Assembly: GCA_963751585.1 (NCBI GenBank)
Contig: CAVVVB010000010.1
Location: forward strand, 1,456 to 65,455
Source: an uncultured Chloroflexia bacterium
GTDB taxonomy: Bacteria > Chloroflexota > Dehalococcoidia > GIF9 > UBA5629
Length of the DNA: 64,000 nucleotides
Reading direction: 5' to 3'
Part shown: piece after piece, positions 1 to 64,000 of the stretch
How the letters are laid out: the number at the start of each line of letters is the position of its first letter
Position numbering within the stretch: position 1 is the first letter of the stretch
Made by a program: the position numbers and the translations under genes
The notes under the pieces: generated by a model
What the model saw: the letters and a program-made list of their open reading frames with translations, nothing else
What the model was told of the DNA's origin: nothing
Databases searched by the model: none

Positions 1-578
1 GCAAACCGGTCTTTGCGGAGGGTGAAGGGGGTAGCGAGAAGGAGGGCAAGCTCACTGACAAGGAGATAAAGAAGAGGATGCCAGCCTTCTATGATTTCAT
101 CAACACCCTGGACCTAGATGACTTTAATAAGCGTAAGCCCTGAGGCCGGGCTGCTAAAGGGATAATTCTTATGGAAGAGAGACTGGTCAGGAAGCTGATG
201 GCGTCAATCAAGTGCGGCTCCTGCAGGTAGCACTATGAGCCAATTAATATCGATGTTCTTGCTCACAGCGAGGACACATGCCTGCTTAGGGTGTAGAGTG
301 CGTTCTGCCATACTCAGAGCCTGGTGGTAGCCATAATCAAGGAGCAGCGGAAGCCGGAGGTTGTTACTGACCTCACTAGGGCGGAAATCTTAAGGTTCCA
401 CGCCTCCAGCCTAGTGGGGGAAGATGAAGTGCTGGATATGCACCGTTTCCTGAGGGAGTTTGACGGCGACTTTGCCGCGCTTGTCGGTGAGAGGCGGTAA
501 AGCCCGGTCGCCGTGTGATGGATGGGAGCCCTGCAGTGCGCTCTCAGGGCTTACTGAACACCACCAGAACGGCATCAT

Positions 579-1124
579 ATGGTAGAAGAAACCTGTGATC
601 TATGCGGCTACACAAGTATACTCGGGCCTGTGGAAGAATGCTCTATCGTGCCCAATGACATTGCCCGAGCCGCTGGCATGCCCAAATCACAAACTATAAG
701 AATGTGTCGCAATTGTCGTAGGGAACTTGATACATGGTTTTCAGCTAAAGTGGCGAAAATGGTTTACGATATAGGGATGCAGCGATTTAGGTACAGGACT
801 CATACCGAAATGGTTAAGGAATACCAATCGGAATTCAATGCGTTTGTAGACTATAGGAAGAGACGAGGGGGTAGCCAATGGCGGGAAGAGGCTATCCAGT
901 TAAAGAGTGACAAACTAGCCACGTCCCCGACCGCAACTAAGAAAGAAGTCCCGCCTCCAGACCCTTTCCTCGACGCCGCCAGGCAACTGGCACGGGAGCA
1001 CAAGCACATATCCACTTCTTTCTTGCAGCGGCGACTCCGCATCGGGTATCCCAAGGCAGCACGTATTATGGAACAGCTTGAGGAGCAAAGCGCTAAAGAG
1101 GGAGGGGCAAGAAGTGGAATTTGA
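579..1124 (+). CDS. Small protein with N-terminal Cys-rich zinc-ribbon (CxxC...CxxC) and C-terminal FtsK gamma-like winged-helix domain
   Basis: The C-terminus ISTSFLQRRLRIGYPKAARIMEQLEEQ matches the FtsK gamma (KOPS-binding) domain signature. The N-terminus carries CDLCG...CRNCRR. No ATPase domain is present. Confidence 0.55.
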   Translation: MVEETCDLCGYTSILGPVEECSIVPNDIARAAGMPKSQTIRMCRNCRRELDTWFSAKVAKMVYDIGMQRFRYRTHTEMVKEYQSEFNAFVDYRKRRGGSQWREEAIQLKSDKLATSPTATKKEVPPPDPFLDAARQLAREHKHISTSFLQRRLRIGYPKAARIMEQLEEQSAKEGGARSGI

Positions 1125-1519
1125 GGTTGGACGGGGACGCAATGGCACGTCTCGGGAAGTCGACCAGGGAAGAAGGAAAGAGGTATCCAATATCTATAAC
1201 ATAGGGCTTATACTCTATACCAACCATTCCTAACTCCTACCTGTGTTGTTCTTTCCCTAAGTATAACCCCCCTTTCGGTAAGATTGGAATACCGGACACC
1301 AGGCGGTCCTTCCTTACCTGTGTTTCCAAGTTGAAGACTCGTAGCCTGATAAGTAACCTGCGGCGTTGGCTTAGCTTGGGCCTGGACAAGGCTAGACGTG
1401 GAACTATGAAAACCCAGATACGCATAATCACAGTCCAGACTTCAGAGTGAGGCCAGCGTTTAGTGTCTTGGCAATTGAGCTTATCCATTTAAAACAGCAA
1501 CTCGACAGGAGGCGGGTGA

Positions 1520-1930
1520 GTGGCTAACCAGTTGAAACACATTCAGGCACATTTGAAGAGTGAGCGCAAGCGCCTAACTGAGGAGCTAAAGTTAAAGGTA
1601 ATTCCGAGTGCTGCTGAAAGGCATGAGGGCAGCCCCTTTGGCAAGAGGGAAGAAACGGCTACGGAGTGCTCTGAATTAGAGAAGCGGCTTGCCTTGCTGC
1701 AGCGTACCAGAGAACAGCTTGCTGAGGTGGAATGTGCTCTGGAGAAATTGGGAAAGGGGACGTACGGCCTGTGTGATTCCTGTGGCAAGCCTATCCCCCT
1801 TGCTCGGTTAGAAGCCATGCCCCAAGCAAACCTTTGTTTGGACTGTAAGGCTCGTCATGCTAAAAACGGTAAAGATAAGTCTCACGGGCAAGGAGAAGTG
1901 GGCCATCGAGAAGTTCAAGGAGATAAATGA
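1520..1930 (+). CDS. DksA/TraR family C4-type zinc finger protein
   Basis: Coiled-coil N-terminus followed by CDSCGKPIPLARLEAMPQANLCLDC, a four-Cys DksA/TraR finger. The true C-terminus may be earlier than the ORF stop. Confidence 0.6.
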   Translation: MANQLKHIQAHLKSERKRLTEELKLKVIPSAAERHEGSPFGKREETATECSELEKRLALLQRTREQLAEVECALEKLGKGTYGLCDSCGKPIPLARLEAMPQANLCLDCKARHAKNGKDKSHGQGEVGHREVQGDK

Positions 1931-2284
1931 GGCATTCAGTGTCCTCGGCAATCCGGCGAAAGAAGGCAGTACGACCAGTTCGGAACGTTGGGGAATGCCA
2001 GTGGCATTTTCGTTAGCCATTACACCAGAGCCGGTTTTGAGGTCTTGATGAAAGATTTCGGTGGTGCTGGGCTGGGGTTCGACTTTCTTGATGACATATT
2101 CGGCGACTTTTTCAAAGGCGATGGCACTATTGGGCTCAGTATTAAGCGTAAGGCCTCTACTAACAGTAAGAAATGGAGAGTTAGTACCTTCTGGCCAAGT
2201 CCGAACCCGTTCTCAAGGCACAGACCGATTATTGGATTTTGTGAAGCATGCTACAGAAATTCAAGATTTGGCCATTTTGCATAG
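1857..2284 (+). pseudogene. dnaJ remnant: J-domain tail and Gly/Phe-rich region fragments in shifted frames
   Basis: KFKEINEAFSVLGNP and FGGAGLGFDFLDDIFGDFF resemble DnaJ J-domain and G/F-rich segments. They are split across two frames, with no Zn-finger or C-terminal domains. Confidence 0.45.
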
Positions 2285-2438
2285 CACTACACCCGATGGA
2301 GCGCAAGCCCTCGTTGAGAGTACGAGTTCTATATTCTCTAAAGAGCGCACTATATTAGCCAGACTTGGACCCGCGTTGGGTGTGCACGGTGGACCAGGCA
2401 TTTTAGCTATAGCACTGAGAGAGAAAGGGCTTCCATAG
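2061..2438 (+). pseudogene. DegV family protein C-terminal fragment
   Basis: AILHSTTPDGAQALVE...LARLGPALGVHGGPGILAIALRE is nearly identical in pattern to the C-termini of the intact DegV genes at 54123-54914 and 55337-56179. The N-terminal two-thirds is absent. Confidence 0.6.
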
Positions 2439-2496
2439 AGTGTGAATGTAGGCAAGTCTCTAGTAATGTAATATTTTACAACCAATAGGTGAGGAA

Positions 2497-4041
2497 ATGG
2501 GCTTAGAAAAAGGGAGAAAACATAAGGAGTCTTTCTCTGAAGATGAAAACTTTAGGGAGTTGTACTCGGACGAGACGCCCAGGACCGATTTAGAATCAGA
2601 TACGTTATACAGTTCCTCTATTGGATCTGGTGAAGAGTTGGTGAGTGAAAATATAACCGAACCGACTGAACTGTGGGAGGAAATCAAGGAACTAGAGGCT
2701 GAGAAGCCCGAACTAATAGCAGATTTAGAAATGGAAACGCCTCTGGAAGAACTGGTGGAGCCGGAAATAACAGATGACCCAATTCGTATATATCTTCATG
2801 AGATTTGCAGGGTGCATCTCCTCACTGCTGAGGATGAGAAGGCGCTAGCCAAAAATGTGGAGTTGGGCAAATGCATCAGAGAGATAAGACAACAACACAC
2901 AAAGCAATACGGAAGGGCTCCTTCGGCAGCTGAGATAGTACTTATAATACTCAAAGAGCTGGGGCGGGCCGCTTCTGTGGTGCCCCTCCTCCAAAAGCAA
3001 TTTGATCTAACCCCAACAACCAATTTAAAAGGTAGTGCCAACATCGAATTGCAAGATAAAATTGGTAACACTCTTGACCAGCAACTGGTTCAAACTGTTG
3101 CTACCAAGCTAAATAAGTCTATGGTAGAGGCAGAACAGCTTATTGTTAATCTATCGGTAGATAGTAAGCTGGTACCAAAGGAAGTCCTTGATGCTATCGG
3201 AGATAATGTCTCTCTCACTGACATGGATAAGCTAGTAACAGACATTGCCTTCTTCGGTTCCCTCCGGGCTCATGAAAAGCAATTCGCCGCATACTTTGCC
3301 AATATCGAGTGTAAAGCCCAAAAAGCAGGAAGGCATCTTATCGAGGCCAACCTGCGTCTGGTGGTCAGCGTCGCCAAGAAACACATTGGACGGGGCATGG
3401 CGCTCCTTGACCTTATTCAAGAGGGAAATATCGGACTAATGAGAGTCGTGGAGAAATTCGATTATCGTAAAGGTTTCAAATTCAGTACGTATGCCACCTG
3501 GTGGATTCGCCAGGCCCTTACGAGAGCTGTAGCCGACCAGGCCCGTACCATTCGCCTTCCAGTTCATATGGTTGAGATCACTAATAGACTGCTAAAAATA
3601 AGCCGTCGTCTGGCCCAGGAATATGGAAGGGAGCCCACCTCCAGTGAAATCGCCAAGGAGATGGAAATATCTTCAGATAAGGTTAGAGAGATTGTCAAAG
3701 TATCACGGTTGCCAATATCGCTGGATTCACCCATAGGCGAAGAGGAAGGCAGTCCCCAGGGTAACTCTATAGAGGATAGAAATGCCTTGCCACCGATTGA
3801 TGCCGCGTCCAAACAACTCTTGAAGGAGCAAATCGAGGATGTGCTCCACACACTTACTCCTCGTGAGCAGCGAATACTCCAACTCAGATTTGGTCTCGAG
3901 GACGGACGAAGTCGCACGTTAGAGGAGGTGGGCAAGGAGTTTAACGTAACTAGAGAGCGGATTCGCCAGATCGAAGCTAAGGCACTGCGCAGATTGCGCC
4001 ACCCCAGCCGCAGCCGAAAACTGCTGGATTACCTTGAATAA
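2497..4041 (+). CDS. rpoD: RNA polymerase primary sigma factor (sigma-70 family)
   Basis: Acidic N-terminal region. Region 2 is [56 protein letters not shown]. Region 4 is [30 protein letters not shown]. Confidence 0.9.
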
Positions 4042-4327
4042 AAGACTACTTGAATATCCCAGTAAAATTCTTGGGTAGCTTACCGCGTACCCCCTATCAA
4101 TAAGATACTATAACTGGGGAAGCCCCAGAGGAACTGCCAGCAATGCTACCAAGAAGGCTACAGTCAAGGCTATGAACAGGGCAAGAAAGACTGCCAGATA
4201 TGGTATTTCTGTGACCAATGTGGTGACAGGATAAACGTATCGCCAGATAGCAATTCTCACAAAGCCCTCATTGGGCTATATGAAGGAGCATGGCTGGGGA
4301 CATAAACAGTGCCATGAGAAGGCATGG

Positions 4328-4589
4328 CCCAGCCGGCGGATTTGGAGAGGGAATAACAAATGGAAGACATCAGAAAGGAAAAACAGGAAGATCAGGAAAG
4401 CGAAGCCATAAAGAAATTCTATGAAACTCGCCCTGGTTGGAGTCTGCTGCAAGTTGCTAAGTGTCCTACTCTTGGCTGCGGCAAGCCTCTCTACTGCAAA
4501 GAGCACCAGTACGCCTACAGAAAATGGTGGGTTAACCTTAGCATAGGACTGAAATGATAAGTTGTCCAGCCGGCGGATTTGGAAAGGGA
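4328..4589. repeat. 24-bp direct repeat CCAGCCGGCGGATTTGGA(G/A)AGGGA at 4328-4351 and 4566-4589, flanking a 65-aa Cys-containing ORF (4360-4557)
   Basis: Two 23/24-identical copies read directly from the sequence. The first copy supplies an SD-like GGAGAGGGA 8 nt upstream of the ORF ATG. Confidence 0.5.
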
Positions 4590-4755
4590 CTACGGTTATT
4601 ATTGCCAGCCCAACAATCTAGCGTTGCACCTTTTGGCTAATTGTACATAACCGCAGTGCCTAGTAAAGTTATTTGACCACTATAGCTGGATGCACATTTA
4701 AGTTTTTAATTATACATTTTTCTTGGCGAACAGATAGAAAAGGAAACTGCAGTGT

Positions 4756-5833
4756 TTAGGCGCCGTTATTCACAATGGTTTTCAGAAACACTAGGATACG
4801 CTCTGTAGTCATTTGCCAGGTTGGATGAGATTCAAAACGGCGATGGGCATTAAGGCTCATTAACAGTAACCGATCGCGGTCCCGATACAGGTCATTCAGA
4901 TATCCTGCTAAGGATCCTGTGTCACCTACTTGTATTAATAACCCATCCCTGTCATGTGTTATTATTTCGGCGGCTGCCCCAGCTGTGGAAGCGATAGCAG
5001 GCAAACCAAATCCCATTCCTTCTAGGTAAACGATGCCAAAGCCTTCATAAGAAGATGGCATGACCAAGACATGGCTTTTCTTCAGCCAAGTTACAAGCTC
5101 GGTATCAGGTATGGATCCCAGAAACAAGGACTCTATCGGCGAGCCCGTTTTCTTTCACCCAGCGACGGATAGTGCTTACATAGGGCTTATCCATAAATAG
5201 ATCACCAGCTACAGTCAGGGTGCATATATCCCGTGGGAGCTGCGCTATTGCCGCTAGTAACGTGTGTATCTCTTTACGGCGAATGACGTTGCCGACAAAT
5301 AATATGCGTAGTGGTCCGGGGTCTTTTGCTCGGGTTGCGATTTCCTCCTCTGTAATGCACGCGGAAAATCTATTCCCGCCTGGATAAGCTACGATAGATG
5401 GACATTTTGCCCCTACAATCCTTTCCACTGAACAGCGCGTAGTCTGGCTGTTGAATATAAAACCATCAATAGTCATCAAGTATCGACGCTCGATTTCACC
5501 ATAGAGCCGTTTTTGCCAAGCCGAGCATCGCTCACTGCTGCGTAAATGGTGAACAATAGAAATAATCGGGTAAGAGACCCTAGTGCGTAAATTTTGATTA
5601 AGGAGAAAGAATGCTGGGTGAGTTGCTTCATCTTGAATAAGAATGTCGAGGGGCAATTGCCTCAAGTGTTTGGCGAGCGAAAATATGTGGCGATAGTAGT
5701 TAGAGTACGGCTGGGAAATAATGTCTACCTTATGCCCCTTATCGCGCAGATACTCGACTAGCATACGGTTATAAAGATAACCGCCAGTAAGCGTCTCCAG
5801 ACCGCCGAAAATCGCCATACCAACGCGCAACAA
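4756..5833 (-). CDS. GT4 (group 1) glycosyltransferase, interrupted by one frameshift near 5105-5127
   Basis: The N-terminal ORF (5833->5105) starts MAIFGGLETLTGGY. The C-terminal ORF (5127->4756) carries the EGFGIVYLEGMGFGLPAIAS GT4 motif. The two ORFs overlap in different frames. Confidence 0.7.
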
Positions 5834-6110
5834 AAACTCCTTTCGACAGGAAGCCCTAATGATCTGCCTCTAATCGATTTACTAAAGCAATAAGCATCAT
5901 CTGTATCACTAAAAGAGGGCCTGTAAATTCAAGATTTACTTAGTTCAACCCTGCTTGTCAGATAGTAGCACTTGCTAAAACATCAATCAACCTGGGGTCG
6001 CTCTTGATGATTGCACAAAGCGTTAAATTGTGCCTCCTCTAATCGCGCCTGCACCTTTTAGCGAATTGTTCAGTTGCAATATGAGAATCAATGCTTTAAT
6101 CTGAAACAGT

Positions 6111-6908
6111 ATGGATATTCCTTTCTCAAGATGGTATCCCGCTATTGAAAAGCGAAGGTCCCGCAGGCATTTTGATGAAAGCCGACCAATTGAAGCTGAC
6201 ACGCTGTTAGCCCTTGATACAGTGTGTAAACGGTTCATACCTTTTCCCAGTGCCCGGTCGTGTCTTGTGACCGAATCGGCAGAAGGCGTTTTCAGAGGCG
6301 CTGTTGGTAACTATGGAAAGATCAAAGATGCACCGGCATTTATTGCTTTTATTGGAAATATGGACAGTGGCACTGTTCAGGAGGAAGTAGGTTATACAGG
6401 AGAGGGGGTCATACTGGAGGCAACTGCTCTTGGGTTGAATACATGTTGGGTTGGTGGCTTCTTTAGGCCCGAGGGCGTGGCTTCACTGGTGGAAATCAAG
6501 AGTAACGAACGGGTATTGGCCGTGACCCCGGTAGGTTATGCACGCAGACTCGAATCGCTGGAAGAGAAGTCAATGACCGGTTTTGGACGTACCCATCGGC
6601 GCCTCCCGGTTTCAAGATTAATTAGCGGTTCGGGCCGAGGTGAGTTGCCGGAATGGGCAAGGGCATCTATTCAAGCTGCCAGCCTTGCTCCTTCTGCGGT
6701 AAATCGTCAACCCTGGGGTTTTGACGTGGAAGATGGTAGTATCACAGTTTATGTTAGAACCACTGGCCCGGAGTTTAATGTCTCCAAGCGTCTTGATTGC
6801 GGGATTGCCATGCTGCATATTGAGGTGGCGGCGCTGAGCCTCGGGGTGAGAGGCGAGTGGCAGTTCCTGAAGGCCCCCCAGGTAGCCAGGTTCAGTGCTT
6901 TAGCGTAG
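6111..6908 (+). CDS. Nitroreductase family protein
   Basis: RRSRRHFD nitroreductase N-terminal signature and a duplicated nitroreductase-fold pattern. Confidence 0.7.
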   Translation: MDIPFSRWYPAIEKRRSRRHFDESRPIEADTLLALDTVCKRFIPFPSARSCLVTESAEGVFRGAVGNYGKIKDAPAFIAFIGNMDSGTVQEEVGYTGEGVILEATALGLNTCWVGGFFRPEGVASLVEIKSNERVLAVTPVGYARRLESLEEKSMTGFGRTHRRLPVSRLISGSGRGELPEWARASIQAASLAPSAVNRQPWGFDVEDGSITVYVRTTGPEFNVSKRLDCGIAMLHIEVAALSLGVRGEWQFLKAPQVARFSALA

Positions 6909-7052
6909 ATAGCCTATGACGAACCAGAAGCATAAACAACTTGATTATCTTCTGCCGTTGATTTTAGGATTCAATAATCTTAAGCTCATTGGGCGAATTC
7001 CAGGTTGTCTACAAGGTAAAGGAAAACCCAATACGAAGGGAGAGTTGAAATA

Positions 7053-8174
7053 ATGAAAACGGATAAATTAGAGGATACCTCACAGAAGCTATTGTCTTTG
7101 GCAGGGATAAAGATTAACGGAAACAATCCGTGGGATATCAGGGTATATAATGAGAAGTTTCATCAGAGAGTCTTAGCTCAAGGTTCACTTGGTCTAGGAG
7201 AATCTTATATGGATGGTTGGTGGGAATGTGAGGCACTGGAGGAATTCTTTTTCCGAGTCATCCGCGCGCAAATACAGAATAGAATCAGAAAGAACTGGAC
7301 ATTGCTTTATGAAGTCCTGCTGGCACGGGCTCTTAATATACAGTCTAGAAAGAGAGCTTTTCAGATTGGGGAGAAACATTATGATTTGGGTAACGAACTA
7401 TTTGTCAATATGCTAGACAAGCGTATGGTTTATAGTTGTGGTTATTGGAAAGATGCTCACACTCTGGATACAGCTCAAGAGAACAAGTTGGAATTAATAT
7501 GCCAGAAATTAGGGTTGCAACACGGCATGAGGATACTTGATATCGGTTGTGGTTGGGGTAGTTTCGTAAAATATGCTGCCGAGAAATATCAGGTTAAAGT
7601 AGTTGGGATCACGGTGTCCAGAGAACAAGTGGAGTTCGGACGAACGTTGTGTGCGGGGCTTCCGGTTGAAATTAGATTTCAGGATTACAGAGATGTAAAC
7701 GAAAAATTTGATCGTATCGTGTCGGTAGGTATGATTGAACATGTAGGTTATAAGAATTACCGTACATATATGGAAGTAGTTTACCGATGTTTAGAGGATG
7801 ACGGCCTATTTTTGTTACATACCATCGGTGGAAATAAATCGGTGATCTCTGTCGATCCTTGGATGAATAGATATATCTTCCCCAACGGGATGCTGCCCTC
7901 AATTAAACAGCTGGGCCAGGCGATGGAGGGTTTGTTTGTCATGGAAGACTGGCATAACTTGAGCGCTGATTATGATAGAACATTGATGGAGTGGTACGGA
8001 AATCTAGAGAAAAATTGGAACAAGCTAAAATCAAATTACGATGAAAGGTTTCATAGAATGTGGAAGTACTATCTGCTATCGTGTGCAGGAGCGTTCCGCG
8101 CCAGAGGAAATCAATTGTGGCAAATTGTTCTTTCCACAAACGGTCTTATTGGAGGCTATAAATCTGTACGCTGA
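7053..8174 (+). CDS. cfa: Cyclopropane-fatty-acyl-phospholipid synthase
   Basis: KHYDLGNELFVNMLDKRMVYSCGYW plus SAM-binding LDIGCGWGSFVKYAAEKY and conserved downstream CFA blocks. Confidence 0.85.
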   Translation: MKTDKLEDTSQKLLSLAGIKINGNNPWDIRVYNEKFHQRVLAQGSLGLGESYMDGWWECEALEEFFFRVIRAQIQNRIRKNWTLLYEVLLARALNIQSRKRAFQIGEKHYDLGNELFVNMLDKRMVYSCGYWKDAHTLDTAQENKLELICQKLGLQHGMRILDIGCGWGSFVKYAAEKYQVKVVGITVSREQVEFGRTLCAGLPVEIRFQDYRDVNEKFDRIVSVGMIEHVGYKNYRTYMEVVYRCLEDDGLFLLHTIGGNKSVISVDPWMNRYIFPNGMLPSIKQLGQAMEGLFVMEDWHNLSADYDRTLMEWYGNLEKNWNKLKSNYDERFHRMWKYYLLSCAGAFRARGNQLWQIVLSTNGLIGGYKSVR

Positions 8175-8314
8175 AAAGCAGATCATCTCATAACACCGTG
8201 GATCTCGGCGACCCAGTGCTTATCAGCCAATTGAACAGTCTGCCGGTGTTGACCTATGGGTAACAATCGTCCAAATTGTGATTTCTAGGATATGACAAAC
8301 AGAAAGAGGATGGG

Positions 8315-8536
8315 GTGAATAATTTTAACGTAAGTTGCTACTCAGGTCATACCTATGCCGAAAGACCGCAATCTTTCCAATGGGAAGGCAGAAACTATGA
8401 GGTTGAGGGGATAGAAAGAGCCTGGCTTGAGCCAGGAAAGAGATATTTTCAGATTCGCTCTAGGGATAACAAAATGTTCCGTCTTTGCTATGATGAGATA
8501 GAAAGGCAGTGGTCAGTGGTCGAGATCGTTCCTTAA
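8315..8536 (+). CDS. Hypothetical small protein
   Basis: ORF only, no recognisable motif. Confidence 0.25.
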   Translation: MNNFNVSCYSGHTYAERPQSFQWEGRNYEVEGIERAWLEPGKRYFQIRSRDNKMFRLCYDEIERQWSVVEIVP

Positions 8537-8607
8537 AGCTACTGCCCCCAATGGAGAAAAACAGGGTGATAGAATAGGACTCAGGCAGGTAAAGGAGTCT
8601 GAAAACG

Positions 8608-9027
8608 ATGCCGCAGAACAGATTCAATTTTAGGTTACTATTTGTCTCTGTGGTTTCCCTGCTGGATGATGCCCTAATCTTGACTCTTGCGATAATAATC
8701 CTCTCTCGATTTGGCATCCATATACCTGTCTGGCTCATCATCTTTGTTGCCATATTGTTCTTAGGCTGGACGTTCATATCGTACTTCGCTATGAGGAGGA
8801 ATCCGCAGCTCGGTTTTGAAAACATGATTGGCGCCACTGGACTCACGCTCGATTCCCTGTCGCCAAAGGGCACAATTAGGATTGGCCATGAGCGATGGGC
8901 AGCCAAAGCCCGTGGTGGCAACATAGGAACTGGAGTTGCAGTCGTGGTTGTCGGCCAGAATGGTCTATTGCTCACAGTTGTTAGGAAAAATCAAAAGGAG
9001 AGTATTGGGCCACCACCACTCCGCTAG
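8608..9027 (+). CDS. NfeD-like membrane protein (two TM helices plus C-terminal OB-fold)
   Basis: N-terminal hydrophobic helices. The C-terminus GTIRIGHERWAAKARGGNIGTGVAVVVVGQNGLLLTV is typical of the NfeD OB-fold domain. Confidence 0.55.
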   Translation: MPQNRFNFRLLFVSVVSLLDDALILTLAIIILSRFGIHIPVWLIIFVAILFLGWTFISYFAMRRNPQLGFENMIGATGLTLDSLSPKGTIRIGHERWAAKARGGNIGTGVAVVVVGQNGLLLTVVRKNQKESIGPPPLR

Positions 9028-9236
9028 CCAGGCATTCGTATGTGTGGATATGGAGAACTTCGAACATTACAAGCCCGCCTCATTCCGGCAGTGGACTGAA
9101 ACCTTCCAAGACTACAAAAGAAAACATAACAAAGCGCTGCACGTGTTTAAGATTGCACGAAACGTCACTTTGTTACCTCTTCATTTTATTACTGGATGCC
9201 TGTAACGAACATCTATTTTGGCTTGATTGATCTATG

Positions 9237-10007
9237 CTATCTGATAATGCGGCTGAAAGACGTGGAGGCAAGGGTAACTAACACCGCCGTCGCCAGTACC
9301 GTGATACCAAAGTCCATGGCTATATGGCTGTAGTCTGCGGTAACCAGCAGCGCCCGCATGGCATCCACGATATAGCTAAGAGGGTTAATATGGGCTATCA
9401 CCTTGAGCCAGGTGGGCATGATATCAATCGGGTAGATGGCGCTTGAGGCAAAGAAGAGGGGCATCATAATAGCCTGGCCGATGCCCATCATACGCTCCCG
9501 GGTCTTAAAAAATGAAGCCAGGAAGATGGACAGGCCGGAGAAGCACATGCCGGTGAGAATAATAATGACAAGCACGCCGATGATACTAACCGGAGTCAAT
9601 ATCAGGTGGACGCGGATGATGACCGCCAGGATAAATACCACCAGCGCCTGGATGACCGAGCGTACCCCGGCGGAGAGAGTTTTACCGAGAACGATGCTGT
9701 AGCGCGGGATAGGGGTGGACAGCAGCTTATGCAGCAGGCCCATGTCCCGGTCCATGACCATGTTAAACCCATAGAAAATGGCGACAAAGATGACTGACTG
9801 CGCCAGCACGCCCGGGGTCAGGAACTGCAGGTAACTGTAGTTCCCGGTGTTTATCATGCGCACCTTGGACATAACCTCGCCGAAGACGAGCAGCCACAGG
9901 ATCGGCTGTATCGCCCGGATGAATACCTGCGACGAATCGTGCCAGATCTTCCTCAACTCGAACTCGGTGATGGTGAAGATATCTTGGAATAGTCGGATTG
10001 CCTTCAT
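9237..10007 (-). CDS. ABC-2 type exporter permease
   Basis: Six-TM ABC-2 architecture. Likely translationally coupled to the upstream ATPase. Confidence 0.7.
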   Translation of the reverse strand: MKAIRLFQDIFTITEFELRKIWHDSSQVFIRAIQPILWLLVFGEVMSKVRMINTGNYSYLQFLTPGVLAQSVIFVAIFYGFNMVMDRDMGLLHKLLSTPIPRYSIVLGKTLSAGVRSVIQALVVFILAVIIRVHLILTPVSIIGVLVIIILTGMCFSGLSIFLASFFKTRERMMGIGQAIMMPLFFASSAIYPIDIMPTWLKVIAHINPLSYIVDAMRALLVTADYSHIAMDFGITVLATAVLVTLASTSFSRIIR

Positions 10008-10010
10008 TTA

Positions 10011-11017
10011 GCCATGCCTCCTTGCCGTTCTGCGGACGGCTCTCGTTGTCCGCCATGTCAGGTCGCCCTCGCCGATGCGCTGTGCCGGCATATTTGAGGA
10101 AGACGTCATCCAGAGTGCCTACTTTCAGCGAGACTGATGCCGTGCTGACACCCCGGCTCTTCAGTTTTTCGATAATCTCCGGGTATTTTCTTTTCTCCAT
10201 CATCAACCACCAGGTCGCAGGCGCTGTCCTGGGACTGGGGCAGGAGCTGGTAGCCCAAGCTCTTGCAGCACCTGGTGGCAATCGTGATTGTCCGAGGTGA
10301 TACTGATGATATCGCCGCCCAGCTCTGCTCTTGAGCTTGTCCGGCGGGCCGATGACGGCGATTTTGCCCCCGTTCATAATGGCGATGCGGTCGCAGAGGT
10401 GATCGGCCTCGTTCATGTCGTGGGTGGTGAGTCAGGATCGTGGCGTCAAACTCGTCCCGCAGCTGTTTGATATAGTCCCACACCATCCGTTTGGCTACCG
10501 GGTCAAGACCGATGCTCGGCTCATCGAGAAAAAGCACCCGGGGGCGGTTGACCAGCACCTGGCCTATCTCCAGACGCCGCATCATGCCCCCGGAATAGTT
10601 CCGTGCCAGCTCGTTGGCCTTTTCGGAAAGCTCCATGAACCTGATAACTTCCCGGATGCGCTCCTTGCGCGCCGACCTGGGGACGTGGAAGAGCTTGGCA
10701 TAGAAAAGCAGGTTCTCGTAGCCGGTGAGGTCGCCATCCACCGAGACATCCTGCGGCACGTAGCCGGATACCTCACGCGCCTGCTGCGGTTTCTTCAGGA
10801 CATCGATGCCGGCGACCTTTGCCTTACCGTCTGTCATCGGGATGAGAGTTAGCAGGCAGCGGATGGTGGTCGTCTTGCCGGCACCGTTGGGACCGAGAAG
10901 ACCGAATATCTCGCCTTTATCCACCTGGAAAGATACAGCATCTACCGCAGTGAACTGACCGAACCGCTTGGTCAGACTTTCAACTTCAATCATGTTCATC
11001 TTTGTCTTCTCCTTCAT
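10011..11017 (-). pseudogene. ABC transporter ATP-binding protein (ABC-2 partner), disrupted by at least two frameshifts
   Basis: Walker [10 protein letters not shown], signature YSGGMMRRL and Walker B LFLDEPSIGLD lie in the ORF 11017->10106. The remainder (DATILTTHDMNEADHLCDRIAIMNGGKIAVIG ... TLDDVFLKYAG) continues in other frames (ORF 10416->9763). Confidence 0.7.
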
Positions 11018-11452
11018 GGGCCTCGATAGCTTTCACCAATGAGGTGAGTCCCTGGGACAGGTTGGTAAGCTCATCAACACTCAAATCCGCAAAGGGCTTT
11101 GGACATATAACTTCTTTTCCGTTCCCTAAGATTCGCCACAAGTTCTTCCCCTTTTTCCGTGGTTCGAAGTAACAGCATACGGCGGTCCTGGACATTTTCG
11201 ATGCGGGTCACTGAGTCTTGCTCTACCAGCCGGTCCACGATACCCGTTACATTGGCCGGCGTAACCCCGAGCGCCGCTGCCAGCTTGCCCAGAGTTGGTG
11301 CTCCCTTGATTGCTGATGAAAAACAGGCTTTTAAGCTGGGCAATGGTAATAGGTGGTAGGCTCATCCAGGCATCAAGCGTCGTCTCCCGGCGGTATCTGT
11401 CCACCTTACGCTGAAGCTCGATAATTTCCTTTACCAATGTCGTTTTATCCAT
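10986..11452 (-). CDS. MarR family transcriptional regulator, split into three frames (two apparent frameshifts)
   Basis: LAAALGVTPANVTGIVDRLVEQDSVTRIENVQDRRMLLLRTTEKGEELV is a MarR winged helix. N-terminal, middle and C-terminal parts lie on ORFs 11452->11126, 11343->11074 and 11195->10986. Confidence 0.6.
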
Positions 11453-11582
11453 TGATTTATCCTGCCTTAATATTTAAGGTTACATTGACATTATAATATT
11501 AATTGACTAAACTGTCAATGAATAGCAATTTATCAGGGGGAAATATTCCCTAAAATTCAATAACGCAAGGAGACAATCTATT

Positions 11583-12350
11583 ATGCCTGATTTAGAGGAC
11601 TTTGAAATTAACCGTTGGCACTCTGCCGCATTTGTCAAATCGTGGATGGCCGATAAGACCATGGAAGCTGTACGACGGCTCTTGCAAAAGAAGCTGGCCT
11701 CACTACTTCCTTTTAAGCCAGAGGCTAACATTCGAGTGCTGGATGTGGGTGTAGGCGCTGGGGCCCTCAGTCTGGAAATCTTGAGTGTCTATCCGAAAGC
11801 GCAGCTTGTTTGCCATGATTTTTCCGAAACTATGCTCGCCCATGCCCAACAAAAACTAGAACAATTTTCGGAACAGGTAACCTTCGTTAAGAGTGACCTC
11901 CGGGATACTGCGTGGACACAAGTTATCGAAGGGGTGTTTGATGCCGTGGTTTCTTCTTTCGTCATGCACACTATCCCTAACAGTATTAAAGAGACTTATC
12001 GTGAGGTCTTCGGTCTGGTTAAGCCTGGAGGGTGTTTCCTGGCCTGTGACATTTTTGCTTCGCCTGGCATTACGCTCGAGAAGGCTTATCTAAAAGCACG
12101 ACTCATTGCCTATCAGGACACCATTAAAGCCGAGACAGGTGTAGAAAAAACCCTTCAAGAGGTTGAGCAGGAACTGCACGAGCGGCGACGAAGTCGTAAT
12201 GCCGCGTGGCCAGGCCGAGTTAGGAGTAGATCCGTAAGATTTCCCACTCTCATTAACCACCTGGAGTGGTTGGGGCAAGCCGGGTTTGACGAAGTAGACT
12301 GCCTGTGGAAGGACATGCGTCGCGCCATCATCGGTGGCTTCAAGCACTAA
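11583..12350 (+). CDS. Class I SAM-dependent methyltransferase
   Basis: Motif I VLDVGVGAGALSLEI and post-I acidic residue CHDFSE. Confidence 0.75.
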   Translation: MPDLEDFEINRWHSAAFVKSWMADKTMEAVRRLLQKKLASLLPFKPEANIRVLDVGVGAGALSLEILSVYPKAQLVCHDFSETMLAHAQQKLEQFSEQVTFVKSDLRDTAWTQVIEGVFDAVVSSFVMHTIPNSIKETYREVFGLVKPGGCFLACDIFASPGITLEKAYLKARLIAYQDTIKAETGVEKTLQEVEQELHERRRSRNAAWPGRVRSRSVRFPTLINHLEWLGQAGFDEVDCLWKDMRRAIIGGFKH

Positions 12351-12526
12351 CGTTGATGGTTACCGGCCTTAATCTCGAAGTCTCTATGTTTGCTAAGACC
12401 GAGAAGTGTATAGTCCCTTCGAATACAGTGAATCTAATGACGGTATGAAGGGCTTCAGCCAATAGGGCGCGGTGTGATAAACTCTTCGAAGGGTAACTGT
12501 TAGATTTCCTAATTGATGTCAAGTCC

Positions 12527-13912
12527 TCAATTAGCTGTTGATTGTAATTCTTCAGCGCAGTACACTATCTTTGGGGGAGGAATGAGTGGTTCAGACTGAG
12601 GAGCTTTAGCTGCCTCGCGCGATCTGCGACCAGATAGCCTCCCCTCGTTAGGTTTACGTCGCCGCCGGGCCTGTCTTGTTTCTTCAGGTACTTTAAATTG
12701 CTGAATAAGTCCAATTGCCTCCATCTTACTTATTGGCTTATCCTGGTTGTCTCGTAGCTCGTAAGGTCTGTCTTCCTGTAATACCGCCAGTATCCTCGCC
12801 GCCAAGTGACTCATCACTGCACCCATCGCCTGCAGGTGTGTCTTACCATGCTGCACCATCTCCCGGTAATAGAGATCAGCAAGTTGCGGGTCATATCTGC
12901 GCGCAATATCTCCGGCCTGATATAGAGCTCGCTTCATCATGGCGGGACCTGCTTTGGTCATCCTCAGTCCCTTGCCCTCGCTGTCCGCGGATTGTCTTGC
13001 TCCAGGCACGACGCCTGTCCAGTTAGCGAAGGCTGATTGATTTCGGAAACGATTCGGATCGCCGATGACAGCCAGAAAGACCTGTGCGGTTCTCACTCCA
13101 ATTCCGGGGATAGTGCGCAGATGGTCAGACGGGTGAAGATGTCGGTACAGTTCCTCAATTCGGCCTGAAACTCTTTCTACTTCGGCTTCCTCTGTTTCCA
13201 TTAGCCTCAGCTCGCAGGATATTTCATCCTGGAGATTATCGAAGAAGTCCTCATTTATCATGCCGGCGGCCCTGGATTTCTCATAGAATTCCACGAGCTT
13301 CTGACAGAGCTGATACACTCGATGAGATTCAGTCACGGCGCCCTTAGTCTTGGCACTGATAAAAAGTGTCTCGAAGGCATCTTTGCCGTCACGGACTACA
13401 GTAAAAGGATTGAGCAGTTGTCGATAGAATAACCTAGCCCGATCGGACCACTCATCGGCGAAGGCTTTTCGTAGGCCGGGAAGATACCCGTTGATTATTG
13501 AGCCTATCCGGTTTTTACGAATTGTGATGCTCTTCATGAGACGCTCCCGCTGCCGTGTCAGCCGCTGCAGCGCATGATACTCAGCCGGCGGAAGATAAGC
13601 TTCGTCCAGTTGCTCGGCATCGATGAAGGGCATCTTGGCCAGTGTGACCCCGTCTACACGGTCACTCTTGGCCCGGCTATGAAGATATCTTCGGAGAGCA
13701 GCGACCTTCTGCAACCTGGCCTTTACCAGTTGACAGTCCGGGTGACGAGCTCGGAGATACGCTGCCATGGGAATCCAAGCTAAACCCGTTGGCTCGAAAA
13801 CGATAGTGGGAGTAGCACCTTCCGAGAAAACACGCTTCTCAAACTTCTCCAGACCTTCCAGGGTACTGTCGAAGCTGAAGCTGTGTAGACCGTCAGCGAT
13901 AATGGGACACAA
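12527..13912 (-). mobile_element. IS110-family transposase gene (IS element; ends not delimited)
   Basis: N-terminal DEDD-type domain (SDRVDG) and C-terminal TIPGIG...AQVFLAVIGDPNRF...FANWTGVVPGARQSADSEGKGLRMTKAGPAMMKRALYQAG, characteristic of IS110/IS1111 transposases. Confidence 0.85.
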
Positions 13913-13998
13913 ATAGGGCCACTTGAACCGTACACTTTGGACGGGTGGAACAAGCTCCTGATAGGTAGTAGACTGACTAACAGTGAAAGGAGCGATCT

Positions 13999-14403
13999 GT
14001 GTCCCAGGAAAACAAAGATAAAGCTGATGCTGCCGAAGCCAGAACCCAGCAAACCAGGGGCTTTATGCAGCAGGTTAGAGTAGCGTCCAGGCGGAAATAT
14101 ACTCCTGAGGAGAAAGTCCGTATCGTGCTGGAGGGGTTCCGTCGGGAAGTAACAGTCAATGAACTCTGTCGCCGGGAAGGCATCAAGCCAGGAGCCTACT
14201 ACGCCTGGACCAAGGACTTTATGGAGGCTGGGAAGGAGCGGCTAACACGGGATAGCGTCAGGGATGCTACGCGCCAGGAGATCGATGAGCTAAAACGGGA
14301 TAATGACGATCTCAAGCAGTTGGTGGCTGACCTTTCGCTGGATGTACATCGTCTCAAAAAAACGGCTATTCCTCCACTGGGCCAGAACGGCGACGGCGCA
14401 TGA
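13999..14403 (+). CDS. IS3-family transposase OrfA (HTH)
   Basis: Transposase_8-like HTH plus leucine-zipper region. Its stop overlaps the OrfB start (ATGA). Confidence 0.85.
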   Translation: MSQENKDKADAAEARTQQTRGFMQQVRVASRRKYTPEEKVRIVLEGFRREVTVNELCRREGIKPGAYYAWTKDFMEAGKERLTRDSVRDATRQEIDELKRDNDDLKQLVADLSLDVHRLKKTAIPPLGQNGDGA

Positions 14404-15359
14404 GTGCCGGGGACAAAGCTATTATCCTGGCCCAGGTAGAAAACCAGTCCAAGAGCAAACGGCAGGCGCTTATGGCACTGGGGATACCGAAAAGCAGCTA
14501 CTATCGGTGGCGCCAGGGGCGACCCGATTCGAGAAACCGGAGAAGAACGTGGAACCGGATTACTCCCGAAGAAGAAGACAAGATCCTGTCGGTAGCCCGG
14601 GAATCTCCTGATCTCAGCAGCCGGCAACTCTCAGCCTGGATCACCGATAATGAAGGCTTTGCCGTATCCGAGTCGACGGTGTACCGCATTCTAAGAAGGG
14701 AAGGGCTAGTGAAACGCCAGGCGACGCAGCTCACGGCCGCTAAGGAATACCACACTAAGACCACGCGGCCTCATCAGATGTGGGCTACCGACGCTTCCTA
14801 CTTCCGGGTGGTCAGCTGGGGCTACTATTACCTGGTGACCGTGATGGACGACTATTCCCGTTTCATCCTGGCCTGGAAACTACAGAAAGACATGTCGGCT
14901 AACTCCCTGATTGAGGTAGTTCAGGGAGCGGTGGATGCTACCGGCATGACCGATGTGCCTGTCGAGGATCGTACCAAACTCCTCTCGGATAACGGCGCTG
15001 GCTACGTCTCCAGGGCCTTCCATGATTACCTGCGTCTGGTGGGCATCGGGCATATCCTGGCGGCGCCCTTCCATCCCCAGACTAACGGCAAAGTGGAGCG
15101 CTATCAGCAGTCTCTAAAGCGAGAGGTGAACCAGCTACCCTATGAGATTCCCTCCCAGCTGGAACGGGCAATTGCTGCCTTCGTCGACTACTACAACTAC
15201 CGCCGTTATCACAAGGCTCTCGGCAACGTGACGCCGGCTGATGTCCTATATGGCAGGAGAGAGGGGATCCTAAAGCGCAGAAAGGAGGTGCAAATATCAA
15301 CAGTTAACCGTCGCAGAGACTACAACCAGGGCCTCAGGGAGCTTGTTAATGCCACCTGA
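14400..15359 (+). CDS. IS3-family transposase OrfB (rve integrase core, DDE)
   Basis: HQMWATDASYF...VMDDYSRFILAW...LSDNGAGYVS...HPQTNGKVERY carries the DD(35)E catalytic triad of the rve superfamily. Confidence 0.9.
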   Translation: MSAGDKAIILAQVENQSKSKRQALMALGIPKSSYYRWRQGRPDSRNRRRTWNRITPEEEDKILSVARESPDLSSRQLSAWITDNEGFAVSESTVYRILRREGLVKRQATQLTAAKEYHTKTTRPHQMWATDASYFRVVSWGYYYLVTVMDDYSRFILAWKLQKDMSANSLIEVVQGAVDATGMTDVPVEDRTKLLSDNGAGYVSRAFHDYLRLVGIGHILAAPFHPQTNGKVERYQQSLKREVNQLPYEIPSQLERAIAAFVDYYNYRRYHKALGNVTPADVLYGRREGILKRRKEVQISTVNRRRDYNQGLRELVNAT

Positions 15360-15804
15360 TTATACAAAAATCTTCGGTTCAAAGAGTGTCCCATTTCGCT
15401 GATTGACAACACTGAAGCTGTCGCAGGGCCTGGCCTGCTCATCCAGGCAACAAACTTGGTGGTTACCGGTACGGCTGAGGTCGATACCAACACTCCTGAT
15501 CAATGTCGCCTCCTTCAGTAAAATTCGGGCTCAGTGAGCATTGGCCGGACCCTCCGCCCATGCTTGCTTCCTTGATGCGGGGCTTCTTCTGCAGAACCCC
15601 AATTTCCCTAATCGGGCCACCTGAGGGCCGGCAGGCAGTCTGATTGTCGGGGCAGTCTAAACTCCCCAGCCAGATTATGGCGCCTCACCGGAAACCCGTC
15701 AGATCTATTTTAACCCCGGACCATCTCCTAGCCCTAGAGAAATAGAATACAAGCCATTTTGTTAAGCCGAGGCCGGATTTTATCATCAATGTACAGGTTA
15801 CAGG

Positions 15805-15833
15805 TTGACAGCTCAATTCGGTAGGGCTACAAT
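15805..15833 (+). promoter_or_regulatory. Sigma-70-like promoter TTGACA-N17-TACAAT with a roughly 220-nt leader ahead of the SPFH gene
   Basis: Consensus -35 and near-consensus -10 with 17-bp spacing, read directly. Confidence 0.4.
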
Positions 15834-16061
15834 TTAGTCACCTCTGAGAGGACTGCAGGTTTTTGCAAATAGCAGTGTGGGGCAGGTGGAAAATTAATTG
15901 GAACCTTTTCTCATATTGTTGTGACCGAAGGCTACGAACTGTCGTGTGTACGTGGCGTGTTATGTAGCGGCGAGTCAATAGCGAAACCGATCTGAAGAGG
16001 GCCGGTTTTAGCACCACCGAACAAAAGTTAGGATAAAATTAAAAAGGAGGAAGTTAATCAT

Positions 16062-16967
16062 ATGGTGGGGACAATCATTGGTTCAATCGTGGGTTTCATT
16101 ATAGTAGTCATTCTCCTAGCCAAGTCCATTCGCACTGTGAGACCGACTAGCCGCGGTCTAATCGAACGCTTTGGCAAATATAAACGTTTTGCCAACCCGG
16201 GCATTGTCTTTATCATACCATTCGTCGAGCGCCTGATTCGAATCAACATCACAGAAAATATGATAGATGCAGGCTTACAGGAAATTATTACCAGTGACAG
16301 TTTGAATGCCCAGGTTGATGCCCAAGTCTATTTCAAGGTGCGCTCGGATGAGGAGAGCGTCAAATCATCCCAATATAATGTATTTAACTATATGGTCCAG
16401 ATTGTAGCGCTGGCGAGAACAACATTAAGGAATATCATCGGTACAATGACGCTAAAAGATGCCAACAGCGAACGAGGTAAAATCAATAGCGCACTGTATA
16501 ACAACCTTGCTACGGAGACTAAGAGCTGGGGGCTTGAAATTGTTCGGACCGAACTCAAGGAAATCAATCCTCCGGCTGACGTTCAGGAGACAATGAATAA
16601 AGTAGTCAAGGCAAGTAATGAAAGGGTTGCAGCGATAGACTTTGCTACGGCTCGGGAGACTCAGGCGGATGGTGAAAGGCGAGCCGCTATCAAGGTAGCT
16701 GAAGGACAAAGACAGTCAGCCATCCTGCAAGCTGAGGGACTGAGGCAGGCTAAGATAACGGTAGCTGAAGGTGAGGCTCAAGCCATTAAGTTGGTTAATG
16801 AAGCGGCAGACAAATACTTCAAGGGGAACGCACAATTACTTCGCCGATTACAGGCGGTTGAACAATCTCTTACCAATAATGCAAAAATAGTTGTACCATC
16901 TGGCACCTCACTAGTCAATGTTGTCGGAGAACTAGCTGGGATAGATATCCATCCGCCCAAGAAGTAA
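16062..16967 (+). CDS. SPFH/band-7 (stomatin/prohibitin-like) membrane protein
   Basis: N-terminal TM helix then SPFH domain (RPTSRGLIERFGKYKRFANPGIVFIIPFVERL...). C-terminal coiled coil rich in AEGE repeats. Confidence 0.85.
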   Translation: MVGTIIGSIVGFIIVVILLAKSIRTVRPTSRGLIERFGKYKRFANPGIVFIIPFVERLIRINITENMIDAGLQEIITSDSLNAQVDAQVYFKVRSDEESVKSSQYNVFNYMVQIVALARTTLRNIIGTMTLKDANSERGKINSALYNNLATETKSWGLEIVRTELKEINPPADVQETMNKVVKASNERVAAIDFATARETQADGERRAAIKVAEGQRQSAILQAEGLRQAKITVAEGEAQAIKLVNEAADKYFKGNAQLLRRLQAVEQSLTNNAKIVVPSGTSLVNVVGELAGIDIHPPKK

Positions 16968-17266
16968 CCTGATTGTAGTCGGGTATTCATCACCGGACAA
17001 CTGTGGGGCTGTTGGATGTACGTAAGGCCCTAGTTTTCTATGCGTGTTGACCGTGTTGGCGACTTAGTTAAATATGGAGAGTCGTTGGCAAATCTCACGA
17101 TAAAATACATATCTGGAAAAACAAAACCGAAAGCGCCATGGTTGCCAGGGTTTTAAACCCGCCATTGTCCAGCTTTTGCACTTTTCATCGCTTTGTTACT
17201 CTCAGCACATTCAAGGTACGAACCATGATGGTTCCAATTTGCTGATGCGGATACGGCGCGGCCTTT

Positions 17267-17852
17267 GTTAACACAAAAACACGAGTATTGAGTGCCAAAT
17301 GTTAACACACTGGCAAGGGAAAATCGGTTTTTCGAAAAGATAAGATGGCCAAGATAAAAACTGAGAACAATTTCCTTCTGCATAACTATGAGGAGGTGCT
17401 GGAGAATGAGCATCCGGCACGCTCACAAGGTCAGTTGCATCAAGAGCCCTCCTTTCAGGCTTATATGATGTTTACCCTTAACTTCGCCTATGCGCGACTC
17501 CAGGATGACTTCCAGGGAAATAGCGAGAGTAGGCCAGGCAAGCATAAAAAACTTGTTTTTGCGACCAAAGGAACTAATACTATGATTAAACATAGTATAA
17601 AAAAGCGTTGCCCAATAAAAGCGACCAAATTTGAGCTATAAAAATTCATTAAGAAACGAGAAATTATCACTGCCAATGATCTGTAAACCACTTTGGGTAT
17701 AAGCCACAAATTGCGAGGGCCAAGCGGCTTCCCTTGGAAAGCATTCCCTCAAGAACTGAGTAGAACGCCATGAAGCTAAGTTAACATTGGAGGCCGACGA
17801 TGACCGACGATGTTAACATCCACGTTCAAGGGGCATGAAAATTGGTGTTAAC
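17267..17852. repeat. Five copies of the palindromic motif TGTTAACAY in about 600 bp of low-coding DNA
   Basis: GTTAAC cores at 17267, 17301, 17780, 17812 and 17847, with extended consensus TGTTAACA(C/T); two copies extend to GTTAACATTGG. Confidence 0.6.
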
Positions 17853-18034
17853 ATTGGGCAATAAATTAGGTGTGTCCGTAATGATCGACTAGCGATGCGC
17901 GACGGTTTCAGTAAAAGATGAAAAGTGTAATGCCCGAAAAGATTTATTGTCGGAGCATTGACAGTCAAGACGTATGGTTATAGCATTAGGTGATACATGG
18001 ACTAGGCTAAAATTTAAGTCTGGGGAGGTGGGCT

Positions 18035-18274
18035 ATGGAGACAGTCAGGGACACAGAAAAAGTGAAAAGAATGTTCGCTCAAGGTCAGCCTGCGCTTGTG
18101 GACGCGCAGACTGGATATAAGTACACAATGGTTGCTCGTTGCCCGAAAGATGGTAACTTTGCCTCCGTGGCCAGAGTAGAGAGGGCCGGGCAATCCTTGA
18201 GCAGGGTGACATTTCAATGTACTTCATGCTTCACTGAGTTTGAGGTGGGTCAAGACGACATATATGTCCGCTAG
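18035..18274 (+). CDS. Hypothetical small zinc-ribbon-like protein
   Basis: A GGGAGGTGGG SD sits 6 nt upstream. Cys pairs CPKDG ... CTSC. Confidence 0.35.
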   Translation: METVRDTEKVKRMFAQGQPALVDAQTGYKYTMVARCPKDGNFASVARVERAGQSLSRVTFQCTSCFTEFEVGQDDIYVR

Positions 18275-18685
18275 ACATTCCTCATAATCGAGCACCAAAA
18301 TTAGGAATAACGCTGGCGTGCTTGGCTGGCATACAATCTGGCTTTTCGTTTAATAATATTCCTGCAGAGCTATTCTTATTATTTGATAGCTCTCATATTG
18401 CTGAATAGCTAGGCGTATGTCCTCACCCCGCTCCCGACGCCGATGGTAATCTGACAATTTCCGTTCGGATTCTGCGAGAAAAGCCTCATAGGAGTGCTCT
18501 AGGCAGGTTCATTTGATATTCATTTCACGTTCTCGACGCTCTTTAGCCCCAGCCAGAACTGCCCTTGTCTGGCTGGAGTTTGGCACGGGGTGTTCAGTCG
18601 TTCGCCACATCCTCGTCTTTACAGGCAATCTGGCAACAGTAGCGTCAATTGCAGATTGAAATATCTATAACAAAAGCCCTCACAT

Positions 18686-21299
18686 TCATTTACCTACAAT
18701 AAAAGATTTGATGCCTGGTCCGGCTGCCGGGTGATACGGCCTCTTGAATGCTTCAGGGTACTTTCTTCTTAATTCGTCCAGGTTAGCCCCCTCTACTTCA
18801 GCCAGGAAGCCACACGTAGCCATGCCTGCGGCATTTTTAGAAGTCACTTTATGCGGAACAATGGTGTTAATCGCGCCGCCTCGGTCGAGTTCTCCGGGAA
18901 CTATCGGGTCATATCTTGCCCCATGGTCTATCGATATTACCCCGGGCATTATTCTCTCCGTCACAAAGGCACCGCCGAGGACTGCCTCCTCTTTCGTTAT
19001 ATATTTTAACCACATCTCCATCTTCTATACCTCTCTTAGACGCATCCGCCGGATTGATCCAGACGGTGCGATACAGGTATCCGTCCGGGCCTTTGACTTT
19101 GCAGGTCTTGATTTCCCTAAACCAGGTTATATCATCATGGTTGGCATGGACTCCCCACCTGGGGTGATTGGAAACGACCAGTAGAGGATACTTCTTCGCC
19201 CTTGGGTGCAGCAGGCTTTCCTGGTGTGATTCGCCGTAGGGTATCCACTTGGGATAGGGTGGCCTCTCTTCATCATCAGGGAAGTGCTCGGCAAGCTTCT
19301 GTGAGTAGAACTCCAGCTTGCCAGTTGGGGTCGGCAGAGGATTTTTCTCGGGGTCATCGTGGAAGGCTCTCAAGCCGGGAGGGCTCTTCCTTCCATTCTG
19401 GGTCGGTTGGGAAGACGAAGTACCGGTTTTCCTTCCATTTCTTCATAGCTGATAAAACCCTTTACACCCGAAGTCTCAAAACCAATTTTTATCCATTCCT
19501 CAACGGTCTTACCCCTGCGTATTTCTCGAGCAGACCCAGCCTCTCAGCTATCATGCAGGCTATCTCATAGTCGCTCCTGGACTCCCCCAGGGGTTCGATG
19601 CATTTTCTTTCATCTATAAGAGTGTTGAATTGTCCACTGCCACCGTCGGCCGCTATATCATCTTCCTCAAATTTGGTATTGACGGGCAAGATAATATCGG
19701 CAAACAGACAATCATTTTCCATCCAAGGGTGCTGAGCCAACATGAATTCTATCTTCGGGCTTCTCACCGCCTCCACCAGCCTGTTGCCACCATTCCAGCA
19801 GGTTATCCAGCAGGGCGAATCGGTCCATATCATATGGATTTCAGAGCAACCCTCTGCAGGATACGTGTATTTCGTGAACTGGTTTTCACGTGGCGCCGCT
19901 AATAAAGTGGTACCGTACCAGCTGAGAGGTGGATTGAGAATGGCGTCAGCAATGAGAGTCTTGGGAAGAATTTGTTTTGGTAAGTTCTGAAAATTAAATC
20001 CATGATGCGCAGCCCCTACATCTGGAAATACCTTGGATCTAGGCAGAGCCATCTGATTGGGGTCGTTAAAAATAGCCCACTCAATCAGTTTGAGCTGGTT
20101 AGCTCCCGGTTTGCCCAATCCCTGCATCCCCAGCAGTATGATCTTCCATCCTGGCGGGTTCGGTTGAATATTGCCCCCTGATGTAGCCACCACCATTACC
20201 ATGTGCTATTGATGTTGCCTTGGATGCCCATTCTCTGGCCAGCGCTTTAATGACTCTTGACGGCACGCCGCATAGCTCCGCAGCCCATTTCGGCGTTTTA
20301 GGAATGCCATCCTCTTTGCCAAGTACATAGTCCCGGACTTTGTCAAAGCCAACCGTATGCGTAGCAACATACTCTTTATCATAGGTCCCTTCGGTAATCC
20401 AGACATAAGCTATAGCAAACTGTAAGGCAGCATCGGTATTAGGCAGTATCGGTATCCATTTATCAGCGTGAATTGCGGCCGAGTAATTCAAGTCTGGACA
20501 GATAAATATGGATTTTATTCCCAGCTCCGTGAACCAGTACATCAACCGGCTGGCTATCTGTCCGGACCATCCCCAACCTGTGGTTTCCGCGTCACATCCC
20601 CAGTACAGATAAGCTCGGTATTTTCGGCAATATCAGGGATCAAGATTACATTGGCGCCCTTGACCCACCGGTTCCTGCCCCCAGACATGTTTAGCGCCCC
20701 AGTACCAACCTTCCCAGCTATCCGGATTTCTGCATTGTTGGGTATATCCTCCTAAAAGTCTGAGAAGGTCTCTTTGAGCCCCATGGGGACCGTGCACACC
20801 TTTGGTCTCCCCATGTCCATCCGACTGGCAAAGTATCGCATATGGCCCGTATTTATTCTATTACCCTTTTTATCTCGCTCGCTATTATGTCTAGAGCTTC
20901 ATCCCAGGAGATTCGGACAAATCCACTCTTACCGCGATTCTCTACGTGTCTGTCGCCATTGGGGTCAAAATCGACTCTCTTCAGTGGATACAGGATTCTA
21001 TTTGAGGAGTAAACGCGCTTTTTATAGGCTAATGCGAGGGGGTCTATCAATGACTTCATACATGGTTCAAAGCTCTTGCCACGCGCCTCTATCTTCCAGG
21101 GCTTGAATTCTTCGGGCTTATACTTCCAATCATAATGCAGCGGCCTGATCCTGACTATTTTACCGTCCTTAACATCGACAACTATGGGCTTTCCTTCCAT
21201 GGCGTGAGCGCCAATAAAACTAAGCCCCTTTATGAATGTATTCTCTTCTCCGGATGACTTTCTAATGTTCTCTTTGTCGGCCATTTTACCTTTCCTCAT
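18686..21299 (-). pseudogene. Pyrogallol hydroxytransferase (TH) family molybdopterin oxidoreductase large subunit, heavily fragmented (at least 5 frameshifts and an in-frame stop)
   Basis: Collinear with the paralog at 28522-31135: VDVKDGKIVRIRPLHYD, NPDSWEGWYWG, ICPDLNYSAAIHADKW and a C-terminal molybdopterin-binding domain. The pieces are spread over ORFs 21299->20853, 20545->20099, 20202->19489, 19373->18909 and 19021->18686, with frame changes in between. Confidence 0.75.
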
Positions 21300-21731
21300 T
21301 TATCTTCATAGCCATGGGGATTGTTGAATAAAATGAGAATAAACTTTTTCCCCTAGTAATGTCAAGTGAGTATTGAATTCTCCACAAATATCCAACAATT
21401 ATCCTCCATTTCTGACAGTGGTGGTCAAATAGAGCAAGAACGATAAATTGCACTTTCTGACGATTTGTTTCGGCGTGTTGATTTTTCTGGGCATATTCTA
21501 CCCCCTTTTATTCATTTCAGTCTAACATTAAAGTTGGACTTATTTCTGGGGGCAGGTCACTGATTTTTAAAGGAAAGGTTATATTAAAAAGAGAAGGTGG
21601 GGTAAAACCCACCCACTCTAGGAGGAGGTAAGAGGAGGTAAATTGAAATTCGTATTCCTTACACGCGTTGAGGGTGTACTTACCTTCCTTCTCCTGATTA
21701 AGTAGACTTTTCCATTATCTACGTGCCTACC

Positions 21732-22181
21732 TCAAAACTTGTGATGAAGTAAGTTTTCCGGGACAGCTGCCATGTCGACCAGTTCGATCCAGACTCCTAG
21801 AGTCGACCTGGGTGGTAGCCAGGCCAGACGGAAGGGACGTTCGGGGGAAATCATCGCCGTTTCTTCTTCCGGCTTGAAGCCTTTTTCTTTCAACACCTGA
21901 ATTTTTCTATCAAAATCATCGATAAAAATGCAGAGGTGGAAAAGACCTCCCCCGCGCTCCTTGAGGAACCTGCCGAAACGGTTATTGGTACTGGTAGGCT
22001 GTACCAATTCAATAAAGATGTCCCCTAAGGGAAGTGATAGCAGGCGCACACCGTTTTGGGTGTCTTCTTTGACACCCAGGCTCCAGGGTTTGAGACCGAG
22101 CATTTTGCCGTACAGGCTCGCGGCTTCTTCGACATTTTTCACGACCACGCCGATATGGTCAAGCCTCTGGGCCATTTCCAT
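21732..22181 (-). CDS. VOC (glyoxalase/bleomycin-resistance/dioxygenase) family protein
   Basis: Two beta-alpha-beta-beta-beta modules. HIGVVVKNVEEAASLYGKMLGL resembles the VOC N-terminal module. Confidence 0.65.
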   Translation of the reverse strand: MEMAQRLDHIGVVVKNVEEAASLYGKMLGLKPWSLGVKEDTQNGVRLLSLPLGDIFIELVQPTSTNNRFGRFLKERGGGLFHLCIFIDDFDRKIQVLKEKGFKPEEETAMISPERPFRLAWLPPRSTLGVWIELVDMAAVPENLLHHKF

Positions 22182-22263
22182 TTACCCCTTTAGGGCGAAG
22201 CGCATCCTTGGCCAGCCGGTTTGCCTTGGCCAACCAAGAATGCGCTAAAGCCGTCTTCACAAA

Positions 22264-23569
22264 TTACTTGGATGAACCCGCGATAAATTGCTGCCAGTAA
22301 GAGGCCGCCTCGTCTAGGGTGATGGTGTGGAGAAAGACCGGCTGCCCACCGGAAATCTTCTTGGTGGCGTAGCCGACAATCGAGTCAACCGTCCGGTTAT
22401 TGCCCAGGTCCGGCCGGGCAATCATTACGGAGAGACCGAGCGGGCTCTCGAATTTCAGACCATTATCAATCACCGCGGCGACCTTGTCCGTATCCAGGCT
22501 ACCGGCCTGCTGCAGGGCGGTCATCAGACAGCTCCACTGGGCGATACCCTGAATCTCCGGGCCTTCCCACTTGCCGTATTGGGCTAACCAGGCAGCCTTG
22601 AAGTCCTTGGCCTGCTGAGTTAGCGCCGGGTCAAATTCGACAGGCCAGGCACCAGCCATCATCCCCTCCAGCGCCTCGGTGGGAATGAGCTGCGACAGGG
22701 TTCCCGCCGGCGAGGTGCTGCTGCAGAAGAACTGCCCCCGGTAGCCAGCCTGCCAGGCGGCCTTGATGGCCATGGCATCGGAGATGGGGCCCCCGCCTTT
22801 CGGCCTCGAAGACGTCCGGGTTCAGGGTTTTTACCTTGGTACCTATGGCACTCAGGTCGGTAGCGTTGGCCGGGTAGTATTCGGTGTCGGACTGCCGCCC
22901 GAAGGCTTGAATAGTTGCGGCTTCATGAGGGCCAATCTGGTGACCCAGGGCGTTATCCGGGCAGGCGATGACGAAGGTCTTTTTATCCGGGAAGTTCTTG
23001 ATAAACCATCCAATGAGCACCGGCCCCTGGCTGTTAATGAAGTAGGCCTCGAAAGTGTAATGGTTATCCTGGCTTAGCCCGGCCGAGGTCATGGTCGGGA
23101 TAAACAAATCCACCTTGTTAGATTCGGCTGCGGGAATCAAAGGGTCAGTAATCATGTCGTCACTGATGATGAATTTCACGTTATCCTGGTAAATCAGTTT
23201 GTTCTCGGCGGCGATGGCCGTCGTCTGGTCACCGTTGGAATCGTAGACGATAAAATCGATATTGTACTTATCCCCTCCGATAGATATACCGCCGCTTTTG
23301 TTTTCCATATCCTGCATGACCTGCAGCCCGTGCACCATGTCAAGCCCCATGGGCCATCCTAAAAAGGCGACAACACCTATTTTTAGTGTTTTTACGGCCG
23401 GTGTTGTCGGCGCTGCCGGTGTTGTCGGCGCTGCCGGTGCGGTAGTCTGTACCGCCGGAGTCGTGGTGGTGGTCATGGCCGGCGCATGGCAAGCAGATGC
23501 TAGCAGCGTGCCGATAAGCATGATGGCCACAATCAGTCCACCTAACATCGATAGTCTCCCCTTTTTCAT
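22264..23569 (-). CDS. Liv-type (HAAT family, PBP type I) ABC substrate-binding lipoprotein, one apparent frameshift near 22631-22773
   Basis: Signal peptide with lipobox LLASAC, a Thr/Pro/Ala linker (encoded by 21-bp tandem repeats around 23395-23445), then KTLKIGVVAFLGWP and a LivK-like fold. The C-terminal third lies on ORF 22773->22264. Confidence 0.7.
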
Positions 23570-23776
23570 CTTGTCCTCCTTTTTATTATGATTATGGTTA
23601 TTCCCCAGCCAAATAGCTAAATTCACCGGTACCTCCAATTAAAGTAGCTTTACTATTCCATTGAGTGGAATGACATTCCAATATATATGATTTATGTAGC
23701 GAGATTTTATCACACAAATGTTTGTTTGTCAATACCTCGCATTGACTCATAATAAAGGTTACCGAAAGAGGTATCG

Positions 23777-25021
23777 TTGCGTCAAAATTAGTGTTACCGA
23801 AGGAGGTGAAGGTGACACGACGCAGCATAATAGAATACGTGCAGGCACTACGGAGCCGATATTTTGGGGCATCAAGAGAAGAGAAGGGCAAGATGTTGGA
23901 TGAATTTACGAAAGTGACAGGCTGGCACCGCAAGGCGGCTATCAGGTTATTGAATCGGTCAAGCTATCCCAGGACGAGTAAAGGGCGCGGTCGGCCACGT
24001 AAATACGATTCAGAAGCCGCAGAAGCGTTGAAAGCGGTCTGGGAAGCTGGTGACCGGCTGTGCTCCAAACGCCTACAGCCGTTCATACCGGAGATGTTAA
24101 AGGTGCTCAGGCAGCATGGCGAGCAGCGGATCGATGTTGCTATGGAAAGGCTGCTCTGCCGGATGAGTCCGTCCACCATCGACCGGCTACTGCGAAAGTA
24201 TCGTAAGGTGGGAGGGCGAAGAGGACTTACTACCACCAGGACGGGGAGCCTGCTTAAAAGCCTCATACCCATCAGGACCTTTGCCGATTGGCAGGAGAAC
24301 AAGCCCGGGTTTCTGGAAGTTGACTTGGTCGCTCATTGCGGTGAGAGCAGCGAAGGTTTTTATCTGAACACGCTCTGCGCCGTAGACGTGGCCAGTGGCT
24401 GGACAGAATGTCGGCCGGTCTGGGGGAAAGGCCAGGAGCGTGTTGGTGGTGCTGTCCACAAGATACGGCAGCGCTTACCTTTTCCCCTTTTAGGACTGGA
24501 CTCAGACAATGGCAGTGAATTCATCAACCAGCATCTTTTTAGCTATTGCCAACGGGAGAAGGTTACCTTCACCCGCTCCCGTTCCTACAAGAAGAACGAT
24601 AGCTGCCATGTGGAACAGAAGAATGGGAATGTGGTGCGCCGTCTGGTGGGATATGACCGGTACACCTCCAGGGCGACATATCAATGCCTGGAAAGGCTTT
24701 ATGACGGTGTTCGGTTGTACGTGAACTTCTTTCAGCCTACGATGAAGCTGGTGGGTAAGACAAGACATGGCGCTAAAGTGAACAAGGTCTACGATACAGC
24801 ACGCACACCCTACCAGCGATTACTGGAAGCTGGTGTGCTTACTGAAGCTAAACAACCGGAACTGGCAGCCACCTATCACGGGTTAAACCCGGTGACACTC
24901 TTAAAGCAAATAAATAGCCACCTGGAACAGCTATGGCATCTGGCTGAGCGCCCCGCCAGTTTGGGTAACCGGAATTATGAGTCAATAAGGAGGGCTTCGG
25001 TAACAGTTTAATTTGACGCAA
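23777..25021 (+). mobile_element. Complete IS element with imperfect terminal inverted repeats of about 27 bp (left 23777-23803 TTGCGTCAAAATTAGTGTTACCGAAGG; right 24995-25021 CTTCGGTAACAGTTTAATTTGACGCAA)
   Basis: The inverted repeats were read directly, about 25/28 matching. They enclose a single DDE transposase gene. Confidence 0.7.
23791..25011 (+). CDS. DDE transposase (rve integrase-core family; IS481-like or ISNCY-like)
   Basis: N-terminal HTH, catalytic LEVDLVAHCG...LGLDSDNGSEFIN...HVEQKNGNVVRR (D, D, E). An alternative GTG start at 23811 follows AGGAGG. Confidence 0.8.
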   Translation: MLPKEVKVTRRSIIEYVQALRSRYFGASREEKGKMLDEFTKVTGWHRKAAIRLLNRSSYPRTSKGRGRPRKYDSEAAEALKAVWEAGDRLCSKRLQPFIPEMLKVLRQHGEQRIDVAMERLLCRMSPSTIDRLLRKYRKVGGRRGLTTTRTGSLLKSLIPIRTFADWQENKPGFLEVDLVAHCGESSEGFYLNTLCAVDVASGWTECRPVWGKGQERVGGAVHKIRQRLPFPLLGLDSDNGSEFINQHLFSYCQREKVTFTRSRSYKKNDSCHVEQKNGNVVRRLVGYDRYTSRATYQCLERLYDGVRLYVNFFQPTMKLVGKTRHGAKVNKVYDTARTPYQRLLEAGVLTEAKQPELAATYHGLNPVTLLKQINSHLEQLWHLAERPASLGNRNYESIRRASVTV

Positions 25022-25180
25022 TACGTACCTGTAACGGAGATAATGCACTATCTATCTACGCCGATTTTATTAGGTGCTTAATAAGTAGTATAATCTCCTT
25101 ACTTAGTAGGCTGTTCTGTCGGTGATAAGCGCCCTTTCTTAAATTGAAAAATATTTGATAATCATGAGAGAAGGAGGTAT

Positions 25181-26035
25181 ATGCATAATCTAAAAGGCAA
25201 GGTAGCTTTGGTTACTGGAGCGGGCTCCAAGGTTGGCATAGGACATGCTATCGCACTTCGTTTAGCCAAGGACGGAAGCGATGTAGCGGTGAGCGATATT
25301 TCCCTCCGCGGCATTCATAATAATGAATATATCGGTACGGATGACTGGCATGGCCTGGAGGATGTTGGAAGTGAGATAAGAGCCCTGGGAAGAAAAGCTC
25401 TGGTTATTGAGGCGGACATTGGTTCAAACCAACAGGTGCGAGGGATGGTCGCTAAATGTATCGATTTTGGGGGTAAGATCGACATCTTGGTGAATTGTGC
25501 TGCCTTATCAGGGCCGAGGGGTATACCGCCGTTTGAGATTCCTGATAAGGAATGGCGTCGGGTACTGGATGTTAATATCTTTGGCACATATCGGTGCTGT
25601 AAGGCAGTGGGTAGCTACATGATAGAAAGGGGGGCCGGAGGTAAAATAATCAACATTGCTTCGGAGGGGGCGAGAGGTCGGGTAATGCCAGGTCACGGAC
25701 CTTATATTGTATCCAAGTTTGGGATAATAGGGCTGACTCAAGTGTTGGCTGTAGAGTTGGCGAGGTATAAGATAAATGTTAACGCCGTCTGCCCTGGTTT
25801 GACCGCTACCCAGATGGTAGTAATGCCGCCCTCAGAAGGTAACGTTAGCACCGCTGGCTTGAGCTTGTCAGAAGCGGTGACTAAGGTCTATGCCGATTTA
25901 TTACCCCAGATACCTTTAGGCCGTATTGGACAGCCGGAAGATGTCGCCAATGTCGTGGCCTTTTTGGCCTCTAGTGACGCTGATTATATGACCGGTCAAT
26001 CCATAAATGTTACCGGAGGGCATAATATGTCTTAG
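25181..26035 (+). CDS. SDR family NAD(P)-dependent oxidoreductase
   Basis: KVALVTGAGSKVGIG Rossmann motif and the SDR catalytic YxxxK (YIVSK). Confidence 0.85.
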   Translation: MHNLKGKVALVTGAGSKVGIGHAIALRLAKDGSDVAVSDISLRGIHNNEYIGTDDWHGLEDVGSEIRALGRKALVIEADIGSNQQVRGMVAKCIDFGGKIDILVNCAALSGPRGIPPFEIPDKEWRRVLDVNIFGTYRCCKAVGSYMIERGAGGKIINIASEGARGRVMPGHGPYIVSKFGIIGLTQVLAVELARYKINVNAVCPGLTATQMVVMPPSEGNVSTAGLSLSEAVTKVYADLLPQIPLGRIGQPEDVANVVAFLASSDADYMTGQSINVTGGHNMS

Positions 26036-26489
26036 GTATCCTTTTGGCTGATGCTAATGATAATAACCAGCCCGGCAGCCAGGATGACAAAAACTAGCCC
26101 CATCGCCAATCCGCCAAATGTTAATTGCCCAAATAACAAGACTACCTCCTAACAAGGAAGTGATGTCCCTGGTTTTATACTTCTTGAAATTCCGTTCTGG
26201 CCATAATGTCATTCTGGAACTCGGCTTTTTTAAAAGAATCACTGAATACCCACCAGTAAGTGGTGTTATTCAGTGACGTTTCTTATAAAAGCTGCGCTCT
26301 TGTGAATACCTCCCCTAGCTTCTCCTTTATGGGCAGACATCAAACTTAATTCCTGCCCATAATGTTATCCACACTTCAATTATTATAATTTCTTCACGCA
26401 GGTTACAACATTTACCTATAGCTAATTGTCTGACTTCTAGGAAAGCACAAAACCATCGCTAACGAATAGTATCTATCAGTTTTTATTAC

Positions 26490-27785
26490 TTACTTCCAGC
26501 CGTAAAATGTCTTGTTGTATCCGAGCGCCTCATCCAAGGATATTTTGGCAATGATGCTAGCCTTTCCTCCCACCATTTGTTTGATGGCTAGGGAGCCAAG
26601 TGTGTCCACAGTTCTGGTAATTCCCAGATCCGGCCGACTAATCATGATGCTGGGAGAACAGCACGGGCTATCATATTGCAAACCATTGGCAAGCACATTT
26701 GCAACTTTGTCCACATCCAGGCTCCCAGCTTTTTGTAAGGCGGCTATCAGGACATACCAGGCATTCAGTTGCGTGATGTCAGGATCATCCCACTTCCCAT
26801 TTTTAGCTATGTAGGCATCCTTGAAATCTTTAGCAGCGCCGACTGGAGGCGTATCCATTTCTACATCATTCGCGGCAACAATCATCCCCTCCGTGACCTC
26901 TGGCAGAACTGTCTGGTCATAGACAGACGCACCTACCGTACCAGTCATAAAGAATTGTCCCTTCCAACCAGCCTGCGATACGGCTTTGATGATAAGGGGA
27001 TCCGTTACCGGTCCGCCGGCAGTAGGTATGAAAGCATCTGGATTCAAAGTCTTGACCTTGGTACCGACAGCACTAAGATCAGTCGCCGATGGTGGATAAT
27101 ATATTTCATCAAGCATCTTCGGTCCAAAAGCTTCCGACAATTTTTTCAACTGATCACCAAAAGCATGACCAGGCTGGCTATCGGGAGCTGCAAGCACGAT
27201 AGTCTTGATATTCGGGTGATTCTTCACAAACCATCCCCATGCTGTAGGGCTGTTCGTATAGGCCGCGACTGTTCCTTGAAAGGTGTATTTATAATCCGGG
27301 TTAAATATAGTCCCGGTAGCATCTAGACCGATTGCTATTACATGTTCGGGGTCGGTAAGGGAAGCCCAGTAGGCGATAGTATCGTCGCCGACGATGAATT
27401 TCACTTTGTCTACATCCATGAGTCTTGACGCGGCAGAGCGTGATGCCACCTGATCAAATTTGGAGTCGTATATGACTGGCTGGATAGTATATTTCTCCCC
27501 CCCGATATCCAGCCCGCCCTTTGCGTTAATCATATCCGCCTGGAGTTGCACCCCTTTTTCAAACTCAATGCCTAGCGGCCACCCCAAAAAGGCAATGACA
27601 CCTATTTTTAAAGTTTTTGGTGCGGGGGTTGTGGTCTGAGTTACGGGAGCCGTGGTTTGAGTCACGGGAGCCGTGGTTTGAGTTGTGGGCGTTGCGGCTT
27701 TTTGGCATGACACCATAAAAGTCATGCTCAATAGTATTATTGATAGAACCGCCAAACTAATCTCTAGTAGTTTCTTTCTTTTCAT
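26490..27785 (-). CDS. Liv-type ABC substrate-binding lipoprotein
   Basis: Signal peptide plus Cys (MVSCQ), Thr/Pro/Gln linker encoded by 21-bp tandem repeats (around 27636-27700), KTLKIGVIAFLGWP, LivK-like fold. Confidence 0.85.
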   Translation of the reverse strand: MKRKKLLEISLAVLSIILLSMTFMVSCQKAATPTTQTTAPVTQTTAPVTQTTTPAPKTLKIGVIAFLGWPLGIEFEKGVQLQADMINAKGGLDIGGEKYTIQPVIYDSKFDQVASRSAASRLMDVDKVKFIVGDDTIAYWASLTDPEHVIAIGLDATGTIFNPDYKYTFQGTVAAYTNSPTAWGWFVKNHPNIKTIVLAAPDSQPGHAFGDQLKKLSEAFGPKMLDEIYYPPSATDLSAVGTKVKTLNPDAFIPTAGGPVTDPLIIKAVSQAGWKGQFFMTGTVGASVYDQTVLPEVTEGMIVAANDVEMDTPPVGAAKDFKDAYIAKNGKWDDPDITQLNAWYVLIAALQKAGSLDVDKVANVLANGLQYDSPCCSPSIMISRPDLGITRTVDTLGSLAIKQMVGGKASIIAKISLDEALGYNKTFYGWK

Positions 27786-27979
27786 TTTGCCTCTCCTAAT
27801 ATTTTAATTCATATTGTTTAAAAAAATTTATGCAATATATCTACCTCCTTTATATTCCACTTAGCGGAATAGCATTCCACAAAATCTTAAATTTAGAGGA
27901 ATCATATCATAAGGATGTTTATTTGTCAATATTCCATGAAATGGGTCCTGTTCTGTTCACTTGAATTTACATATTCTGG

Positions 27980-28260
27980 AGCTTCCATTACCGCCTTCTG
28001 TTACACCAAGCCAGCTTGTATATCTAAAGCTGGCTTCAGCAACTTTCCCAGGCGTTTTACCGTTCAAGCTCTCATGCGGTTTAAATAAGTTATAGTAGAT
28101 TAACCAGCTAATGTCGCACTCCCAAACTTTGTGATAGGTGTAAATGATAAGATAGAAGAATTAAATCTTAAACAGGGGACTCAAATAGCTAGTTATCGAG
28201 AGGATCTTTATAATGCGGCAGGCCAGTTATTATTAAAATATATTAAATGATTTACAACTC
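27980..28260 (-). pseudogene. Transposase remnant (rve C-terminal fragment)
   Basis: The reverse strand encodes YNLFKPHESLNGKTPGKVAEA, matching the conserved rve C-terminus (RPH.sL...TP). No intact upstream part is present. Confidence 0.45.
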
Positions 28261-28521
28261 GGACGTCAAAGCTGGTGGCAGGCTGATGAATTAACCGATG
28301 AATGGTTCCCGCATCCACCAAAGTTGTGCGCGATTAGGACTCTTTATTTCACTCTATAGCCTTTTAATCTGCCATCTTTAAAGCATATAATTGCACTGGT
28401 ATCACGCCGGGGCGTGGGTTATCGAATCACTTTTTATGGTGAACTTTTACCCTTTTTCCTCTGGCTCTTTGTCATTAAACTTACTATATAAAAACCCTTA
28501 CCATTTTGGAGTTCAGTTTAT

Positions 28522-31135
28522 CTACATACCTCCTTCAACCCAGGCATTAAAGTGAAGTCCGGAAGCTGGGTCATACTCCTTTTCGAATGCCTCAGGGTAT
28601 TGTCTTTTCCACTCTTCCATCTGGGCCATGGTGACCTTTTCAACCTCAACTAAAAATCCACTGGTAACCTGCCCTCCGCAGTTTTTAGAGACTAGACCGG
28701 CTGGAGATATCAGATTATTGGCGCCGCCCCGGTCAAGCTCCCCCGGGATTATCCAGTCACATCTGGCCCCGTGGTCCTGCGAGACCGCTCCGGGCATAAT
28801 TCTCTCCGTGACATAGGCACCGCCGAGGACGGCCCCCCTCTCGTTGTAGATCTTAACGATATCGCCGCTCTTGATGCCTCTCTTTTCCGCATCTTTCGGG
28901 TTAATCCAGATAGGCTCGTACATGTAGCCATCCCAACCCTTAACCTTGCATGTGGGGATTTCCCTTGTCCATGATATATCATCGCACTGGGCATGCATTC
29001 TCCACCTCGGATGGTTAGAGACAATGAGCAAAGGGTACTTCCTGGCTCTTTCTCCGGAAGGTCTTTCGTCATGGGTCTCACCTTTTTCAATCCAGTGCGG
29101 CAGCGGGGGTCTCTCCTTATCATCAGGGAAATATTTGGCCAGTCTCTCCGAATAGAACTCCAGCTTACCGGAGGGTGTGGGCAGAGGGTTGTTCTCGGGG
29201 TCTTTATAGAACTTGAGCATGCCGGCTGGGTTTTTATTCCCAATCCGGGGAGGTTGGGTAGACGTAATATCCCTTTTCGTTAAAGTCTTCCCAGCTGATC
29301 AATTCCGGCAACCTCATCTCCTCAAAGCAATATTTAATCCATTCTTCTACGGTCTTGCCCTGCGTAACCTCATCATACTTGCCTAGCTTTTTGGCTATCT
29401 CCAGGACTATTTCGTAATCACTCTTGGACTCGCCGATGGGCTTGATGGCCTGCTTCTGGAGCGTTATGCTAGAAATATCTATGCCAGCGATATGGTTTGG
29501 CACAATATCGTCTACCTCAAACGTGGTATTCGCCGGCAGGATGATATCCGCGAGCAGACAATCGTTCTCCAGCCACGGGTGCTGGGCGACAATACATTCT
29601 ATCTTGGGGCTTCTGAAGGCTTCTATCGTTTTATTGCCGGCATTCCAGCAGGTAGTCCGGCAGGGGGCATCGCTCCATATCATGTGTATTTCCGTGCCGC
29701 CTTCTTCTTTGGGTAGGGGATAGGTATATTTTACGAACTGGTCTTCAACTCCCGCCGCAACAGCGCCGCTACCATAAAAAGTGAGGGGTGGGTTAAGAAT
29801 GGCCTCCTGGACGAGGGTCTTAGGAATGAATTGTTTTGATGACCTCGTGTGAGCAGAGGCGTGAGGCCTGCGTAGGCGGTCACCTGGCTTGGTTGACGAG
29901 AATGCACTGAGTAAGGCACGGGCGGACCTTGGCGCGGTATCCTTAATTTCGGACATTATTATGGCCTGGTGGACTCCCGGTTTTCCCAGTCCTTGCATAC
30001 CCAGCAAGATACATTCCAATCTAGCGGGTGAATGCGAATACGTTCCCCGGATCATCGAACCGCCGATGATATGGGCTATCGACGTTGCTCTGGCGGCAAA
30101 TTCTCTAGCCAGCGCCTTGATTGTCCATTCCGGAACACCACACTTCGGCGAAGCCCACTCGGGTGTCTTGGGAATACCGTCTTCCCTGCCCAGAACGTAG
30201 TTCTCAAATTTATCGTAGCCGACAGTGTGCGTCGCCACATAATCCTTATCGTAGGTGCCTTCGGTCACCCAAGTATAAGCTATAGCGAGTTGCAGCGCTG
30301 CATCCGTGTTGGGTAGTACCGGGACCCATTTGTCGGCATGGATAGCTGCTCCATAGTTCAAATCGGGGCAAATATATATCTGCTTTATCCCCACTTCGGA
30401 CCAGAAATAGCATAATCGGGTGGCAGATTGCCCGGCAAGCCCCCAAGGTGTTGTTTCTGGATCGCATGACCAGAACAGGACCTGCTCGGAGTTCTCGGTT
30501 ATGTCCTTGATCACATTATCCATTGGCTTCATCATACCGACCCATCCCGTCCCCCACACATGCATTGACCCCCAATACCACCCCTCCCAACTATCGGGAT
30601 TTCTCTGCTGCTGCGTGAAACCACCCAGCGTGTCATGAAGCAGAATTTGACAGCCATGAGGAGCATGGATAATCTTGTCCTCCCCATGTCCATCCGCCTG
30701 CGCCAGAACCGCATACGGTCCATATTTTTCATGCACCCTCTTCAGTTCACTGGCAACTATCCCGGCAGCCTCGTCCCACGAGATTCTCTGATACTTGCTC
30801 TTCCCCCTGTTCTCCGGGTGTCTCTCGCCGTTAGGGTCCCAGTCAACTCTCTTTAAGGGGTACTTAATCCGGTTGGGAGAATAGACTCGCTTTTTGTAGG
30901 CTAGTGAGAAAGGCCCCGGAAGCGATTTCATGACGGGCTCAAAAGTTTTACCATTCCTCTGAAGTTTCCATGGGTTTATTTCCTCCCTGGTATATTTCGA
31001 GTCATAGTGTAACGGTCTAATTCTGATTATTTTTCCATCTTTAATATCAACCGCTGACGGAACGCCGCCTGCAGTGTAACCAGCCAGGCCAAGCGCTCTA
31101 AATACTGTTTTTTCTTTACCTTTTTCGTCTGGCAT
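28522..31135 (-). CDS. Pyrogallol hydroxytransferase (TH) family molybdopterin oxidoreductase large subunit; one frameshift in an A-rich run (AATAAAAACCC) near 29220-29234
   Basis: VDIKDGKIIRIRPLHYD, IKYPLKRVDWDPNGERHPENRG and NPDSWEGWYWGSMHVWGTGW correspond to hallmark blocks of Pelobacter acidigallici transhydroxylase alpha subunit (VKDGKIIRMTPMDFDD, NPDSWEGWHWGGMHMWGFSW). Combined length about 865 aa against about 875. No N-terminal Fe-S Cys motif, as in the TH alpha subunit. Confidence 0.8.
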
Positions 31136-31250
31136 TTCGATCGCCCTTCTTTCTTGAAGAATCTTAACTTACGGCAAAACCTTTCTGCGGGATGCCTATT
31201 ACGCGGCTCGCCCATAAGAGCATCAGCACGGGACTATCATATCAATATTA

Positions 31251-31276
31251 ATTCCGATAGGCGGAATATTATTCCA
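31251..31276. promoter_or_regulatory. Putative operator ATTCCG-N5-CGGAAT-N3-ATTCCA about 120 bp upstream of the TH gene
   Basis: Same three-half-site arrangement as upstream of three substrate-binding-protein genes (23655-23680, 27854-27879, 33473-33498). Confidence 0.5.
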
Positions 31277-31326
31277 GTCCTTCTTGGGGCCAAGAAGGCC
31301 CTCATCAGATTTGAGACTAGGGCGTT

Positions 31327-33232
31327 TTATAAACTCGAGTCGTCTAAACCAAGGGCAGCCAATGTCTCAGAGCGGGGCAATCCGGTCTCTTCATCCCATC
31401 CCCGGAGGCGGTAATACTCCTTCAACATGCTCTTGAATTTATCCCGGTCGAGCATATTACCAATATAGGAGACCGCCTCGTCATTAGGACCAGGCACGGT
31501 GGTCACGTTAGACTCGTGCGTGGCCCGCAAGGGTTCGGTGAAGTTGATCTCAAGGGGGTAGTCAGCTTCGGGGACTACCCGTCCCTCCCGCAGTAGGATA
31601 AGTCTTTGCAGGTTGTAAATACGTTCGGCATACCGGTCAAGCACTTCGCCGGCAATGCCGGTAACCGCGGTAAAGAGCTTGGCGCCGAGGTCGGGGTCCC
31701 CCACATGGTCCGGCGTATTGAAGGAAAAGGTAATGGGGTAGCCGAAATCACACAGACCTAGGCTTTCTTTGAGATAGGTCCTGTTCAGTATTTTTTTCGC
31801 CGCCAGCGCCTTCCCCTCATAGCTGGTAAAATCTCCGGCCGCCTCACCGCCCCAGAAAGCCCTGGCAATATCATGTACCACCTTAGTTGTCACCGGCGTG
31901 CTGCCGGGACGGAGTTGATTCAGTACCCAGGCAGCATAGACAAAGACAATCTCGTGCAGGTAGTTATGATGCACCCTGGGTTCCATAGGGTAGAGCAGCG
32001 CATTGACGAAGAATGCCCGGGGCGGGTTGAAGTCATTCGCCATGATTGGTGCCAGATAACGGGGGAACAGGGCCCGGGCTTTAGCCGATACCCTGTCGCC
32101 AATCCTCACCAGTCCCTCGGCCAGGATATCACCAAACCCCTCACGATAGGCTATCGCATGAATCAGCTCTTTCAGGAATTCTCCGGTGCCGATCTTAGCT
32201 AGCGGCAGGCCAGTCTCCTTTTCGGCAAGAACTCCCGACCGATAGCACTTGTGAAGCCAGTCAATAATGGCCATGAGCTCCCATGTATCTACGGAGTAAT
32301 CGTCAGCCAAGACTGGCGCATCGAAGAATGTCTCTATCGGCTCATCCTCCCGGCCGAAATTCCATGGCCGGTAATAGTCCAAGGACTGGCACTTGCGGAG
32401 GCCTTCCAGCCGCTGGTCATATCGATATACCCCCCTGACGCACTCCATCCCGCAAAGATAGCAGCCACCCTTGCTGATACGCTCCACGGTATGGCCAGGG
32501 GCATAGCCAGGCAATATTCTGAAGTTAGGCAACGACGGATTGGTACCCTTGCTTATCCGGATGGTATTGCGGTTAAGCTCCTTGAGAGCGTCCGGGGTCG
32601 GCTACGGAGATTTTCCCGGTACCCATGATGGCGATGGCTTTTAGATTTTTGGAACCCATGACCGCCCCGAAGCCGGCCGTAAGAGTGCAACCGTGGGAGG
32701 CCAGGGCTATAGCTGTCCTGACCCTTCTTTCGCCGGCCACGCCGGTGGTGATAAAACGCGTCTTTTCACCATGGGTCTGCTGGAGCACCTCTCCCGTCCG
32801 GTAAGCGTTCTGTCCCCACAGCGATGAGGCATCCCGGAGTTCGGCCTCGCCATCGTGAATCCACAGATATACGGGTTTGGGTGCACGTCCCCCAACAATA
32901 ATACCGTCAAACCCTGCCTTCTTCAGCTCCGCGCCGACAAATCCGGCGAAACTACCGTAACAGTAGCCCTCAGGGAGGGCCATCGGGGACTTGCCGACCA
33001 CCGATAACTGTGTCGCCGCTTGGGCTCCAGTTCCCACCAGCGGCCCGGCCATGAAGATAAGCCGGTTCTCCGGGTCAAAAGCCTTGGTCTCCGGTTTTAC
33101 CGTCTCCCAGTAGAGTTTCGTGCCGATGCCACGTCCGCCAAGGAACTTCTCGGCGTATGGTTGTGTTGCGATTTGGGTTATGGCGGCACTACTCAGATTT
33201 ACATGCAGTATCTTACCTACCCAGCCATACAT
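31327..33232 (-). CDS. Aldehyde:ferredoxin oxidoreductase (tungsten AOR family), one apparent frameshift near 32532-32573
   Basis: The N-terminal domain MYGWVGKILHVNLS...FLGGRGIGTKLYWE (ORF 33232->32573) and the catalytic and Fe-S part with CYLCGMEC (ORF 32532->31327) are collinear with the intact paralog at 42828-44702. Confidence 0.8.
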
Positions 33233-33472
33233 ACTTATACCTTCCCTTATTTGACAATATTTATTTTACCAAACCAGTTCTTGGTAAATAGCGGTAATCT
33301 GCCCTTCGGATAAAGCCAAACTTGACCGTCACTGCCGGAGGCTATTACCATCCGCTATGGTGATAATATTATATCTTACATTTTGTCGGCGATGCAATAA
33401 AATGAATGTGTTTTATCTATTGACAAATAAATATCTATATGATAGAATTTCACCTAAACAAATCAAGCATAG

Positions 33473-33498
33473 TGGAATGCCATTTCGCTAACCGGAAT
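33473..33498. promoter_or_regulatory. Putative operator TGGAAT-N3-ATTTC-N6-CGGAAT 128 bp upstream of the substrate-binding-protein gene
   Basis: See finding on the shared motif. Confidence 0.5.
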
Positions 33499-33625
33499 AC
33501 GATGCTGCTAACTTTCTGATAAGTTGACCATTTTTCATCATAATATGTCTTATGGAAAGGAGAGTAAAATGTAAGTGCTCATAACGAAAAGGTCTGCCTT
33601 CCCCTAAAATATAAAGGAGGAGAAA

Positions 33626-34897
33626 ATGAGGCGTCTTTCAATAGCCATATTACTGGCAATAGTCTTGGTAATTTCACTTGTTGTTTCCTGTACTTCAGGG
33701 AAAACATCAACCCCTACCCCTGTCCCAACCCAAACTCAGACCCAAACCCAGACATCTGCTCCGGCAGCCGCTAAGACTTTGAAAATTGGTCTCATTACCA
33801 ACTTAGAATCGCCACTCGACCTCCCCTTTGCACAGGGGTCGCAAGCCATGGCGGATCTAATTAATAAGAACGGCGGCATGGTTATCGGTGGGGACACCTA
33901 TAACATCCAACTGATTGTGTATGACTCGAAGGGCGATGGGGCAACAGCAAAAACCGCCGCACAAAGACTTATTTCCGAAGACAATGTAAAGTTCATACTT
34001 GGTGATGAGACGGCGGATTCCTGGATTCCCCTTACCGAAGCCAGCAAGGTAATCAACATTAACTGCGACGTCACCAACAATATCTTTGACACAAAGAACC
34101 ATTACACCTTCCAGGGAAATGTCGCTAATACGGAAGCGGCGGAACTATGGGGATGGTTTACCCAGAATTATCCGAATCTGAAGACCATGGTCAGTGCCTA
34201 TCCGGATAACGAGATTGGTCACTCCTACGGCGGTCTCGTCAAGAAATCAGCGGCAGCCTTTGGCCTAAATCTGATTGATGAAGAATACTACCCGCCAACG
34301 ACTACCGACTTCAGCAGCCTGGGTGCCAAGGTAAAGAACCTGAACCCGGACTGCTTCCTCGCTCAATACGGGGGTCCGATATCGGATAGTAACGCCTTCA
34401 AAGCTGCCTACGAGGCCGGCTGGAAGGGGCAACAGTTTGCTTCCTCGACGCTACCGACAGATGTTCTAGTGTCCATCGTTCCACCGGAGGCAGTAGAAGG
34501 CATGGTTTGTCTGGCTTGGGCCGATGAAATAGAGCCGCTTGCCGGGGCCGCCAAGGTATTCGTGGATGCCTATACCGCCAAATCCGGGAAATGGGATTGG
34601 CCCGAACTTGTACAATTGAACTCCTGGTACGTTCTTATGGGGGCATTAACACAGGCTAACAGCCTCGATACGGACAAAGTGGCGTCCGTGCTTGCCAGCG
34701 GCATGAAGTACGAGAGCCCCTGTTTTGTTGGCCAAGGCGAGATGGTCAGCCGGCCGGACCTGGGGAATTCACGCACTGTTGATAATATGGGCGGTCTGGC
34801 CATCAAGAAAATAGTGGGTGGTAAGACCCAGATAGTTCATGTCATCAGCCTGGATGAAGCGTACTCCTATAACCAGAAATTCTGGGGCTGGAAATAA
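33626..34897 (+). CDS. Liv-type ABC substrate-binding lipoprotein
   Basis: Lipobox LVVSCTSG, a (TQ)n/Pro linker, KTLKIGLITN, LivK-like fold. Confidence 0.85.
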   Translation: MRRLSIAILLAIVLVISLVVSCTSGKTSTPTPVPTQTQTQTQTSAPAAAKTLKIGLITNLESPLDLPFAQGSQAMADLINKNGGMVIGGDTYNIQLIVYDSKGDGATAKTAAQRLISEDNVKFILGDETADSWIPLTEASKVININCDVTNNIFDTKNHYTFQGNVANTEAAELWGWFTQNYPNLKTMVSAYPDNEIGHSYGGLVKKSAAAFGLNLIDEEYYPPTTTDFSSLGAKVKNLNPDCFLAQYGGPISDSNAFKAAYEAGWKGQQFASSTLPTDVLVSIVPPEAVEGMVCLAWADEIEPLAGAAKVFVDAYTAKSGKWDWPELVQLNSWYVLMGALTQANSLDTDKVASVLASGMKYESPCFVGQGEMVSRPDLGNSRTVDNMGGLAIKKIVGGKTQIVHVISLDEAYSYNQKFWGWK

Positions 34898-35003
34898 AGG
34901 ATAATGTAACCACGTCTGTTTACTGGCAGTAGCGGTCCGTTCTTTATCGGGAAGACACCGCTACTGCCGGTAATTCCACAGCAGAAAAGGCATAGTAACG
35001 TCG

Positions 35004-35879
35004 ATGAGTTTATTTGGCCAGTTAGCCTTTAACGGCTTGGTTATGGGTTTAATTTACGTCATTTTAGCCGCTGGTCTCGTCCTAATCATGAACGTTTCCA
35101 GGATATTCCTTATTGCCTACGGCCAGTTCTATATGATAGGCGGCTATATTGTCTGGGCCGGAGTGACTTTATGGCATCTCCCGTTCTTTATTGCTCTAGT
35201 GATAGCCGTACTAGCTACCGCCATATTGGGACTGCTGAGCTACCGTTTAATCTTCCAGTACGTCCAGTTTGCGAAGAATCAATTTCTGGTAGTTATCGCA
35301 GCTGCCATAGGCCTCATGATGCTTCTCGCCCAGGCTGGATTGATAGTTTTTGGTTCGACGGCACGGGGAGTCCCACCTATAGTCCCGGGCATAACCAGCT
35401 TCGCCGGTATTAGTTTCCCCAATGCCAAACTGGTACTTATCGTGCTAGCCCTTGCCATCACCTTGGCTCTGTTCTGGGTCTATGAGAAGACAAATCTCGG
35501 GCGTGTCATGCGTGCTGTTGCCTTTCTACCGGATGCCGCTTCTCTGCAGGGAATCAATACCCAAAAAATATATTTTATAACCCTGGGAATCGGCAGCGCT
35601 CTTGCCGGCGTCGCCGGGGCGATTATGGCACCAAGCTATTCTCTTAGCCCTGATATGGGCACCAATATCTTTTTGCCGGTGATGTTACTCATGATGTTAG
35701 GAGGGATGGATAGCCTGCTCGGGACAATCCCCAGCGGGCTAGTAGTGGGCTTGACTTTAAGCTTCGGCCAATATTTTATGCATTCTAGCGCGCAGATAAT
35801 TCTTTATTCCGTTATCGGCATCATCATCTTCTTCCGGCCCAACGGGTTGCTCGGGCGCGGCATGAAACTGGGGATATAA
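35004..35879 (+). CDS. HAAT-family ABC permease (LivH-like)
   Basis: About 8 TM helices and LivH-like conserved blocks. Confidence 0.85.
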   Translation: MSLFGQLAFNGLVMGLIYVILAAGLVLIMNVSRIFLIAYGQFYMIGGYIVWAGVTLWHLPFFIALVIAVLATAILGLLSYRLIFQYVQFAKNQFLVVIAAAIGLMMLLAQAGLIVFGSTARGVPPIVPGITSFAGISFPNAKLVLIVLALAITLALFWVYEKTNLGRVMRAVAFLPDAASLQGINTQKIYFITLGIGSALAGVAGAIMAPSYSLSPDMGTNIFLPVMLLMMLGGMDSLLGTIPSGLVVGLTLSFGQYFMHSSAQIILYSVIGIIIFFRPNGLLGRGMKLGI

Positions 35880-36932
35880 GTGACGAAACAGATACTGAAA
35901 ACACTTACAGCGCGCTATAAGCTAATTTTATGGCTCGTTTTAGCTATCATCCTGGTCTTGGCGCCTCTGGTGGTGACCTCTCCATATTATCTCGATATAC
36001 TGATTAAGACAGGCATTAATATTGCCCTGGCGATGACTTTTATCCTCGTGCTGAGAACAGGGCTAATCAATATGAGTATAGCCGCTTTCTGGGGGGCGGG
36101 AGCTTATGCCTCCACCATGCTGGTAATGAGAGCAAACCTGTCCTTCTGGCTTAGTCTGCCCGCGTCTGCCTTGATAGTTGGGGTCATTGCTTTATGCCTC
36201 GGCTTTCTTTTGGTTAGAACTGCCGGCTTTGGTTTTGTCATACTTACCGCGGTAATAGGTATGCTGACACCCGTCATTATTGGCAGTATTGGGGCAGTGG
36301 GCGGCTTCCAAGGTATCGTCGGCATCCCCCCTCCCAACCCTATTCACATTCCCTTCTTAGCCCCGGTAGAATTCGTCTCCAATAGGTCCTTTTACTACCT
36401 CATGCTGTTTTTATTACTATTGGTGATATTATTGTTTTCCGGTCTCTATAAGGCCTGGTCAGGCAGGGCTTGGATGGCCATTGGCCTGAACCCCAATCTG
36501 GCACAATCACTTGGTATCAATATCTTTAAATACAGATTGGCGGTATTTGTGGTGGGCTCCGCGGTCGCTGGGCTAATGGGTAGTTTTTATGCCCACTACG
36601 TGCAGAGCATCACACCTCAAACATTTGACGTTTTTAAGACAATTTATGTACATGTCTACGCTATTTTGGGTGGCCTTGATTTCGCCATTTTGGGACCGGT
36701 ATTAGGCTCGTTTGTGATGACATTCGCCCCTGAGTTGCTGCGCCATACCAGACAGTTTGAGCCACTAATTACCGGCCTAATATTAATACTGATAATATTA
36801 TTCCTGCCTGGAGGAATCTTGAGTCTATCGCGTATACGGCCCGCTTCGAAGCATCTCTCTCAAAGTCTCACCAGTATCGGCAAGGTGATTAAATCCTCGC
36901 TGTCATCCAAGCGAGCTACAAGGAAAGGGTAA
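35880..36932 (+). CDS. HAAT-family ABC permease (LivM-like)
   Basis: LivM-like hydrophobic profile. Start overlaps the upstream stop. Confidence 0.85.
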   Translation: MTKQILKTLTARYKLILWLVLAIILVLAPLVVTSPYYLDILIKTGINIALAMTFILVLRTGLINMSIAAFWGAGAYASTMLVMRANLSFWLSLPASALIVGVIALCLGFLLVRTAGFGFVILTAVIGMLTPVIIGSIGAVGGFQGIVGIPPPNPIHIPFLAPVEFVSNRSFYYLMLFLLLLVILLFSGLYKAWSGRAWMAIGLNPNLAQSLGINIFKYRLAVFVVGSAVAGLMGSFYAHYVQSITPQTFDVFKTIYVHVYAILGGLDFAILGPVLGSFVMTFAPELLRHTRQFEPLITGLILILIILFLPGGILSLSRIRPASKHLSQSLTSIGKVIKSSLSSKRATRKG

Positions 36933-37684
36933 TGCTTAAGGTCGAAAATTTAACCAAAGTTTTCGGTGGGCTTGTTGCCGTTGATGGGGTAAGCCTCGAA
37001 GTCACTGATTCAGAGATATTAGGATTGATAGGTCCGAACGGAGCCGGTAAGAGTACTCTTATCAACCTCATCAGCGCTTTCTACCCTGTTACTAGCGGCA
37101 AAGTGCTCTTTGGAGGACGGGATATAACCCGGCTGAAAGCACACCAGGTAGCCGCGCTAGGCATAGGCCGCACTTTTCAAGCATCAACTCTATTTATGGA
37201 GCTGATCGTTCTTGACAATGTGTTTACCGGGTACCATATGAGCTACCGAACCAATATATTTGGAAGGGTGCTACGCATACCTTCAGCGCTAAGGGAAGAG
37301 GAGACATTGAAACAAAGGACGGTGGAGATACTGGAGTTTATGGGTCTGGGCTCCCTAAGAAACGAACTCGCCAAGAACCTGCCGCACGGTAATCAAAGGA
37401 TTCTCGGTGTCTGCATGGCTTTAGCCATCAATCCTAAATTGCTTCTATTGGACGAACCGTTAACCGGTATGAACCCGATAGAAATACAAACCATGGTAAA
37501 TCTAATCAGACAGATACGTCATAGAGGCATTACCATCGTCCTCATCGAACACAACGTTTCGGCGATTATGGACTTATGTGATAGGATAATAGTATTAAAT
37601 TATGGGAAGAAGCTTGCTGAGGGCTCTCCAAAAGAAATACAGGAAAACGAAGAGGTAATCGATGCCTATCTGGGGAAGGCGTAG
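36932..37684 (+). CDS. HAAT-family ABC ATPase (LivG-like)
   Basis: Walker A GPNGAGKST, LivG-type insertion, LLLDEP. Confidence 0.9.
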   Translation: MLKVENLTKVFGGLVAVDGVSLEVTDSEILGLIGPNGAGKSTLINLISAFYPVTSGKVLFGGRDITRLKAHQVAALGIGRTFQASTLFMELIVLDNVFTGYHMSYRTNIFGRVLRIPSALREEETLKQRTVEILEFMGLGSLRNELAKNLPHGNQRILGVCMALAINPKLLLLDEPLTGMNPIEIQTMVNLIRQIRHRGITIVLIEHNVSAIMDLCDRIIVLNYGKKLAEGSPKEIQENEEVIDAYLGKA

Positions 37685-37693
37685 GAAACACAG

Positions 37694-38407
37694 ATGCTGC
37701 TTGAAATAAAAGATTTGACAGTACACTACGGAGTGGCTGAAGCTTTAAGAGGCATCTCCTTAACGGTTGATGAGGGCTCGGTGGCGACAATTGTCGGAGC
37801 CAACGGGGCTGGCAAGACGACTATCCTGAAAACCATCACCGGTCTGAAAAAGGCGACATCCGGCGAAATATGGTTTCAGGGTAAAAAAATAAACGGTCTA
37901 TCAGTACCCGATGTTGTTAAGCTAGGAATCGCTTATGTACCAGAAGACAAAATGCTTTTCGCCCCCCTAACCGTCTTGGACAACCTGAAACTGGGCGCTT
38001 ATCTCCGTAAAGATAAAGATGGAATAGCTAAAGACCTTGATTCTGTCTACCAGCACTTCCCAATCCTGAAAGAGAAGCGCGGGCAGCTGGCTGGGAATCT
38101 AAGTGGGGGGCAGCAGCAAATGCTGGCCATTGCCAGGGCCTTGATGGCTAGCCCCAAATTACTCTTAATGGACGAGCCGAGCACAGGATTATCACCAATA
38201 TTAGTTGCCGAAGTAGGTAATATCATTAGAGATATTAACCAAGGCGGTATCACGATCATACTAGTTGAGCAAAATGCCCGGATGGCTTTTAAGCTGGCTA
38301 AAAGGGCCTATATCTTACAAGTTGGTAAGATTGTCCTAGAAGGTGATGTCGAGGAATTAGTTAACAATGAGCTTGTGCGGAAGGCTTATCTGGGCGGGAA
38401 AAAATGA
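37694..38407 (+). CDS. HAAT-family ABC ATPase (LivF-like)
   Basis: GANGAGKTT, LSGGQQQMLAIARAL, LLLMDEPS. Confidence 0.9.
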   Translation: MLLEIKDLTVHYGVAEALRGISLTVDEGSVATIVGANGAGKTTILKTITGLKKATSGEIWFQGKKINGLSVPDVVKLGIAYVPEDKMLFAPLTVLDNLKLGAYLRKDKDGIAKDLDSVYQHFPILKEKRGQLAGNLSGGQQQMLAIARALMASPKLLLMDEPSTGLSPILVAEVGNIIRDINQGGITIILVEQNARMAFKLAKRAYILQVGKIVLEGDVEELVNNELVRKAYLGGKK

Positions 38408-38475
38408 ACAGCAAAACAGTCACTTTTTCCTCGATATCCGGAATTTAATAGCAGGGTATAAGGAGTAGTGAACAA

Positions 38476-39231
38476 ATGGAAACGATAGATAGGACATTTA
38501 ATATTCTGGAATTATTCCTTGGCCACCAGGGACCGCTTAGTATTACCGAATTATCCAAATTAAGTGGTTTGAGCCCCGCGGTGACCCATAGGATTGTGAC
38601 CGCCCTACTAAAGAAAGGCTATCTTGTTCAGAAGGAGAAAAGAGGGAAATACTCGCTGGGTTTAAAATTTTTAGACTTCAACTATTTCATCCAGGGGAAT
38701 ATGAAAATCAAAGATATTGCCCACCCACACTTGCTAAAGCTTAGCAAAGAAGCCGATGAAGCTGTTACTATGGGGATTCTTGATGGTAAGGAATTACTGG
38801 TCATCGAGCGGATTGATACTAACCACGACCTGCGCATCGGTGGGGCCATTGGTAAAAGGGCCCCTCTCCACAGCGCCGCTGTTGGCAAGGTATTACTGGC
38901 GCAAATGTCGGCGGCGGAAAGGAATGCAATCATTAATGACAAATCGATTACGGAAAAGTTCACGAAGACTACGATCACGGGAATACGCAGAATGGACAAG
39001 GAGTTAGAATTATTTAGAGCGGAAGGCTGCGCCTATGACCGGGAGGAGATGGCGGTGGGTATCTGGTCCGTGGCGGCGCCGGTTTATGGCGTTACGGGTA
39101 AAATTGAGGCTGGGGTAGCTATTTTAGCTCCCACCGCAAGAGTTACCGAGGAGAAAGCCTTGAGGTGGGCTTCGCTGACTAAGGCATGCGCCGCCAAGAT
39201 ATCCCGCGAGCTGGGCTACAGGGGGAACTAG
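38476..39231 (+). CDS. IclR family transcriptional regulator
   Basis: N-terminal HTH LSITELSKLSGLSPAVTHRIVTALLKKGYL and a C-terminal IclR effector domain. Confidence 0.85.
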   Translation: METIDRTFNILELFLGHQGPLSITELSKLSGLSPAVTHRIVTALLKKGYLVQKEKRGKYSLGLKFLDFNYFIQGNMKIKDIAHPHLLKLSKEADEAVTMGILDGKELLVIERIDTNHDLRIGGAIGKRAPLHSAAVGKVLLAQMSAAERNAIINDKSITEKFTKTTITGIRRMDKELELFRAEGCAYDREEMAVGIWSVAAPVYGVTGKIEAGVAILAPTARVTEEKALRWASLTKACAAKISRELGYRGN

Positions 39232-39309
39232 GGGATTCATTGATTTTAATATCATTTCGAACCAGAGGGATGAAAAATAATAGCATGGAAAACAAAAGGA
39301 GGTCGGTCA

Positions 39310-39995
39310 TGCCGAGCAAAGAATCAGGAGACAAGATCCAGAAATTGGAAGCCAAAATCAGGGAGCTTGAAACCAGGCTCGGGATTCAGGAGGATATCGA
39401 AGATATAAGGCATCTCATGGGGAAATACGAGGTCTGGCACGTTCCGACCAAGGTCACCGAAACGTGGAAGCTCTTTACCATGAAAGAACCGGATGTTTCA
39501 GCGGAGATCGACAATTGGGGCGTTTACGTGGGGCCGGATTCGGTCAGGAAATTATACGAGATAGGCCATGTTGTACCCATTAAGGGTACGATGCACGAGC
39601 ATTACCTGGCCACGTATATCATTCAGGTGGCCAAAGACAGAAAGACGGCGAAGGGTATCTTCTTTTCTCCCGGCCATGAGACCTGGGTACGCGAAGGCGG
39701 GAATATCGCGTCATGGGTCTGGGGCAAGTACGGGTGTGACTTTATCAAGGAAGACGGTGAGTGGAAAATCTGGCATCTGCACTGGTACACGGCCTTCCGG
39801 GCCGACTTTTACAAGAGCTGGCAGGAGGGTTTCAAACTGCCCTTCATGGAGGCGGTGAATGCCGTGGATGCCGGTGAACTGCCGCCGGACAAAGCGACGA
39901 CCTATCACAATCCGTATGCTTTAGATTTTATCCAGAAGGTAGTACCTGACTATCCCGAGCCTTATGACACATGGGATGGCAAGAGCGTGGCGTAA
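39310..39995 (+). CDS. NTF2-like (SnoaL/ketosteroid-isomerase-like) protein with N-terminal coiled coil
   Basis: AAAGGAGG SD before the ATG at 39310. The C-terminus W..WGKYGCDFIKEDGEWKIWHLHWY has an NTF2-fold-like pattern. Assignment is tentative. Confidence 0.45.
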
Positions 39996-40050
39996 GCTGA
40001 TCTCCATGAAGTTAAATAGCGATGCCGCAGATTCGAATCTGAAAAGGACA

Positions 40051-42030
40051 GGGGCTGAAATGGACAAATATCAGTCTGTATTTTCACCCTTTAAGTTCGG
40101 GAATGTCACGGTCAAGAACCGGATTGAGACATCCCCGATGTTAGTCTGTCTGGCCACGCCCGATGGTTTCGTCACCAGGGAGCTCATCGAGTTCCACCAG
40201 TCATTCGCCCGAGGTGGCGCCGGTATCGTTACCGTTGGCGACTCCGCCGTAGATTACGAATATGGTAAGGGACACCACGGGCAGTTAAACCTCGGTGATG
40301 ACAGGGTGATTGGCGGACTAAGCAGTTTGGTAGAAGCCATTCAGAGATACGGGGCCAAGGCCTCAATCGAAATCAACCACGCTGGCAGATGGGCGTCCCC
40401 AAGCGTCTTGAATGGCCGGAATCCCATTGGTCCTTCGCCAATATCGACCGAAGGAGAAGAGGTATCCGCCTGGCGGGAAGGCAGGAGGAAAGCCCAGGTC
40501 ACCGAGATGAACCAGGACATGATTGACCAGGTTATCGATCATTTTGCCAGTGCCTGCTATCGGTGTCTGGTAGCTGGATTCGAGATGGTCATGCTTCACG
40601 GCGGCCACGGGCACCTTTTGAGTCAGTTTGTCTCACCTCACACGAACAAAAGGACGGATAAATACGGAGGCAGCCTGGAAAACAGGGCCAGTTTTGTCAT
40701 CGAGGTTTTAACTGCCATCAGGAAGAAGGTGGGTAACAGACTGACCCTGGAGTATCGCATCAGCGGGGATGAGTTCATCCCCGAAGGAATGCATGAAGAG
40801 GCAACGATTGAATTCATCAAAATGATACAGGATAAGATTGACCTCGTCCATGTGTCATTGGGGGTTATCACTGCCCCGAAATATGGTATCAATCTCACCC
40901 AGCCGACTTACCTGCCCTGTGCCCACAACGTGAGCCGGGCGGAAAAGATAAAGAAAGCGGTGCGTATCCCGGTGACATGCGTCGGCGCGATTATGGACCT
41001 GGAAATAGCCGATAAAATCATTGCCGAAGGAAGAGCTGATATCATCGCCATGGCGCGGGCGCAGGTTGCCGACCCTGAAATCGTCAACAAAACCTACCGC
41101 GGCGAGCTTGACGATATCAGGCCCTGCTTACGTTGCAATATCTGCACTAATCGGGTCAAGGATTTCTTCCCGGTCCGGTGCGCCGTAAACCCGGTCATCG
41201 GCCGGGAGGTCGAGTATGGATATCTTCGGAAGGCAGTAAATAAGAAGAGGGTCATCATTGTCGGCGGCGGGCCGGGGGGTATGGAAGCTGCCCTCATCGC
41301 TTCTTCCCGAGGCCACCAGGTAACGCTGTACGAGAAGGAGAAGGAACTGGGCGGAGCGCTCCGCTTCGCAGCCGCGCCGTCCTTCAAGGCTGACATGAAG
41401 AGATATCTGGACTGGATCATAAAGAAGACCCAGCAAGCTCCTGTGGAAGTCAAACTATCGACCGAGGCCACCGCCACCACCATCAAAAGCCGGAAACCGG
41501 ATGTGCTCATCGTGGCCGTCGGTGCTGCACCGCTGGTGCCGGACATCCCCGGTACCGAAAAGGCCGTCTGGGCGGGCGACGTGGTCATTGGGAAGAAGCC
41601 GACCGGGCCGACTGTGGTCGTGGCCGGGGCGGGGCTGACGGGATGCGAGACCGCGCTGCACCTGGCCCAGCAGGGCAGGAAGGTCACGGTCATTGACATG
41701 ATTACTGAATCGGAAATTGCCGGAGACGCGGCCGCGGCGAGCAAAGTCGCCTTGATGGAATTGCTTCTCCAGCACGGCGTCGAGTTCAGGACGGAGGTCA
41801 AGCTGGAAGAAATCACCGACCGGGGCATCATCGTCACCGACAAGAAGCGGCAGCGGTTTGAAATACCGGCGGATACGACAGTTTTAGCCTTGGGCTTTAA
41901 GCCTCTAAATGAAACAGTGGCGGCACTGAGAGGACTGGCCAGGGAAGTCTATGTTATTGGAGACTGCTCGAGTCCGCGCCATCTGATGGCGGCGGTTCAT
42001 GATGGGTTCAATACCGCCGTGGAAATATAA
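40051..42030 (+). CDS. OYE-family FMN oxidoreductase fused to FAD/NAD(P)-binding domain with a 4Fe-4S motif (enoate reductase or 2,4-dienoyl-CoA reductase-like)
   Basis: The N-terminal TIM barrel has OYE blocks (FKFGNVTVKNRIETSPM, MLHGGHGHLLSQFVSPHTNKRTDKYGGSLENRA). CLRCNICTNRVKDFFPVRC is a Cys cluster. Two GxGxxG dinucleotide sites (VGGGPGGMEAAL and VAGAGLTGCETAL). Start chosen at the M after SD-like AAAAGGACAGGGG. Confidence 0.85.
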   Translation, partial: GAEMDKYQSVFSPFKFGNVTVKNRIETSPMLVCLATPDGFVTRELIEFHQSFARGGAGIVTVGDSAVDYEYGKGHHGQLNLGDDRVIGGLSSLVEAIQRYGAKASIEINHAGRWASPSVLNGRNPIGPSPISTEGEEVSAWREGRRKAQVTEMNQDMIDQVIDHFASACYRCLVAGFEMVMLHGGHGHLLSQFVSPHTNKRTDKYGGSLENRASFVIEVLTAIRKKVGNRLTLEYRISGDEFIPEGMHEEATIEFIKMIQDKIDLVHVSLGVITAPKYGINLTQPTYLPCAHNVSRAEKIKKAVRIPVTCVGAIMDLEIADKIIAEGRADIIAMARAQVADPEIVNKTYRGELDDIRPCLRCNICTNRVKDFFPVRCAVNPVIGREVEYGYLRKAVNKKRVIIVGGGPGGMEAALIASSRGHQVTLYEKEKELGGALRFAAAPSFKADMKRYLDWIIKKTQQAPVEVKLSTEATATTIKSRKPDVLIVAVGAAPLVPDIPGTEKAVWAGDVVIGKKPTGPTVVVAGAGLTGCETALHLAQQGRKVTVIDMITESEIAGDAAAASKVALMELLLQHGVEFRTEVKLEEITDRGIIVTDKKRQRFEIPADTTVLALGFKPLNETVAALRGLAREVYVIGDCSSPRHLMAAVHDGFNTAVEI

Positions 42031-42073
42031 ACAAAAGACATTTTAAGGGAGGCGCTCTAAAATAGATAACAGA

Positions 42074-42820
42074 ATGGTGAACAAGGTTGCCATCGTCACC
42101 GGGGGGAACATCGGCATCGGTCGGGCGATTTCCCTGCGCCTGGCGGCCGAAGGTGCCGATGTGACCATCACCGGCCGGGGTTTTGAGGATTGCCAGAAAG
42201 TGGCTGCCGAGGTCGAAGCCCTGGGCCGCAGGGCGCTGCCCATCAAGATGGACGTGGCGATCTATGCGGACGCCGAAAGGATGGCTAGGGAAACGCTGGA
42301 CAAGTTCGGCAAGATAGATATTTTATGTAATGTTGCCGGCGGGCCGGCCCCGGAGCAGAAGCCCTTTAGCGAAAAATCGCCGGAGGTCTGGACACGCGTC
42401 GTGGCCGTCAATCTTTTCGGTCAGTTCAACTGCACCCGCGTCGTCCTCCCCCACATGATTAAGAGACACTATGGCAAAATCCTTAACATGTCCTCTACCT
42501 CCGGGGTGCTGGGTATGTATAACACCACAGACTATGCCGCTTCCAAGGGCGCCATCATCGCCTTCACTGCTTCGCTGGCCAAAGAGGTCGCCCAGCACAA
42601 TATCAATGTCAACGCTATCTCGCCCGGCACCGTTATGACCCGCGGTCTGCAGATGTTCCCGGAGAGGTGGGAGGAATTCAACAAACTGTCCGGTCTGGGC
42701 CGCGTGGGCACACCCGAAGAAATCGCTGCCCTGGCGGCATATCTCGTTTCGGATGAGGCCGGGTATGTCACTGGGCAGAACTATCTGATATGCGGCCTCT
42801 GGAACCTGGGGATGGGGTAG
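42074..42820 (+). CDS. SDR family oxidoreductase (FabG-like)
   Basis: KVAIVTGGNIGIGRAIS, NVAG, YAASKGA catalytic motif. Confidence 0.85.
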   Translation: MVNKVAIVTGGNIGIGRAISLRLAAEGADVTITGRGFEDCQKVAAEVEALGRRALPIKMDVAIYADAERMARETLDKFGKIDILCNVAGGPAPEQKPFSEKSPEVWTRVVAVNLFGQFNCTRVVLPHMIKRHYGKILNMSSTSGVLGMYNTTDYAASKGAIIAFTASLAKEVAQHNINVNAISPGTVMTRGLQMFPERWEEFNKLSGLGRVGTPEEIAALAAYLVSDEAGYVTGQNYLICGLWNLGMG

Positions 42821-42827
42821 CACGGCC

Positions 42828-44702
42828 ATGTACGGCATGACAGGGAAAATGCTAAGAGTGAACCTGAGCGATTCCAGAATTTCGACATTCTCCACGGAAT
42901 CCTACACCAGGCATTATCTCGGTGGACGCGGTATCGCCTCCAGACTTTACTGGGAAGAAGTCCCGCCCGAGGTGAAGCCGTTTGACCCGGAGAATAAACT
43001 GATTTTCGTCAACGGCCCTCTGGTCGGTACCGGCGCCCAGGCCGCCACGGTCATGGCGGCAGCCGGCAAATCACCCAGCACTTTCCCGGAAAGCTACTGT
43101 TACGGTTTTTTTGCCGGCTATATCGGCACCGAGCTCAAGAAGGCCGGCTACGACGGCATCATCGTCGAAGGATGTGCCTCCGAACCGGCGTACCTCTGGA
43201 TCAACGATGGGCAGGCCGAGATCCGCAAAGCCGCCGCCTTGTGGGGGAAAAGCGCCTACCGTACCGGCGCGGCTCTGGAGAACGAACATGGTAAAGACGT
43301 AAAATGGATTACGATAGGCGTGTCCGGGGAACAAAAAGTACGGACCGCCATCGCCGTGGCTTCCTATGAATCAACACTGTCCTGTGGCTTCGGGGCGGTG
43401 ATGGGGTCGAAAAACCTCAAGGCTATCGCGGTAAAAGGCAGTGGGGACATCTCCGTCGCCAGCCGGGAAAAACTTGCCGACCTGACCCGTTACTCATACA
43501 AAATCAGTAAGCGCGTGCATATGGCCATCCCCAAACAGATTACCATGACAGGGCACGGGCATTTACTCGAGGTGGTCGGGAAAGGCAATTGTTTCAAATG
43601 CGGCAGTGTCTGCATCAGGAATGTCTACCGCTATGGTAAACGACAGGACTTAACAGCCATGCGCCGCTGTCAGTCGATGGAATACTACCTACCCTGGTTC
43701 TACGGAAAAGATGATGAGCCCATCGAAACGCTCTTCGATGCCCCGACACTGGCCAACGATTACTCAATAGATACCTTTGAACTCGAAAATATCCTCCGCT
43801 GGCTTTACGCCTGCCATCAGGCAGGATGTTTGAGCGAAAGGGAGACCGGTTTACCGCTCTCCGCCATCGGCACCCGGGGCTTTCTGGAGAAGCTGCTCCA
43901 CGCGATCGCCCACCGCGAGGGCTTCGGCGATATCCTGGCCGAGGGGCAGTTAAGAGCGGGGTTTAAATTCTCTGACCCGGTCAGAGAACTCTTTAGTCAT
44001 AAGGTGAACGGCGTGGGGCAATACGAAACGACTCCCACCAGACAATTCGTGGTTCAATCTTTATTGATTCCCATGGAACCAAGGGCGCACCAACCCCTTC
44101 TTCATGCCACTTCTTTCGCTATGAGGGCCTGGGATTTGAACCTAAGTGACCCTGATTTATCTCCCATCGATACCAATGTTTTTCACAAAGTGGCGGAGGC
44201 CTTCTGGGGCAGCGAAGAAGCTGGGGATATCGCCAGCTATGAGGGTAAGCCTTTAGCCGCCGTTAAAATACAGGACAGAGTCTATTTGCATGATAGCTTG
44301 GGACTATGCAATTTTACGTGGCCGATAACTTACTCCTTCAGTACACCTAGCCATGTAGGAGACCCCTCTCTGGAGGGTAAGCTGTATTCAGCTGTTACCG
44401 GGCTCCCCGAAGATAGGCTTGAGGAATATAGCCAGAGAATCGTCGACCTTCAGAGGGCGATATTGATACGTGAAGGAAGAAAACTACCCGAAGCAGATTA
44501 TCCAAGAGAGTACCTGTTTACGGAACCACTGACACCCGACAGACCAGTAATGGTGCCGGGCCCCCATGGTCCGATAGATATATCGGGTAATAAACTCGAT
44601 AGAGAAAAACACCGACTCATGCTGCAGGAATTCTACCTAAGGCGGCGCTGGAACCCTAAAACAGGCATGCCGGAATATCCTATTCCCGTAACATTAAGTT
44701 AA
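42828..44702 (+). CDS. Aldehyde:ferredoxin oxidoreductase (tungsten AOR family), intact
   Basis: N-terminal domain MYGMTGKMLRVNLS...YLGGRGIASRLYWEE. CFKCGSVC Fe-S ligands. 624 aa full length. Confidence 0.9.
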   Translation: MYGMTGKMLRVNLSDSRISTFSTESYTRHYLGGRGIASRLYWEEVPPEVKPFDPENKLIFVNGPLVGTGAQAATVMAAAGKSPSTFPESYCYGFFAGYIGTELKKAGYDGIIVEGCASEPAYLWINDGQAEIRKAAALWGKSAYRTGAALENEHGKDVKWITIGVSGEQKVRTAIAVASYESTLSCGFGAVMGSKNLKAIAVKGSGDISVASREKLADLTRYSYKISKRVHMAIPKQITMTGHGHLLEVVGKGNCFKCGSVCIRNVYRYGKRQDLTAMRRCQSMEYYLPWFYGKDDEPIETLFDAPTLANDYSIDTFELENILRWLYACHQAGCLSERETGLPLSAIGTRGFLEKLLHAIAHREGFGDILAEGQLRAGFKFSDPVRELFSHKVNGVGQYETTPTRQFVVQSLLIPMEPRAHQPLLHATSFAMRAWDLNLSDPDLSPIDTNVFHKVAEAFWGSEEAGDIASYEGKPLAAVKIQDRVYLHDSLGLCNFTWPITYSFSTPSHVGDPSLEGKLYSAVTGLPEDRLEEYSQRIVDLQRAILIREGRKLPEADYPREYLFTEPLTPDRPVMVPGPHGPIDISGNKLDREKHRLMLQEFYLRRRWNPKTGMPEYPIPVTLS

Positions 44703-44778
44703 AATAGATTCAATATATGAACCCGTATCATAAAAATTTGACGCTAGCGTGACATCACTTCCTTGTTAGGAGGTAGTC

Positions 44779-45654
44779 TTGTTATTTGGGCAATTAATAT
44801 TTGACGGATTGGCGATGGGGCTAGTTTTTGTCATCCTGGCTGCCGGGCTGGTTATTATCACTAGCACCAGTAAAATACTCTTCATGGCCTACGGTGCTTT
44901 CTATACGATAGGTGCCTACGCTACCTGGTACTCAGTGCATTATTTAAGCCTTCCCTACTTTCCCTCGCTAATTATCGGGGTAGCCTGTTGCACCATCATC
45001 GCCATGCTGAGTTATATCTTGATTTTTCGGCGTCTCAAGGCAACCGAGGGTGGGGGATTTTTAGCCACTTTAATAGCTTCCATGGGATTATCCATGGTTC
45101 TCAACCAGGGGGGCCTGTTAATTTATGGCACCGTACCCCGGAGTATCCCGGCGGTGTTTAAAGGCGCGTTCCATCCATTTGGCCTTAGCATTACCAGCGA
45201 TAAACTGGCACTTGTCGTCATGGGTATTGTTATTACGCTATTCTTGTTCTGGGTATATGAGAAGACTACCATTGGCCGGTCCATGCGCTCTATTGCCTAT
45301 ATCACGGAAGCCGCCGCTTTGCAAGGAGTCAATACCACCCTGATAGACATGCTGTCTCTGGGAATAGGATGTGCCCTGGCTGGCTTTGCTGGAGGTATTT
45401 TAGCCCCCAGCTACGGCATTAGCCCCGATATGGGCAACAACGTGCTGTGGACGGTGATGTTGATGATCTATTTAGGCGGTATGGATAGCCTGCCGGGGGC
45501 GGTTTTGGCGGGGTTGGTAATTGGCCAGATCCTGAGCTTTGGCCAGTATTACATCGGTAGTACGATTCAAATCTATATGTTCCTCATCATTGGTATCATA
45601 CTATATTTCAGGAATAATGGCTTGATGGGCCACGAAATAGACATTGGGATTTAA
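44779..45654 (+). CDS. HAAT-family ABC permease (LivH-like), second copy
   Basis: About 45-50% identical by eye to 35004-35879. Confidence 0.85.
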   Translation: MLFGQLIFDGLAMGLVFVILAAGLVIITSTSKILFMAYGAFYTIGAYATWYSVHYLSLPYFPSLIIGVACCTIIAMLSYILIFRRLKATEGGGFLATLIASMGLSMVLNQGGLLIYGTVPRSIPAVFKGAFHPFGLSITSDKLALVVMGIVITLFLFWVYEKTTIGRSMRSIAYITEAAALQGVNTTLIDMLSLGIGCALAGFAGGILAPSYGISPDMGNNVLWTVMLMIYLGGMDSLPGAVLAGLVIGQILSFGQYYIGSTIQIYMFLIIGIILYFRNNGLMGHEIDIGI

Positions 45655-45656
45655 AA

Positions 45657-46682
45657 GTGTTGAAGAATTTAACTACCCGCCACAAGAGCCTCGCCGGACT
45701 GGTGATCGGACTCGTAATCTACGCCCTAATACCACTGTTCGTGAAATCACCCTATTACCTTGACCTGTTTATTGTCGTGATGGTCAATGCCGTGCTGGGG
45801 ATGATGTTCATCATGACGTTGAGGACGGGGTTAATCAACATGGGGGTGATTCCTTTCTGGGGTGTAGGGGCTTACACCTCTGCCATACTGGCAACGAAGT
45901 TACACATGAATGTTTGGCTCTCTATGCCTATAGCTGCCCTATTTACAGGCGTCCTGGCTCTTGTTCTCGGCATTTTCCTCATTGGGAGCGGGAGCAAAGG
46001 GTTAAGCTTTGTGATACTTACCGCCGTGATAGGTATGCTATTCAATGTATTAGTCGGTAATATCTCCTATTTAGGCGCCTGGAACGGCATACCAAACATT
46101 CCTCAACCGAATCCTATTCATCTTCCCTTCTTGCCACCGATAGAATTTGTTTCCAAGATGCAGTTTTTTTATTTAGGGCTATTCATTTTTCTGATTATCA
46201 TACTGATAAGCAATGCCTTTTATTCAACTTCGGTAGGTAGAGCCTGGAGAGCCATCGGCATAAGCCCCCGATTAGCCGAATCGATAGGCGTAAATTTATT
46301 TAGGTACAAAATGCTGGCATTTGTCTTGTCTTCCGCGCTCTGTGGGCTAATCGGCAGTTTTTACGCCCACTATGAGACGTACGTTATTCCCGGTTCGTTC
46401 GGCATGTGGCAGAACATTTATGTGCAAATCTACGCCATTCTGGGTGGGATAGGCTATGCCACACTGGGGCCTTTTGTTGGCGCGGCGGTGATGACGTTTT
46501 TCCCCGAGTTTATACGCATGTACCGGGAAGTGGCACCTATAATTACCGGCATTCTGCTAATTTTAATGATACTGTTCTTACCTGAAGGGCTATTAGGTTT
46601 AGGCAAATACCGGAGTTATATTTCCAAGGTGATTAAAACGATTAGCTCTTTACTACCTAGACGCAAGGCGGGGCCAGTATGA
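45657..46682 (+). CDS. HAAT-family ABC permease (LivM-like), second copy
   Basis: Collinear with 35880-36932. Confidence 0.85.
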   Translation: MLKNLTTRHKSLAGLVIGLVIYALIPLFVKSPYYLDLFIVVMVNAVLGMMFIMTLRTGLINMGVIPFWGVGAYTSAILATKLHMNVWLSMPIAALFTGVLALVLGIFLIGSGSKGLSFVILTAVIGMLFNVLVGNISYLGAWNGIPNIPQPNPIHLPFLPPIEFVSKMQFFYLGLFIFLIIILISNAFYSTSVGRAWRAIGISPRLAESIGVNLFRYKMLAFVLSSALCGLIGSFYAHYETYVIPGSFGMWQNIYVQIYAILGGIGYATLGPFVGAAVMTFFPEFIRMYREVAPIITGILLILMILFLPEGLLGLGKYRSYISKVIKTISSLLPRRKAGPV

Positions 46683-47434
46683 TACTTCAAGTTAAAGAAG
46701 TAACGAAACAGTTTGGCGGACTGGTAGCCGTGGACAGGGTAAGTTTTGATATCGCCGAATCCGAGATATTGGGGATAATAGGTCCAAACGGGGCTGGTAA
46801 GACGACCATGATCAACGTGATTTGTGGTTTCTACCCGGCTACCGGTGGCAGCATCATCTTCAACGGCCAGGATATCACCGGATTGAAAGCTCACCAGATA
46901 GCACGGCTGGGTATCGGCCGTAATTTTCAGACATCCACCCTATTTATGCCCCTGCCGGTTATTGAAAACGTTTTTACCGGATTCCACTTGACCTACAAAA
47001 CAAGTATCTGGAAAAGACTATTACGCCTACCATCAGCGCTTAAGGAAGAGGAAGCCTTAAAACAGAGGGGAGCGGAAATACTGGATAAGATGGGACTGGG
47101 CCCCTTCAAATATGAATTGACCAAGAACCTGCCGTACGGGCATCAGAGGATACTCGGTGTCTGTGTTGCCCTGGCCACCGATCCCAAGCTTTTAATATTG
47201 GATGAACCGGTGACCGGCATGAACCAAAACGAGATACAGACTATGCTGCAATTAATCAGAGAGATACGGGATAGTGGCGTCACGATCGCCATGATTGAAC
47301 ATAACATGGTAGCCGTCATGAGTATGTGTGACCGGATAATCGTGCTCGACCATGGGCAAAAGATTGCTGAAGGACTGCCCAAAGAGATACGGGAGAACCA
47401 AAGGGTCATCGAAGCCTACCTGGGGAAGGAATAG
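46679..47434 (+). CDS. HAAT-family ABC ATPase (LivG-like), second copy
   Basis: GPNGAGKTT and signature motifs. Start overlaps the upstream stop. Confidence 0.9.
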
Positions 47435-47443
47435 AAATTAGCC

Positions 47444-48154
47444 ATGCTCCTAGAAGTAAAAGACCTGAAAGTATATTACGGCAAGGCTAAAGCTGTAGAA
47501 GGTGTTTCCCTAAACGTTCAAGAGGGAGAAATAGTCACTATCGTTGGGGCTAATGGCGCCGGCAAGACAACCATCCTAAGAGCCATATCTGGGTTAAAGA
47601 AAGCAACCTCCGGCGAGATCTGGTTCCAAAATAAGAGGATAGACAATATGTCACCTTATAAAATTGTCAGGATGGGAATCATCCAGATCCCCGCCGGCAG
47701 AATGATTTTTGCCCCGATGACCGTTTTGGACAACCTGAAGATGGGTGCTTATCGACGTAAAGACAAGGCCAAGATAAAGCAAGACCTTGAATCTATTTAC
47801 GAGCATTTTCCCATCCTCAAGGAAAGGCGGTCACAGCTGGGAGGGCAGCTTAGCGGTGGTCAGCAACAAATGCTGGCTGTGGCTCGTGCCTTAATGGCTA
47901 GCCCCAAATTACTCTTAATGGATGAGCCAAGTATAGGGTTGTCCCCTATATTAGTCGCTGAGATCGGCAACATCATCAGAAACATCAATAAGAACGGCAT
48001 CAGCGTTCTTCTGGTGGAGCAAAACTGCCGCATGGCCCTGAAAATTGCTCAAAGAGCCTATATCCTGGAACTGGGCTCAATAGCTCTGGAAGGCGATGCT
48101 GCCAACCTCATTAATGATGAACGTGTGAAAAAGCTTTACTTAGGTGGTGGTTAG
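47444..48154 (+). CDS. HAAT-family ABC ATPase (LivF-like), second copy
   Basis: GANGAGKTT, LSGGQQQMLAVARAL. Confidence 0.9.
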   Translation: MLLEVKDLKVYYGKAKAVEGVSLNVQEGEIVTIVGANGAGKTTILRAISGLKKATSGEIWFQNKRIDNMSPYKIVRMGIIQIPAGRMIFAPMTVLDNLKMGAYRRKDKAKIKQDLESIYEHFPILKERRSQLGGQLSGGQQQMLAVARALMASPKLLLMDEPSIGLSPILVAEIGNIIRNINKNGISVLLVEQNCRMALKIAQRAYILELGSIALEGDAANLINDERVKKLYLGGG

Positions 48155-48279
48155 CATCAGTAAAAAGGATACGCCGGTAGAGTTCGACTTTCTTGTTTTT
48201 CTTCCTTTATTCGAATATAATCAGGCTACCCAAATTCAAGAAGTATTATCATTTATAAGGCAGATCAGGAGGAATCGCT

Positions 48280-50283
48280 ATGTCTCAAAAATATCCACAT
48301 CTTCTATCACCCATCAAAGTAGGTAATGTCGTTTTTAAAAACAGGCTGATTGCGTCGCCAAGCAAGCCCCACTTCATCCAGGGTCCCGAACCATATCCGG
48401 CCGATAGTGTCATTACCCACTTCGCCAACAAGGCAAAAAATGGAGCCACGGTGGTCACCTGCAGCATGAACGCGCCAAGCGTCGTTACTGACAAAGACCC
48501 TCGCCAGGTACCGGAGGCCCATAGTGATTTTAATCCGGAGCGTCTGTGGTTTGCGTGGAGTCACCACGCCCCCAGCTACAACATATTGAACAGCCGCTGT
48601 CAGAATTACTTCTCGCAATTGACCGAAGCCATTCATTTTTACGGCGCCAAGGCGTCAATGCAGATCTTCGCGGACGTGCCGCAACAATACGACGTCAGTA
48701 CCGGAATCCCCTCTAAAGCTGTGTATGGAGATGGGAGCATCTCCACTTTAGGAAAAGAAATACCCGCGGATTTGCTAGACGGAATCGCCGATGATTATGC
48801 GTTTCAAGCAACTCTTCTGAAAGAGATGGGGTTTGATATGGTATTCCTGCACATGGCCTACCAGTTATCGATCCTGGGTAGATTTCTGTCCCCACTTACC
48901 AACAAGAGAACCGACCAATATGGCAACAGTCTGGAAAATCGGGCTCGTTTCCCCATCATGGTCGCCGACCGCATTAAGCAGAAATGCGGTCGGGACTTCC
49001 TCATCGAGGCCAGCATGAGCGGCGGCGAGCCAGCCGGCGGCTTTACGCTGGAGGATGCCACTGTCTACGCCAAAATGTTCACCGGGCATATCGACCTGCT
49101 TCAGGTACGCTCGCCTACCATGGATCCGCAACACCCCACCGGCTTTATCCAGGAGAAAACGCCGCTTCTTTACATGGCAGAAGCCATCAAAAAGAGTGGT
49201 GCTGGCATCAAAGTTGTCACCATTGGCGGCTTTCAGGATCTGGACATTTGCGAGGATGTTATCGCCTCTGGAAAGGCGGACTTCATCGCCATGGCCAGGA
49301 GCTGGATAACCAACCCCGATTATGGTCGCAAGGCCTACGAGGGTAGAAACGAGGATGTGGTGCCGTGTCTGCGGTGCAACGCCTGCCACATGAGCAGCTA
49401 CTACGATACATGGGCAAGCACATGCGCCGTCAATCCTGTTTGGGGAATGGAACACAGGATTGAAAGAATGATTCAGCCTCCCACTGATAAAAAGAAGGTC
49501 GCGGTGGTCGGCGGCGGGCCGGCGGGCATGGAAGCGGCGCTGATAGCCGCGGGCAGAGGACACAAGGTCACCTTGTACGAAAAGAGCGGCGCCCTCGGTG
49601 GGCTTTTCAGGAAGTTTGAAAACGTCTCTTTCAAGTGGCCCCATAAAGACTTCAAAAACTACCTCATTCGCCAGGTCAGCAAGGCAAACATTGATGTCCG
49701 TCTCAATACGGAAGCCACTCCGGAGATGATTAAAAAAGGCAAATACGATGCCGTTCTCGTCGCCATTGGGGCGGAACCGGTTGTTCCGCAGATTCCCGGC
49801 ATAAATGGCAAGAACGTAGTGTTTGTCGTAGACGTTTTTGGGAAAGAGGATACCCTCGGGAAAGATGTCGTGGTGGTCGGTGGGGGAGAAGTCGGCGTGG
49901 AAATAGGCATGCATCTGGCAGAGAAGGGGCATAATGTCACTGTGCTGGAAATGACCAACATGCTGGCCCGGGACGCTGCGCCCATCCATTACTACGCCAT
50001 GTTCCGCGAGGCTTGGCAGAAGCTGAAGAACTTCAATGGTATTGTGAATGCCCGCTGCACCGGCATTATGGCTGATAAGGTAATTTATGTTGATGGGAAC
50101 GGCAAGGAGCAGTCAGTCAAAGCCGATAGCGTGGTCATTGCCGTAGGCATGAAGGCGAAGGACGACCTGGCGCTGAAGTTTTACGGTGCGGGCGACAGAT
50201 TATTTATGATCGGAGACTGCCGTGTCTCTGGTAATGTGCAAAAGGCCATGCGGAGCGCGTTCAGCACCGCGTCTACGCTCTGA
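48280..50283 (+). CDS. OYE-like flavin oxidoreductase fused to FAD/NAD(P)-binding domain with a Cys cluster, divergent paralog of 40051-42030
   Basis: The C-terminal two-thirds are collinear with the paralog (MVFLHMAYQLSILGRFLSPLTNKRTDQYGNSLENRA, CLRCNACHMSSYYDTWASTC, VVGGGPAGMEAAL). The N-terminal 120 aa are divergent. Confidence 0.8.
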   Translation: MSQKYPHLLSPIKVGNVVFKNRLIASPSKPHFIQGPEPYPADSVITHFANKAKNGATVVTCSMNAPSVVTDKDPRQVPEAHSDFNPERLWFAWSHHAPSYNILNSRCQNYFSQLTEAIHFYGAKASMQIFADVPQQYDVSTGIPSKAVYGDGSISTLGKEIPADLLDGIADDYAFQATLLKEMGFDMVFLHMAYQLSILGRFLSPLTNKRTDQYGNSLENRARFPIMVADRIKQKCGRDFLIEASMSGGEPAGGFTLEDATVYAKMFTGHIDLLQVRSPTMDPQHPTGFIQEKTPLLYMAEAIKKSGAGIKVVTIGGFQDLDICEDVIASGKADFIAMARSWITNPDYGRKAYEGRNEDVVPCLRCNACHMSSYYDTWASTCAVNPVWGMEHRIERMIQPPTDKKKVAVVGGGPAGMEAALIAAGRGHKVTLYEKSGALGGLFRKFENVSFKWPHKDFKNYLIRQVSKANIDVRLNTEATPEMIKKGKYDAVLVAIGAEPVVPQIPGINGKNVVFVVDVFGKEDTLGKDVVVVGGGEVGVEIGMHLAEKGHNVTVLEMTNMLARDAAPIHYYAMFREAWQKLKNFNGIVNARCTGIMADKVIYVDGNGKEQSVKADSVVIAVGMKAKDDLALKFYGAGDRLFMIGDCRVSGNVQKAMRSAFSTASTL

Positions 50284-50289
50284 CATCAG

Positions 50290-51060
50290 ATGATGAACGG
50301 AAAATTGAAAGATAAAGTCGCCATCGTGACTGGTGCTAGCTCGGGAATCGGTAGGGCCACGGCGTTGGCGTTCTCCAGAGAAGGAGCTAAGTTAGTCGTC
50401 GCTGACATAGATGTAGCAGGTGGTGAAGAAACCGTGAAAATGATCCAAGGGAACGGCGGGAAGGCACTCTTTGTGAAAACCGATGTGACGAAAGCAGCCG
50501 AGGTTGAGGAGATGGTCAATGAGACGATTAAGGCCTACGGTCGACTTGATTGTGCTCATAATAACGCCGGGGTAAACGTTGAGACAGCCCCAACAGCTGC
50601 ATGCACCGAAGACAACTGGGATCGTGTTATGGATATTAACCTAAAGGGAATATGGTTATGCCTGAAATACGAAACTCCTGTTATGCAAAAGCATGGTGGC
50701 GGTGCTATCGTTAATACGGCATCGATTCTTGGGCTTGTCGCCACCGAAAATCGTCCTGCTTATGTTGCCAGCAAGCATGGCATAATCGGTTTGACTAAAG
50801 CCGCCGCGTTAGAATATGCAAAAGTCGGTATTCGTGTTAATGCCATATGTCCTGGTCCCACTAAAACAGGGTCTTCCACCGAGACTTTCTTATTTACTAA
50901 AGACCTGGATTTTGAAAGGAAGAAGATAGCGGAAATTCCGATGGGACGGTTTGGTGACCCATCGGAAATCGCTGAAGCAGTGGTATGGCTTTGCTCGGAT
51001 GCTGCTTCTTTTGTCACAGGACTGGCTATGCCCGTTGACGGAGCTCTTACGGCGCGTTGA
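50290..51060 (+). CDS. SDR family oxidoreductase
   Basis: KVAIVTGASSGIGRATA, NNAG, YVASKHG. Confidence 0.85.
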   Translation: MMNGKLKDKVAIVTGASSGIGRATALAFSREGAKLVVADIDVAGGEETVKMIQGNGGKALFVKTDVTKAAEVEEMVNETIKAYGRLDCAHNNAGVNVETAPTAACTEDNWDRVMDINLKGIWLCLKYETPVMQKHGGGAIVNTASILGLVATENRPAYVASKHGIIGLTKAAALEYAKVGIRVNAICPGPTKTGSSTETFLFTKDLDFERKKIAEIPMGRFGDPSEIAEAVVWLCSDAASFVTGLAMPVDGALTAR

Positions 51061-51229
51061 AGAAAAATGGCGTTAAGGAATATCGTGTTTCCGGTGGAGT
51101 TCGACTCTCGCGAAAGAAGTGGTATCACCCCTGGGGGCAGGTCAGTTTTGACCTGTTCTCCGGAGCTGATATTGGGAACACTGGGTAATCTTGAATAAAT
51201 TTATTACCGATAAATATCGTGCATGAAGC

Positions 51230-51730
51230 TCACAGGTCAAGACGATAGGCAAAGACAACTCTATCCGGGTCAGGATGAAAATCAAATTCCGGGGCGCGCT
51301 TGAATCCCATTCTTTCGTACATGCCACGGGCGATTTCCATAAGCTGGGTGGTATGTAAACCGATGGTTTTAACGCCCTTCTCCCGGCAGCGACGGATACA
51401 TTCTTCCATAAGTGCCCGGCCAATGCTATGTCCTCTGTAATCAGGATGAACAGCCAGCAGACGAACGCCCGCCCAACCTTCTGGCCATCCATGATTTGAG
51501 CTTTGGGGGTAGAGAGTAACCGTACCTACAATCCTATTGTTTATCTCGGCAACGATGAGCTCCGAATCTGCCATTCGGCCGCGCACGTCCGTTATATCAT
51601 GAAGGTACCAATCCCAGCCTTCCGGCGGCATAAATCTTTGGTATCCTTGATAGGATGCTACCAGCAGTTGGGAGACCTCTTGCGCTTCACTGGGTTGAGC
51701 GTCCCGGAGCTTTATATTAAAAGTATCCAT
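51230..51730 (-). CDS. GNAT family N-acetyltransferase
   Basis: The acetyl-CoA-binding segment RGHSIGRALMEECIRRCREKG matches the GNAT motif A pattern (Q/R-x-x-G-x-G/A). Confidence 0.75.
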   Translation of the reverse strand: MDTFNIKLRDAQPSEAQEVSQLLVASYQGYQRFMPPEGWDWYLHDITDVRGRMADSELIVAEINNRIVGTVTLYPQSSNHGWPEGWAGVRLLAVHPDYRGHSIGRALMEECIRRCREKGVKTIGLHTTQLMEIARGMYERMGFKRAPEFDFHPDPDRVVFAYRLDL

Positions 51731-52280
51731 ACCGTTGAGACTATTGACCCACTTAATCTGGCGCTATTACTTATATCATTGTACCTGGTAAATAGCGACC
51801 ATGTCACTTGTTTTCTTTCTTCTCTTCGGTGTAGAAACCCTTGAGCCGCTCCGCCATCTCCTTGAGTTTTTTATCAACCAAGTAATTGACGGTGCTTGCT
51901 CACTTATCGCTGACGCCTTAACTATACGGGGAATAAGAGTTGAACACATATTGGGCCATGCTCAACGTCGCAACCACGTATTGACTTCTTGGGCGCAAGT
52001 TACCGGCAATGACATCATTTATCTATCACAAGATGTCTTGAACAAAGAGTAGACAGGACTAGAAAAATTTATAACTACTCCCAGATTCTTGAAAGGTGTT
52101 CAAAACGTGAGTCATAAAGGTATTTGTATTTTGTTCTGTCATGAACCAATATCTATCCTTTGTGGTGGTTTCACAAAGAAGTAACTTGTGACGCATTGCA
52201 AGTTGAGTCTTCACTACCTAGACAAATCAGATTCCGCTGCACTTTTTAGCGTTTCGTTACCTGGAGTATGAACCTTGCTT

Positions 52281-52336
52281 GAGCCACGAAAAGAGCCACG
52301 AAAAGATTGACAAGGGTTTCTTAAGGGTGTTATTAT
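52281..52336 (+). promoter_or_regulatory. Tandem 12-bp direct repeat (GAGCCACGAAAA x2, 52281-52304) abutting a sigma-70-like promoter TTGACA-N18-TATTAT (52307-52336), followed by an untranslated leader of about 250 nt
   Basis: Read directly. The leader 52343-52592 precedes the acyltransferase gene. Confidence 0.45.
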
Positions 52337-52592
52337 GCCTAACGTGTCTAGGTATCGGTGGTTGTCCTAAAATCAAAGAACGCCGGTGAGGGCTAAGCAT
52401 AACAGTAAGGATTGTGACTGATAATGTTGCCGATCTGCTATTTCGGTAGCTCAAGAGCCGGGGATTGCGGTGGTTCCATTGGCCGTTTTCCTTAGCACTA
52501 AAGTTTAACGAGATGGCATTGACCTGACCAGTGGGTAGTTCTACGACGAAGGGACGCCATTTCGCTGCCATAACATCGTTGCTGAGGCATAA

Positions 52593-53940
52593 ATGCAGAT
52601 TGAGAAGGTAGTAGAGTTATCGGAGCCGGCTCCTGAATTGAAGGAACCCGGTCCGGTAGCAAACCTATTTGCTACTCTTGTTGCCACTGCTTTCTACATT
52701 GGGATTCGGATTTCTTGCAGGTTAGAGATAATCGGGTTAAATAACTACACTGGGTCGCCTTCTACCCTTGTGGTAAGCAATCACAAAAGAGACCTGGACA
52801 TGCTGGCAATTGGTCCTGCCCTCCACTTTGGGGATAGATTCCCGCGTCCCTTGGTAAGACCATATTTCGCTGCCCACGACGATGAATTTGCACCAAGCTT
52901 TCTAGCTACTTACTTTACCCTGCCGCGGTGGCTCAGCCGGATAATATTATATAGACTGGATATTAGCCCCGTCATGTATGCTTTTAGGGCCCATCCTATG
53001 CGGCAGGCACACGCCGCCACTACGAATCAGGCCCTTAGAGAGGTGTTGCAACTGGAGGGCAATGTAGAGTTGGGAACAGTGCTCCAGGAAAGCTGGCTTC
53101 AAAGGTGCGCCGATTCCTTAGAAATACACGATCAACATGTTAAAGTCCATGACAATAAGGGACCTCATGAACTGGCGCTACCTGAAAGTCCTGCGACAGA
53201 AGGCCGACCCTTCTATGCTCCAAGGAAGCTTGTGTCGGCGAATGCGTCTTTTCCAAGGTAGGGCAATTCGAAAGCAACTAGAGTTTTTCGCCGAGCTATT
53301 GAGTCGGGGTAAAACCTTGTTCCTGGCTCCTGAAGGCGACCTCTCCCCTGATGGCAGGCTATGCCCCATCCGCGGCAGCCTTTACCGCCTGGTAAATATG
53401 TCTAGGAGAAAGGTAAAAATACTGCCAATGAATATCACCTACGACTTTATGACTACTGGCCGGATGAAGGCCTTTCTGAATATCGGGCGAGAAATACCCG
53501 AGACCAAAGGACTGTCCAAAGCCGAGTTGGAGCACCTGGTAAAGGACTCCCTCCTCAAGCTAGCGGTGGTAACAATGAGTCAGATAGGCAGCCACTCCCT
53601 GTATCACGAGGCTACCCAGGGGAATGATACTCTTATAGAAGAAAGCTGGCATGGTCAATTGGCAACCCTGGTGCAGAAAGCAGAAAAGGCTGGACTCAGG
53701 GTGGACAGGGCCTTACTTGAGGAACGGAGCTTGTACCAGAACTTCAAAGACTTCGTGAGGTACTGCCTCCGAAAGGGGCTGATAACCACAGCATCACCAG
53801 GAAGGCTACAAATCAACAGGGAAAGAATTCTAGACACCTCCTCCCCCGGATATTCCCAAAACCCAGTCTATTACTGTCACAATGAATTCAGCACTCTGCT
53901 TGGCTCTGAGTGCTGGCCCTTCTTGACCGCTCAAGAGTAG
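52593..53940 (+). CDS. Lysophospholipid (1-acyl-glycerol-3-phosphate) acyltransferase, PlsC-like; one apparent frameshift in the 53137-53261 overlap
   Basis: Block I VVSNHKRDLD (NHxxxxD) and block III FLAPEGDLS (xxEGxR-like) lie in the two overlapping ORFs. Confidence 0.7.
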
Positions 53941-54122
53941 CGATAGGGATGTTCGACGTTTCAGACCGTCCTTCTACGTTACCAGCAAGTTTGGAATCGC
54001 CGAAACTTGTTTTACATGCACATACAACAAGGGCGGAATGTTCAATGCATGTGGAGGCCTTTCTAATTTGGTAGATACGAGATATACCTCATTCTTGCCT
54101 ACTTGGTTTCCCTCAAGTGAGC

Positions 54123-54980
54123 TTATTTTGCTTCCCTCAGGATGGTGATTAGAGTTCCTGGTCCGCCGTGGACACCTAGCGCCGGCCCCAGTCTTACTAT
54201 TCGAGGCACTATGGTGGGAAAGAGTGAACTTGCATAGTCCGCCAATGTCTGAGCATCGTCAGGGGTGGTGCTGTGAACTATAGCCAAGTCCTCGATATGT
54301 GATACCGACCTCATAAACTCGTGGATTCGGTCTATCCCCTTTCCTCGGCTGCGTACTAGTCCAGCTGGACGAATCTCGCCGTCACGCAGAGTAAGTAATA
54401 GCTTCACATGAAGTACTGATTCTATTGCAGATATCGCAGAGGCAGCCTTTCCGAGACGCCCACCTTTGACTACGTACCTTAAAGTATCTAGAAGCGCCAA
54501 AACACGTAGCTGGCTAATAGTCTCATGAACTTTGTTTACTACCTGGCATAGACTGTATCCTGCTTCGGCAGCTTTAGCTGCTGCTATAGCAACAAGACCC
54601 TGCCACATTGTCACACCCTTAGAATCGATAACTTCAATGTGACATCCTTTCTTTTCGGCAGTCTCCTTACCCAGTAGCGCAGCATTGTAGACAGCACTGT
54701 GCTTGCTGGTGATGTGAATGGAAACAATCTCTCCAGTTTCTCGAGCCACTTCGTCATACGCCTTGGCGAAATCTCCCGGTGATGGTGCTGCCGTAGAAGG
54801 GTGAACTGGGCTGGTCATTAGTTTACGATAGAATTCGTCGCTATCTATATCGATTCCGTCGCGATAAACTTCGTCACCAAAAAGAAGATATACTGGCACT
54901 ACTCTAATGCCCAACTTCTTGGCTGCCTCTTGAGTAATGTCCGAGCCGCTGTCGGTAACAATCTTAACTGTCGTAGGTTA
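54123..54980 (-). CDS. DegV family (fatty-acid-binding, FakB-like) protein; the N-terminal 22 codons are in frame but no canonical start codon precedes them
   Basis: The frame upstream of the annotated Met reads TVKIVTDSGSDITQEAAKKLGIRVVPVY, homologous to MVKIVTDSVSDLPP of the neighbour. ACA sits at the position of the neighbour ATG. Confidence 0.7.
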
Positions 54981-55196
54981 AAAATGTCCTTTAAAAAATA
55001 GAATCGTATTGAGGCTGAGGGTTAAAGTATACTACTCTGGGCTATGCCATGCAAATAATTTCGCGGAAATGCTCACACCCCGGGCTAATCGACTTTTCAG
55101 GATCCTGCCCAGTTGTCAAATCTACACCGCAAAGGACTGACTTGAGAGAATTTTGTGGTTAGTCTTTGACTCGCACTAGTCTCCCATTGCACTTAC

Positions 55197-55290
55197 TAAT
55201 GGTCTCATTATAGAACGGACTTATCCACATTCAACAGTATATCCATTGAATTATGAGACCGTTAGTAAGTCCATAAAGATACGTTAGAAC
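55197..55290. repeat. 18-bp inverted repeat (ACTTACTAATGGTCTCAT / ATGAGACCGTTAGTAAGT, 17/18) with a spacer of about 45 bp between the two degV genes
   Basis: Read directly. Coordinates approximate within a few bp. Confidence 0.5.
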
Positions 55291-55336
55291 ATGGCCAGGG
55301 CAGGAGATAGTAATCATGGCGCGCCGCTTGAAGTTC

Positions 55337-56179
55337 CTAGTCCCCTTGTTCTTCCAGCACAGTCACCGCTAAAATACCGGGACCTGTATGTGTGCCTATC
55401 ACCGGATTAACATTTGACATATATAGGGGGATTTTGGGGAATATGGAAGCAATACGATTGGCCAATGCAGTGGCTTCAGCTATGTTAGTGCCATACTCAA
55501 CGGCCAATGCCTTTACCTTACCGAAACTGGTAGCAAACTTGAAGAGCCATTCAATAGCCTGATCTCTAGAGTGCGGCCTGGCAAAAGGAAAGGCTTCACC
55601 ATCCTTTATACCAAGGACGGGGTTTATTCTAAGCATTGTCGCCAGCAAAGCTTGTGTCTTGCCGATACGTCCTCCCATGACCAGATATTTGAGAGTGTCA
55701 AGAGTTGCCCGGATGTGAACTCGTGGAATAGTCCCTAACACCATATCCCTAATTGCACTGAGTTTAGCTCCAGCTAAAGCTTCCTTGGCTGCCTCTATAA
55801 CCAGCAGTCCCTGTCCCATTATGGCTAATGTGGAATCAACTACTGTTACCTGGCACTTTCCCTTCATAAGTTTTATCGCCTGCAATGCTACGTCATATGT
55901 GGCGCTAAATTTGCGGGATAGGAACACGGCTAGAATTTCGCGAGTTTCTTCAGCCAACTTATCAAAGACTTCAGCGATAAGACCAGCGCTTGGAGTCGAG
56001 GTCTTGGGCAGCATAGAACTATTCTTTAGCTTGTGGTAGAACTCTTCGGCAGTCAGGTCGACACCATCTCTATAGGTCTCGGTACCAAAGTGAACATTTA
56101 ATGGGATGACTGTAATTCCAAGGTCTTTAGCTATTTGGGGTGGCAGGTCAGATACACTATCAGTAACGATTTTAACCAT
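55337..56179 (-). CDS. DegV family (fatty-acid-binding, FakB-like) protein
   Basis: MVKIVTDSVSDLP N-terminus and C-terminal NVNPVIGTHTGPGILAVTVLEE. Confidence 0.85.
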   Translation of the reverse strand: MVKIVTDSVSDLPPQIAKDLGITVIPLNVHFGTETYRDGVDLTAEEFYHKLKNSSMLPKTSTPSAGLIAEVFDKLAEETREILAVFLSRKFSATYDVALQAIKLMKGKCQVTVVDSTLAIMGQGLLVIEAAKEALAGAKLSAIRDMVLGTIPRVHIRATLDTLKYLVMGGRIGKTQALLATMLRINPVLGIKDGEAFPFARPHSRDQAIEWLFKFATSFGKVKALAVEYGTNIAEATALANRIASIFPKIPLYMSNVNPVIGTHTGPGILAVTVLEEQGD

Positions 56180-56319
56180 AATGCGTCTCCCTGGCTCAAA
56201 GCCACAGTCCTTTGTCAGTCTGCCAGATACCTAGGAGCTCAAGGCATATTCTATCAATTCTTCTTGCTAAATTCAAGCGCCCGGTTGGGTGAGCACACAT
56301 TTGCTTGGTTTGTGTAATA

Positions 56320-56356
56320 GGCACAAAAAGAGGGCTGGGGGAACAACTCCCCAGCC
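56320..56356 (-). terminator. Rho-independent terminator (GGGCTGGGG-loop-CCCCAGCCC plus T-tract on the minus strand)
   Basis: Perfect 9-bp GC-rich stem with CTCTTTTTG following on the minus strand, downstream of the 56876->56421 ORF. Confidence 0.6.
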
Positions 56357-56420
56357 CTCTTTCCAAGTAGATACTAGTTGTTTCTAGAACTCAAACAGTG
56401 CTGGCTGCAGCGCCTCCCTT

Positions 56421-56876
56421 TCAGCCACGGCTGCCTCTTTGCGCTCCCGCCGCTCGGCGCGGTCCCGCTCCAGCCTTATTGTTGTTCGCTGCCGATAGAG
56501 CCATGCTTTCAGCCGGTCGAGGTCTCTGCATCTGGTCATCCCGCAGTGACTCCACCCGGATATCCTCTGGTAGACCGCCTTGTTTGTGGCGTGAGTATGT
56601 CTTGCCAGCGACGTAGAGGTAGATTTGAGTCCAGTCGCTGTCCATGGGTTGGGTCAGTGAAACCGTCATGAGATAGGTGCAGGCCTCGGCATCCGTACCG
56701 GTCATCGCTTCACCCTTGAGTACCCCAATGTTCATCATCAGCCGCTCCACGGTGATGGCTCCCTTGAGCCAGTCGGGAAGGCTATCACCCCATCCCCCAG
56801 GAAAAACAAGAATAGGGTCAGTAAAGACACCCACGATATCGGAGATGCCTTTATCAAGCTGTTTTTCAGTTTTCAA
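56421..56876 (-). CDS. Hypothetical protein (integrated-element cargo)
   Basis: ORF with a downstream terminator. No recognisable motif. Confidence 0.35.
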   Translation of the reverse strand: MKTEKQLDKGISDIVGVFTDPILVFPGGWGDSLPDWLKGAITVERLMMNIGVLKGEAMTGTDAEACTYLMTVSLTQPMDSDWTQIYLYVAGKTYSRHKQGGLPEDIRVESLRDDQMQRPRPAESMALSAANNNKAGAGPRRAAGAQRGSRG

Positions 56877-56972
56877 TCGTTATCATCCTTTCTTTTAATC
56901 TTCCCATTTCAGGCATGGGTAGCCCCTGGAAGTGATACAATTTGCATCAAAATGAATCACTTCGAGACAGTT

Positions 56973-57365
56973 TTAGACAAGGGCTTGCGTGCTGCCATAC
57001 TTCTGGCTGGCCTGGTCGGACTGTATGGCATCTTTCGGTATGTCGTCGCGAAGCCTGTCAATGGCTCGTTTTATACTGCCATCCTGATGCTCTTTGCTCC
57101 AGGAAACCTCGCCGCCAGTGACTCTCTCAATTTCGGCAAGGATAGAGTTGAGTCCCTGCTCGATGTACTGGGGCAGGTTGTCTATCTTCCGGGCCTCCAG
57201 GGCAACAATCCTGGCTTGTTCTAGTGGCTCGGCTGCCTGGTTGATGAGTTCTTCAATCTTGTCGGCTGCCTCGCTCACCTTCAAGGCGCTCCATTTTATA
57301 GGCACAATTTCACCTCCTTCCCAGGGCATGGGTAGCCCTGTAGATTTGAGCGGTAACCCGCTCAT
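56973..57365 (-). CDS. Hypothetical protein (integrated-element cargo)
   Basis: ORF only. Confidence 0.3.
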   Translation of the reverse strand: MSGLPLKSTGLPMPWEGGEIVPIKWSALKVSEAADKIEELINQAAEPLEQARIVALEARKIDNLPQYIEQGLNSILAEIERVTGGEVSWSKEHQDGSIKRAIDRLRDDIPKDAIQSDQASQKYGSTQALV

Positions 57366-57930
57366 CTCTGACGCCTAACCGAGCTAGGCGTCAGAGTGAA
57401 AGGGTTACAGGCTAGCTCTTGAGAGCCAAGCTGATGGCTTCCTTCACCACCTCAGACCAGCACTCCAGTCCCCACTCCACGCCCTTCTTCACCTGGCGCA
57501 AGAATGTCATCGGTTATCGCTTCTTCAGGGATACCCATCTCCCTGGCACACCCGAGGACATCTTCTCTGGTGAGGACAAAGACGGTGTCCTTGTCTGCCA
57601 TAGCTGGCTTTCCTCCTTTCCCGAATATTCGACTGGAGCGCCTACTCCCTTTGGTTGTTATTCGTACTGTGCAACTGTCCGAGTGGACTTCCATTGAGTA
57701 CGCAACCGCCGGTACTGTCCCTGCCAATCGTGCCATGCACTGCCATCGGGCATCGGCACTCCCTGCCCTTTCCGCCACAAAAAAAGGGTAACCGTTTCCA
57801 CGTAGGGTTCACCCTGAAGGTTCTCCACGTAGGGGAACGATTACCCCTGAAAAAGACAAAAAGAGGCGAGAGTAAACCCTCGCCTCTTTTGCGTGGCTGT
57901 GTTCGGTCAAGCGTTCAATTTCGGCTTAAG

Positions 57931-59155
57931 CTATACGGCTACTGGTTCTTTTGCCTTGCGCTTCCGCTTCGGCTTCTCGGCTGGCTTCGGCTCGGCTTCC
58001 ACTTCGGCGATTGCCTCGGCTTCGGCTACCGCTTCGGCTACCTCGGTGTCCTTCGGCTTGGCTTCCTCGGCTGGCGCTGGCTCGGCTTTCGGCTTCTCGG
58101 CGTTGGTCAGCATCGGCATGGTAACGAGCAGGTATCCGTCAACCTGAAAGAGGACTGGCGATTTACCATCGGTGAGCTTCAAGTCCACCATACCGCTACA
58201 GGCTTTTAAGGCATCGGCAAGATACTTGCCGTCAAGTCCTCACCTTGTTGACCTCGCCCTCAATATCGGCTGGCATGACCGCCCGCCCCTTATCATCGGG
58301 GCTGGACAGCATCACCATACCGTTATCAAGGGTGAGGTCTATCGGGTAGGACTTGCTATCGGCGAGCACCTTGAGGGAGCTTATCGCCTTGCCAGCCTCA
58401 ACGGTGTCAAAGTGGACAACGGTTTTTGCCTCGTTCGGAATGAGCTTCTCATAATCGGGGAAAGTGCCATCGGCACTTACGAAGCTATACCGAATTGCCT
58501 CGGTATCAATAATCAGCTTCATTCCGTCAAGGCTCTCACCGCTTGCCTCAAAGCTCAGGTTGACCCGCCTTGCTTTACGCAGGGCGTTGGCGATACCCGC
58601 CAGGTCGTCACGGTTTATCAGGGCTTGCCCCTCACCGTCAAAGTCTATGCTCTGGACTGCCAGCCTGAAACCATCGGCACTCACCAGCTTTAGCTTCCCC
58701 TCACCAGCCTTGAACAGCACACACTGTAAAACAGGTCTGTTGTCCTCGGTAGCGGTAAAGGGTAGCGTTCTGTTAAGTGCCTCGGCAAGCTCCACATTCC
58801 CGATATTAGGCTTGACGGTGTTGTTAGGGCTTACCCTGACCTCGGCTAGGGTCATGGGGGTTTTATCCCCCACCCATGCCATGTCCTCAAGGTAACTGGT
58901 ATTGCTACCGCAAATCACCTTAAGGCGTTTCCCGATGCCATGCGACTCGCTATCAGCACCATTGGCAGGGACAACCTTGACCACGTTTGACCCCGCAATC
59001 GCCTTAAGGTAACCGAGTAAGCCTTTCCGCCCAATGGTGAAGTCCAGCAGCATCAGCCTTTCCGCTAATGCTCTGGACAGGGCGTTTACCAGCGTAGCCT
59101 TATGAGCTACAAAGCCGTTACCTGAACGCTTGCCCACGATATTAAGTTTTTCCAC
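57931..59155 (-). CDS. DNA polymerase III beta sliding-clamp (DnaN) homolog with one apparent frameshift (near 58191-58232) and a roughly 60-aa Lys/Ala/Glu/Pro-rich C-terminal tail
   Basis: Domain II VLQCVLFKAGEGKLKLVSADGFRLAV (cf. E. coli LNGMLFETEGEELRTVATDGHRLAV). The hallmark FPDYEKLIP (E. coli FPDYRRVLP). C-terminal YLLVTMPM (E. coli YVVMPMRL) on the second ORF. The tail is encoded by GCTTCGGCT-type repeats at 57950-58090. Confidence 0.7.
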
Positions 59156-59354
59156 TTAACCCCCTTTTGGCTATCTGGCTAGTGGGCAAATCTGCCAGCT
59201 TCACCTAGTAGTCAGCTTCCGTCAAGCTGCGAGACGCTAGCCTTAACGGTGCTGCCACTATATAAGTCGTCAAAAGGGGCTTAAAATGTCTACATCTGAA
59301 ACAGCTTTTTTTGCTCTCGTCTTCCGAAATCGCCACAGGTATTGTCTATCGCTC

Positions 59355-59852
59355 TTAGTTAGCGCTATCCCCGCTTTCAGCTTGTAGGCTATGGCCACCA
59401 GGCCGTTTGGGATAGCCTATTTCCCAAGTGCTATCGCTTACCCAAGCGTCAAGGTCAATCGCCTTATCATCGGCTATCAGCTCCCCCAGTTCGGTTAGCT
59501 CCCCATCTTCACCAATGATAGGCTTTGATAGGTATTCCAGCTTGATAGCCTTTGGGCAATCGCCGTATAGCCAGTCCTCTTTGCACTTTTGCCGTTGCGC
59601 CTTGCTACAGCTATGGCAATCTAAACCATTATTAGCCTTGTAATAGGCTCTCCAGTAGTCGGCTTGTGCTCGGCTGGCTATCCGATACATAGCAGCTTCC
59701 GTGAAGGGCTTATGACCGTTATTCCGCTCGGCTACGGCAAGGGTGAGTATTATATCGTGGAGTAAGTCCTCTGTGTCCTCTGCCTTTGCCTTGTGGGCAA
59801 AGCGGGAAGCTACCTTATAATAGGTAAGCCATTCGCTCTGGTAACTGGTCAT
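59355..59852 (-). CDS. Hypothetical Cys-rich protein, possibly regulatory (weak sigma region-2-like N-terminus)
   Basis: AEDTEDLLHDIILTLAV faintly resembles sigma-70 region 2. CHSC...C...C cluster. Not confidently assigned. Confidence 0.3.
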   Translation of the reverse strand: MTSYQSEWLTYYKVASRFAHKAKAEDTEDLLHDIILTLAVAERNNGHKPFTEAAMYRIASRAQADYWRAYYKANNGLDCHSCSKAQRQKCKEDWLYGDCPKAIKLEYLSKPIIGEDGELTELGELIADDKAIDLDAWVSDSTWEIGYPKRPGGHSLQAESGDSAN

Positions 59853-60598
59853 AGCCGTTACCGTTGCCGTCAGCTTGCCTTTGCTTTCGCCTTTGCCTAG
59901 ACTTGATATGGCGGGGCTTTGTCCGTTGAGTTTGGCAGCTTGCAGGCTTACCGCACCACTGGCAAACGCCCTGCCTTTCCTTTAGTGTCCAGACCTTACC
60001 GCATCGGCTACAATGCCCTTGCGGTGCTGGTGATGATGTTACTGCCTTGTCATCGCTTGACCCCCTTTCCGAGGGCAAGCGTTCAGGTCAGGTTTAACCG
60101 ATATTCAATTATTAAGGTACGCTAGATATTCCCCATTCAGTATTGAACAAAAGGAAGGATTGTGCATTAACAGAATGAACCTATATTTACATGAAAATCC
60201 CATGGAATAAGAAAAACGGAATTTCAGCAGTTGAAGATTTAGGCTTGCCCTAATTGACCCGTTAGCTCTACTTCCTAGCTACCGTAGAGGGCGAACTGGG
60301 GGTTTGACCAAGCTGCATCAGAGGCCGCCCTGCCAGCATCAGTCAGACGGAAATACCTTCGGGGTGGCCCCGGCGGATAATGGTCTTGAAAAGCTGATGC
60401 CTCTTCCTCGCCGGTAGGTTCTACCCAGCCTAATCTCTGAATGGTTGAAAAGTAGACCACAAAACTGTGGAAGCGACACCCCTTAATTTTACCGAAGCTG
60501 TAATGGCCTAGACACTTAACAAAAAGTGAGCTATGGCTGTGGCACGGAAATTGACTTTTGCAGCTTACTATGTTAACTTAATTGTAATAGGAGTAGAT

Positions 60599-60835
60599 AT
60601 GGGCAAAAGAGGGCCGAAACCAACCAGAGAACCCACTACGCATATCAGAGTTCCGGTGAGTCTCGCTGAAGCCCTTAGAAAAGCCGCTATCGATCGGGAT
60701 ATCTCCATTGCCACACTGTTTGAGGATATGAAGGATAAAATGCTCGGCATGCTTCCCATGCCGCCAAAGGAAGGGCCACCACTGCCAAGAAAGCTGGGCG
60801 TCAGGTGGCCTCGTAAGACTGAGAAGGGGGAGTGA
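60599..60835 (+). CDS. Small basic DNA-binding protein upstream of the integrase (excisionase/regulator-like)
   Basis: Start chosen at MGKRGPKPTREPTT. Basic N-terminus. Position immediately 5' of int. Confidence 0.35.
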   Translation: MGKRGPKPTREPTTHIRVPVSLAEALRKAAIDRDISIATLFEDMKDKMLGMLPMPPKEGPPLPRKLGVRWPRKTEKGE

Positions 60836-60838
60836 TCC

Positions 60839-61954
60839 ATGTCCAAAATACCAGAGGTTTTCAAAGGGCCTGATGAGGCGACGTTGGTAGACGACTGGTA
60901 TCCAAGCAATATACCAGGGATTGAGGTCACTGCCGATCCCCAGACCGGAGACGTTGTGGTGCGAGACAGGCGAATATCTACAATACCGCAGCTATTCGGC
61001 AAAGTGTCTCAGCCTGTACAGAGTAATGAACCTTCTACAGCCGATGCACTCAAAGACTTCCTCGCCTTACCAAAACATCAGGATTTCAGGTGCTATTTAA
61101 CGAAGTCTTTTCCCCCTCTAACTTTAATGTCTACGGTTAAGCAAATTCAGCATTTTATAGACCATGAGTGTGGGAGAAAGGACAAAGAGGGGAAACCTCT
61201 TATTCAACCCGGCGGCCGCCATGCTTACTATCGAGTCATAAGGTGTTTCTTTAATTGGGCGTTTTCTCCTGCCAGCGGTCTTGACTTAAAACCTTCAGAC
61301 AATCCTATAACCTGGGTAAAGGCTCCTAAAGTTCCCCGGAAGATTATGCCGGCGCAGACGAAGGAATCGGTTGAGGTCCTACTTTCTCATGTAGACAACG
61401 TCAGGGATCAGGCCATAATCTGCCTCTTCATCGATTCCGGGGTGAGGCTTTCCGGAATGGCGAATATTCATGAACCTGATATCTTCTGGGACAGGCACCT
61501 GATCAAGATTACCGCTAAAGGGGGCGACGAAAAGTTCATCACCTTTGGGATCGGGACGGAAGTCCTAATCCGTCAATGGCTTACTGAATATCATCCTAAT
61601 GGTGGGCCGATTTGGGGGATCAACCAATGGGGCATCGTCTCAATGTTACGTAGGCTCCAGAAATCGTCGGGGGTGAAATGCGGCGCGCATTCCTTCAGAC
61701 GGGGGTTTGCCTCGATTCTGAGAAGAAAAAAGATAGACTCACTGGACATCATGCGCCTAGGCGGCTGGAAATCTTTAAGCATGGTACAGACCTACACAGA
61801 ATCAGTCAATTATGATGATAGTCTGGAGCATTACCAGTCGCCGATCCAAGGACCTGCGGACGCGACCTGCGGACTTCAAAAGACAGGCTTGGTAGGCCGT
61901 GCAGGATTCGAACCTGCGACCAATGGATTAAAAGTCCACTGCTCTACCAGCTGA
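60839..61954 (+). CDS. Tyrosine-type site-specific recombinase/integrase (phage integrase family)
   Basis: The C-terminal catalytic region HSFRRGFASILRRKKIDSLDIMRLGGWKSLSMVQTY carries the R...H-x-x-R...Y pattern. Its 3' end overlaps tRNA-Lys on the opposite strand. Confidence 0.85.
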   Translation: MSKIPEVFKGPDEATLVDDWYPSNIPGIEVTADPQTGDVVVRDRRISTIPQLFGKVSQPVQSNEPSTADALKDFLALPKHQDFRCYLTKSFPPLTLMSTVKQIQHFIDHECGRKDKEGKPLIQPGGRHAYYRVIRCFFNWAFSPASGLDLKPSDNPITWVKAPKVPRKIMPAQTKESVEVLLSHVDNVRDQAIICLFIDSGVRLSGMANIHEPDIFWDRHLIKITAKGGDEKFITFGIGTEVLIRQWLTEYHPNGGPIWGINQWGIVSMLRRLQKSSGVKCGAHSFRRGFASILRRKKIDSLDIMRLGGWKSLSMVQTYTESVNYDDSLEHYQSPIQGPADATCGLQKTGLVGRAGFEPATNGLKVHCSTS

Positions 61955-61964
61955 GCTAACGGCC
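61889..61964 (-). tRNA. tRNA-Lys (anticodon UUU), 76 nt with encoded CCA
   Basis: The reverse complement GGGCCGTTAGCTCAGCTGGTAGAGCAGTGGACTTTTAATCCATTGGTCGCAGGTTCGAATCCTGCACGGCCTACCA folds as a cloverleaf. Anticodon loop CTTTTAA and T-loop GGTTCGAATCC. Near-identical to E. coli tRNA-Lys. Confidence 0.9.
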
Positions 61965-62215
61965 CGCTTTAGAAAAAAGGGATTCCAGCTTTTAATTCTA
62001 GCAAATCAGCCTCTCTTCGCGCAACCCTGTAATCTCGTGCCTTCATTTTTACCTCTCCCTTTCCCCACCCCGAACGGGGCGTCTAAGAGGGGTGTAAACC
62101 CCTCTTCAAATTATTCCCCCTTCCCTCGGGAATTATGAAGGGAAGGGGGTCAGGGGGATAGGTCACTATCATCCCCTTTGTCTATCCTCCGCCTTTGCGC
62201 TATAATGCAGTCACG

Positions 62216-63312
62216 ATGACTGATAACGACGCACGCTTTATGCGGCAGGCTTTAAAGCTGGCCCGCCGCGGCCTGGGGAAGACCTCCCCAAACCCCATGG
62301 TAGGCGCGGTAATCGTTAAGGAGGGGCGGGTTATCGCGCAGGGGTATCATCAGGATTGGCGCCGATCACGCCGAGGTGGACGCTTTGAAACACGCTGAAG
62401 AGGACGTGGCCGGGGCGACGCTGTACGTCACTCTGGAGCCCTGCCGCCATTATGGCAAGACGCCGCCCTGCACCGACGCTATCATCAAGAGCAAAATCGG
62501 CCGGGTCGTTATCGGCATGCTCGACCCCGACCCCAAAAGCGGGGGGAAAGCGTTAAGCTTGGAGGAAAACGGATAAACCACCGTCGGCGTGCTGGAAGAG
62601 GAGTGCCGCGCCCTGAACGAGAAGTACATCAAGCACCGCACCACGGGCATGCCTTTCGTGACGCTCAAGTGGGCGCAGACGCTGGACGGGAGAATCGCCA
62701 CGGCGTCGGGAAGTTCCTCACGCTGGATAAGCTCCCCGAGTCTTTAAAGCTGGCGCACCGGCTCCGCGCCACGCACGACGCTATTCTGGTGGGCGTTCAA
62801 ACGGTAATCAAGGACGACCCGGAGCTGACCACGCGCCTGGTCAGGGGCAGGAACCCGCGGCGCGTTATCCTGGACTCTCGCTTGAGGATTCCCCTCGACG
62901 CTAAAGTGCTGGAGGACCAGGAGAAAGCGCAAAACTTTAGTGGTCGCGACCCCCTCCGCCCCATAAACAAAAGCTCGCCGCCCTGCAAAAGATGGGCATA
63001 GAAGTTTTGACGTTCCCGCCGGATAAACACGGCCGGGTGGACCTTAAAAAGCTGCTGAAAACTTTAGGCGAACGCGAGATTTCCTCCCTTCTGGTGGAGG
63101 GCGGCGGCGAGGTAATTACTTCTTTCCTGCGCCTGGGCCTGGCGAATAAGCTGGTGGCCATTATCGCCCCTAAAATCCTGGGCACCGGCACGGACGCCGT
63201 CAGCGACCTTAATATTACGGACTTAGCTAACGCTTACCAGCTGACTTTTACTAAGGTCTATAGAAGCGGGGAAGATATAGTGGTGGAGGGGAGGTGTAAG
63301 GAGACGCAATGA
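62216..63312 (+). CDS. ribD: Riboflavin biosynthesis protein RibD (deaminase plus reductase), interrupted by one in-frame TAA (62574-62576) and three frameshifts
   Basis: Deaminase [22 protein letters not shown] / [12 protein letters not shown] / [18 protein letters not shown]. Reductase [27 protein letters not shown] / [21 protein letters not shown] / [15 protein letters not shown]. The pieces lie in alternating frames. One shift sits in a C-run (TCCCCGAG), another at CATCAGGATT, and a third lies between the 62603-63001 and 62992-63312 ORFs. Confidence 0.8.
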
Positions 63313-64000
63313 ATAAAGACAATTTACCTAAAACAATTTACCACTATACTACACAGGAAGGTTTAATAGGAATTCTAAAAGAAAGAGCTTTATGGGCAAC
63401 AAAAATTCATTACATGAATGATGCGAGCGAATTAGTTGAACCAATAAATATAGCAAGTGCTTTTCTCAACAAGCTTGAAGTCAGAGAAGACATTAAAAAA
63501 GATAAAATATTAAAAAATACCATTATTAGTATGCAAAATGAGCTTGAAATAAGTGGTGAAACAAACTATTGTGTTGCTTCATTCTGTAAGAAGAAAATTT
63601 ATTGAGTCAATGGCGTGCTTATGGAGTTCCTGGTTCTGTTTACTCTATCGGATTTAATGTAAAAAATCTAATAAAATCCATAACTCCGCATTCTTTTGAA
63701 TTACATAAATGTGAGTATTATGACTCTCAAGATTATCGTGTACATATTGAAAAGTTTATTGAAGACTTTCTATTTAAGGTTAAAGATGATAAAAAATTAT
63801 TACCCGAGTTTATATTTGTATTTACGAGTCTTGCTGCAAGAATGAAACATGATTGTTTCAAAGAGGAAGATGAGTATAGAGTCGTATCTATAAAGCCTTT
63901 AACTTATAATAATGAAAGGTTTAATTTCAGGCCTGGGAAATCTATTTTTATTCCATATTATTCAATACCACTAGACCTTCAATCAACTATTGTTAATTTA
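63309..64000 (+). CDS. DUF2971-like protein in AT-rich DNA, one frameshift near 63600, continues past the window end
   Basis: TIYHYTTQEGLIGILKERALWATKIHYMNDASE and, in the next frame, SQWRAYGVPGSVYSIGFNV match the DUF2971 N-terminal motifs. Local GC is clearly lower than the rest of the window. Confidence 0.5.

Follow-up and report, generated by a model that had tools for sequence, protein, structure and literature searches.

The 64,000-nt window analyzed here, taken from a 66-kb contig of an uncultured Dehalococcoidales, raises the question of why so many of its genes are interrupted: whether the genome itself is decaying, whether the cell restores the reading frames, or whether the breaks are confined to the assembled sequence. 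A first-pass annotation had listed at least 12 interrupted genes and had favored platform indel errors. All 12 of the genes that it named are anomalous, 11 of them carrying frame changes and one, a DegV paralog, being without a canonical start. Using frameshift-aware protein-to-DNA alignment against intact references, as that annotation had recommended, we located 30 small indels (23 insertions and 7 deletions) in 12 genes, which is about a fifth of the roughly 55 to 60 genes in the window. The indel counts exceed the minima given before, and one of the broken genes, a hypothetical phage-region gene (59300..59925, minus strand) with single-base insertions at 59841 and 59402 and 83% identity to the intact 210-aa protein P0206, was absent from the first list. 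The large neighboring genes were correctly described as intact, namely an aldehyde:ferredoxin oxidoreductase (AOR) of 624 aa, the OYE proteins of 688 and 667 aa, and rpoD of 514 aa.

The lesions are of one kind. All 30 events in the 12 genes are 1 to 2 nt in size, with no larger deletion among them, and the complementary halves of single Pfam domains fall in different frames. Once the frames are corrected, all 12 products are full length, and no in-frame nonsense codon was found in the about 7,000 codons of these genes. Since the lesions consist of small indels only, the products are conserved over their full length, and near-identical assemblies lack at least two of the lesions, consensus errors are the best reading. 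We therefore propose, with a probability of roughly 0.88, that the interruptions are artifacts of a locally poor metagenome-assembly consensus. The source assembly was probably made from long reads, and, judging from their sequences, the broken genes would be functional in the organism.

Several genes carry a single inserted base. The GT4 glycosyltransferase gene (4768..5830, minus strand) has its insertion at about 5119 (GTTTCT[G]GGATCC); its Pfam halves lie in two frames, and it shows 51% identity to the 362-aa homolog P0208 at full length. The gene for a branched-chain-type solute-binding protein (SBP; 22285..23563, minus strand) is broken by one +1 event at about 22795-22807, adjoining a G5 run; Pfam places Peripla_BP_6 positions 16-193 and 206-323 in different frames, and paralogs in the window served as the alignment reference. 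The interrupted AOR gene (31348..33232, minus strand) has an extra base at 32599 (GTAGCC[G]ACCCC) that separates AFOR_N from AFOR_C, the intact paralog at 42828-44702 serving as the reference. TH copy B (28525..31135, minus strand) differs by exactly one indel from the intact L082 gene as well as from P0039 (85% identity, 871 aa), namely an insertion at 29236 (TGGGAA[T]AAAAAC) in which a T interrupts what should be an A7 run. The gene for a phage-type DnaN-like sliding clamp (57934..59155, minus strand; 94% identity to the intact 412-aa P0192) gains one base at 58237 (GTGAGG[A]CTTGAC), which moves the last ~100 aa into another frame; in the sister contig L170 the gene is hit by a separate +1 event, seven nucleotides upstream of that in the window. 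The single lesions in the GT4, SBP, AOR, TH copy B, and DnaN-like genes could individually be real strain-specific mutations, a possibility that weighs against an artifact.

Independent assemblies provided a direct comparison for 2 of the 30 sites, and both lesions are absent from the near-identical sequence. Logan contigs from run ERR10755942 match the window at 99.9% identity with 0 gaps over 42397-44860 and at 99.4% identity over 51111-55335; in these 6.7 kb there are two indel differences, both of them extra bases in the window. The gene for a PlsC-like acyltransferase (52593..53940, plus strand) carries an extra G at 53130 (CAC[G]ATC) that is missing from the Logan contig L083, which encodes an intact 448-aa PlsC-like protein; deleting this G from the window regains the full open reading frame. 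The DUF2971 gene (63309..64000, plus strand) has a single-base deletion at 63591 (AAGAA-GAAAA) where the sister contig L001 has AAGAAGGAAAA; there the gene is intact (277 aa), its remaining residues are 100% identical, and the flanks are about 99.5% identical. At both comparable loci, the frameshifted alleles lie inside islands of allelic divergence with near-identical flanks (PlsC-like, 52876-53769; ribD, 62191-63190). The DegV paralog (54126..54977, minus strand), whose start had been counted as lost and placed among the errors, has ACG in place of the expected ATG, and the same ACG occurs in the independent contig L083; this start is real sequence and stands outside the error set, being the only anomaly of the window that a clean assembly shares. 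A scan of GTDB with rpoD returned closest genomes that are only 64% identical and show no synteny around rpoD, and the JGI rpoD relatives L087-L089 show no synteny downstream of rpoD. Exact look-ups with several proteins of the window gave no match.

These comparisons also bear on the alternative that survives best, a mixture in which the clustered events are mostly errors and a few isolated ones (GT4, SBP, AOR, TH copy B, and DnaN-like) are recent, real strain-specific frameshifts. Because their density is about that found in the Logan comparison, isolated events are statistically inseparable from rare real mutations, and the islands of allelic divergence and the ACG start attest to real population variation. 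However, the isolated events carry the same +1 insertion signature as the clustered ones, and the only two isolated ones amenable to a check (53130 and 63591) are both absent from the near-identical comparator. We consider such a mixture possible but rather unlikely.

Genuine, widespread pseudogenization in a Dehalococcoidales lineage, either as genome decay or as the loss of dispensable paralogs and ribD, makes predictions that the most heavily damaged genes allowed us to assess. The lesions are indeed concentrated in genes that may be dispensable (a second TH paralog, an efflux operon, and phage genes), and TH copy A, a pyrogallol-hydroxytransferase-like molybdoenzyme (18698..21281, minus strand), had been regarded as genuinely decayed. 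It carries eight one-base events, comprising insertions at 20855, 20644, 20143, 19441, 19392, and 18986 and deletions at 20610 and 19518. Yet stops and large deletions are both absent once the frames are corrected, and the protein aligns from end to end with the intact 863-aa P0357 at 85% identity. Across 40 intact homologs, 197 columns are invariant, and TH copy A keeps the family residue in all 197 of them; with 19 to 58 unique amino acid changes against 43 to 77 in intact sisters, its branch is shorter than theirs. The assumption of decay is thereby refuted. An initial count of nine events, obtained with a 60%-identical reference, was revised to eight with the 85%-identical P0357, and a count of 243 of 271 invariant columns relative to the TH copy B subfamily was misleading, as TH copy A belongs to another subfamily.

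The efflux operon gives a similar picture. The gene for an ABC-2-type transporter ATPase (10011..10999, minus strand) has five single-base insertions (10432, 10326, 10259, 10183, and 10083), and its corrected product is 88% identical to a JGI ortholog in L094 over all 328 aa, with no stop; none of nine JGI orthologs carries a frameshift. In a relative-rate test, 7 to 17 amino acid changes are unique to the window lineage, compared with 10 to 20 in intact sisters, so that the branch leading to the window is normal or short and shows no rate acceleration. The adjacent gene for a MarR-family regulator (11016..11452, minus strand; +1 events at 11293 and 11091) yields a protein that scores 50.8 bits against Pfam MarR only after correction, the raw fragment giving no Pfam match, which bears out the earlier advice to base protein-level calls on frame-corrected translations.

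The case of ribD (62240..63309, plus strand) is less simple. It had been described as carrying a stop and three shifts; we found six shifts, at 62351 (-2), 62535 (-1), 62576 (-2), 62739 (-1), 62930 (+1), and 62961 (+1), and the apparent stop is out of frame and secondary to them. The corrected protein is 80.5% identical to the intact 358-aa RibD of JGI contig L084, with no stop. The gene is also broken in L001, a sister contig that is 10% divergent here, and two of the six window events (62930 and 62961) are common to both. Their presence in L001 requires either a systematic error tied to the sequence context or a lesion that the two really have in common; as it stands, this sharing counts against an artifact and, together with the real change of the DegV start codon, speaks for pseudogenization. 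Nevertheless, dN/dS between the window and L001 is 0.25 at a dS of 0.29, all of which would postdate the shared lesions, and this value equals that obtained against the intact JGI gene (0.25 to 0.29). There is thus no relaxed selection in the three genes tested (ABC ATPase, TH copy A, and ribD).

The same signature extends beyond the window. In sister contigs of ENA assembly ERZ25039512 (named "contig_N"), ribonucleotide reductase (RNR) carries 14 frameshifts, NrdR 2, ribD 7, and a Mur-ligase-like gene 8, with an insertion-to-deletion ratio of 24:7, against 23:7 in the window, and these genes are intact in three JGI contigs. That the essential RNR and NrdR are affected while the JGI relatives are intact is hard to reconcile with pseudogenization, as are the complete lack of nonsense codons among 30 lesions, the lack of excess amino acid change in genes with five to eight of them, and the near-identical sequences in which the PlsC-like and DUF2971 lesions are missing. 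We regard this alternative as improbable.

How, then, might consensus errors have arisen? As had been noted, the events are not uniformly distributed. They form clusters in the ABC ATPase (5), MarR (2), TH copy A (8), and ribD (6) genes, and the longest event-free stretch spans 20.5 kb (32.6-53.1 kb; P = 0.0003 under uniform placement). The variance-to-mean ratio in 2-kb bins is 3.9, and density peaks at up to 5.6 events per kb, compared with none in those 20.5 kb. Noisy stretches of 0.4 to 2.6 kb, with 3 to 6 small indels per kb, are set in a contig that is mostly clean. In such stretches, the consensus may have been drawn from a small number of reads or left unpolished; another possibility is that reads from co-occurring, locally divergent strains were collapsed together.

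The sequence context of the indels is less telling. Of the 30 events, 7 have a run of at least four identical bases no more than 2 nt away, where 3.7 would be expected (P = 0.07), and 2 have a run of at least five nearby, against an expected 1.1; the majority of events are single-base insertions outside runs. The platform-indel interpretation offered previously thus holds as far as sequence or assembly error is concerned, but the homopolymer pattern on which it chiefly relied is too weakly associated to be the main argument. The textbook nanopore signature is homopolymer deletion; the weak homopolymer link and the insertion bias both differ from it, which is a further point against an artifact. 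No convincing motif is shared by the 30 sites, the best of the 136 4-mers tested being CCCC and GATC (P of about 0.005 to 0.007). The idea that both alleles were emitted, each +1 event representing the other allele of a neighboring SNP, was unsupported, the counts matching random expectation: among the contexts read by eye, about 10 of 16 inserted bases fit synonymous third-position alternatives, and transitions and transversions stand at about 6:10, both as expected by chance.

Two further possibilities would make the indels real and the proteins functional nonetheless. A localized, insertion-biased frameshift hypermutation that keeps striking particular genes across strains (ribD, DnaN-like, and RNR in the sister) appears very improbable and, as the proteins would have to stay under purifying selection, would require some frame-restoring mechanism. 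Programmed recoding, by which ribosomal frameshifting or transcriptional slippage would restore the frames in vivo, is effectively refuted for everything but an IS3-family element, for although that element contains an A7 slippery site of the classical kind and TH copies A and B each have one +1 event within one codon of a homologous position, no motif is common to the 30 sites, only the IS3 element has a slippery heptamer, the orthologs and homologs are all single intact open reading frames, and up to eight shifts per gene are incompatible with any known recoding. In the IS3 orfA/orfB pair itself (13987..15356, plus strand), which lies outside the error set, HTH_Tnp_1 and rve occupy overlapping frames according to Pfam, and the A7 run at 14353-14361, read directly from the sequence, marks the frame change as a predicted natural programmed -1 frameshift.

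With consensus error as the preferred explanation, the significance of these results is that of a data-quality warning only. Fragment open reading frames of this contig have been deposited as proteins in public collections, where they will lower completeness estimates, raise pseudogene counts, and hide domains. Metabolic inference for this lineage concerning riboflavin synthesis, transhydroxylase-like enzymes, AOR, and transporters should use frame-corrected translations, and neither ribD nor TH copy A should be reported as lost. Clustering this sharp is also a reminder that near-perfect and poor consensus can coexist in one contig.

The window can be set beside three known situations. It resembles the decaying genomes of bacteria with genuine pseudogenes in that about 20% of its genes are interrupted, but it differs from them in having no nonsense codons, larger deletions, or elevated protein divergence, and in lesions that are not common to near-identical relatives. 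In collapsed assemblies, nearby allelic variants bring indel errors and apparent frameshifts (PMC8445201), and in both comparable cases here the frameshifts likewise lie inside islands of allelic divergence; that system is a diploid eukaryote, whereas ours would involve co-occurring bacterial strains, and the by-eye comparison gave no support for a likeness of the inserted bases to the alternative allele. Finally, indel errors in long-read metagenome-assembled genomes make genes look like pseudogenes, an effect that is stronger at low coverage (PMC8103633), and tools for correcting such indels include Kastor (PMC12007338). Compared with these nanopore or PacBio CLR cases, the events in the window are insertion biased, only weakly tied to homopolymers, and gathered in sharp islands within a clean contig. 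In both, however, small indels split conserved genes to an extent that varies with local consensus quality, and full-length proteins and their domain matches are regained by frame-aware correction.

Our alignments confirmed the interrupted genes that the first-pass annotation had noticed, and we consider, with a probability of about 0.88, that these interruptions are sequence or assembly artefacts and not a biological feature. An intact reference was gathered for every suspect gene and aligned with our own protein-to-DNA aligner, which allows frameshifts. JGI metagenome loci served as references for the ABC ATPase and MarR genes, full-length homologues for the two pyrogallol-hydroxytransferase-like molybdoenzyme genes (TH-A and TH-B), a 50%-cluster representative for the GT4 glycosyltransferase, window paralogues for the aldehyde:ferredoxin oxidoreductase (AOR) and solute-binding protein (SBP) genes, cluster mates for the DnaN-like, DUF2971 and 59.3-kb genes, a Logan contig for the PlsC-like gene and, for ribD, JGI contigs with intact ribD beside the same integrase. 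In total, 30 frame-shifting events were located, spread over 12 genes, or about 20% of those in the window. All eleven frameshifted genes named previously were borne out, mostly with more lesions than the minimum given, and one more was added (59300-59925, minus strand, two events). None of the 12 genes contains an in-frame stop after frame correction; the stop described in ribD results from a shift that precedes it.

The artefact interpretation, already favored in the first-pass annotation, is supported by five lines of evidence: the absence of nonsense lesions, the absence of relaxed selection, independent assemblies, sister contigs and long-read precedent. Real decay in bacterial pseudogenes produces a mix of frameshift and nonsense lesions, so thirty indels accompanied by no nonsense substitution point to errors. 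Relaxed selection was likewise not found in the many-lesion genes tested (ABC ATPase, TH-A and ribD). After correction, the ABC ATPase shares 88% identity with an intact JGI orthologue, none of nine orthologues is frameshifted, and Tajima-type counts gave 7 to 17 unique changes in the window lineage versus 10 to 20 in intact sisters. The view that TH-A is genuinely decayed is refuted: over 858 residues it matches an intact protein at 85% identity, it retains all 197 columns invariant among 40 intact homologues, and it has a shorter branch than its intact sisters. For ribD, the window and the sister contig L001 differ with a dN/dS of 0.25 at a dS of 0.29, in line with the dN/dS that each of them shows relative to the intact JGI gene. 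The ribD events A3 to A4 at 62930 and C3 to C4 at 62961 are common to the window and the 10%-divergent L001; because of this dN/dS of 0.25, context-specific systematic errors appear more likely than inherited lesions.

Run ERR10755942 provides two Logan contigs almost identical to the window, one at 99.9% identity and without a gap over 42397-44860, the other (L083) at 99.4% over 51111-55335. In L083 the extra G at 53130 is missing and the PlsC-like protein is intact at 448 aa; deleting this G restores the window ORF. Similarly, the DUF2971 gene is intact in L001 (277 aa), with residues otherwise identical to those of the window. Agreement of independent assemblies with the clean parts of the window, together with disagreement at a lesion, points to errors. 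At 55078, an intergenic C-run reads C4 in the window and C3 in L083, the extra base again being in the window; this site and 53130 are the only indel differences across 6.7 kb of near-identical comparison.

L001 and its companion L170 (contig_42366 and contig_42363, 'contig_N' names of ENA assembly ERZ25039512) are themselves frameshifted. Over L001 5373-9989 and L170 110-1318, the ribonucleotide reductase gene carries 14 frameshifts, the Mur-ligase-like gene 8, NrdR 2, ribD 7 and the DnaN-like gene several; the first four of these genes are intact in all three JGI contigs of a related lineage. Fourteen frameshifts in an essential gene at 86% protein identity cannot be real. The 24:7 ratio of insertions to deletions in L001 and L170 matches the 3:1 bias of the window, where 7 deletions were found versus 23 insertions, almost all of them one base long (P = 0.005 against 1:1).

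The homopolymer argument of the first-pass annotation is valid for a few sites only, since the overall association with runs is weak and no sequence motif is convincingly enriched around the 30 event sites. Runs of at least 4 lie within 2 nt of 7 of the 30 events (3.7 expected, P = 0.07), and runs of at least 5 lie near 2 of the 30 (1.1 expected). The TH-B event at 29236 falls inside an expected A7 run, the SBP event lies beside a G5 run, and the ribD events at 62739, 62930 and 62961 are further homopolymer-associated examples. Some insertions come back at almost the same position in independent sequences, in purine-rich contexts. Two assemblies carry independent +1 events in the DnaN-like gene that lie 7 nt apart (window 58237, L170 1026), and TH-A (19392) and TH-B (29236) each carry a +1 within one codon of a homologous W-E/K|K position; the near coincidence of the TH insertions suggests context-dependent miscalls.

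As had been stated, errors are not uniform. Event density reaches 5.6 per kb in ribD, 5.1 in the ABC ATPase gene and 3.1 in TH-A, whereas 32599 to 53130 is empty (largest-gap P = 0.0003), and the variance-to-mean ratio is 3.9 in 2-kb bins. Near-identical comparators exist for two cases, and in each of them the frameshifts lie within real allelic-divergence islands with almost identical flanks. In 52876-53769, which holds 21 of the 22 mismatches to L083, 11 mismatches are synonymous and 10 non-synonymous and are therefore mostly real polymorphism; the ribD segment 62191-63190 is about 10% divergent from L001, while its integrase and DUF2971 flanks are about 99.5 to 99.9% identical. Both islands, sharply bounded and with 2 to 10% divergence and a dN/dS of about 0.25 to 0.3, sit inside otherwise 99.9% identical sequence, a mosaic that suggests, by identity pattern, recombination between co-occurring strains. 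Collapse of divergent alleles into one is known to yield indel errors and apparent frameshifts (PMC8445201), and indels may have arisen here through such a consensus. Alternatively, the islands may be strain-specific stretches with scant read support or missed by polishing. With 3 to 6 events per kb, the islands are as densely hit as the uniformly noisy sister contig. A direct test of each insertion for the inserted base being the other allele gave nothing above random expectation.

Two features are real. In the DegV paralogue at 54126-54977 (minus strand), the conserved N-terminus TVKIVTDSGSD (window 54915-55000, minus strand) comes immediately after a TAA, with ACG in the expected ATG place. 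Its lost start had been counted among the errors, but L083, an independent contig, is identical there; the ACG is therefore genuine sequence, a non-canonical or lost start. In the IS3-family element at 13987-15356 (plus strand), an A7 run, TCAAAAAAAC (14353-14361), lies where orfA (HTH_Tnp_1) overlaps orfB (rve). It is the classical programmed -1 frameshift site, and this frame change is natural, amid artefactual ones.

Pfam scans over a greedy tiling of all six frames gave the gene map: rpoD, the GT4 glycosyltransferase, a nitroreductase and a CMAS gene; a MarR/ABC-2 efflux operon; IS110, IS3 and rve transposases; the two TH genes; three AORs, two OYE-type reductases, two LivHMGF sets and several SBPs; IclR, SnoaL and SDR genes; the PlsC-like acyltransferase and two DegV genes; a phage-like module; and ribD and the DUF2971 gene. 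The exact ORF products, gene fragments included, are deposited in NCBI/ENA on a single metagenome contig of 66,108 bp, of which the window is therefore a part. No GTDB species representative exceeds 64% identity to rpoD (2497-4041), whose best matches are all uncultured Dehalococcoidales MAGs. Two paralogous catabolic clusters (LivHMGF transporter, OYE-type reductase, SDR and AOR, together with IclR and a SnoaL-like gene) occupy 33600-51060 and adjoin the two TH genes; no frameshift at all falls in this 19-kb block. The phage-like integrative module (56400-61965) comprises a tyrosine integrase (60839-61954), the DnaN-like clamp and hypothetical genes. With its 3' end the integrase overlaps tRNA-Lys (61890-61965, minus strand). 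L001 has the integrase at 100% identity, and three JGI contigs, where it likewise adjoins ribD, have it at about 97% DNA identity. The three transposases lie at 12530-15356 and 23746-25008, and a 128-nt stretch that immediately precedes rpoD in a JGI relative (L087 1-128) is located 14 kb away in the window, at 18217-18344. This indicates IS-associated rearrangement.

Our results thus serve as a data-quality warning: frame-corrected translations should be used, and the window should not be read as showing that ribD, TH-A or the efflux operon has been lost. Indel errors that create apparent frameshifts are well known in long-read MAGs, where they are worse at low coverage (PMC8103633).

Follow-up and report, generated by a model that had tools for sequence, protein, structure and literature searches.

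Two paralogous genes in a 64,000-nucleotide stretch of DNA from an uncultured Chloroflexia bacterium (hereafter the window) resemble AthL, the large subunit of the Pelobacter pyrogallol-phloroglucinol transhydroxylase (TH), and both are interrupted in the sequence as assembled. This raises the question of whether they encode pyrogallol enzymes, and whether they have decayed, as the first-pass annotation proposed in describing one copy (A) as decayed and the other (B) as near-intact. The reading that we favor, to which we assign a probability of about 0.5, is that copies A and B are paralogues from an environmental clade with a rebuilt substrate pocket, that the frameshifts in both large-subunit (alpha) genes are consensus indel errors, and that a small-subunit (beta) stub beside copy A is a true relic.

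Both alpha genes lie on the minus strand (31135 to 28522 for copy B, 21299 to 18686 for copy A; Table 1), and their proposed membership of the TH family was upheld at the level of the clade by the best structure match, the domain set and the position in the tree. The top match among solved structures was the large subunit of pyrogallol hydroxytransferase (4v4c_A; E = 3e-136, 459 bits), followed by DMSO reductase with 283 bits, and acetylene hydratase and formate dehydrogenases appeared only at E ≥ 1e-17. Once corrected, copy B exceeds the Pfam cut-offs for PF21423 (AhtL-like_1st), PF00384 and PF01568, all three of which are also present in homologues of copy A. The hallmark blocks noted earlier were recovered (VDIKDGKIIRIRPLHYD and DWDPNGERHPENRG in copy B, NPDSWEGWYWG in both copies), as was the absence of the N-terminal Cys cluster motif, the first Cys of copy B occurring no earlier than residue 162 and residues 1–150 of copy A including a single one. 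The first-pass annotation had named placement in the acetylene hydratase or formate dehydrogenase clades, with their Cys or Sec ligand, as counting against its assignment, and neither copy falls there; on their sequences, both belong to the TH/RhL (RhL/PgtL) branch of the Ser-ligated MopB proteins of the DMSO-reductase superfamily. The two copies are 62% identical to each other, copy B is 82–85% identical to intact 871-residue homologues (P0001, P0005 and P0121), and copy A is 85% identical to the intact P0123. We place them as distantly related paralogues in a clade of environmental sequences, large and uncharacterised, that is sister to pyrogallol-phloroglucinol transhydroxylase and resorcinol hydroxylase. 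Judging by the closest homologues, the contig most likely derives from a Chloroflexota genome of the Dehalococcoidia type.

Table 1. Features of the two loci, in coordinates of the window.
Feature	Position	Strand	Details
Copy A, TH-like large-subunit gene	18686..21299	-	864 codons after frame correction; frameshift-aware alignment
Copy A frameshifts, all single-base	~20855, 20644, 20609, 20143, 19514, 19441, 19389, 18983	-	Frameshift-aware alignment
BthL-like Fe-S beta-subunit 5' stub, ~50 codons	18535..18683	-	tblastn E down to 7e-13, 65-71% identity
Copy B, TH-like (AthL-like) molybdopterin large-subunit gene	28522..31135	-	871 codons with one inserted base removed
Copy B lesion, inserted T at 29236 in A-run, gaa[T]aaaaa	29234..29236	-	In-frame TAA, +1 shift
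AFOR (aldehyde:ferredoxin oxidoreductase) gene, directly upstream of copy B	31327..33232	-	Split by +1 insertion at ~32599
Short ORF downstream of copy B, residues 18-37 (~28050-28109) like C-terminal end of rve-type transposase	27960..28160	-	Pfam rve_3, E 1.8e-4

It had been stated that no small-subunit gene lies near either copy. This is correct for copy B, downstream of which there is no trace of a beta gene, but not for copy A, which is directly followed by a stub with the same N-terminal ferredoxin motif as Pelobacter BthL. Beyond codon ~50–55 of the stub no homology to beta genes was found. Two TGA stops and one -1 frameshift interrupt the stub, a conserved Cys of the cluster motif has become Arg, and altered positions number 6 among 25 near-invariant ones (the two stops included) for one indel. 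It is a truncated, truly decayed relic of a gene that once followed copy A. Among relatives of copy A, a beta gene adjoins the alpha closest to copy A at three loci (L050, L054 and L055), and L081, from the same clade, is arranged alpha-alpha-beta. Copy B relatives at L001, L083/L084 and L085 (82–85% identical) have no adjacent beta gene, the fourth close relative, L002, being uninformative on this point as its sequence ends 133 bp past the gene. The copy A lineage may therefore be pictured as alpha(-alpha)-beta operons, in which beta would here have been truncated to its 50-codon stub and later decayed by substitutions, and the copy B lineage as putative stand-alone alphas without an adjacent Fe-S beta, beside AFOR, SDR, OYE-type reductase and transporter genes.

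The lesions of the alpha genes are of a different kind. The single indel in an A-run previously seen in copy B is indeed its sole lesion, an inserted T; elsewhere the gene aligns with intact homologues from end to end. These homologues read DWE-K-x-PAG through the insertion site, and the change of 1 of 125 family-invariant residues is within the range of intact homologues. Copy A had been credited with at least five frame changes plus a stop. The frame changes are present and number eight (six +1 and two -1), whereas the stop was a by-product of a shift, since no in-frame stop remains once the frames are restored. Copy A has no nonsense codon, none of its 124 family-invariant residues is changed, and in a neighbor-joining (NJ) tree its branch is no longer than those of its sisters. 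All nine alpha lesions of the two copies are single-nucleotide indels, seven of them insertions, and the first site in copy A and the site in copy B share the same event, gaa[T]aaa.

Comparable shifts were found in unrelated genes. Single +1 shifts also break the AFOR gene and genes for a substrate-binding protein, an ABC ATPase (twice), an acyltransferase and a glycosyltransferase; in the case of AFOR, the Pfam domains AFOR_N and AFOR_C sit on two ORFs, with one frameshift relative to the intact paralogue at 42828–44702. Indels across the whole window comprise 13 of the +1 type versus three of the -1 type, and in at least four of nine insertions checked within the window the inserted base is unlike either neighbor. 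Their density is uneven, with ~3 frameshifts per kb in copy A and ~0.13 per kb elsewhere in the window, none being visible across the 17.4 kb between 33.6 and 51 kb. The same frameshift-only, insertion-rich pattern was seen in one MAG, MFD02809.bin.2.211 (nine shifts at L077, two at L061, one or two at L062), which is a probable long-read MAG going by its contig names, and a single shift at L058, whose 4.1-Mb contig belongs to a different MAG. Relatives of copy B are otherwise uninterrupted, 28 loci by frameshift-aware alignment and the other full-length genes as single ORFs; the apparent paired shifts in the alignment fall in a variable segment, and the genes concerned are themselves single open frames. 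A search for a second, independent contig of the locus found none.

Because the same +1 insertions break five unrelated neighbors and are seen again in a probable long-read MAG, the eight interruptions in copy A and the one in copy B are probably consensus indel errors of the assembly, with very recent inactivation as an alternative. If they are such errors, the organism itself probably has both alpha genes intact, which leaves the beta stub as the sole relic shown. As for the contrast between a decayed and a near-intact copy, the lesions are there in the sequence, but decay is doubtful, given that we find 1-nt indels only, no substitution damage, and unrelated neighbors affected as well.

A serious competing possibility, to which we give rather less than an even chance, is that both copies are genuine pseudogenes. 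Alpha A would have become useless after truncation of beta and accumulated eight real indels, and single recent hits would have disabled copy B, AFOR and the remaining split genes in a genome decaying through IS activity. In favor of this, frameshifts are ~24 times as dense in copy A as elsewhere in the window (Poisson P(≥8 | 0.34 expected) ~1e-9): uniform error is insufficient to explain this contrast, and the artefact reading requires a local drop in read support. An IS-rich region adjoining a beta gene that is truly decayed is also a natural setting for pseudogenes, and we count three transposase genes in the window, along with one integrase, one transposase remnant and one truncated permease stub. 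However, indel-to-substitution ratios in mutation-accumulation studies lie between 1:3 and 1:10, from which ~2–8 changes at invariant residues and 1–4 stops would be expected alongside the eight indels of copy A, and not the zero of each that we count; where decay at this locus is real, in the beta stub, it amounts to roughly 6–7 substitutions per indel. Insertion bias and non-templated inserted bases, both seen here, are unusual in spontaneous bacterial mutation, and neither the identical odd event shared by copies A and B nor the ordinary branch length of copy A fits well with pseudogenes. Under either the artefact or the decay reading, alpha A would seem to have remained under purifying selection long after the adjacent beta gene died.

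With regard to function, copies A and B are 38–40% identical to Pelobacter AthL, and in the NJ tree, a distance tree with AthL as its one characterised reference, all 71 environmental sequences (copy A, copy B and 69 homologues) form one clade that a long branch separates from AthL. His144, His154, Asp174, Ser175, Trp176 and Arg359 (AthL numbering) are invariant in all 71. Conversely, Tyr152, Arg153, Trp354, Tyr404 and Tyr560, reportedly described by Messerschmidt et al. in 2004 as substrate/cosubstrate pocket residues of AthL, are kept in none of them: Trp354 and Tyr560 fall in AthL-only insertions (gaps in both copies), and Tyr152, Arg153 and Tyr404 are substituted (G/A, P/P and L/A, respectively, in copies A/B). 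The low identity, the separate clade on its long branch and the lack of these five residues all speak against orthology of copies A and B to the pyrogallol enzyme of Pelobacter, and the absence of the five from the whole clade suggests that its substrate is probably not pyrogallol. Each copy is predicted to encode a cytoplasmic bis-MGD molybdenum enzyme without an Fe-S cluster of its own, with Ser175, within NPDSWEGW, as the putative Mo ligand. The His144/Asp174 pair, acid/base in the Pelobacter enzyme, is retained in a pocket rebuilt around it, and the likely chemistry would be hydroxyl transfer to, or hydroxylation of, a phenolic ring other than pyrogallol.

It is improbable, by comparison, that the copies are or were true pyrogallol-phloroglucinol transhydroxylases, with nearby SDRs as phloroglucinol reductases. 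AthL is their best solved-structure match, the catalytic Ser, Asp and His are retained, and earlier genome papers so annotated Chloroflexi homologues (PMC3971608, PMC4959651), but the distance to AthL and the clade-wide absence of the pocket residues point away from this function, and neither locus has a functional beta gene. The suggestion that the SDRs could be phloroglucinol-reductase-like found no support, the three SDRs of the window matching generic SDR families and structures only, with phloroglucinol reductase absent from their top matches. Neighboring genes encode AFOR, OYE-type reductases, IclR and SnoaL-like proteins, and are not known phloroglucinol-pathway genes. AFOR is the likely operon partner of copy B; at L085, AFOR, then an SDR and three further genes, lie upstream of the copy B relative. 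The transposase remnant reported at 27980–28260 corresponds to a weak match to the C-terminal end of rve_3 that stays below the Pfam gathering score.

The last alternative, that the gaa[T]aaa shift in copy B and its match in copy A reflect programmed +1 ribosomal frameshifting or recoding of some other kind, draws on the heptamer context common to the two sites and is effectively refuted by comparison with intact homologues (82–85% identity), which lack the extra base and read straight through, while the other shifts lie in unrelated contexts, unrelated genes are similarly shifted and, by our reasoning, tRNA-Glu could not re-pair in the +1 frame on GAA-U.

In their architecture the two copies follow AthL, with an AhtL-like first domain replacing the Fe-S domain, followed by Molybdopterin and Molydop_binding, no Cys motif and, by eye, no twin-arginine signal. 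They differ from the Pelobacter system in that AthL is encoded next to BthL, with its three [4Fe-4S] clusters, whereas no working beta gene is present at either locus. The DMSO/TMAO reductases DorA/TorA and BisC, the next-best structural and HMM relatives, are also Ser-ligated and without an Fe-S domain, but lack the AhtL-like first domain, and all matches are far under the NCBIfam cut-offs. The other characterised member of the branch is resorcinol hydroxylase (RhL/RhS) of Azoarcus anaerobius, whose RhL is included in the RhL/PgtL family of Wells et al. 2023 (PMC10100899). Likened by description, it belongs to the same Ser-ligated, phenol-hydroxylating branch and shows that this branch acts on phenols besides pyrogallol; RhL performs a net oxidation that requires an electron route via its small subunit, whereas the copy B type has none encoded alongside.

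That TH enzymes are rare, as had been stated, is contradicted by two of our searches: of the 8,000 candidates scored per search, >5,500 and >7,400 protein clusters, respectively, matched with E ≤ 1e-3. The environmental TH-like clade spans Dehalococcoidia, Desulfobacterota and Moorellaceae, and proteins of RBG_16_60_22 are among the matches. Multi-copy TH-like genes have been known from Chloroflexi/Dehalococcoidia genomes since 2013, and the AthL-like genes of Chloroflexi RBG-2, RBG-1351 and DEH-C11, annotated as pyrogallol hydroxytransferase (PMC3971608, PMC4959651), are of the same kind and occur more than once per genome in Chloroflexi and Dehalococcoidia from sediments. Those papers treat large-plus-small-subunit operons, and stand-alone alphas, pocket residues and frameshifted copies are unaddressed there. 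This branch having been noted earlier, copies A and B are further members of it and the finding is mostly ordinary; little is at stake for the window itself, where the "decay" is probably a matter of assembly quality.

For the family, the consequences may be wider. Because the reported AthL pocket residues are conserved nowhere in the clade, automatic "pyrogallol hydroxytransferase" labels, and the claims of polyphenol degradation built on them, are probably over-specific. Furthermore, the stand-alone alphas of the copy B lineage and of several other Dehalococcoidia clades, the conserved alpha beside a long-dead beta at locus A and the rebuilt pocket lead us to a tentative proposal, on balance an unlikely one, that TH-like large subunits can function with no Fe-S small subunit of their own, as a beta-independent subclass, probably of redox-neutral hydroxyl-transfer or hydratase-like enzymes with phenolic substrates, that would be abundant in anoxic sediments and peat. 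The conserved alpha beside its dead partner, together with the stand-alone clades, suggests that the Fe-S subunit may be dispensable for part of the family, which is relevant to the long-standing question of the role of the beta subunit in a reaction that is, in net terms, redox-neutral.

Copy A and copy B, two genes for large (alpha) subunits resembling that of pyrogallol transhydroxylase (TH), are additional members of a known, widespread and biochemically uncharacterised clade. Among solved structures, the frame-corrected product of copy B best matched the large subunit of pyrogallol hydroxytransferase (4v4c_A; E 3e-136, 459 bits), followed by DMSO and TMAO reductases at 283 bits or less, with acetylene hydratase and formate dehydrogenases far lower. 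Pfam recognised an AhtL-like first domain and two molybdopterin domains in copy B, and the NCBIfam search of this copy returned no model at or above its cut-off. The motifs quoted in the first-pass annotation are present, no Cys-cluster motif was found, and no twin-arginine signal was seen by eye. Its assignment of the genes to the TH family thus holds, as neither a better match in another clade nor a Cys/Sec ligand emerged. It had also called TH enzymes rare, a view contradicted by two database searches, each scoring 8,000 candidates, in which over 5,500 and over 7,400 clusters matched at E<=1e-3. In species-representative genomes, relatives occur in Dehalococcoidales/Dehalococcoidia MAGs, often in several copies per genome, and in Desulfatiglans and other Desulfobacterota, Moorellaceae and Syntrophomonadaceae. 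A scan of genome contigs revealed no near-identical locus, the best reaching 82%. Such genes were earlier labelled "pyrogallol hydroxytransferases" in Chloroflexi genomes (PMC3971608, PMC4959651), and a superfamily survey names the branch the RhL/PgtL (resorcinol hydroxylase/TH) family (PMC10100899).

The two copies share 62% identity, and each is 38-40% identical to AthL, the large subunit of the Pelobacter acidigallici enzyme. Neighbour joining on 72 sequences places them in different subclades of one environmental clade, with a long branch between this clade and AthL. When the sequences were aligned, His144, His154, Asp174, Ser175, Trp176 and Arg359 (AthL numbering) were invariant in all 71 environmental sequences, whereas Tyr152, Arg153 and Tyr404 of AthL were replaced in 71/71, and Trp354 and Tyr560 fall within insertions that AthL alone carries relative to these 71. 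We take the AthL residues to provide the Mo ligand and an acid/base pair and to form the pocket that receives pyrogallol and tetrahydroxybenzene, roles reportedly described with the structure by Messerschmidt et al. in 2004. From this pattern we infer that the environmental clade keeps the chemistry of AthL and would differ in substrate.

Both genes are interrupted. Copy B consists of a 633-codon ORF ending at a TAA (29236-29234), followed by 238 codons in the +1 frame up to the stop at 28522. Since intact homologues read through the junction as "PDWE-K-x-PAG", the lesion amounts to one extra T within an A-run, gaa[T]aaaaa, in agreement with the one indel proposed earlier. The corrected protein (871 aa) can be aligned over its whole length with intact proteins at 82-85% identity, Ser/Arg-rich middle segment included; a hidden compensated frameshift in that segment (residues about 395-440) is ruled out, as homologues share it. 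Copy A, mapped with a purpose-written alignment, has eight shifts, at about 20855, 20644, 20609, 20143, 19514, 19441, 19389 and 18983, six of them with one extra base and two with one missing. Of the at least five frame changes plus a stop previously described for it, the frame changes are present in the sequence, but no in-frame stop is left once the frames are joined. The corrected product (864 aa) is 85% identical to an intact homologue (P0123). The 64-kb window holds no third TH copy.

Positions of the TH-like genes, of other frameshifted genes and of further features in the window
Feature	Position	Strand	Basis or content
Copy B, TH-like large subunit	31135->28522	minus	ORF and homologue alignment
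Copy A, TH-like large subunit	21299->18686	minus	frameshift-aware protein-to-DNA alignment
GT4 glycosyltransferase	4100-5833	minus	+1 split
ABC ATPase	9237-11017	minus	two +1 shifts
Peripla_BP_6 binding protein	22264-23638	minus	+1 split
Aldehyde:ferredoxin oxidoreductase (AFOR)	31327-33232	minus	+1 split
PlsC-like acyltransferase	52593-53940	plus	+1 split
Inverted repeat	26043-26167 and 44751-44875		125 nt, 95% complementary
Two parallel catabolic modules	33626-51060	plus	no visible frameshift
Mobile-element genes	12527-15359, 23791-25011, 60839-61965		IS110-family transposase, two rve-type transposases (second a weak match), phage-type integrase
tRNA gene	61893-61965	minus	sole Rfam match
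Low-complexity repeats	57600-58700	plus	Ala/Ser/Arg/Leu/Pro-rich, overlapping ORFs on both strands
Low-complexity repeats	58232-59155	minus	part of the same Ala/Ser/Arg/Leu/Pro-rich stretch

Straight after the stop of copy A, the minus strand encodes MNVRAFVIDISICN*RYCCQIACKDEDVAND*TPRAKLQPDKG/QFWLGLK. This stub corresponds to the first 50 or so residues of the Fe-S small (beta) subunits found downstream of many homologues (270 aa, starting MKxFVIDxSICNGCYCCQIACKDEH...), with 65-71% identity and tblastn E-values down to 7e-13. It carries two TGA stops, one a plain TGG->TGA change, a Cys-to-Arg replacement at a conserved cluster-motif Cys, a KDEH->KDED change and one -1 shift, and 6 of its 25 near-invariant positions are altered. 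When intact beta proteins were compared with 17300-18720 by frameshift-aware alignment, homology past about codon 55 was noise only; small ORFs in 17.0-18.6 kb had no Pfam match, and no beta homology was detected elsewhere in the 64-kb window. The earlier view that no small-subunit gene lies nearby therefore stands for copy B, which is followed by no beta trace, but not for copy A, which, as read from this stub, once had an adjacent beta gene that has since been truncated and decayed. The stub is the sole demonstrated relic.

It also offers a standard for the alpha genes, and serves as a model of real decay at locus A because its single indel is accompanied by many substitutions, two stops among them. 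The alpha lesions, by comparison, are all single-base indels (9/9), seven of them insertions. Family-invariant residues are changed at 0/124 positions in copy A and 1/125 in copy B, against 0 to 3 in intact homologues, and the branch of copy A is not lengthened in the tree; the difference in damage between the stub and alpha A (6/25 versus 0/124 conserved positions) is very unlikely to arise by chance. At least four of the nine +1 sites checked in the window insert a base differing from both neighbours, and an identical event, gaa[T]aaa, occurs at the first site of copy A and at the site of copy B. Similar +1 shifts break the genes for AFOR (at about 32599) and a substrate-binding protein (at about 22807); a glycosyltransferase and an acyltransferase gene carry one each, and an ABC ATPase gene two. 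The window as a whole has 13 +1 and 3 -1 events. These five genes outside the TH-like loci are unrelated and have no other visible damage, which looks like the signature of assembly-wide insertion errors.

Consensus error is slightly ahead of a real, very recent inactivation of the alpha genes. The latter draws on the uneven density of shifts, about 3/kb in copy A versus about 0.13/kb elsewhere in the window, with none visible over the 17.4 kb between 33.6 and 51 kb; an artefact therefore requires a local loss of read support. Local clustering is, however, also found in another assembly, the MAG MFD02809.bin.2.211, whose contig names suggest long reads and which has the same frameshift-only, insertion-rich pattern (nine shifts in homologue locus L077, two in L061, one or two in L062). 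The TH-like gene of L077 (4699-7326) has no stops, its upstream genes being intact and its downstream genes fragmented, a pattern that, as in copy A, suggests that consensus errors cluster locally in such assemblies. A single shift occurs in L058, on a 4.1-Mb contig of a further MAG. The remaining relatives of copy B are uninterrupted, 28 loci by frameshift-aware alignment and other full-length genes as single ORFs; paired shifts at about 7160-7320 in several intact loci are alignment artefacts in a variable segment. Two exact-pattern scans of metagenome contigs for the copy B site, with 0 or 1 extra base, gave no match. Programmed frameshifting is ruled out by the homologue comparison. The "decay" of the alpha genes is likely technical, and the description of one decayed and one near-intact copy is right about frameshifts in both, while ordinary decay is doubtful given indels only and nearly untouched invariant residues. 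Whether the shifts are errors or real, purifying selection on alpha A lasted long after the neighbouring beta gene died.

Among 69 homologue genes, a beta gene is adjacent in 26, lies within 7 kb in 7 and is missing in 27, the locus ending too early to judge in 9; entire clades are without it. Of the four closest intact relatives of copy B, three have no adjacent beta gene (L001, 84%; L083/L084, 82%; L085, 83%), and the locus of the fourth, L002, is uninformative, stopping 133 bp past the gene. Genes for AFOR, an SDR, an OYE-type reductase or a TRAP or MFS transporter neighbour these three, and in the window an AFOR gene precedes copy B on the same strand. In the clade of copy A, which includes L081, beta adjoins the alpha closest to copy A in L050, L054 and L055, and L080 has a lone alpha. 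Relatives commonly have alphas in tandem (alpha-alpha-beta in L081, 2302-7755; alpha-alpha in L054; alpha-beta-alpha in L012 and L061), and in L081 two different alphas may share a single beta gene. Six loci of one beta-less Dehalococcoidales clade (L042, L044, L045, L047, L048, L049) have a conserved Cys-free ORF of 104-107 aa (MAEQ...QPQxITSPDxKLQTLHH) just downstream of alpha, which may encode an alternative small partner protein. In another beta-less clade (L033, L034, L040, L052, L060) the downstream ORF of ~190 aa starts MILIIGITGASGxIYGIRLLEVLS and by eye resembles a UbiX-type flavin prenyltransferase, which hints at some connection with UbiD-type (de)carboxylation of phenolic acids.

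The TH-like loci lie within an IS-rich stretch. The 3' end of the phage-type integrase overlaps the tRNA gene, and Rfam detected no Moco riboswitch or other RNA element near the genes. The first arm of the inverted repeat, downstream of a binding-protein gene (26490-27785), almost matches the beginning of the 44779 gene and is apparently a 5' stub left from a LivH-like permease gene; the repeat more probably reflects a third transporter operon, now truncated, than structured RNA (fold z-score -1.1). Each catabolic module comprises a four-gene Liv-type ABC transporter, an OYE/FadH-type Fe-S flavoenzyme (688 and 667 aa) and an SDR, and the stretch also holds an IclR regulator, a SnoaL_4 protein and an intact AFOR. 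The best NCBIfam matches of the flavoenzymes (BaiCD, bilirubin reductase, mycofactocin-OYE) are all far under cut-off.

With its AFOR, OYE-type Fe-S flavoenzymes, SDRs, IclR, SnoaL-like proteins and Liv-type and TRAP transporters, the neighbourhood is consistent with an island for the catabolism of aromatic or alicyclic acids and points to no specific pathway. The three SDRs, previously suggested as possibly phloroglucinol-reductase-like, matched only generic SDR families and structures, which lends that suggestion no support. Judged by sequence, alpha is a bis-MGD large subunit of cytoplasmic type that has Ser as its ligand, a conserved His/Asp pair and no Fe-S domain of its own, and would catalyse hydroxyl transfer to, or hydroxylation of, a phenolic ring other than pyrogallol. 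The absence of a beta gene beside copy B and its close relatives is evidence that part of the TH-like family does without the Fe-S subunit, one lead worth keeping. For such stand-alone alphas a net redox-neutral reaction would be more plausible than net oxidation, because the latter would need an electron outlet.

Follow-up and report, generated by a model that had tools for sequence, protein, structure and literature searches.

A predicted three-box IclR-type operator shared by uptake genes and a transhydroxylase-like gene in a catabolic island of an uncultured anaerobe

Among the operators of IclR-family regulators, Suvorova and Gelfand (2021; PMC8222616) described three-box sites, in which the half-sites alternate in direction, for 32 orthologous groups and 199 regulators. 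The consensus sequences given in that study are GKTYCRYW3-4RYGRAMC for group 1, with the subgroup WTTYCRYW3RYGRAAW, and TGRAACAN1-2TGTTYCA for group 2, and the boxes of the Escherichia coli proteins IclR and AllR are listed as TGGAAATNATTTCCA and KTTGGAAWAWTWTTCCAAC, respectively. As cited there, GenR of Corynebacterium glutamicum binds ATTCC-N7(5)-GGAAT (Chao and Zhou 2013), and PcaU requires a third box for binding (Popp et al. 2002).

The putative operators analyzed here likewise consist of three half-sites of alternating direction, as in the class described in that study. The original prediction had placed four such sites in the window (the whole 64-kb stretch of DNA under analysis), each in the orientation of its gene and about 70 to 130 bp upstream of it; all four are present exactly as predicted, letter for letter, and the measured distances from site to start codon agree with the claim (Table 1). 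In gene orientation, the 26-nt consensus is YGGAAT-N3-ATTYCR-N5-YGGAAT. The box directions are forward-reverse-forward in all four sites, as well as in 13 sites of relatives; boxes 1 and 2 form the palindrome TGGAAT-N3-ATTCCR, boxes 2 and 3 the palindrome ATTCCR-N5-YGGAAT, and boxes 1 and 3 are direct repeats 20 bp apart. A search of the 64 kb for this pattern with up to two mismatches returned these four sites and nothing else (0.05 expected), and none of 100 shuffled sequences reached four sites. When the same 64 kb was scanned with a weight matrix, the four sites scored 31 to 36 bits and the next independent match fell below 10 bits, a score typical of shuffled sequence. A degenerate site that had been suspected near 21400-21440 did not hold up, with no positive-scoring match anywhere across 21290-21740.

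Table 1. Predicted operators, promoters, and genes of the locus (coordinates within the window; operator and promoter sequences in gene orientation)
Feature	Coordinates	Strand	Sequence or content	Score or evidence	Remark
Operator 1	23655..23680	-	TGGAAT-gtc-ATTCCA-ctcaa-TGGAAT	33.9-34.6 bits	start codon 84 nt downstream
Operator 2	27854..27879	-	TGGAAT-gct-ATTCCG-ctaag-TGGAAT	35.3-35.7 bits	start codon 68 nt downstream
Operator 3	31251..31276	-	TGGAAT-aat-ATTCCG-cctat-CGGAAT	31-33 bits	start codon 115 nt downstream
Operator 4	33473..33498	+	TGGAAT-gcc-ATTTCG-ctaac-CGGAAT	31-32 bits	start codon 127 nt downstream
Predicted sigma-70 promoter, binding-protein gene 1	23704..23732	-	TTGACA-17-TAAAAT, TG before -10	11/12 matches	
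Predicted promoter, binding-protein gene 2	27901..27929	-	TTGACA-17-TATGAT, extended -10	11/12 matches	
Predicted promoter, ABC operon	33420..33448	+	TTGACA-17-TAGAAT, extended -10	11/12 matches	
Liv-type substrate-binding protein gene 1	22264..23638	-	Peripla_BP_6		frameshift, two overlapping ORFs
Liv-type substrate-binding protein gene 2	26490..27785	-	431 aa	Pfam scan	
Pyrogallol-hydroxytransferase-like molybdopterin enzyme gene	28522..31135	-		Pfam; PDB 4v4c_A, E 4e-111	
Liv-type ABC transporter operon	33626..38407	+	binding protein, two permeases, two ATPases		
IclR-family regulator gene	38476..39231	+			68 nt past last transporter gene
Co-directional downstream genes	39186..51060	+	SnoaL-like, two OYE-type reductases, two SDRs, AOR, second permease/ATPase set		

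The product of binding-protein gene 2 and the binding protein encoded at 33626-34897 share 49% identity. The transhydroxylase-like gene, which is separated from an AOR gene by operator 3, is divided between two ORFs (633 and 232 aa) that lie in different frames, its homologs being 867 to 871 aa long. In the transporter operon, the fifth ORF (37694-38407) was assigned via its counterpart in locus L001, called ABC_tran. The regulator gene that follows is the only IclR gene in the 64 kb, and its 251-aa product has the layout of the family, i.e., about 250 aa with an N-terminal HTH_IclR domain (PF09339, E 9e-14) and a C-terminal IclR_C effector domain (PF01614, E 6e-43), along with a full-length match to the Thermotoga maritima IclR structure (PDB 1mkm, E 5.7e-34). 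No operator of its own was found at 38400-38480. Intergenic gaps in the array downstream are at most 125 nt and the weight-matrix scan detected no further operator there; these genes probably belong to the same long transcription unit. A local MarR protein had also been put forward as a candidate regulator, but the ORFs of the window scanned against Pfam include no MarR gene; a gentisate dioxygenase gene was not seen among them either.

Mobile DNA abounds in the region: an insertion sequence (IS) lies with its transposase gene 60 nt from operator 1, more transposase genes are found at 12527-13912 and 14400-15359, and some of the listed cross-phylum matches to the motif (in Lewinellaceae and other Bacteroidetes) fall within a tandem or dispersed repeat. 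The sites could on that account derive from a dispersed mobile repeat, as its termini or as fragments of it (a MITE or the end of an IS), which the original prediction had itself named as the finding that would overturn it. However, the copies resemble one another only over the 32 nt of the promoter and the 26 nt of the operator, with flanks that cannot be aligned; the inverted repeats of the IS (23741-23767 and 24960-24986) exclude the motif; every site lies upstream of a gene, in the sense orientation; and 617 kb of control metagenomic DNA are devoid of sites. With no extended shared sequence, we rejected a dispersed repeat, to which we assign a negligible probability.

The similarity outside the operator is that of a promoter. 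The three best promoter-like matches in 18.5 kb are those preceding operators 1, 2, and 4, and the three binding-protein genes share the near-consensus pattern TTGACA-17-TRTGnTAnnAT, the end of the -10 element being 23, 21, and 24 nt from box 1, respectively. Among 17 sites of the clade, 16 have a near-consensus promoter whose -10 element ends 15 to 24 nt before box 1 (19 to 24 nt in all but one). Because the binding-protein paralogs are mutually only 41% to 49% identical, this conservation of promoter and operator does not stem from recent duplication. Judging by the transcription starts expected from these predicted promoters, the operators would lie within the transcribed leader, at about +13 to +43, and such a position downstream of the -10 element suggests repression that is relieved by an effector. 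We infer repression rather than activation from just two features, operator position and promoter quality. For operator 3, the shared upstream promoter was looked for and none is recognizable, so that the mode of action there may differ.

A place in the leader would also suit an RNA element, in which box 2 of the three mutually complementary hexamers could pair with either box 1 or box 3, giving two hairpins that exclude each other, and which might serve as an attenuator, as an element of stability, or as an RNA switch that binds a protein; at the four sites of the window, every departure from perfect complementarity is indeed G-U compatible on the sense strand. Beyond the window, however, A-C mismatches occur as often as G-U pairs, and covariation is absent, the outer box positions varying independently of each other, in the relatives and in 92 distinct sites among the matches listed. 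Within it, the only Rfam match is one tRNA, the leaders fold no more stably than shuffled sequence (z from -0.96 to +0.32), and no intrinsic-terminator-like site or T-run is found at or just downstream of the four sites. Furthermore, 16 of the 75 IclR-adjacent sites among the matches listed point away from the IclR gene, and the motif associates with a family of DNA-binding proteins. A cis-regulatory RNA (riboswitch or attenuator) was therefore rejected, and any role of the motif purely as an RNA element is extremely unlikely.

Eight loci that encode IclR orthologs 59% to 80% identical to the protein of the window hold 13 sites of 20 to 33 bits in about 97 kb, strong in L002, L004, L005, L007, L129, L131, and L132 and weak in L130. 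Seven of these sites are found 8 to 19 nt before the IclR start codon, and their centers mostly lie about 22 to 25 nt before it (about 32 nt in L002); the remaining ones are located upstream of a DctP, SBP_bac_5, Liv-type binding-protein, or SDR gene, such that the adjacent binding-protein genes carrying the motif represent three transporter classes. Across phyla, 75 of the 120 exact matches listed from bacterial genomes, among which the source genome does not figure, have an IclR-family ORF within 1.5 kb, in 70 cases with the match at the 5' end of that ORF; of the other 45 matches, 21 are too near the end of their locus to be judged. Conversely, a control set of 80 loci with transhydroxylase homologs, the 617 kb mentioned above, contains neither an IclR ORF nor a site of at least 17 bits. 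In one lineage, protein and site vary together: the recognition helix of ortholog P0019 reads SRTATHR rather than SPAVTHR, and box 2 in each of its two sites is GTTCCG rather than ATTCCR. Comparative evidence supports the proposal that a shared operator puts the binding-protein genes under the same regulator as the transhydroxylase-like gene, and we consider it highly probable, from sequence comparison, that the IclR-family protein encoded at 38476-39231 uses the four sites as its DNA operators.

The motif recurs upstream of IclR orthologs and of binding-protein genes adjacent to them, but the site of the transhydroxylase-like gene is not conserved among the 80 homologous loci. The closest homolog, at least 90% identical (L002), has no site upstream, and a partial box 1-box 2 remnant precedes the homolog of one close relative only. 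IclR-type control of this gene appears, on this comparison, to be lineage specific.

Since the motif is generic to a large IclR subgroup, another IclR paralog from elsewhere in the genome could bind it. The WTT-11-AAW subgroup is common to many orthologous groups, and the family includes activators and dual regulators, according to the same survey (PMC8222616); among the matches listed, IclR proteins that are unrelated to one another, from Bradyrhizobium through to Chloroflexota, use an identical pattern. Nevertheless, the 64 kb encode a single IclR protein, in eight loci its orthologs are consistently accompanied by the motif, also in front of their own genes, and near-consensus promoters with operators downstream of the -10 element fit repression. 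IclR-type operators that are bound by a different paralog or that serve activation are therefore unlikely.

We propose that the local IclR protein, probably as a tetramer, would bind the operator and block RNA polymerase or its escape, and that a presumed small-molecule effector bound by the IclR_C domain would release it. As its gene is the sixth of the operon controlled by operator 4, IclR would also repress itself. Because in 16 of the 17 clade sites the operator sits in the leader at a near-fixed distance from the promoter, it is conceivable, albeit very unlikely, that the 26 nt act twice, as a tetramer site in DNA and, in the transcript, as mutually exclusive 5' hairpins tuning stability or translation. 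More modestly, the three-box layout may mirror the two alternative dimerization modes proposed for IclR proteins. To our knowledge, these modes have never been demonstrated, and the four near-perfect natural sites would, if the assignment is true, offer a clean system for showing them.

Both the three-box IclR operator and the half-site sequence are already in the literature, and no new regulatory principle is involved. What is gained is a confident, if predicted, assignment of a regulator to its operators in a catabolic island of an uncultured anaerobe. If it is true, one IclR repressor controls three Liv-type binding-protein genes, an ABC importer, and a pyrogallol-transhydroxylase-like molybdoenzyme; a reductase/oxidoreductase array of 16 genes is then probably under its control too. 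The substrate of the island thereby becomes experimentally approachable, because the IclR effector should be that substrate or an early intermediate. The predicted promoter-operator unit would also make a compact, strong, repressible cassette.

Compared with the consensus sequences of the 2021 study (PMC8222616), the ATTCCR-N5-YGGAAT boxes fit the WTTYCRYW3RYGRAAW subgroup of group 1 in all four sites, and the inner spacer fits fully in two of them. TGGAAT-N3-ATTCCR has the length of the group 2 consensus and equals it at the outer five positions of the arms (TGRAA/TTYCA), whereas the four inner positions differ (T for C, A for G, and a free spacer). As in the published class, the sites precede the gene of the regulator itself and adjacent catabolic or transport operons, and the centers of the self-regulatory sites in the relatives lie near the published peak at -22. 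Set against the three-box sites published there, box position 6 is T/A instead of C/G, and the operator follows the -10 element of a conserved strong promoter at a fixed position; the clade comes from uncultured organisms, apparently outside the 320 genomes of that study.

Among individual regulators, as that survey presents them, PcaU and PobR of Acinetobacter baylyi resemble the present case in belonging to the IclR family, in controlling aromatic-acid catabolism and uptake, and in having a palindrome plus one additional external repeat as operator; they differ in their GTTCGAT-type boxes and 10-bp repeats, and PcaU, whose binding site is upstream of the promoter, acts chiefly as an activator or dual regulator. 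In E. coli, the IclR box TGGAAATNATTTCCA is a 15-bp palindrome with TGGAA...TTCCA arms, identical to the box 1-box 2 pair in length and at the outer five positions, and both IclR and AllR of E. coli are repressors, but their consensus boxes include no third box and their regulons concern the glyoxylate shunt and allantoin. GenR, which is of the IclR type and regulates how aromatics (3-hydroxybenzoate/gentisate) are transported and catabolized, belongs to another phylum, both activates and represses, and is credited in that account with no fixed three-box arrangement; as far as the half-site sequence is compared, it shares the ATTCC/GGAAT half-sites and the N5 spacing of our box 2-box 3 pair.

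Our data support reading the conserved element as a predicted operator of the three-box type for the local IclR-family repressor. The original prediction of a shared regulon under this protein gains support from the loci of IclR orthologues, from adjacency to IclR genes across phyla, and from published motif classes. A MarR protein had also been named as a candidate regulator, but no MarR gene was found among the window ORFs scanned; a single IclR ORF is present in the window. The local IclR would control the uptake proteins together with the transhydroxylase-like molybdoenzyme, and probably also the long catabolic operon containing the regulator itself.

All four sites lie exactly where they had been placed, and each reads YGGAAT-N3-ATTYCR-N5-YGGAAT in the direction of its gene, that is, as three hexamer half-sites (boxes 1 to 3, numbered in that direction). 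A degenerate pattern allowing up to two mismatches matched the 64-kb window four times, each time at one of these sites, against a shuffle expectation of 0.05; four matches were reached in none of 100 shuffles. With a weight matrix derived from these and related sites, a scan of the window gave 31 to 36 bits for sites 1 to 4 and, overlapping reverse readings of these sites aside, less than 10 bits for the next best match, which is the level of shuffled sequence. Their placement upstream of genes in the same orientation was likewise confirmed, with start-codon distances of 84, 68, 115, and 127 nt for sites 1 to 4, respectively. A fifth, degenerate copy suspected at about 21400 to 21440, before the decayed transhydroxylase copy, was not recovered, as no positive weight-matrix score was obtained within 21290 to 21740.

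Features of the window discussed in the text (window positions)
Feature	Position	Strand	Remark
Operator 1	23655-23680	-	predicted
Operator 2	27854-27879	-	predicted
Operator 3	31251-31276	-	predicted
Operator 4	33473-33498	+	predicted
Predicted -10, site 1	23704		TAAAAT
Predicted -10, site 2	27901		TATGAT
Predicted -10, site 4	33448		TAGAAT
Binding-protein gene 1	22264-23638	-	two reading frames, frameshift-split
Binding-protein gene 2	26490-27785	-	
Tandem repeats in binding-protein gene 2	27623-27685		
Transhydroxylase-like gene	28522-31135	-	split in two frames; behind site 3
Second transhydroxylase-like copy	18700-21300		decayed
AOR gene	31327-33232		two reading frames
Frameshift spots	near 29220-29236, 32532-32573, 22631-22773		
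Insertion sequence	23741-24986		adjoins site 1; 27-nt terminal inverted repeats 23741-23767, 24960-24986
rve-type transposase ORF of that insertion sequence	23791-25011		
IclR gene	38476-39231	+	251 aa
Second Liv-type permease/ATPase set	44779-48154		
Phage-type integrase ORF	60839-61954	+	overlaps tRNA gene
tRNA gene	61893-61965	-	

When the four upstream regions were aligned, those of sites 1, 2, and 4 proved to have in common, besides the motif, TATTGACAAAYAAAYAT...TRTGATAnnAT, and the promoters at these sites were the top three sigma-70-like matches of a promoter scan over 18.5 kb. Each matches the consensus at 11 of 12 positions, has a spacer of 17 nt, and carries TG ahead of the -10 element, and box 1 begins 21 to 24 nt after the end of that element. 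If transcription starts about 7 nt after the -10 element, the operator would span roughly +13 to +43. That the sites are bound by another IclR paralogue, or that they mediate activation instead of repression, seems improbable, because the near-consensus promoters and the downstream position of the operator favor repression by the local protein. Since the binding-protein paralogues are only 41% to 49% identical, the promoter and operator blocks are kept by selection and are not remnants of a recent duplication. The shared promoter is missing at site 3, which comes after a GC-rich hairpin behind the AOR gene and has TGATATGAT just 3' of the operator; TTGATATGAT, located after this site, resembles an extended -10 element by eye, and the promoter scan gave no match there.

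The sites are probably transcribed, and their hexamers could form two alternative hairpins, as would suit an RNA element, a reading that we rejected on fold, Rfam, and pairing tests. An Rfam gathering scan of the window gave only a tRNA, the leaders gain no fold stability over shuffled sequences (z-scores of -0.96 to +0.32), and a terminator scan picked up nothing resembling a terminator at sites 1 to 4 or shortly after them. Furthermore, among 92 distinct sites from across phyla, variation at the outer positions is independent and A-C is as common as G-U, revealing no pairing constraint. Repeat analysis also led us to reject the alternative that the motif belongs to a mobile repeat such as a MITE, as the copies share no extended similarity. 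The inverted repeats of the neighboring insertion sequence leave the motif out; this insertion sequence sits 9 nt upstream of the -35 element of the binding-protein gene 1 promoter, with the operator outside it.

Sites 1 and 2 precede minus-strand genes for periplasmic binding proteins of the Liv type (Peripla_BP_6). Site 3 precedes the gene for the transhydroxylase-like molybdopterin enzyme, which among solved structures is best matched by the large subunit of pyrogallol hydroxytransferase (4v4c_A, E value of 4e-111). Site 4 is followed by genes for a binding protein, two permeases, and two ATPases and, 68 nt further, by the IclR-family regulator, which has HTH_IclR and IclR_C domains (best structure, 1mkm). 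Ten more co-directional genes then extend up to 51060, including SnoaL-like, OYE-type reductase, SDR, and AOR genes and a second permease/ATPase set. Between 33626 and 51060, sixteen genes run in one direction, no gap exceeds 125 nt, and the sole strong promoter and operator are those preceding the first gene; the region may be transcribed as one 17-kb unit with the regulator gene inside it. Directly 5' of the IclR gene, a self-regulatory site is absent (best score, 0.1 bits), and this gene seems to share its transcript with the ABC operon.

No binding-protein gene accompanies the second Liv-type permease/ATPase set, and binding-protein genes 1 and 2 are orphans, each with its own promoter under predicted operator control. 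This arrangement suggests shared use of the transporters by several binding proteins. Within binding-protein gene 2, three tandem 21-nt repeats encode a repeated TQTTAPV linker after a lipoprotein-like signal sequence. The second transhydroxylase-like copy is heavily decayed (72% to 78% nucleotide identity to the first). Either the island is eroding and this copy and the split genes are real pseudogenes, or a long-read assembly introduced frameshift errors into them. An integrated element may have its edge near the catabolic island, at the phage-type integrase ORF that overlaps a tRNA gene.

Homologues of the regulator with 59% to 80% identity were found only in metagenomes and MAGs, and eight loci were retrieved for them. 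Seven of the eight carry strong three-box sites of 20 to 33 bits, in each case with one site 8 to 19 nt upstream of the IclR start codon, and six further sites precede genes for DctP (TRAP) and SBP_bac_5 (two each), a Liv-type binding-protein gene, and an SDR gene. In the eighth locus (L130), the IclR gene lies within an operon, as in the window, and a weak three-box site precedes the first gene. The same TTGACA-17/18-TAnnnT promoter accompanies 16 of the 17 sites in the clade, with the -10 element ending 15 to 24 nt upstream of the site (19 to 24 nt in all but one). Since sites occur both at IclR orthologues and at varied transporter genes, the motif travels with this regulator across transporter classes, as is characteristic of a regulator and its operator. 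A single lineage provides a hint of protein-DNA co-variation: the recognition helix of P0019, an orthologue encoded at locus L007, reads SRTATHR instead of SPAVTHR (Arg-Thr-Ala for Pro-Ala-Val at the helix start), and in both sites of that locus (7629-7654 and 7766-7791), box 2 is GTTCCG instead of ATTCCR, with G for A at the first position.

Scanning one genome per species with YGGAATNNNATTYCRCNNNNYGGAAT yielded at least 120 matches in at least 119 loci from many phyla, and a profile built from IclR homologues was searched against all ORFs of the listed loci, which come from genomes other than that of the window. An IclR-family ORF lies within 1.5 kb of 75 of the 120 matches listed, mostly within 150 nt. 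Of these 75, 70 flank the IclR gene on its 5' side, 54 of them sharing its orientation and 16 facing a divergent gene. No IclR neighbor accompanies the other 45 matches listed; 21 of these are too close to the locus end to judge, and several others come from a family of repeats present in Lewinellaceae and further Bacteroidetes. At L015, L029, L032, L063, L099, and L100, the matches fall within tandem or dispersed GGAATGGTATTCCGCGCCCCGGAAT-type repeats with no IclR gene nearby, an unrelated family that matches the motif through its own symmetry. Bradyrhizobium and related Alphaproteobacteria (many of the loci L013 to L128) have two conserved loci with a perfect three-box site, located 10 to 20 nt before the IclR start codon in one and between the IclR gene and a divergent gene in the other. 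From such perfect sites at alphaproteobacterial IclR loci, we infer that the operator grammar is deeply conserved across phyla. In the control, 80 metagenomic loci with transhydroxylase-like homologues (617 kb), IclR ORFs were absent, as were sites scoring at least 17 bits.

Conservation of the motif upstream of orthologs in related genomes had been proposed as a check; it was seen for the IclR relatives, with strong sites in seven of eight loci, but not for the transhydroxylase-like homologues, where only a remnant at one locus (L133) was found. All 80 loci with transhydroxylase-like homologues lack a site, and the L002 gene, at least 90% identical, has none upstream. In front of the L133 gene (81% identical), CGAAAT-AAT-ATTCCC aligns to box 1-box 2 and is the best-conserved stretch of the upstream region. 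As site 3 is a predicted operator of full strength, the connection with the transhydroxylase-like gene stands for this genome, though not generally. In practical terms, the finding offers a handle on the substrate of the island, and its three-box sites form a clean set provided by nature.

Four-box versions with an extra box upstream were observed in L085, L108, and L118 (Bacillus safensis group) and in L083 (Acidaminobacter). Their layout, ATTCCA-N5-TGGAAT-N3-ATTTCA-N5-CGGAAT, corresponds to two group 1 palindromes with centers 20 nt apart, and three-box sites may thus be tandem sites minus the outermost half-site. In the flanks of the window sites, a search for a fourth box gave a weak AT..R likeness at the box 0 place and nothing at the box 4 place.

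Among IclR-family motifs (Suvorova and Gelfand 2021, PMC8222616), group 1 is GKTYCRYW3-4RYGRAMC, with a subgroup WTTYCRYW3RYGRAAW, and group 2 is TGRAACAN1-2TGTTYCA; three boxes of alternating direction occur in 32 orthologous groups, with one pair per motif type, and PcaU needs the third box for binding (PMC8222616). Box 2-box 3 of the window sites fits the WTT-11-AAW subgroup, while box 1-box 2 has the same length and arms as the E. coli IclR box (TGGAAATNATTTCCA); the GenR motif is ATTCC-N7(5)-GGAAT (PMC8222616). The published preferred center, 22 nt before the start codon (PMC8222616), compares with about 22 to 25 nt for most self-regulatory sites of the relatives (about 32 nt in L002). 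Given this agreement in box pairs and site centers, the predicted operator is conceptually not new and belongs to the already described IclR three-box class.

Follow-up and report, generated by a model that had tools for sequence, protein, structure and literature searches.

The operon for bile-acid 7-alpha-dehydroxylation (bai) follows a logic in which an SDR is combined with two OYE/Fe-S/FAD enzymes, a SnoaL_4/NTF2 dehydratase, and a transporter. HAAT importers are also found beside catabolic genes; Rhodopseudomonas palustris, with its aromatic-acid binding proteins, provides an example. BaiE has been named as an NTF2 dehydratase, and LdpA is a diarylpropane lyase of sphingomonads (PDB 8abt-8abw; PMC9942872). 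In the tungsten-containing oxidoreductase (AOR/WOR) family, class I consists of the large subunit only (PMC13328260); several AORs and several AthL copies have been reported in sediment Chloroflexi (PMC3971608, PMC4959651).

Genes of these families are found together in a 64,000-nucleotide stretch (the window; Table 1) of contig CAVVVB010000010.1 from an uncultured Chloroflexia bacterium (Chloroflexota, probably Dehalococcoidales), and it is fairly probable that they represent one regulon of anciently diverged paralogous cassettes, which would have been rearranged by inversion and would import and redox-convert a non-CoA compound. All ORFs listed in the initial annotation are present, with strands and order as given there, and their family assignments were borne out by Pfam and NCBIfam profile matches; each Liv set consists of two BPD_transp_2 permeases and two ABC_tran ATPases, with BCA_ABC_TP_C on LivG (Pfam). 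The relevant locus reaches further left, to about 18.7 kb (span about 18.7-51.1 kb). The NTF2-like start at 39310 is out of frame and was corrected to 39309, and OYE1 was taken to start not at 40051 but at the ATG of position 40060, which is preceded by an AGGA-type ribosome-binding site. The AOR gene on the minus strand (31327-33232) is present, but not as the single ORF described, as it is split by a frameshift at about 32586 into an N domain (32573-33232) and a C domain (31327-32532), with an extra C in a CCCC run; removal of one C yields a 634-aa protein. SDR2 matched NF004818, a generic "SDR family oxidoreductase" model, at 346.6 bits (cutoff 336), and the transposase-like ORF of the IS-like element gave a weak IS481 transposase match (E 4.8e-11) under the curated cutoff.

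Table 1. Features of the locus, in positions of the window.
Feature	Position	Strand	Evidence or remark
Second AthL-like pseudogene, at least 4 frameshifts	18719-21248	-	tblastn with intact L005 AthL
Broken HAAT-type SBP pseudogene	22264-23638	-	Peripla_BP_6 positions 16-193, 206-324 in two overlapping ORFs
Operator-like motif GGAATGTCATTCCACTCAATGGAAT	23655-23679	-	Upstream of broken SBP
IS-like element	23741-24986	+	27-nt terminal inverted repeats flanking transposase-like ORF 23791-25011
SDR0, third SDR	25181-26035	+	adh_short_C2 E 1e-52; 35-37% identity to SDR1/SDR2
livH' relic, inverted-repeat arm 1	26043-26167	-	Ribosome-binding site, TTG start, about 31 codons
SBP0, intact HAAT-type binding protein	26490-27785	-	Peripla_BP_6 E 1e-40; 52% to SBP1
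SBP0 operator-like motif	27854-27878	-	
SBP0 promoter-like element TATTGACAAATAAACATCCTTATGATA	27905-27931	-	
AthL-like molybdopterin enzyme (pyrogallol hydroxytransferase large-subunit-like)	28522-31135	-	PDB 4v4c E 4e-111
Operator-like motif GGAATAATATTCCGCCTATCGGAAT	31251-31275	-	Upstream of AthL
AOR1, AOR-family tungsten/molybdenum-pterin enzyme gene, one frameshift	31327-33232	-	AFOR_N + AFOR_C
SBP1 promoter-like element TTGACA-17-TAGAAT	33418-33444	+	11/12 matches
SBP1 operator-like motif	33474-33498	+	
SBP1, lipoprotein-type HAAT binding protein	33626-34897	+	Peripla_BP_6 E 2e-39
LivH1	35004-35879	+	Pfam
LivM1	35880-36932	+	Pfam
LivG1	36932-37684	+	Pfam
LivF1	37694-38407	+	Pfam
IclR-family regulator	38476-39231	+	HTH_IclR + IclR_C; 80% ortholog in L005
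SnoaL_4/NTF2-like enzyme, distantly LdpA-like	39309-39995	+	Pfam SnoaL_4
OYE1, FMN/[4Fe-4S]/FAD-NAD(P)H flavoenzyme	40060-42030	+	Oxidored_FMN + Pyr_redox_2
SDR1	42074-42820	+	adh_short
AOR2, intact AOR-family enzyme	42828-44702	+	AFOR_N + AFOR_C; class I by gene context
Inverted-repeat arm 2	44751-44875	+	Ribosome-binding site + livH2 start
LivH2	44779-45654	+	Pfam
LivM2	45657-46682	+	Pfam
LivG2	46679-47434	+	Pfam
LivF2	47444-48154	+	Pfam
OYE2, FMN/[4Fe-4S]/FAD-NAD(P)H flavoenzyme	48280-50283	+	Oxidored_FMN + Pyr_redox_2
SDR2	50290-51060	+	adh_short_C2

The paralogs had been described as about 45-55% identical, old, and not an assembly artefact. Old paralogy was supported, and an assembly duplicate was rejected, as DNA similarity between the two halves is found in short patches only (65-83%, mostly 65-75%). 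The identity range holds for AOR1 and AOR2 (55% over the full length after frameshift correction; N domain 63%, C domain 53%) and for LivH and LivM (50% each), but not for LivG (66%), LivF (69%), OYE (35-36%), or SDR (36%). The OYE and SDR pairs were rejected as duplicated partners, being no closer than unrelated family members. The closest solved relative of both OYEs is 2-naphthoyl-CoA reductase NCR (PDB 6qkg; E 6e-93 and 7e-71), followed by E. coli 2,4-dienoyl-CoA reductase FadH (1ps9); because OYE1-OYE2 identity (35.9%) matches that of OYE1-NCR (33.3%) and NCR-FadH (35.3%), there is no specific OYE1-OYE2 paralogy. Local duplication was likewise rejected, since each copy is closer to orthologs elsewhere than to its partner in the window. 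The paralogs' orthologs in other metagenomes show about 66-83% identity, with 77-80% for AOR2 (P0002/P0003), 68-71% for corrected AOR1 (metagenome AORs, P0036/P0040/L006), 73-78% for SBP1 and 74-83% for LivHMGF1 (both L004), and 66-81% for LivHMGF2 (L049-L055), and the copies thus represent separate old orthogroups. OYE1 orthologs (60-75%) are found in Dehalococcoidales, Anaerolineales, and Desulfobacteraceae MAGs; OYE2 orthologs share 60-82% identity.

The initial annotation also proposed a module repeated in tandem, which proved only partly right. Logan contig L004 retains the order SBP-LivHMGF-OYE1-AOR2 at 73-83% identity, so AOR2 belongs to the first unit, which it ends, and does not open the second. 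The present head-to-tail order is most readily accounted for if two originally divergent operons underwent an 18.6-kb inversion. This inversion is implied by a 125-nt inverted repeat with 95% identity and sharp homology borders, shared by the 5' end of livH2 and a livH' relic 322 nt downstream of SBP0; tblastn with LivH1 matches 26044-26136 within the relic. From this one repeat, we infer a putative inversion of about 26168-44750, and the two gene sets would now lie head-to-tail because this piece of DNA appears flipped; none of the relatives found has the un-inverted order. Ancestrally, two operons would have diverged from the 393-bp AOR1/SBP1 spacer, namely unit A (SBP1-LivHMGF1-IclR-SnoaL-OYE1-SDR1-AOR2) and unit B (AOR1-AthL, then SBP0-LivHMGF2-OYE2-SDR2). 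Inversion with a duplicated 125-nt breakpoint would have moved LivHMGF2-OYE2-SDR2 behind AOR2, yielding a 17-gene co-directional array and leaving SBP0 stranded beside the livH' stub. The SBP-AthL genes at 18.7-23.6 kb would be the remains of a third, decayed unit. One frameshift each is present in AOR1 and AthL. Unit B may be partly non-functional because of these two frameshifts; alternatively, they may represent sequencing errors.

In L005, an AthL ortholog (83-85%) adjoins an OYE2 ortholog (79%), linking genes of unit B, and in L006 an SDR1 ortholog (79%) is located directly upstream of an AOR of the AOR1 clade; IclR-SnoaL, AthL-OYE2, and SDR1-AOR form separate small blocks in these two contigs. 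It could be argued that one ancestral AOR-LivHMGF-OYE-SDR module was duplicated as a block in place and then diverged, with the present tandem order being original, as both inferred units show SBP, LivHMGF, OYE, and SDR in the same core order, identities within the AOR, SBP, and Liv pairs amount to 50-69%, and the promoter and operator blocks common to the SBP promoters could descend from a common ancestor. We consider this scenario unlikely, however, given that the OYE and SDR pairs differ as functionally different family members do, that AOR2 goes with unit A, that the small blocks in L005 and L006 move separately, that for each paralog other genomes, some of another phylum, contain closer orthologs, and that the livH' relic behind SBP0 marks the present order as derived.

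A composite motif, GGAAT-N3-ATTCC-N7-GGAAT, occurs four times in the window, against a chance expectation of 0.04; all four copies are intergenic, upstream of a gene, and in the same orientation as that gene. A -35-like element (TATTGACAAAC) lies upstream of the motif at 23655-23679; a -10-like box was identified at only two of the four sites, the SBP0 and SBP1 promoters, where the operator-like site is located just downstream of it. The promoter block and the operator block presented two matches each (0 expected by chance for each). L005 presented three near-matches to the composite motif (0.14 expected), of which one precedes iclR by 20 nt and another falls within the promoter region of dctP. 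As the motif recurs beside the IclR ortholog in this relative, the motif-bearing genes are likely to form one IclR regulon, and the predicted IclR repressor would probably act at the GGAAT-N3-ATTCC-N7-GGAAT sites. The catabolic or uptake role initially suggested is plausible and is strengthened by the shared operator.

These data also bear on the possibility that the locus is a rearrangement-prone dumping ground of unrelated AOR, OYE, SDR, and HAAT members with no single pathway. Ortholog neighborhoods are highly variable, and the present gene combination may therefore not be one pathway: AOR2 orthologs in L001-L003 are found in neighborhoods without Liv and OYE, LivHMGF2 orthologs elsewhere have GlcDEF-like genes as neighbors, OYE2 orthologs occur in unrelated gene contexts, and an OYE1-like gene in L012 is surrounded by PrpD/PrpF/aconitase genes. 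In addition, IS-like elements and pseudogenes lie close by, and genomes of these lineages commonly encode several OYE and AOR paralogs. Nevertheless, a specific composite operator is common to four promoter regions, in L005 the same type of motif is found near the IclR ortholog, L004 retains the core of unit A, and all 17 genes of today's co-directional array are intact and separated by short spacers (6-125 nt), which makes such an accretion quite unlikely.

Under the preferred reading of one regulon, the two complete HAAT-type ABC importers would take up the substrate as a free compound, not as a CoA ester. No SBP adjoins the second Liv set; SBP0 and a broken fourth SBP (44-53% identical to SBP1) lie outside the coordinates of the initial annotation. 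LivHMGF2 orthologs in L052 and L055 have an adjacent SBP, and we infer that SBP0 was the original partner of LivHMGF2. The translated N-terminus of SBP1 contains a lipobox-like sequence (...VVSC). That the Liv names denote family only was supported, since the SBPs scored 41-43 bits to urea-SBP models and matched no LivJ/K model; all solved SBPs are only distant relatives (E 1e-12 to 1e-15 at best), with urea binders as best matches and PDB 4ey3, 3tx6, and 4f06 among the weak ones. A housekeeping role, comprising branched-chain amino-acid import, FadH-type 2,4-dienoyl-CoA reductases for beta-oxidation, and generic aldehyde detoxification, would agree with the Pfam names BPD_transp_2 and BCA_ABC_TP_C, which derive from the branched-chain amino-acid system, and with the rank of FadH among the solved relatives of the OYEs. 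This role is highly improbable in view of the missing LivJ/K match, an identity to FadH of only 25-32% with the equivalents of FadH Tyr166 and His252 missing, the absence of beta-oxidation and CoA-activating genes from the window ORFs scanned, the probable control by IclR, and the AthL-like and LdpA-like genes linked to the locus.

Processing of the imported substrate by the regulon would involve alcohol/ketone, C=C, and aldehyde/acid redox steps. SDR1 and SDR2 may represent two SDRs of the pathway, the two OYEs may act as reductases or dehydrogenases (NAD(P)H to FAD to [4Fe-4S] to FMN), the SnoaL_4 protein may be an NTF2-type acid/base enzyme (dehydratase- or lyase-like), and one ferredoxin-linked AOR-type enzyme may serve as aldehyde/acid oxidoreductase; an acid-to-aldehyde direction and an aromatic-acid substrate are both conjecture. 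An HxxH pair in OYE1 hints at a non-CoA substrate, and the scanned ORFs of the window included neither a CoA ligase nor a CoA transferase. The AthL-like genes, the LdpA-like NTF2 enzyme, and the literature on sediment Chloroflexi point to a plant-aromatic theme, and the putative substrate is, judging from gene content, most likely a plant-polyphenol- or lignin-derived aromatic or phenylpropanoid compound.

Compared with characterised enzymes, both AORs resemble AOR/WOR class I in their AFOR_N and AFOR_C domains, four invariant cluster cysteines (C255/C258/C262/C494), and a conserved Glu (E285) that aligns with the catalytic Glu313/E312; no WorS-type small subunit was found among nearby ORFs. 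However, the C-terminal domains are strongly diverged from those of solved AORs, with good alignment only for residues 1-225, and the NCBIfam AOR equivalog scored 262 bits (cutoff 868), the clade being uncharacterised. Among solved structures, LdpA (8abt; E 5e-11) is the best match to the SnoaL_4 protein and the only one of significance, and the two have the same N-terminal helix; across 59 homologs, the equivalents of LdpA His97, Tyr35, and Tyr147 are conserved, while Asp40 and Glu143 are not. Because Glu143 (LdpA-specific) and the dyad Asp40 are replaced, this protein is not an LdpA and would more probably be another dehydratase, isomerase, or lyase. AthL resembles that of pyrogallol-phloroglucinol transhydroxylase (4v4c), and an intact ortholog occurs in L005 in linkage with OYE2, IclR, and SnoaL; unlike in that enzyme, both window copies are frameshifted, and no small-subunit ORF follows either copy in the window ORF list. 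The copy at 28522-31135 lies in two ORFs of different frames, with one extra nucleotide near 29225-29235 and a one-base gap to the intact 871-aa L005 ortholog (83-85% identity). The copy at 18719-21248 falls into five successive pieces that differ in reading frame (44-65% identity to L005 AthL), with Pfam Molybdopterin and Molydop_binding fragments; DNA repeats D1, D3, and D6 align the two copies in register.

The OYEs share an FMN TIM barrel, a [4Fe-4S] linker, and two Rossmann domains with NCR, FadH, clostridial 2-enoate reductases, BaiCD/BaiH, and bilirubin reductase. Their initial assignment as three-cofactor Fe-S flavoenzymes stands, as CxxCxxC..C and two GxGxxG motifs are present in both; GxGxxG in the third domain is as in FadH. 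OYE1 belongs to an uncharacterised clade (motif LHGGHG-H-LL) and OYE2 to a second, large, Chloroflexota-rich clade (motif LHMAYxL[ST]ILGRF). However, the OYEs share no more than 25-33% identity with NCR and FadH, and scores fall far under the cutoffs of the BaiCD, BilR, and mycofactocin-OYE models. Neither clade has the canonical proton-donor Tyr (NCR Y197, FadH Y166): the OYE1 clade has His in its place, and the OYE2 clade has Ser/Thr together with an insertion of one residue. Ene-reductase chemistry can therefore not be taken for granted; the NCR-specific W459, E341, Y320, and Phe cluster are missing from both OYEs, and the HxxH pair kept in OYE1 is found in neither FadH nor NCR.

The importers resemble HAAT (LivJ/K-HMGF type) systems in combining a Peripla_BP_6 SBP with two BPD_transp_2 permeases and two ATPases, and catabolic HAAT importers in being set among oxidoreductase genes with a local regulator; unlike in known HAAT importers, one transporter appears to have been parted from its SBP by rearrangement, and the SBPs are very distant from solved ones. 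With regard to the bai operon, OYE1 scored 448 bits (BaiCD cutoff 825), the scanned ORFs of the locus lack a CoA ligase or transferase, and conservation of the His-Asp dyad does not extend to its Asp in the NTF2 protein, for which no NCBIfam model matched at E <= 1e-5 and whose solved-structure matches at E <= 10 do not include BaiE. The resemblance to bai is an analogy of logic only, in that the enzyme families stand together, in the order SnoaL_4, OYE1, SDR1 and then OYE2, SDR2, with importers, and in that OYE1 scores highest with BaiCD among NCBIfam models.

The duplicated module described in the initial annotation is real and needs correcting: the locus is best read as two old paralogous operons that were later rearranged, plus a decayed third, all sharing a candidate operator. 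The ORF map reproduced the listed genes and their order, and Pfam and NCBIfam searches confirmed the family of each, with the substrate-binding proteins (SBPs) assigned to Peripla_BP_6, the SDRs to adh_short, the NTF2-like gene to SnoaL_4 (homologs are 224–228 aa long), the AORs to AFOR_N plus AFOR_C and the OYEs to Oxidored_FMN plus Pyr_redox_2; as judged from sequence, the components are uncharacterised subfamilies of known families. The minus-strand AOR (AOR1), annotated as a single ORF, does belong to the AOR family and is broken into two ORFs that lie in separate frames; the start of the SnoaL gene is 39309, position 39310 being out of frame, and OYE1 starts at an ATG at 40060 instead of the start previously assigned. 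A Liv-type importer had been described in both sets, and its permeases and ATPases are present in each (two BPD_transp_2 permeases and a pair of ABC ATPases, of which the LivG-type one carries BCA_ABC_TP_C, all exceeding Pfam cutoffs); SBP1 adjoins the first set, while no binding protein adjoins the second. We refer to SBP1-LivHMGF1-IclR-SnoaL-OYE1-SDR1-AOR2 as unit A, and to AOR1 and AthL (a homolog of the pyrogallol hydroxytransferase large subunit) together with SBP0-LivHMGF2-OYE2-SDR2 as unit B; SBP0 and SDR0 are further binding-protein and SDR genes located left of AOR1.

The paralogous pairs had been estimated to be about 45–55% identical. Pairwise blastp alignments agreed with this range for AOR1 (frame-corrected) and AOR2 (55%), LivH (50%) and LivM (50%), and placed LivG (66%) and LivF (69%) above it and OYE (35–36%) and SDR (36%) below it; SBP0 and SBP1 are 52% identical. 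In one MAFFT alignment, OYE1 and OYE2 (35.9%) were no closer to each other than OYE1 is to 2-naphthoyl-CoA reductase (NCR, PDB 6qkg; 33.3%) or NCR is to the E. coli 2,4-dienoyl-CoA reductase FadH (35.3%), and there is therefore no sign that OYE and SDR took part in the same duplication as the transporters. In their DNA, the two halves are linked only by short patches of 65–83% identity, mostly 65–75%, which excludes an assembly artefact, as the annotation had argued. Its view that the duplication is old also held, because every paralog is closer to relatives elsewhere, indicating that the two sets are distinct, old orthogroups. AOR2 is 77–80% identical to two homologs (P0002 and P0003) and >70% identical to about 20 further proteins, some from named Dehalococcoidia, while corrected AOR1 is 68–71% identical to a separate sub-clade that includes proteins of ‘Deltaproteobacteria’ MAGs. 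LivHMGF1 is 74–83% identical to the proteins of L004, a Logan contig, and LivHMGF2 is 66–81% identical to those of L049–L055, whose Liv proteins are only 47–68% identical to LivHMGF1. Relatives of OYE1 (60–75%) occur in MAGs of Dehalococcoidales, Anaerolineales, Desulfobacteraceae and Thermodesulfobacteriota; OYE2 has more than 100 relatives at 58–82%, the named ones being mostly from Chloroflexota, with one labelled Deltaproteobacteria.

Comparison with homologous loci indicated that these gene families are shuffled between genomes as small blocks. L004 carries SBP-LivH-LivM-LivG-LivF-OYE-AOR, 73–83% orthologous to SBP1-LivHMGF1-OYE1-AOR2, so AOR2 closes the first unit and does not open the second. 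Another locus, L005, encodes SnoaL (89%), IclR (80%) and a TRAP transporter, as well as an intact 871-aa AthL-like gene (83–85%) divergent to an OYE2 ortholog (79%); in L006 an SDR1 ortholog (79%) immediately precedes an AOR that falls in the AOR1 sub-clade (68%). Further orthologs are found in unrelated gene contexts, and the contexts of distant OYE1 relatives (L010, L012 and L014–L048) gave no consistent pathway signal. An obligate AOR-OYE complex is unsupported, since the two genes are adjacent only in L004 and the window and not in L001–L003. GlcD/GlcF/GlcE-like genes adjoin LivHMGF2 orthologs: in L050 (639–4969) and L052 (12296–16651) these are flanked by a conserved FAD_binding_4/CCG (Fe-S)/FAD_binding_4 trio resembling glycolate oxidase or D-lactate dehydrogenase (GlcDEF type), a hint that in other genomes transporters of this orthogroup may import a 2-hydroxy acid. 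Closely spaced OYE/Fe-S/FAD paralogs were seen on many Dehalococcoidia contigs, and L005, L022, L040, L042, L044 and L087 each contain several that are adjacent or a few kb apart, which points to a large lineage-specific expansion of the family in Dehalococcoidia. In a human-gut Oscillospiraceae MAG (L037), an AthL-like gene (2428–5127; 50–60% identical to the window AthL) lies about 5 kb from an OYE/Fe-S/FAD gene (9992–11959; 35% identical to OYE2), suggesting that the AthL-OYE association may extend beyond Chloroflexota.

A repeat search of the window identified a 125-nt inverted repeat (95% identity) whose copies span the ribosome-binding site (AGGAGG), the TTG start codon and about 31 initial codons of livH2; in the alignment the homology ends abruptly at its borders. 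The copy on the minus strand, a truncated livH (livH′) whose reading frame meets a stop, begins 322 nt downstream of the intact SBP0 gene, and 8 nt separate it from the end of SDR0; an adjacent SBP is present in orthologous LivHMGF2 operons (L052 and L055). Flipping 26168–44750 back would give SBP0-livH2M2G2F2-OYE2-SDR2 again, preceded on that strand by AOR1 and AthL, and unit A would then have been read in the opposite direction from the 393-bp AOR1-SBP1 spacer. From this one repeat we infer that the two operons were divergent at first and that an inversion, which duplicated the breakpoint, came later; none of the loci examined provided an un-inverted relative. The 5% divergence of the relic argues that the inversion is not very recent. 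An IS-like element lies ~1 kb from the proposed left breakpoint. The claim of a tandem segmental duplication is only partly supported: the paralogous sets are old and their head-to-tail order is probably not original; a recent event of this kind was rejected, as all pairs have closer orthologs elsewhere and the relic indicates a derived order. The locus may serve as a cautionary example: what looks like a tandem duplication can consist of old paralogous operons that an inversion has brought together.

The upstream regions of SBP0 and SBP1 have two blocks in common, each with two matches in the window as compared to none expected by chance. One is promoter-like (TATTGACAAATAAAYATCYWTATGATA), and its SBP1 copy is the best σ70-like match of the region; the second (GTGGAATGCNATTYCGCTAANNGGAATA) is located ~20 nt further downstream. 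Promoter and terminator scans gave counts that did not exceed the shuffled expectation, and only the SBP1 promoter match is used here, because an independent paralogous copy backs it. Four copies of the core of this downstream block, GGAAT-N3-ATTYC-N7-GGAAT, are present in the 64 kb (0.04 expected), upstream of SBP1 (33474–33498), SBP0 (27854–27878), AthL (31251–31275) and a broken SBP at 23.6 kb (23655–23679); all four are intergenic and oriented as the gene they would serve, and no further site was found in the window even at three mismatches. L005, which encodes the 80% IclR ortholog, contains three near-matches (0.14 expected), of which one precedes iclR by 20 nt and another falls in the promoter region of dctP. 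The exact motif is absent from the 87 fetched loci, and there is no match in L004, a contig that begins inside the SBP gene and so does not include the SBP promoter. Statistics support this candidate operator both in the window and in L005. The regulator carries HTH_IclR and IclR_C domains, and the simplest reading is that a single IclR-type repressor would control all units through these putative sites. After the inversion, LivHMGF2-OYE2-SDR2 would have no operator-bearing promoter of its own; read-through from the SBP1 promoter is predicted from the short spacers (6–125 nt) and the lack of a convincing terminator.

Broken genes are unevenly spread (Table): all 17 plus-strand genes between 33626 and 51060 are full length as compared to their orthologs, which makes uniform sequencing error an improbable cause, at least in the case of the multiply broken AthL-like copy. 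The AOR1 frameshift results from one extra C; the junction reads GCC GAC CCC GGA, and with one C fewer in the CCCC run the frame stays open through a 634-aa AOR. The single frameshifts, at about 32586 in AOR1 and about 29230 in AthL, may reflect either sequencing error or early pseudogenisation. AthL is strongly similar to pyrogallol hydroxytransferase (E = 4e-111); an intact AthL/BthL pair is absent, since both copies in the window are frameshifted and have no adjacent small subunit (no ORF of at least 100 aa lies between AthL and SBP0). The IS481-like ORF matched IS481 transposase weakly (E = 4.8e-11, below cutoff) and no Pfam family at 1e-5. The neighbourhood upstream of the locus is rich in mobile elements.

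Decayed genes, repeat copies and other features of the window
Feature	Position	Strand	Remark
242-aa ORF	5105-5833	-	Partial Glyco_transf_4 and Glycos_transf_1 only; may be a truncated glycosyltransferase
IS110-family transposase	12527-13912	-	Upstream of locus
rve-type integrase/transposase	14400-15359	+	Upstream of locus
Second AthL-like copy	18719-21248		At least 4 frameshifts
Broken SBP	22264-23638		Split
IS481-like element	23741-24986	+	27-nt terminal inverted repeats around 406-aa ORF (23791-25011)
Inverted repeat, livH′ copy	26043-26167	-	Truncated livH 5′ end
AthL	28522-31135		One extra base relative to L005
Inverted repeat, livH2 copy	44751-44875
Overlapping same-strand ORFs	52593-53261, 53137-53940	+	No Pfam family; may be another frameshifted gene
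DegV-family (fatty-acid-binding) paralogs	54123-54914, 55337-56179	-	Side by side
Phage-integrase-family tyrosine recombinase	60839-61954	+	Near right end of window

Both OYE proteins align over their full length to NCR and have its FMN/[4Fe-4S]/FAD three-domain architecture, with an FMN barrel, a CxxCxxC-x11/12-C cluster motif and two GxGxxG motifs, bearing out their description as flavoenzymes with a CxxCxxC cluster. While NCR lacks the second GxGxxG and its NADPH site is blocked by W459, OYE1 and OYE2 keep this motif and have Met or His in place of W459; electrons therefore probably pass from NAD(P)H via FAD and [4Fe-4S] to FMN, as they do in FadH and enoate reductases. NCR residues E341 and Y320 are replaced by A and G in both proteins, and the NCR Phe cluster is absent. 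The proton-donor Tyr (FadH Y166, NCR Y197) is His in OYE1 and Ser in OYE2, and its His partner (FadH H252, NCR H284) is Ile and Met, respectively; these replacements are conserved across the orthologs of each. Members of the OYE1 clade share the motif LHGGHG-H-LL and keep an HxxH pair, whose positions are occupied by other residues in FadH and NCR; classical OYEs bind a carbonyl or phenolate by this pair, and OYE1 more probably takes a free (non-CoA) substrate. The OYE2 clade has the motif LHMAYxL[ST]ILGRF, with a one-residue insertion. Scores against the BaiCD, bilirubin reductase and mycofactocin OYE equivalogs were well below the cutoffs (825, 750 and 793 bits) for both OYE1 (448, 430 and 435 bits) and OYE2 (315–319 bits), and both represent uncharacterised subfamilies by these comparisons.

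The AORs scored 203 and 145 bits (AOR2) and 203 and 168 bits (AOR1 halves) against AFOR_N and AFOR_C, and 262 bits against the aldehyde ferredoxin oxidoreductase equivalog NF007354 (cutoff 868); their C-terminal domains are strongly diverged. The [4Fe-4S] ligands CxxCxxxC...C (C255, C258, C262 and C494) are invariant in 26 clade members, and AOR1 contains CYLCGMEC and ...GLCDF. The catalytic residues of AORs are Glu313 and His448 in PfAOR numbering (PMC13328260, PMC12727526); E285 aligned with PfAOR E313 and CaAFOR E312, while the His448 region did not align and invariant H426 is a candidate for it. Having no small subunit, these proteins fit ‘class I’ of the recent WOR classification. Assignment to BamB, the class II benzoyl-CoA reductase, was rejected, as the catalytic Glu is retained and no Bam-like partner genes are found in the window. 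Invariant C281 aligned with BamB Cys322, which could suggest cysteine-ligated tungsten; this was also rejected, because C. autoethanogenum AFOR, in which no protein residue ligates the tungsten, shares this Cys-x3-Glu arrangement, and because the clade keeps the catalytic Glu. On a 1.39-Mb contig (L001, 4437–8730), a tandem pair of the AOR2 clade lies beside XdhC, MobA-like NTP_transf_3, YqeC and FdhD, which represent molybdenum/tungsten cofactor maturation functions. A physiological role is known for only 5 of the 92 WOR clades (PMC13328260), and literature searches turned up no characterisation of these OYE and AOR clades.

SBP1 is the cognate binding protein of set 1, and SBP0 is linked to set 2 by the livH2-matching relic downstream. 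The SBPs matched no LivJ/K model and only urea-SBP models (38–43 bits; cutoffs near 490), and comparison with solved structures pointed to no particular ligand. The only solved relative of the SnoaL_4 protein is the lignin-dimer lyase LdpA (E = 5e-11). Equivalents of LdpA His97 (catalytic), Tyr35 and Tyr147 (oxyanion hole) are kept, while Asp40 is replaced by Val/Thr and Glu143 by Val/Ser/Cys in the homologs. Assignment as an LdpA diarylpropane lyase was rejected, as the His97-Asp40 dyad is broken and the Glu143-Tyr161-Gln166 triad fails on Glu143 alone; the retained His and two Tyr, with Asp40 and Glu143 lost, suggest that the protein is likely a dehydratase, isomerase or lyase whose substrate is enolisable or phenolic.

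Dehalococcoidia that do not dehalogenate are abundant in anoxic sediments, and the carbon sources of these bacteria have mostly been guessed from annotations such as ‘AOR’ and ‘pyrogallol hydroxytransferase’. Nothing at this locus overturns or contradicts the current view; it offers a testable package, comprising a single regulator paired with a defined candidate operator, two or three binding proteins, two large uncharacterised Fe-S flavoenzyme clades and an uncharacterised tungsten-enzyme clade, and thus a well-defined entry point for experiments on Dehalococcoidia carbon metabolism. Bai-type and flavonoid/isoflavonoid pathways combine OYE/Fe-S/FAD enzymes, SDRs and NTF2 enzymes. This parallel, the AthL-like genes and reports of multiple AORs and AthL copies in sediment Chloroflexi (PMC3971608, PMC4959651) suggest, at somewhat short of even odds, a plant-polyphenol- or lignin-derived aromatic imported as the free compound. 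A fuller and, in our estimation, unlikely proposal is that the IclR regulon encodes an undescribed CoA-independent anaerobic route for such a compound in sediment Dehalococcoidia. This route would involve two OYE/Fe-S/FAD clades with non-canonical active sites (Tyr to His; Tyr to Ser/Thr plus a one-residue insertion) and, for the aldehyde/acid step, a class I tungsten enzyme that is strongly diverged; oxidation, dehydration and reduction, in a sequence resembling that of the bai pathway and amounting to reductive dehydroxylation or side-chain reduction, would fall to an LdpA-like NTF2 enzyme and two SDRs.
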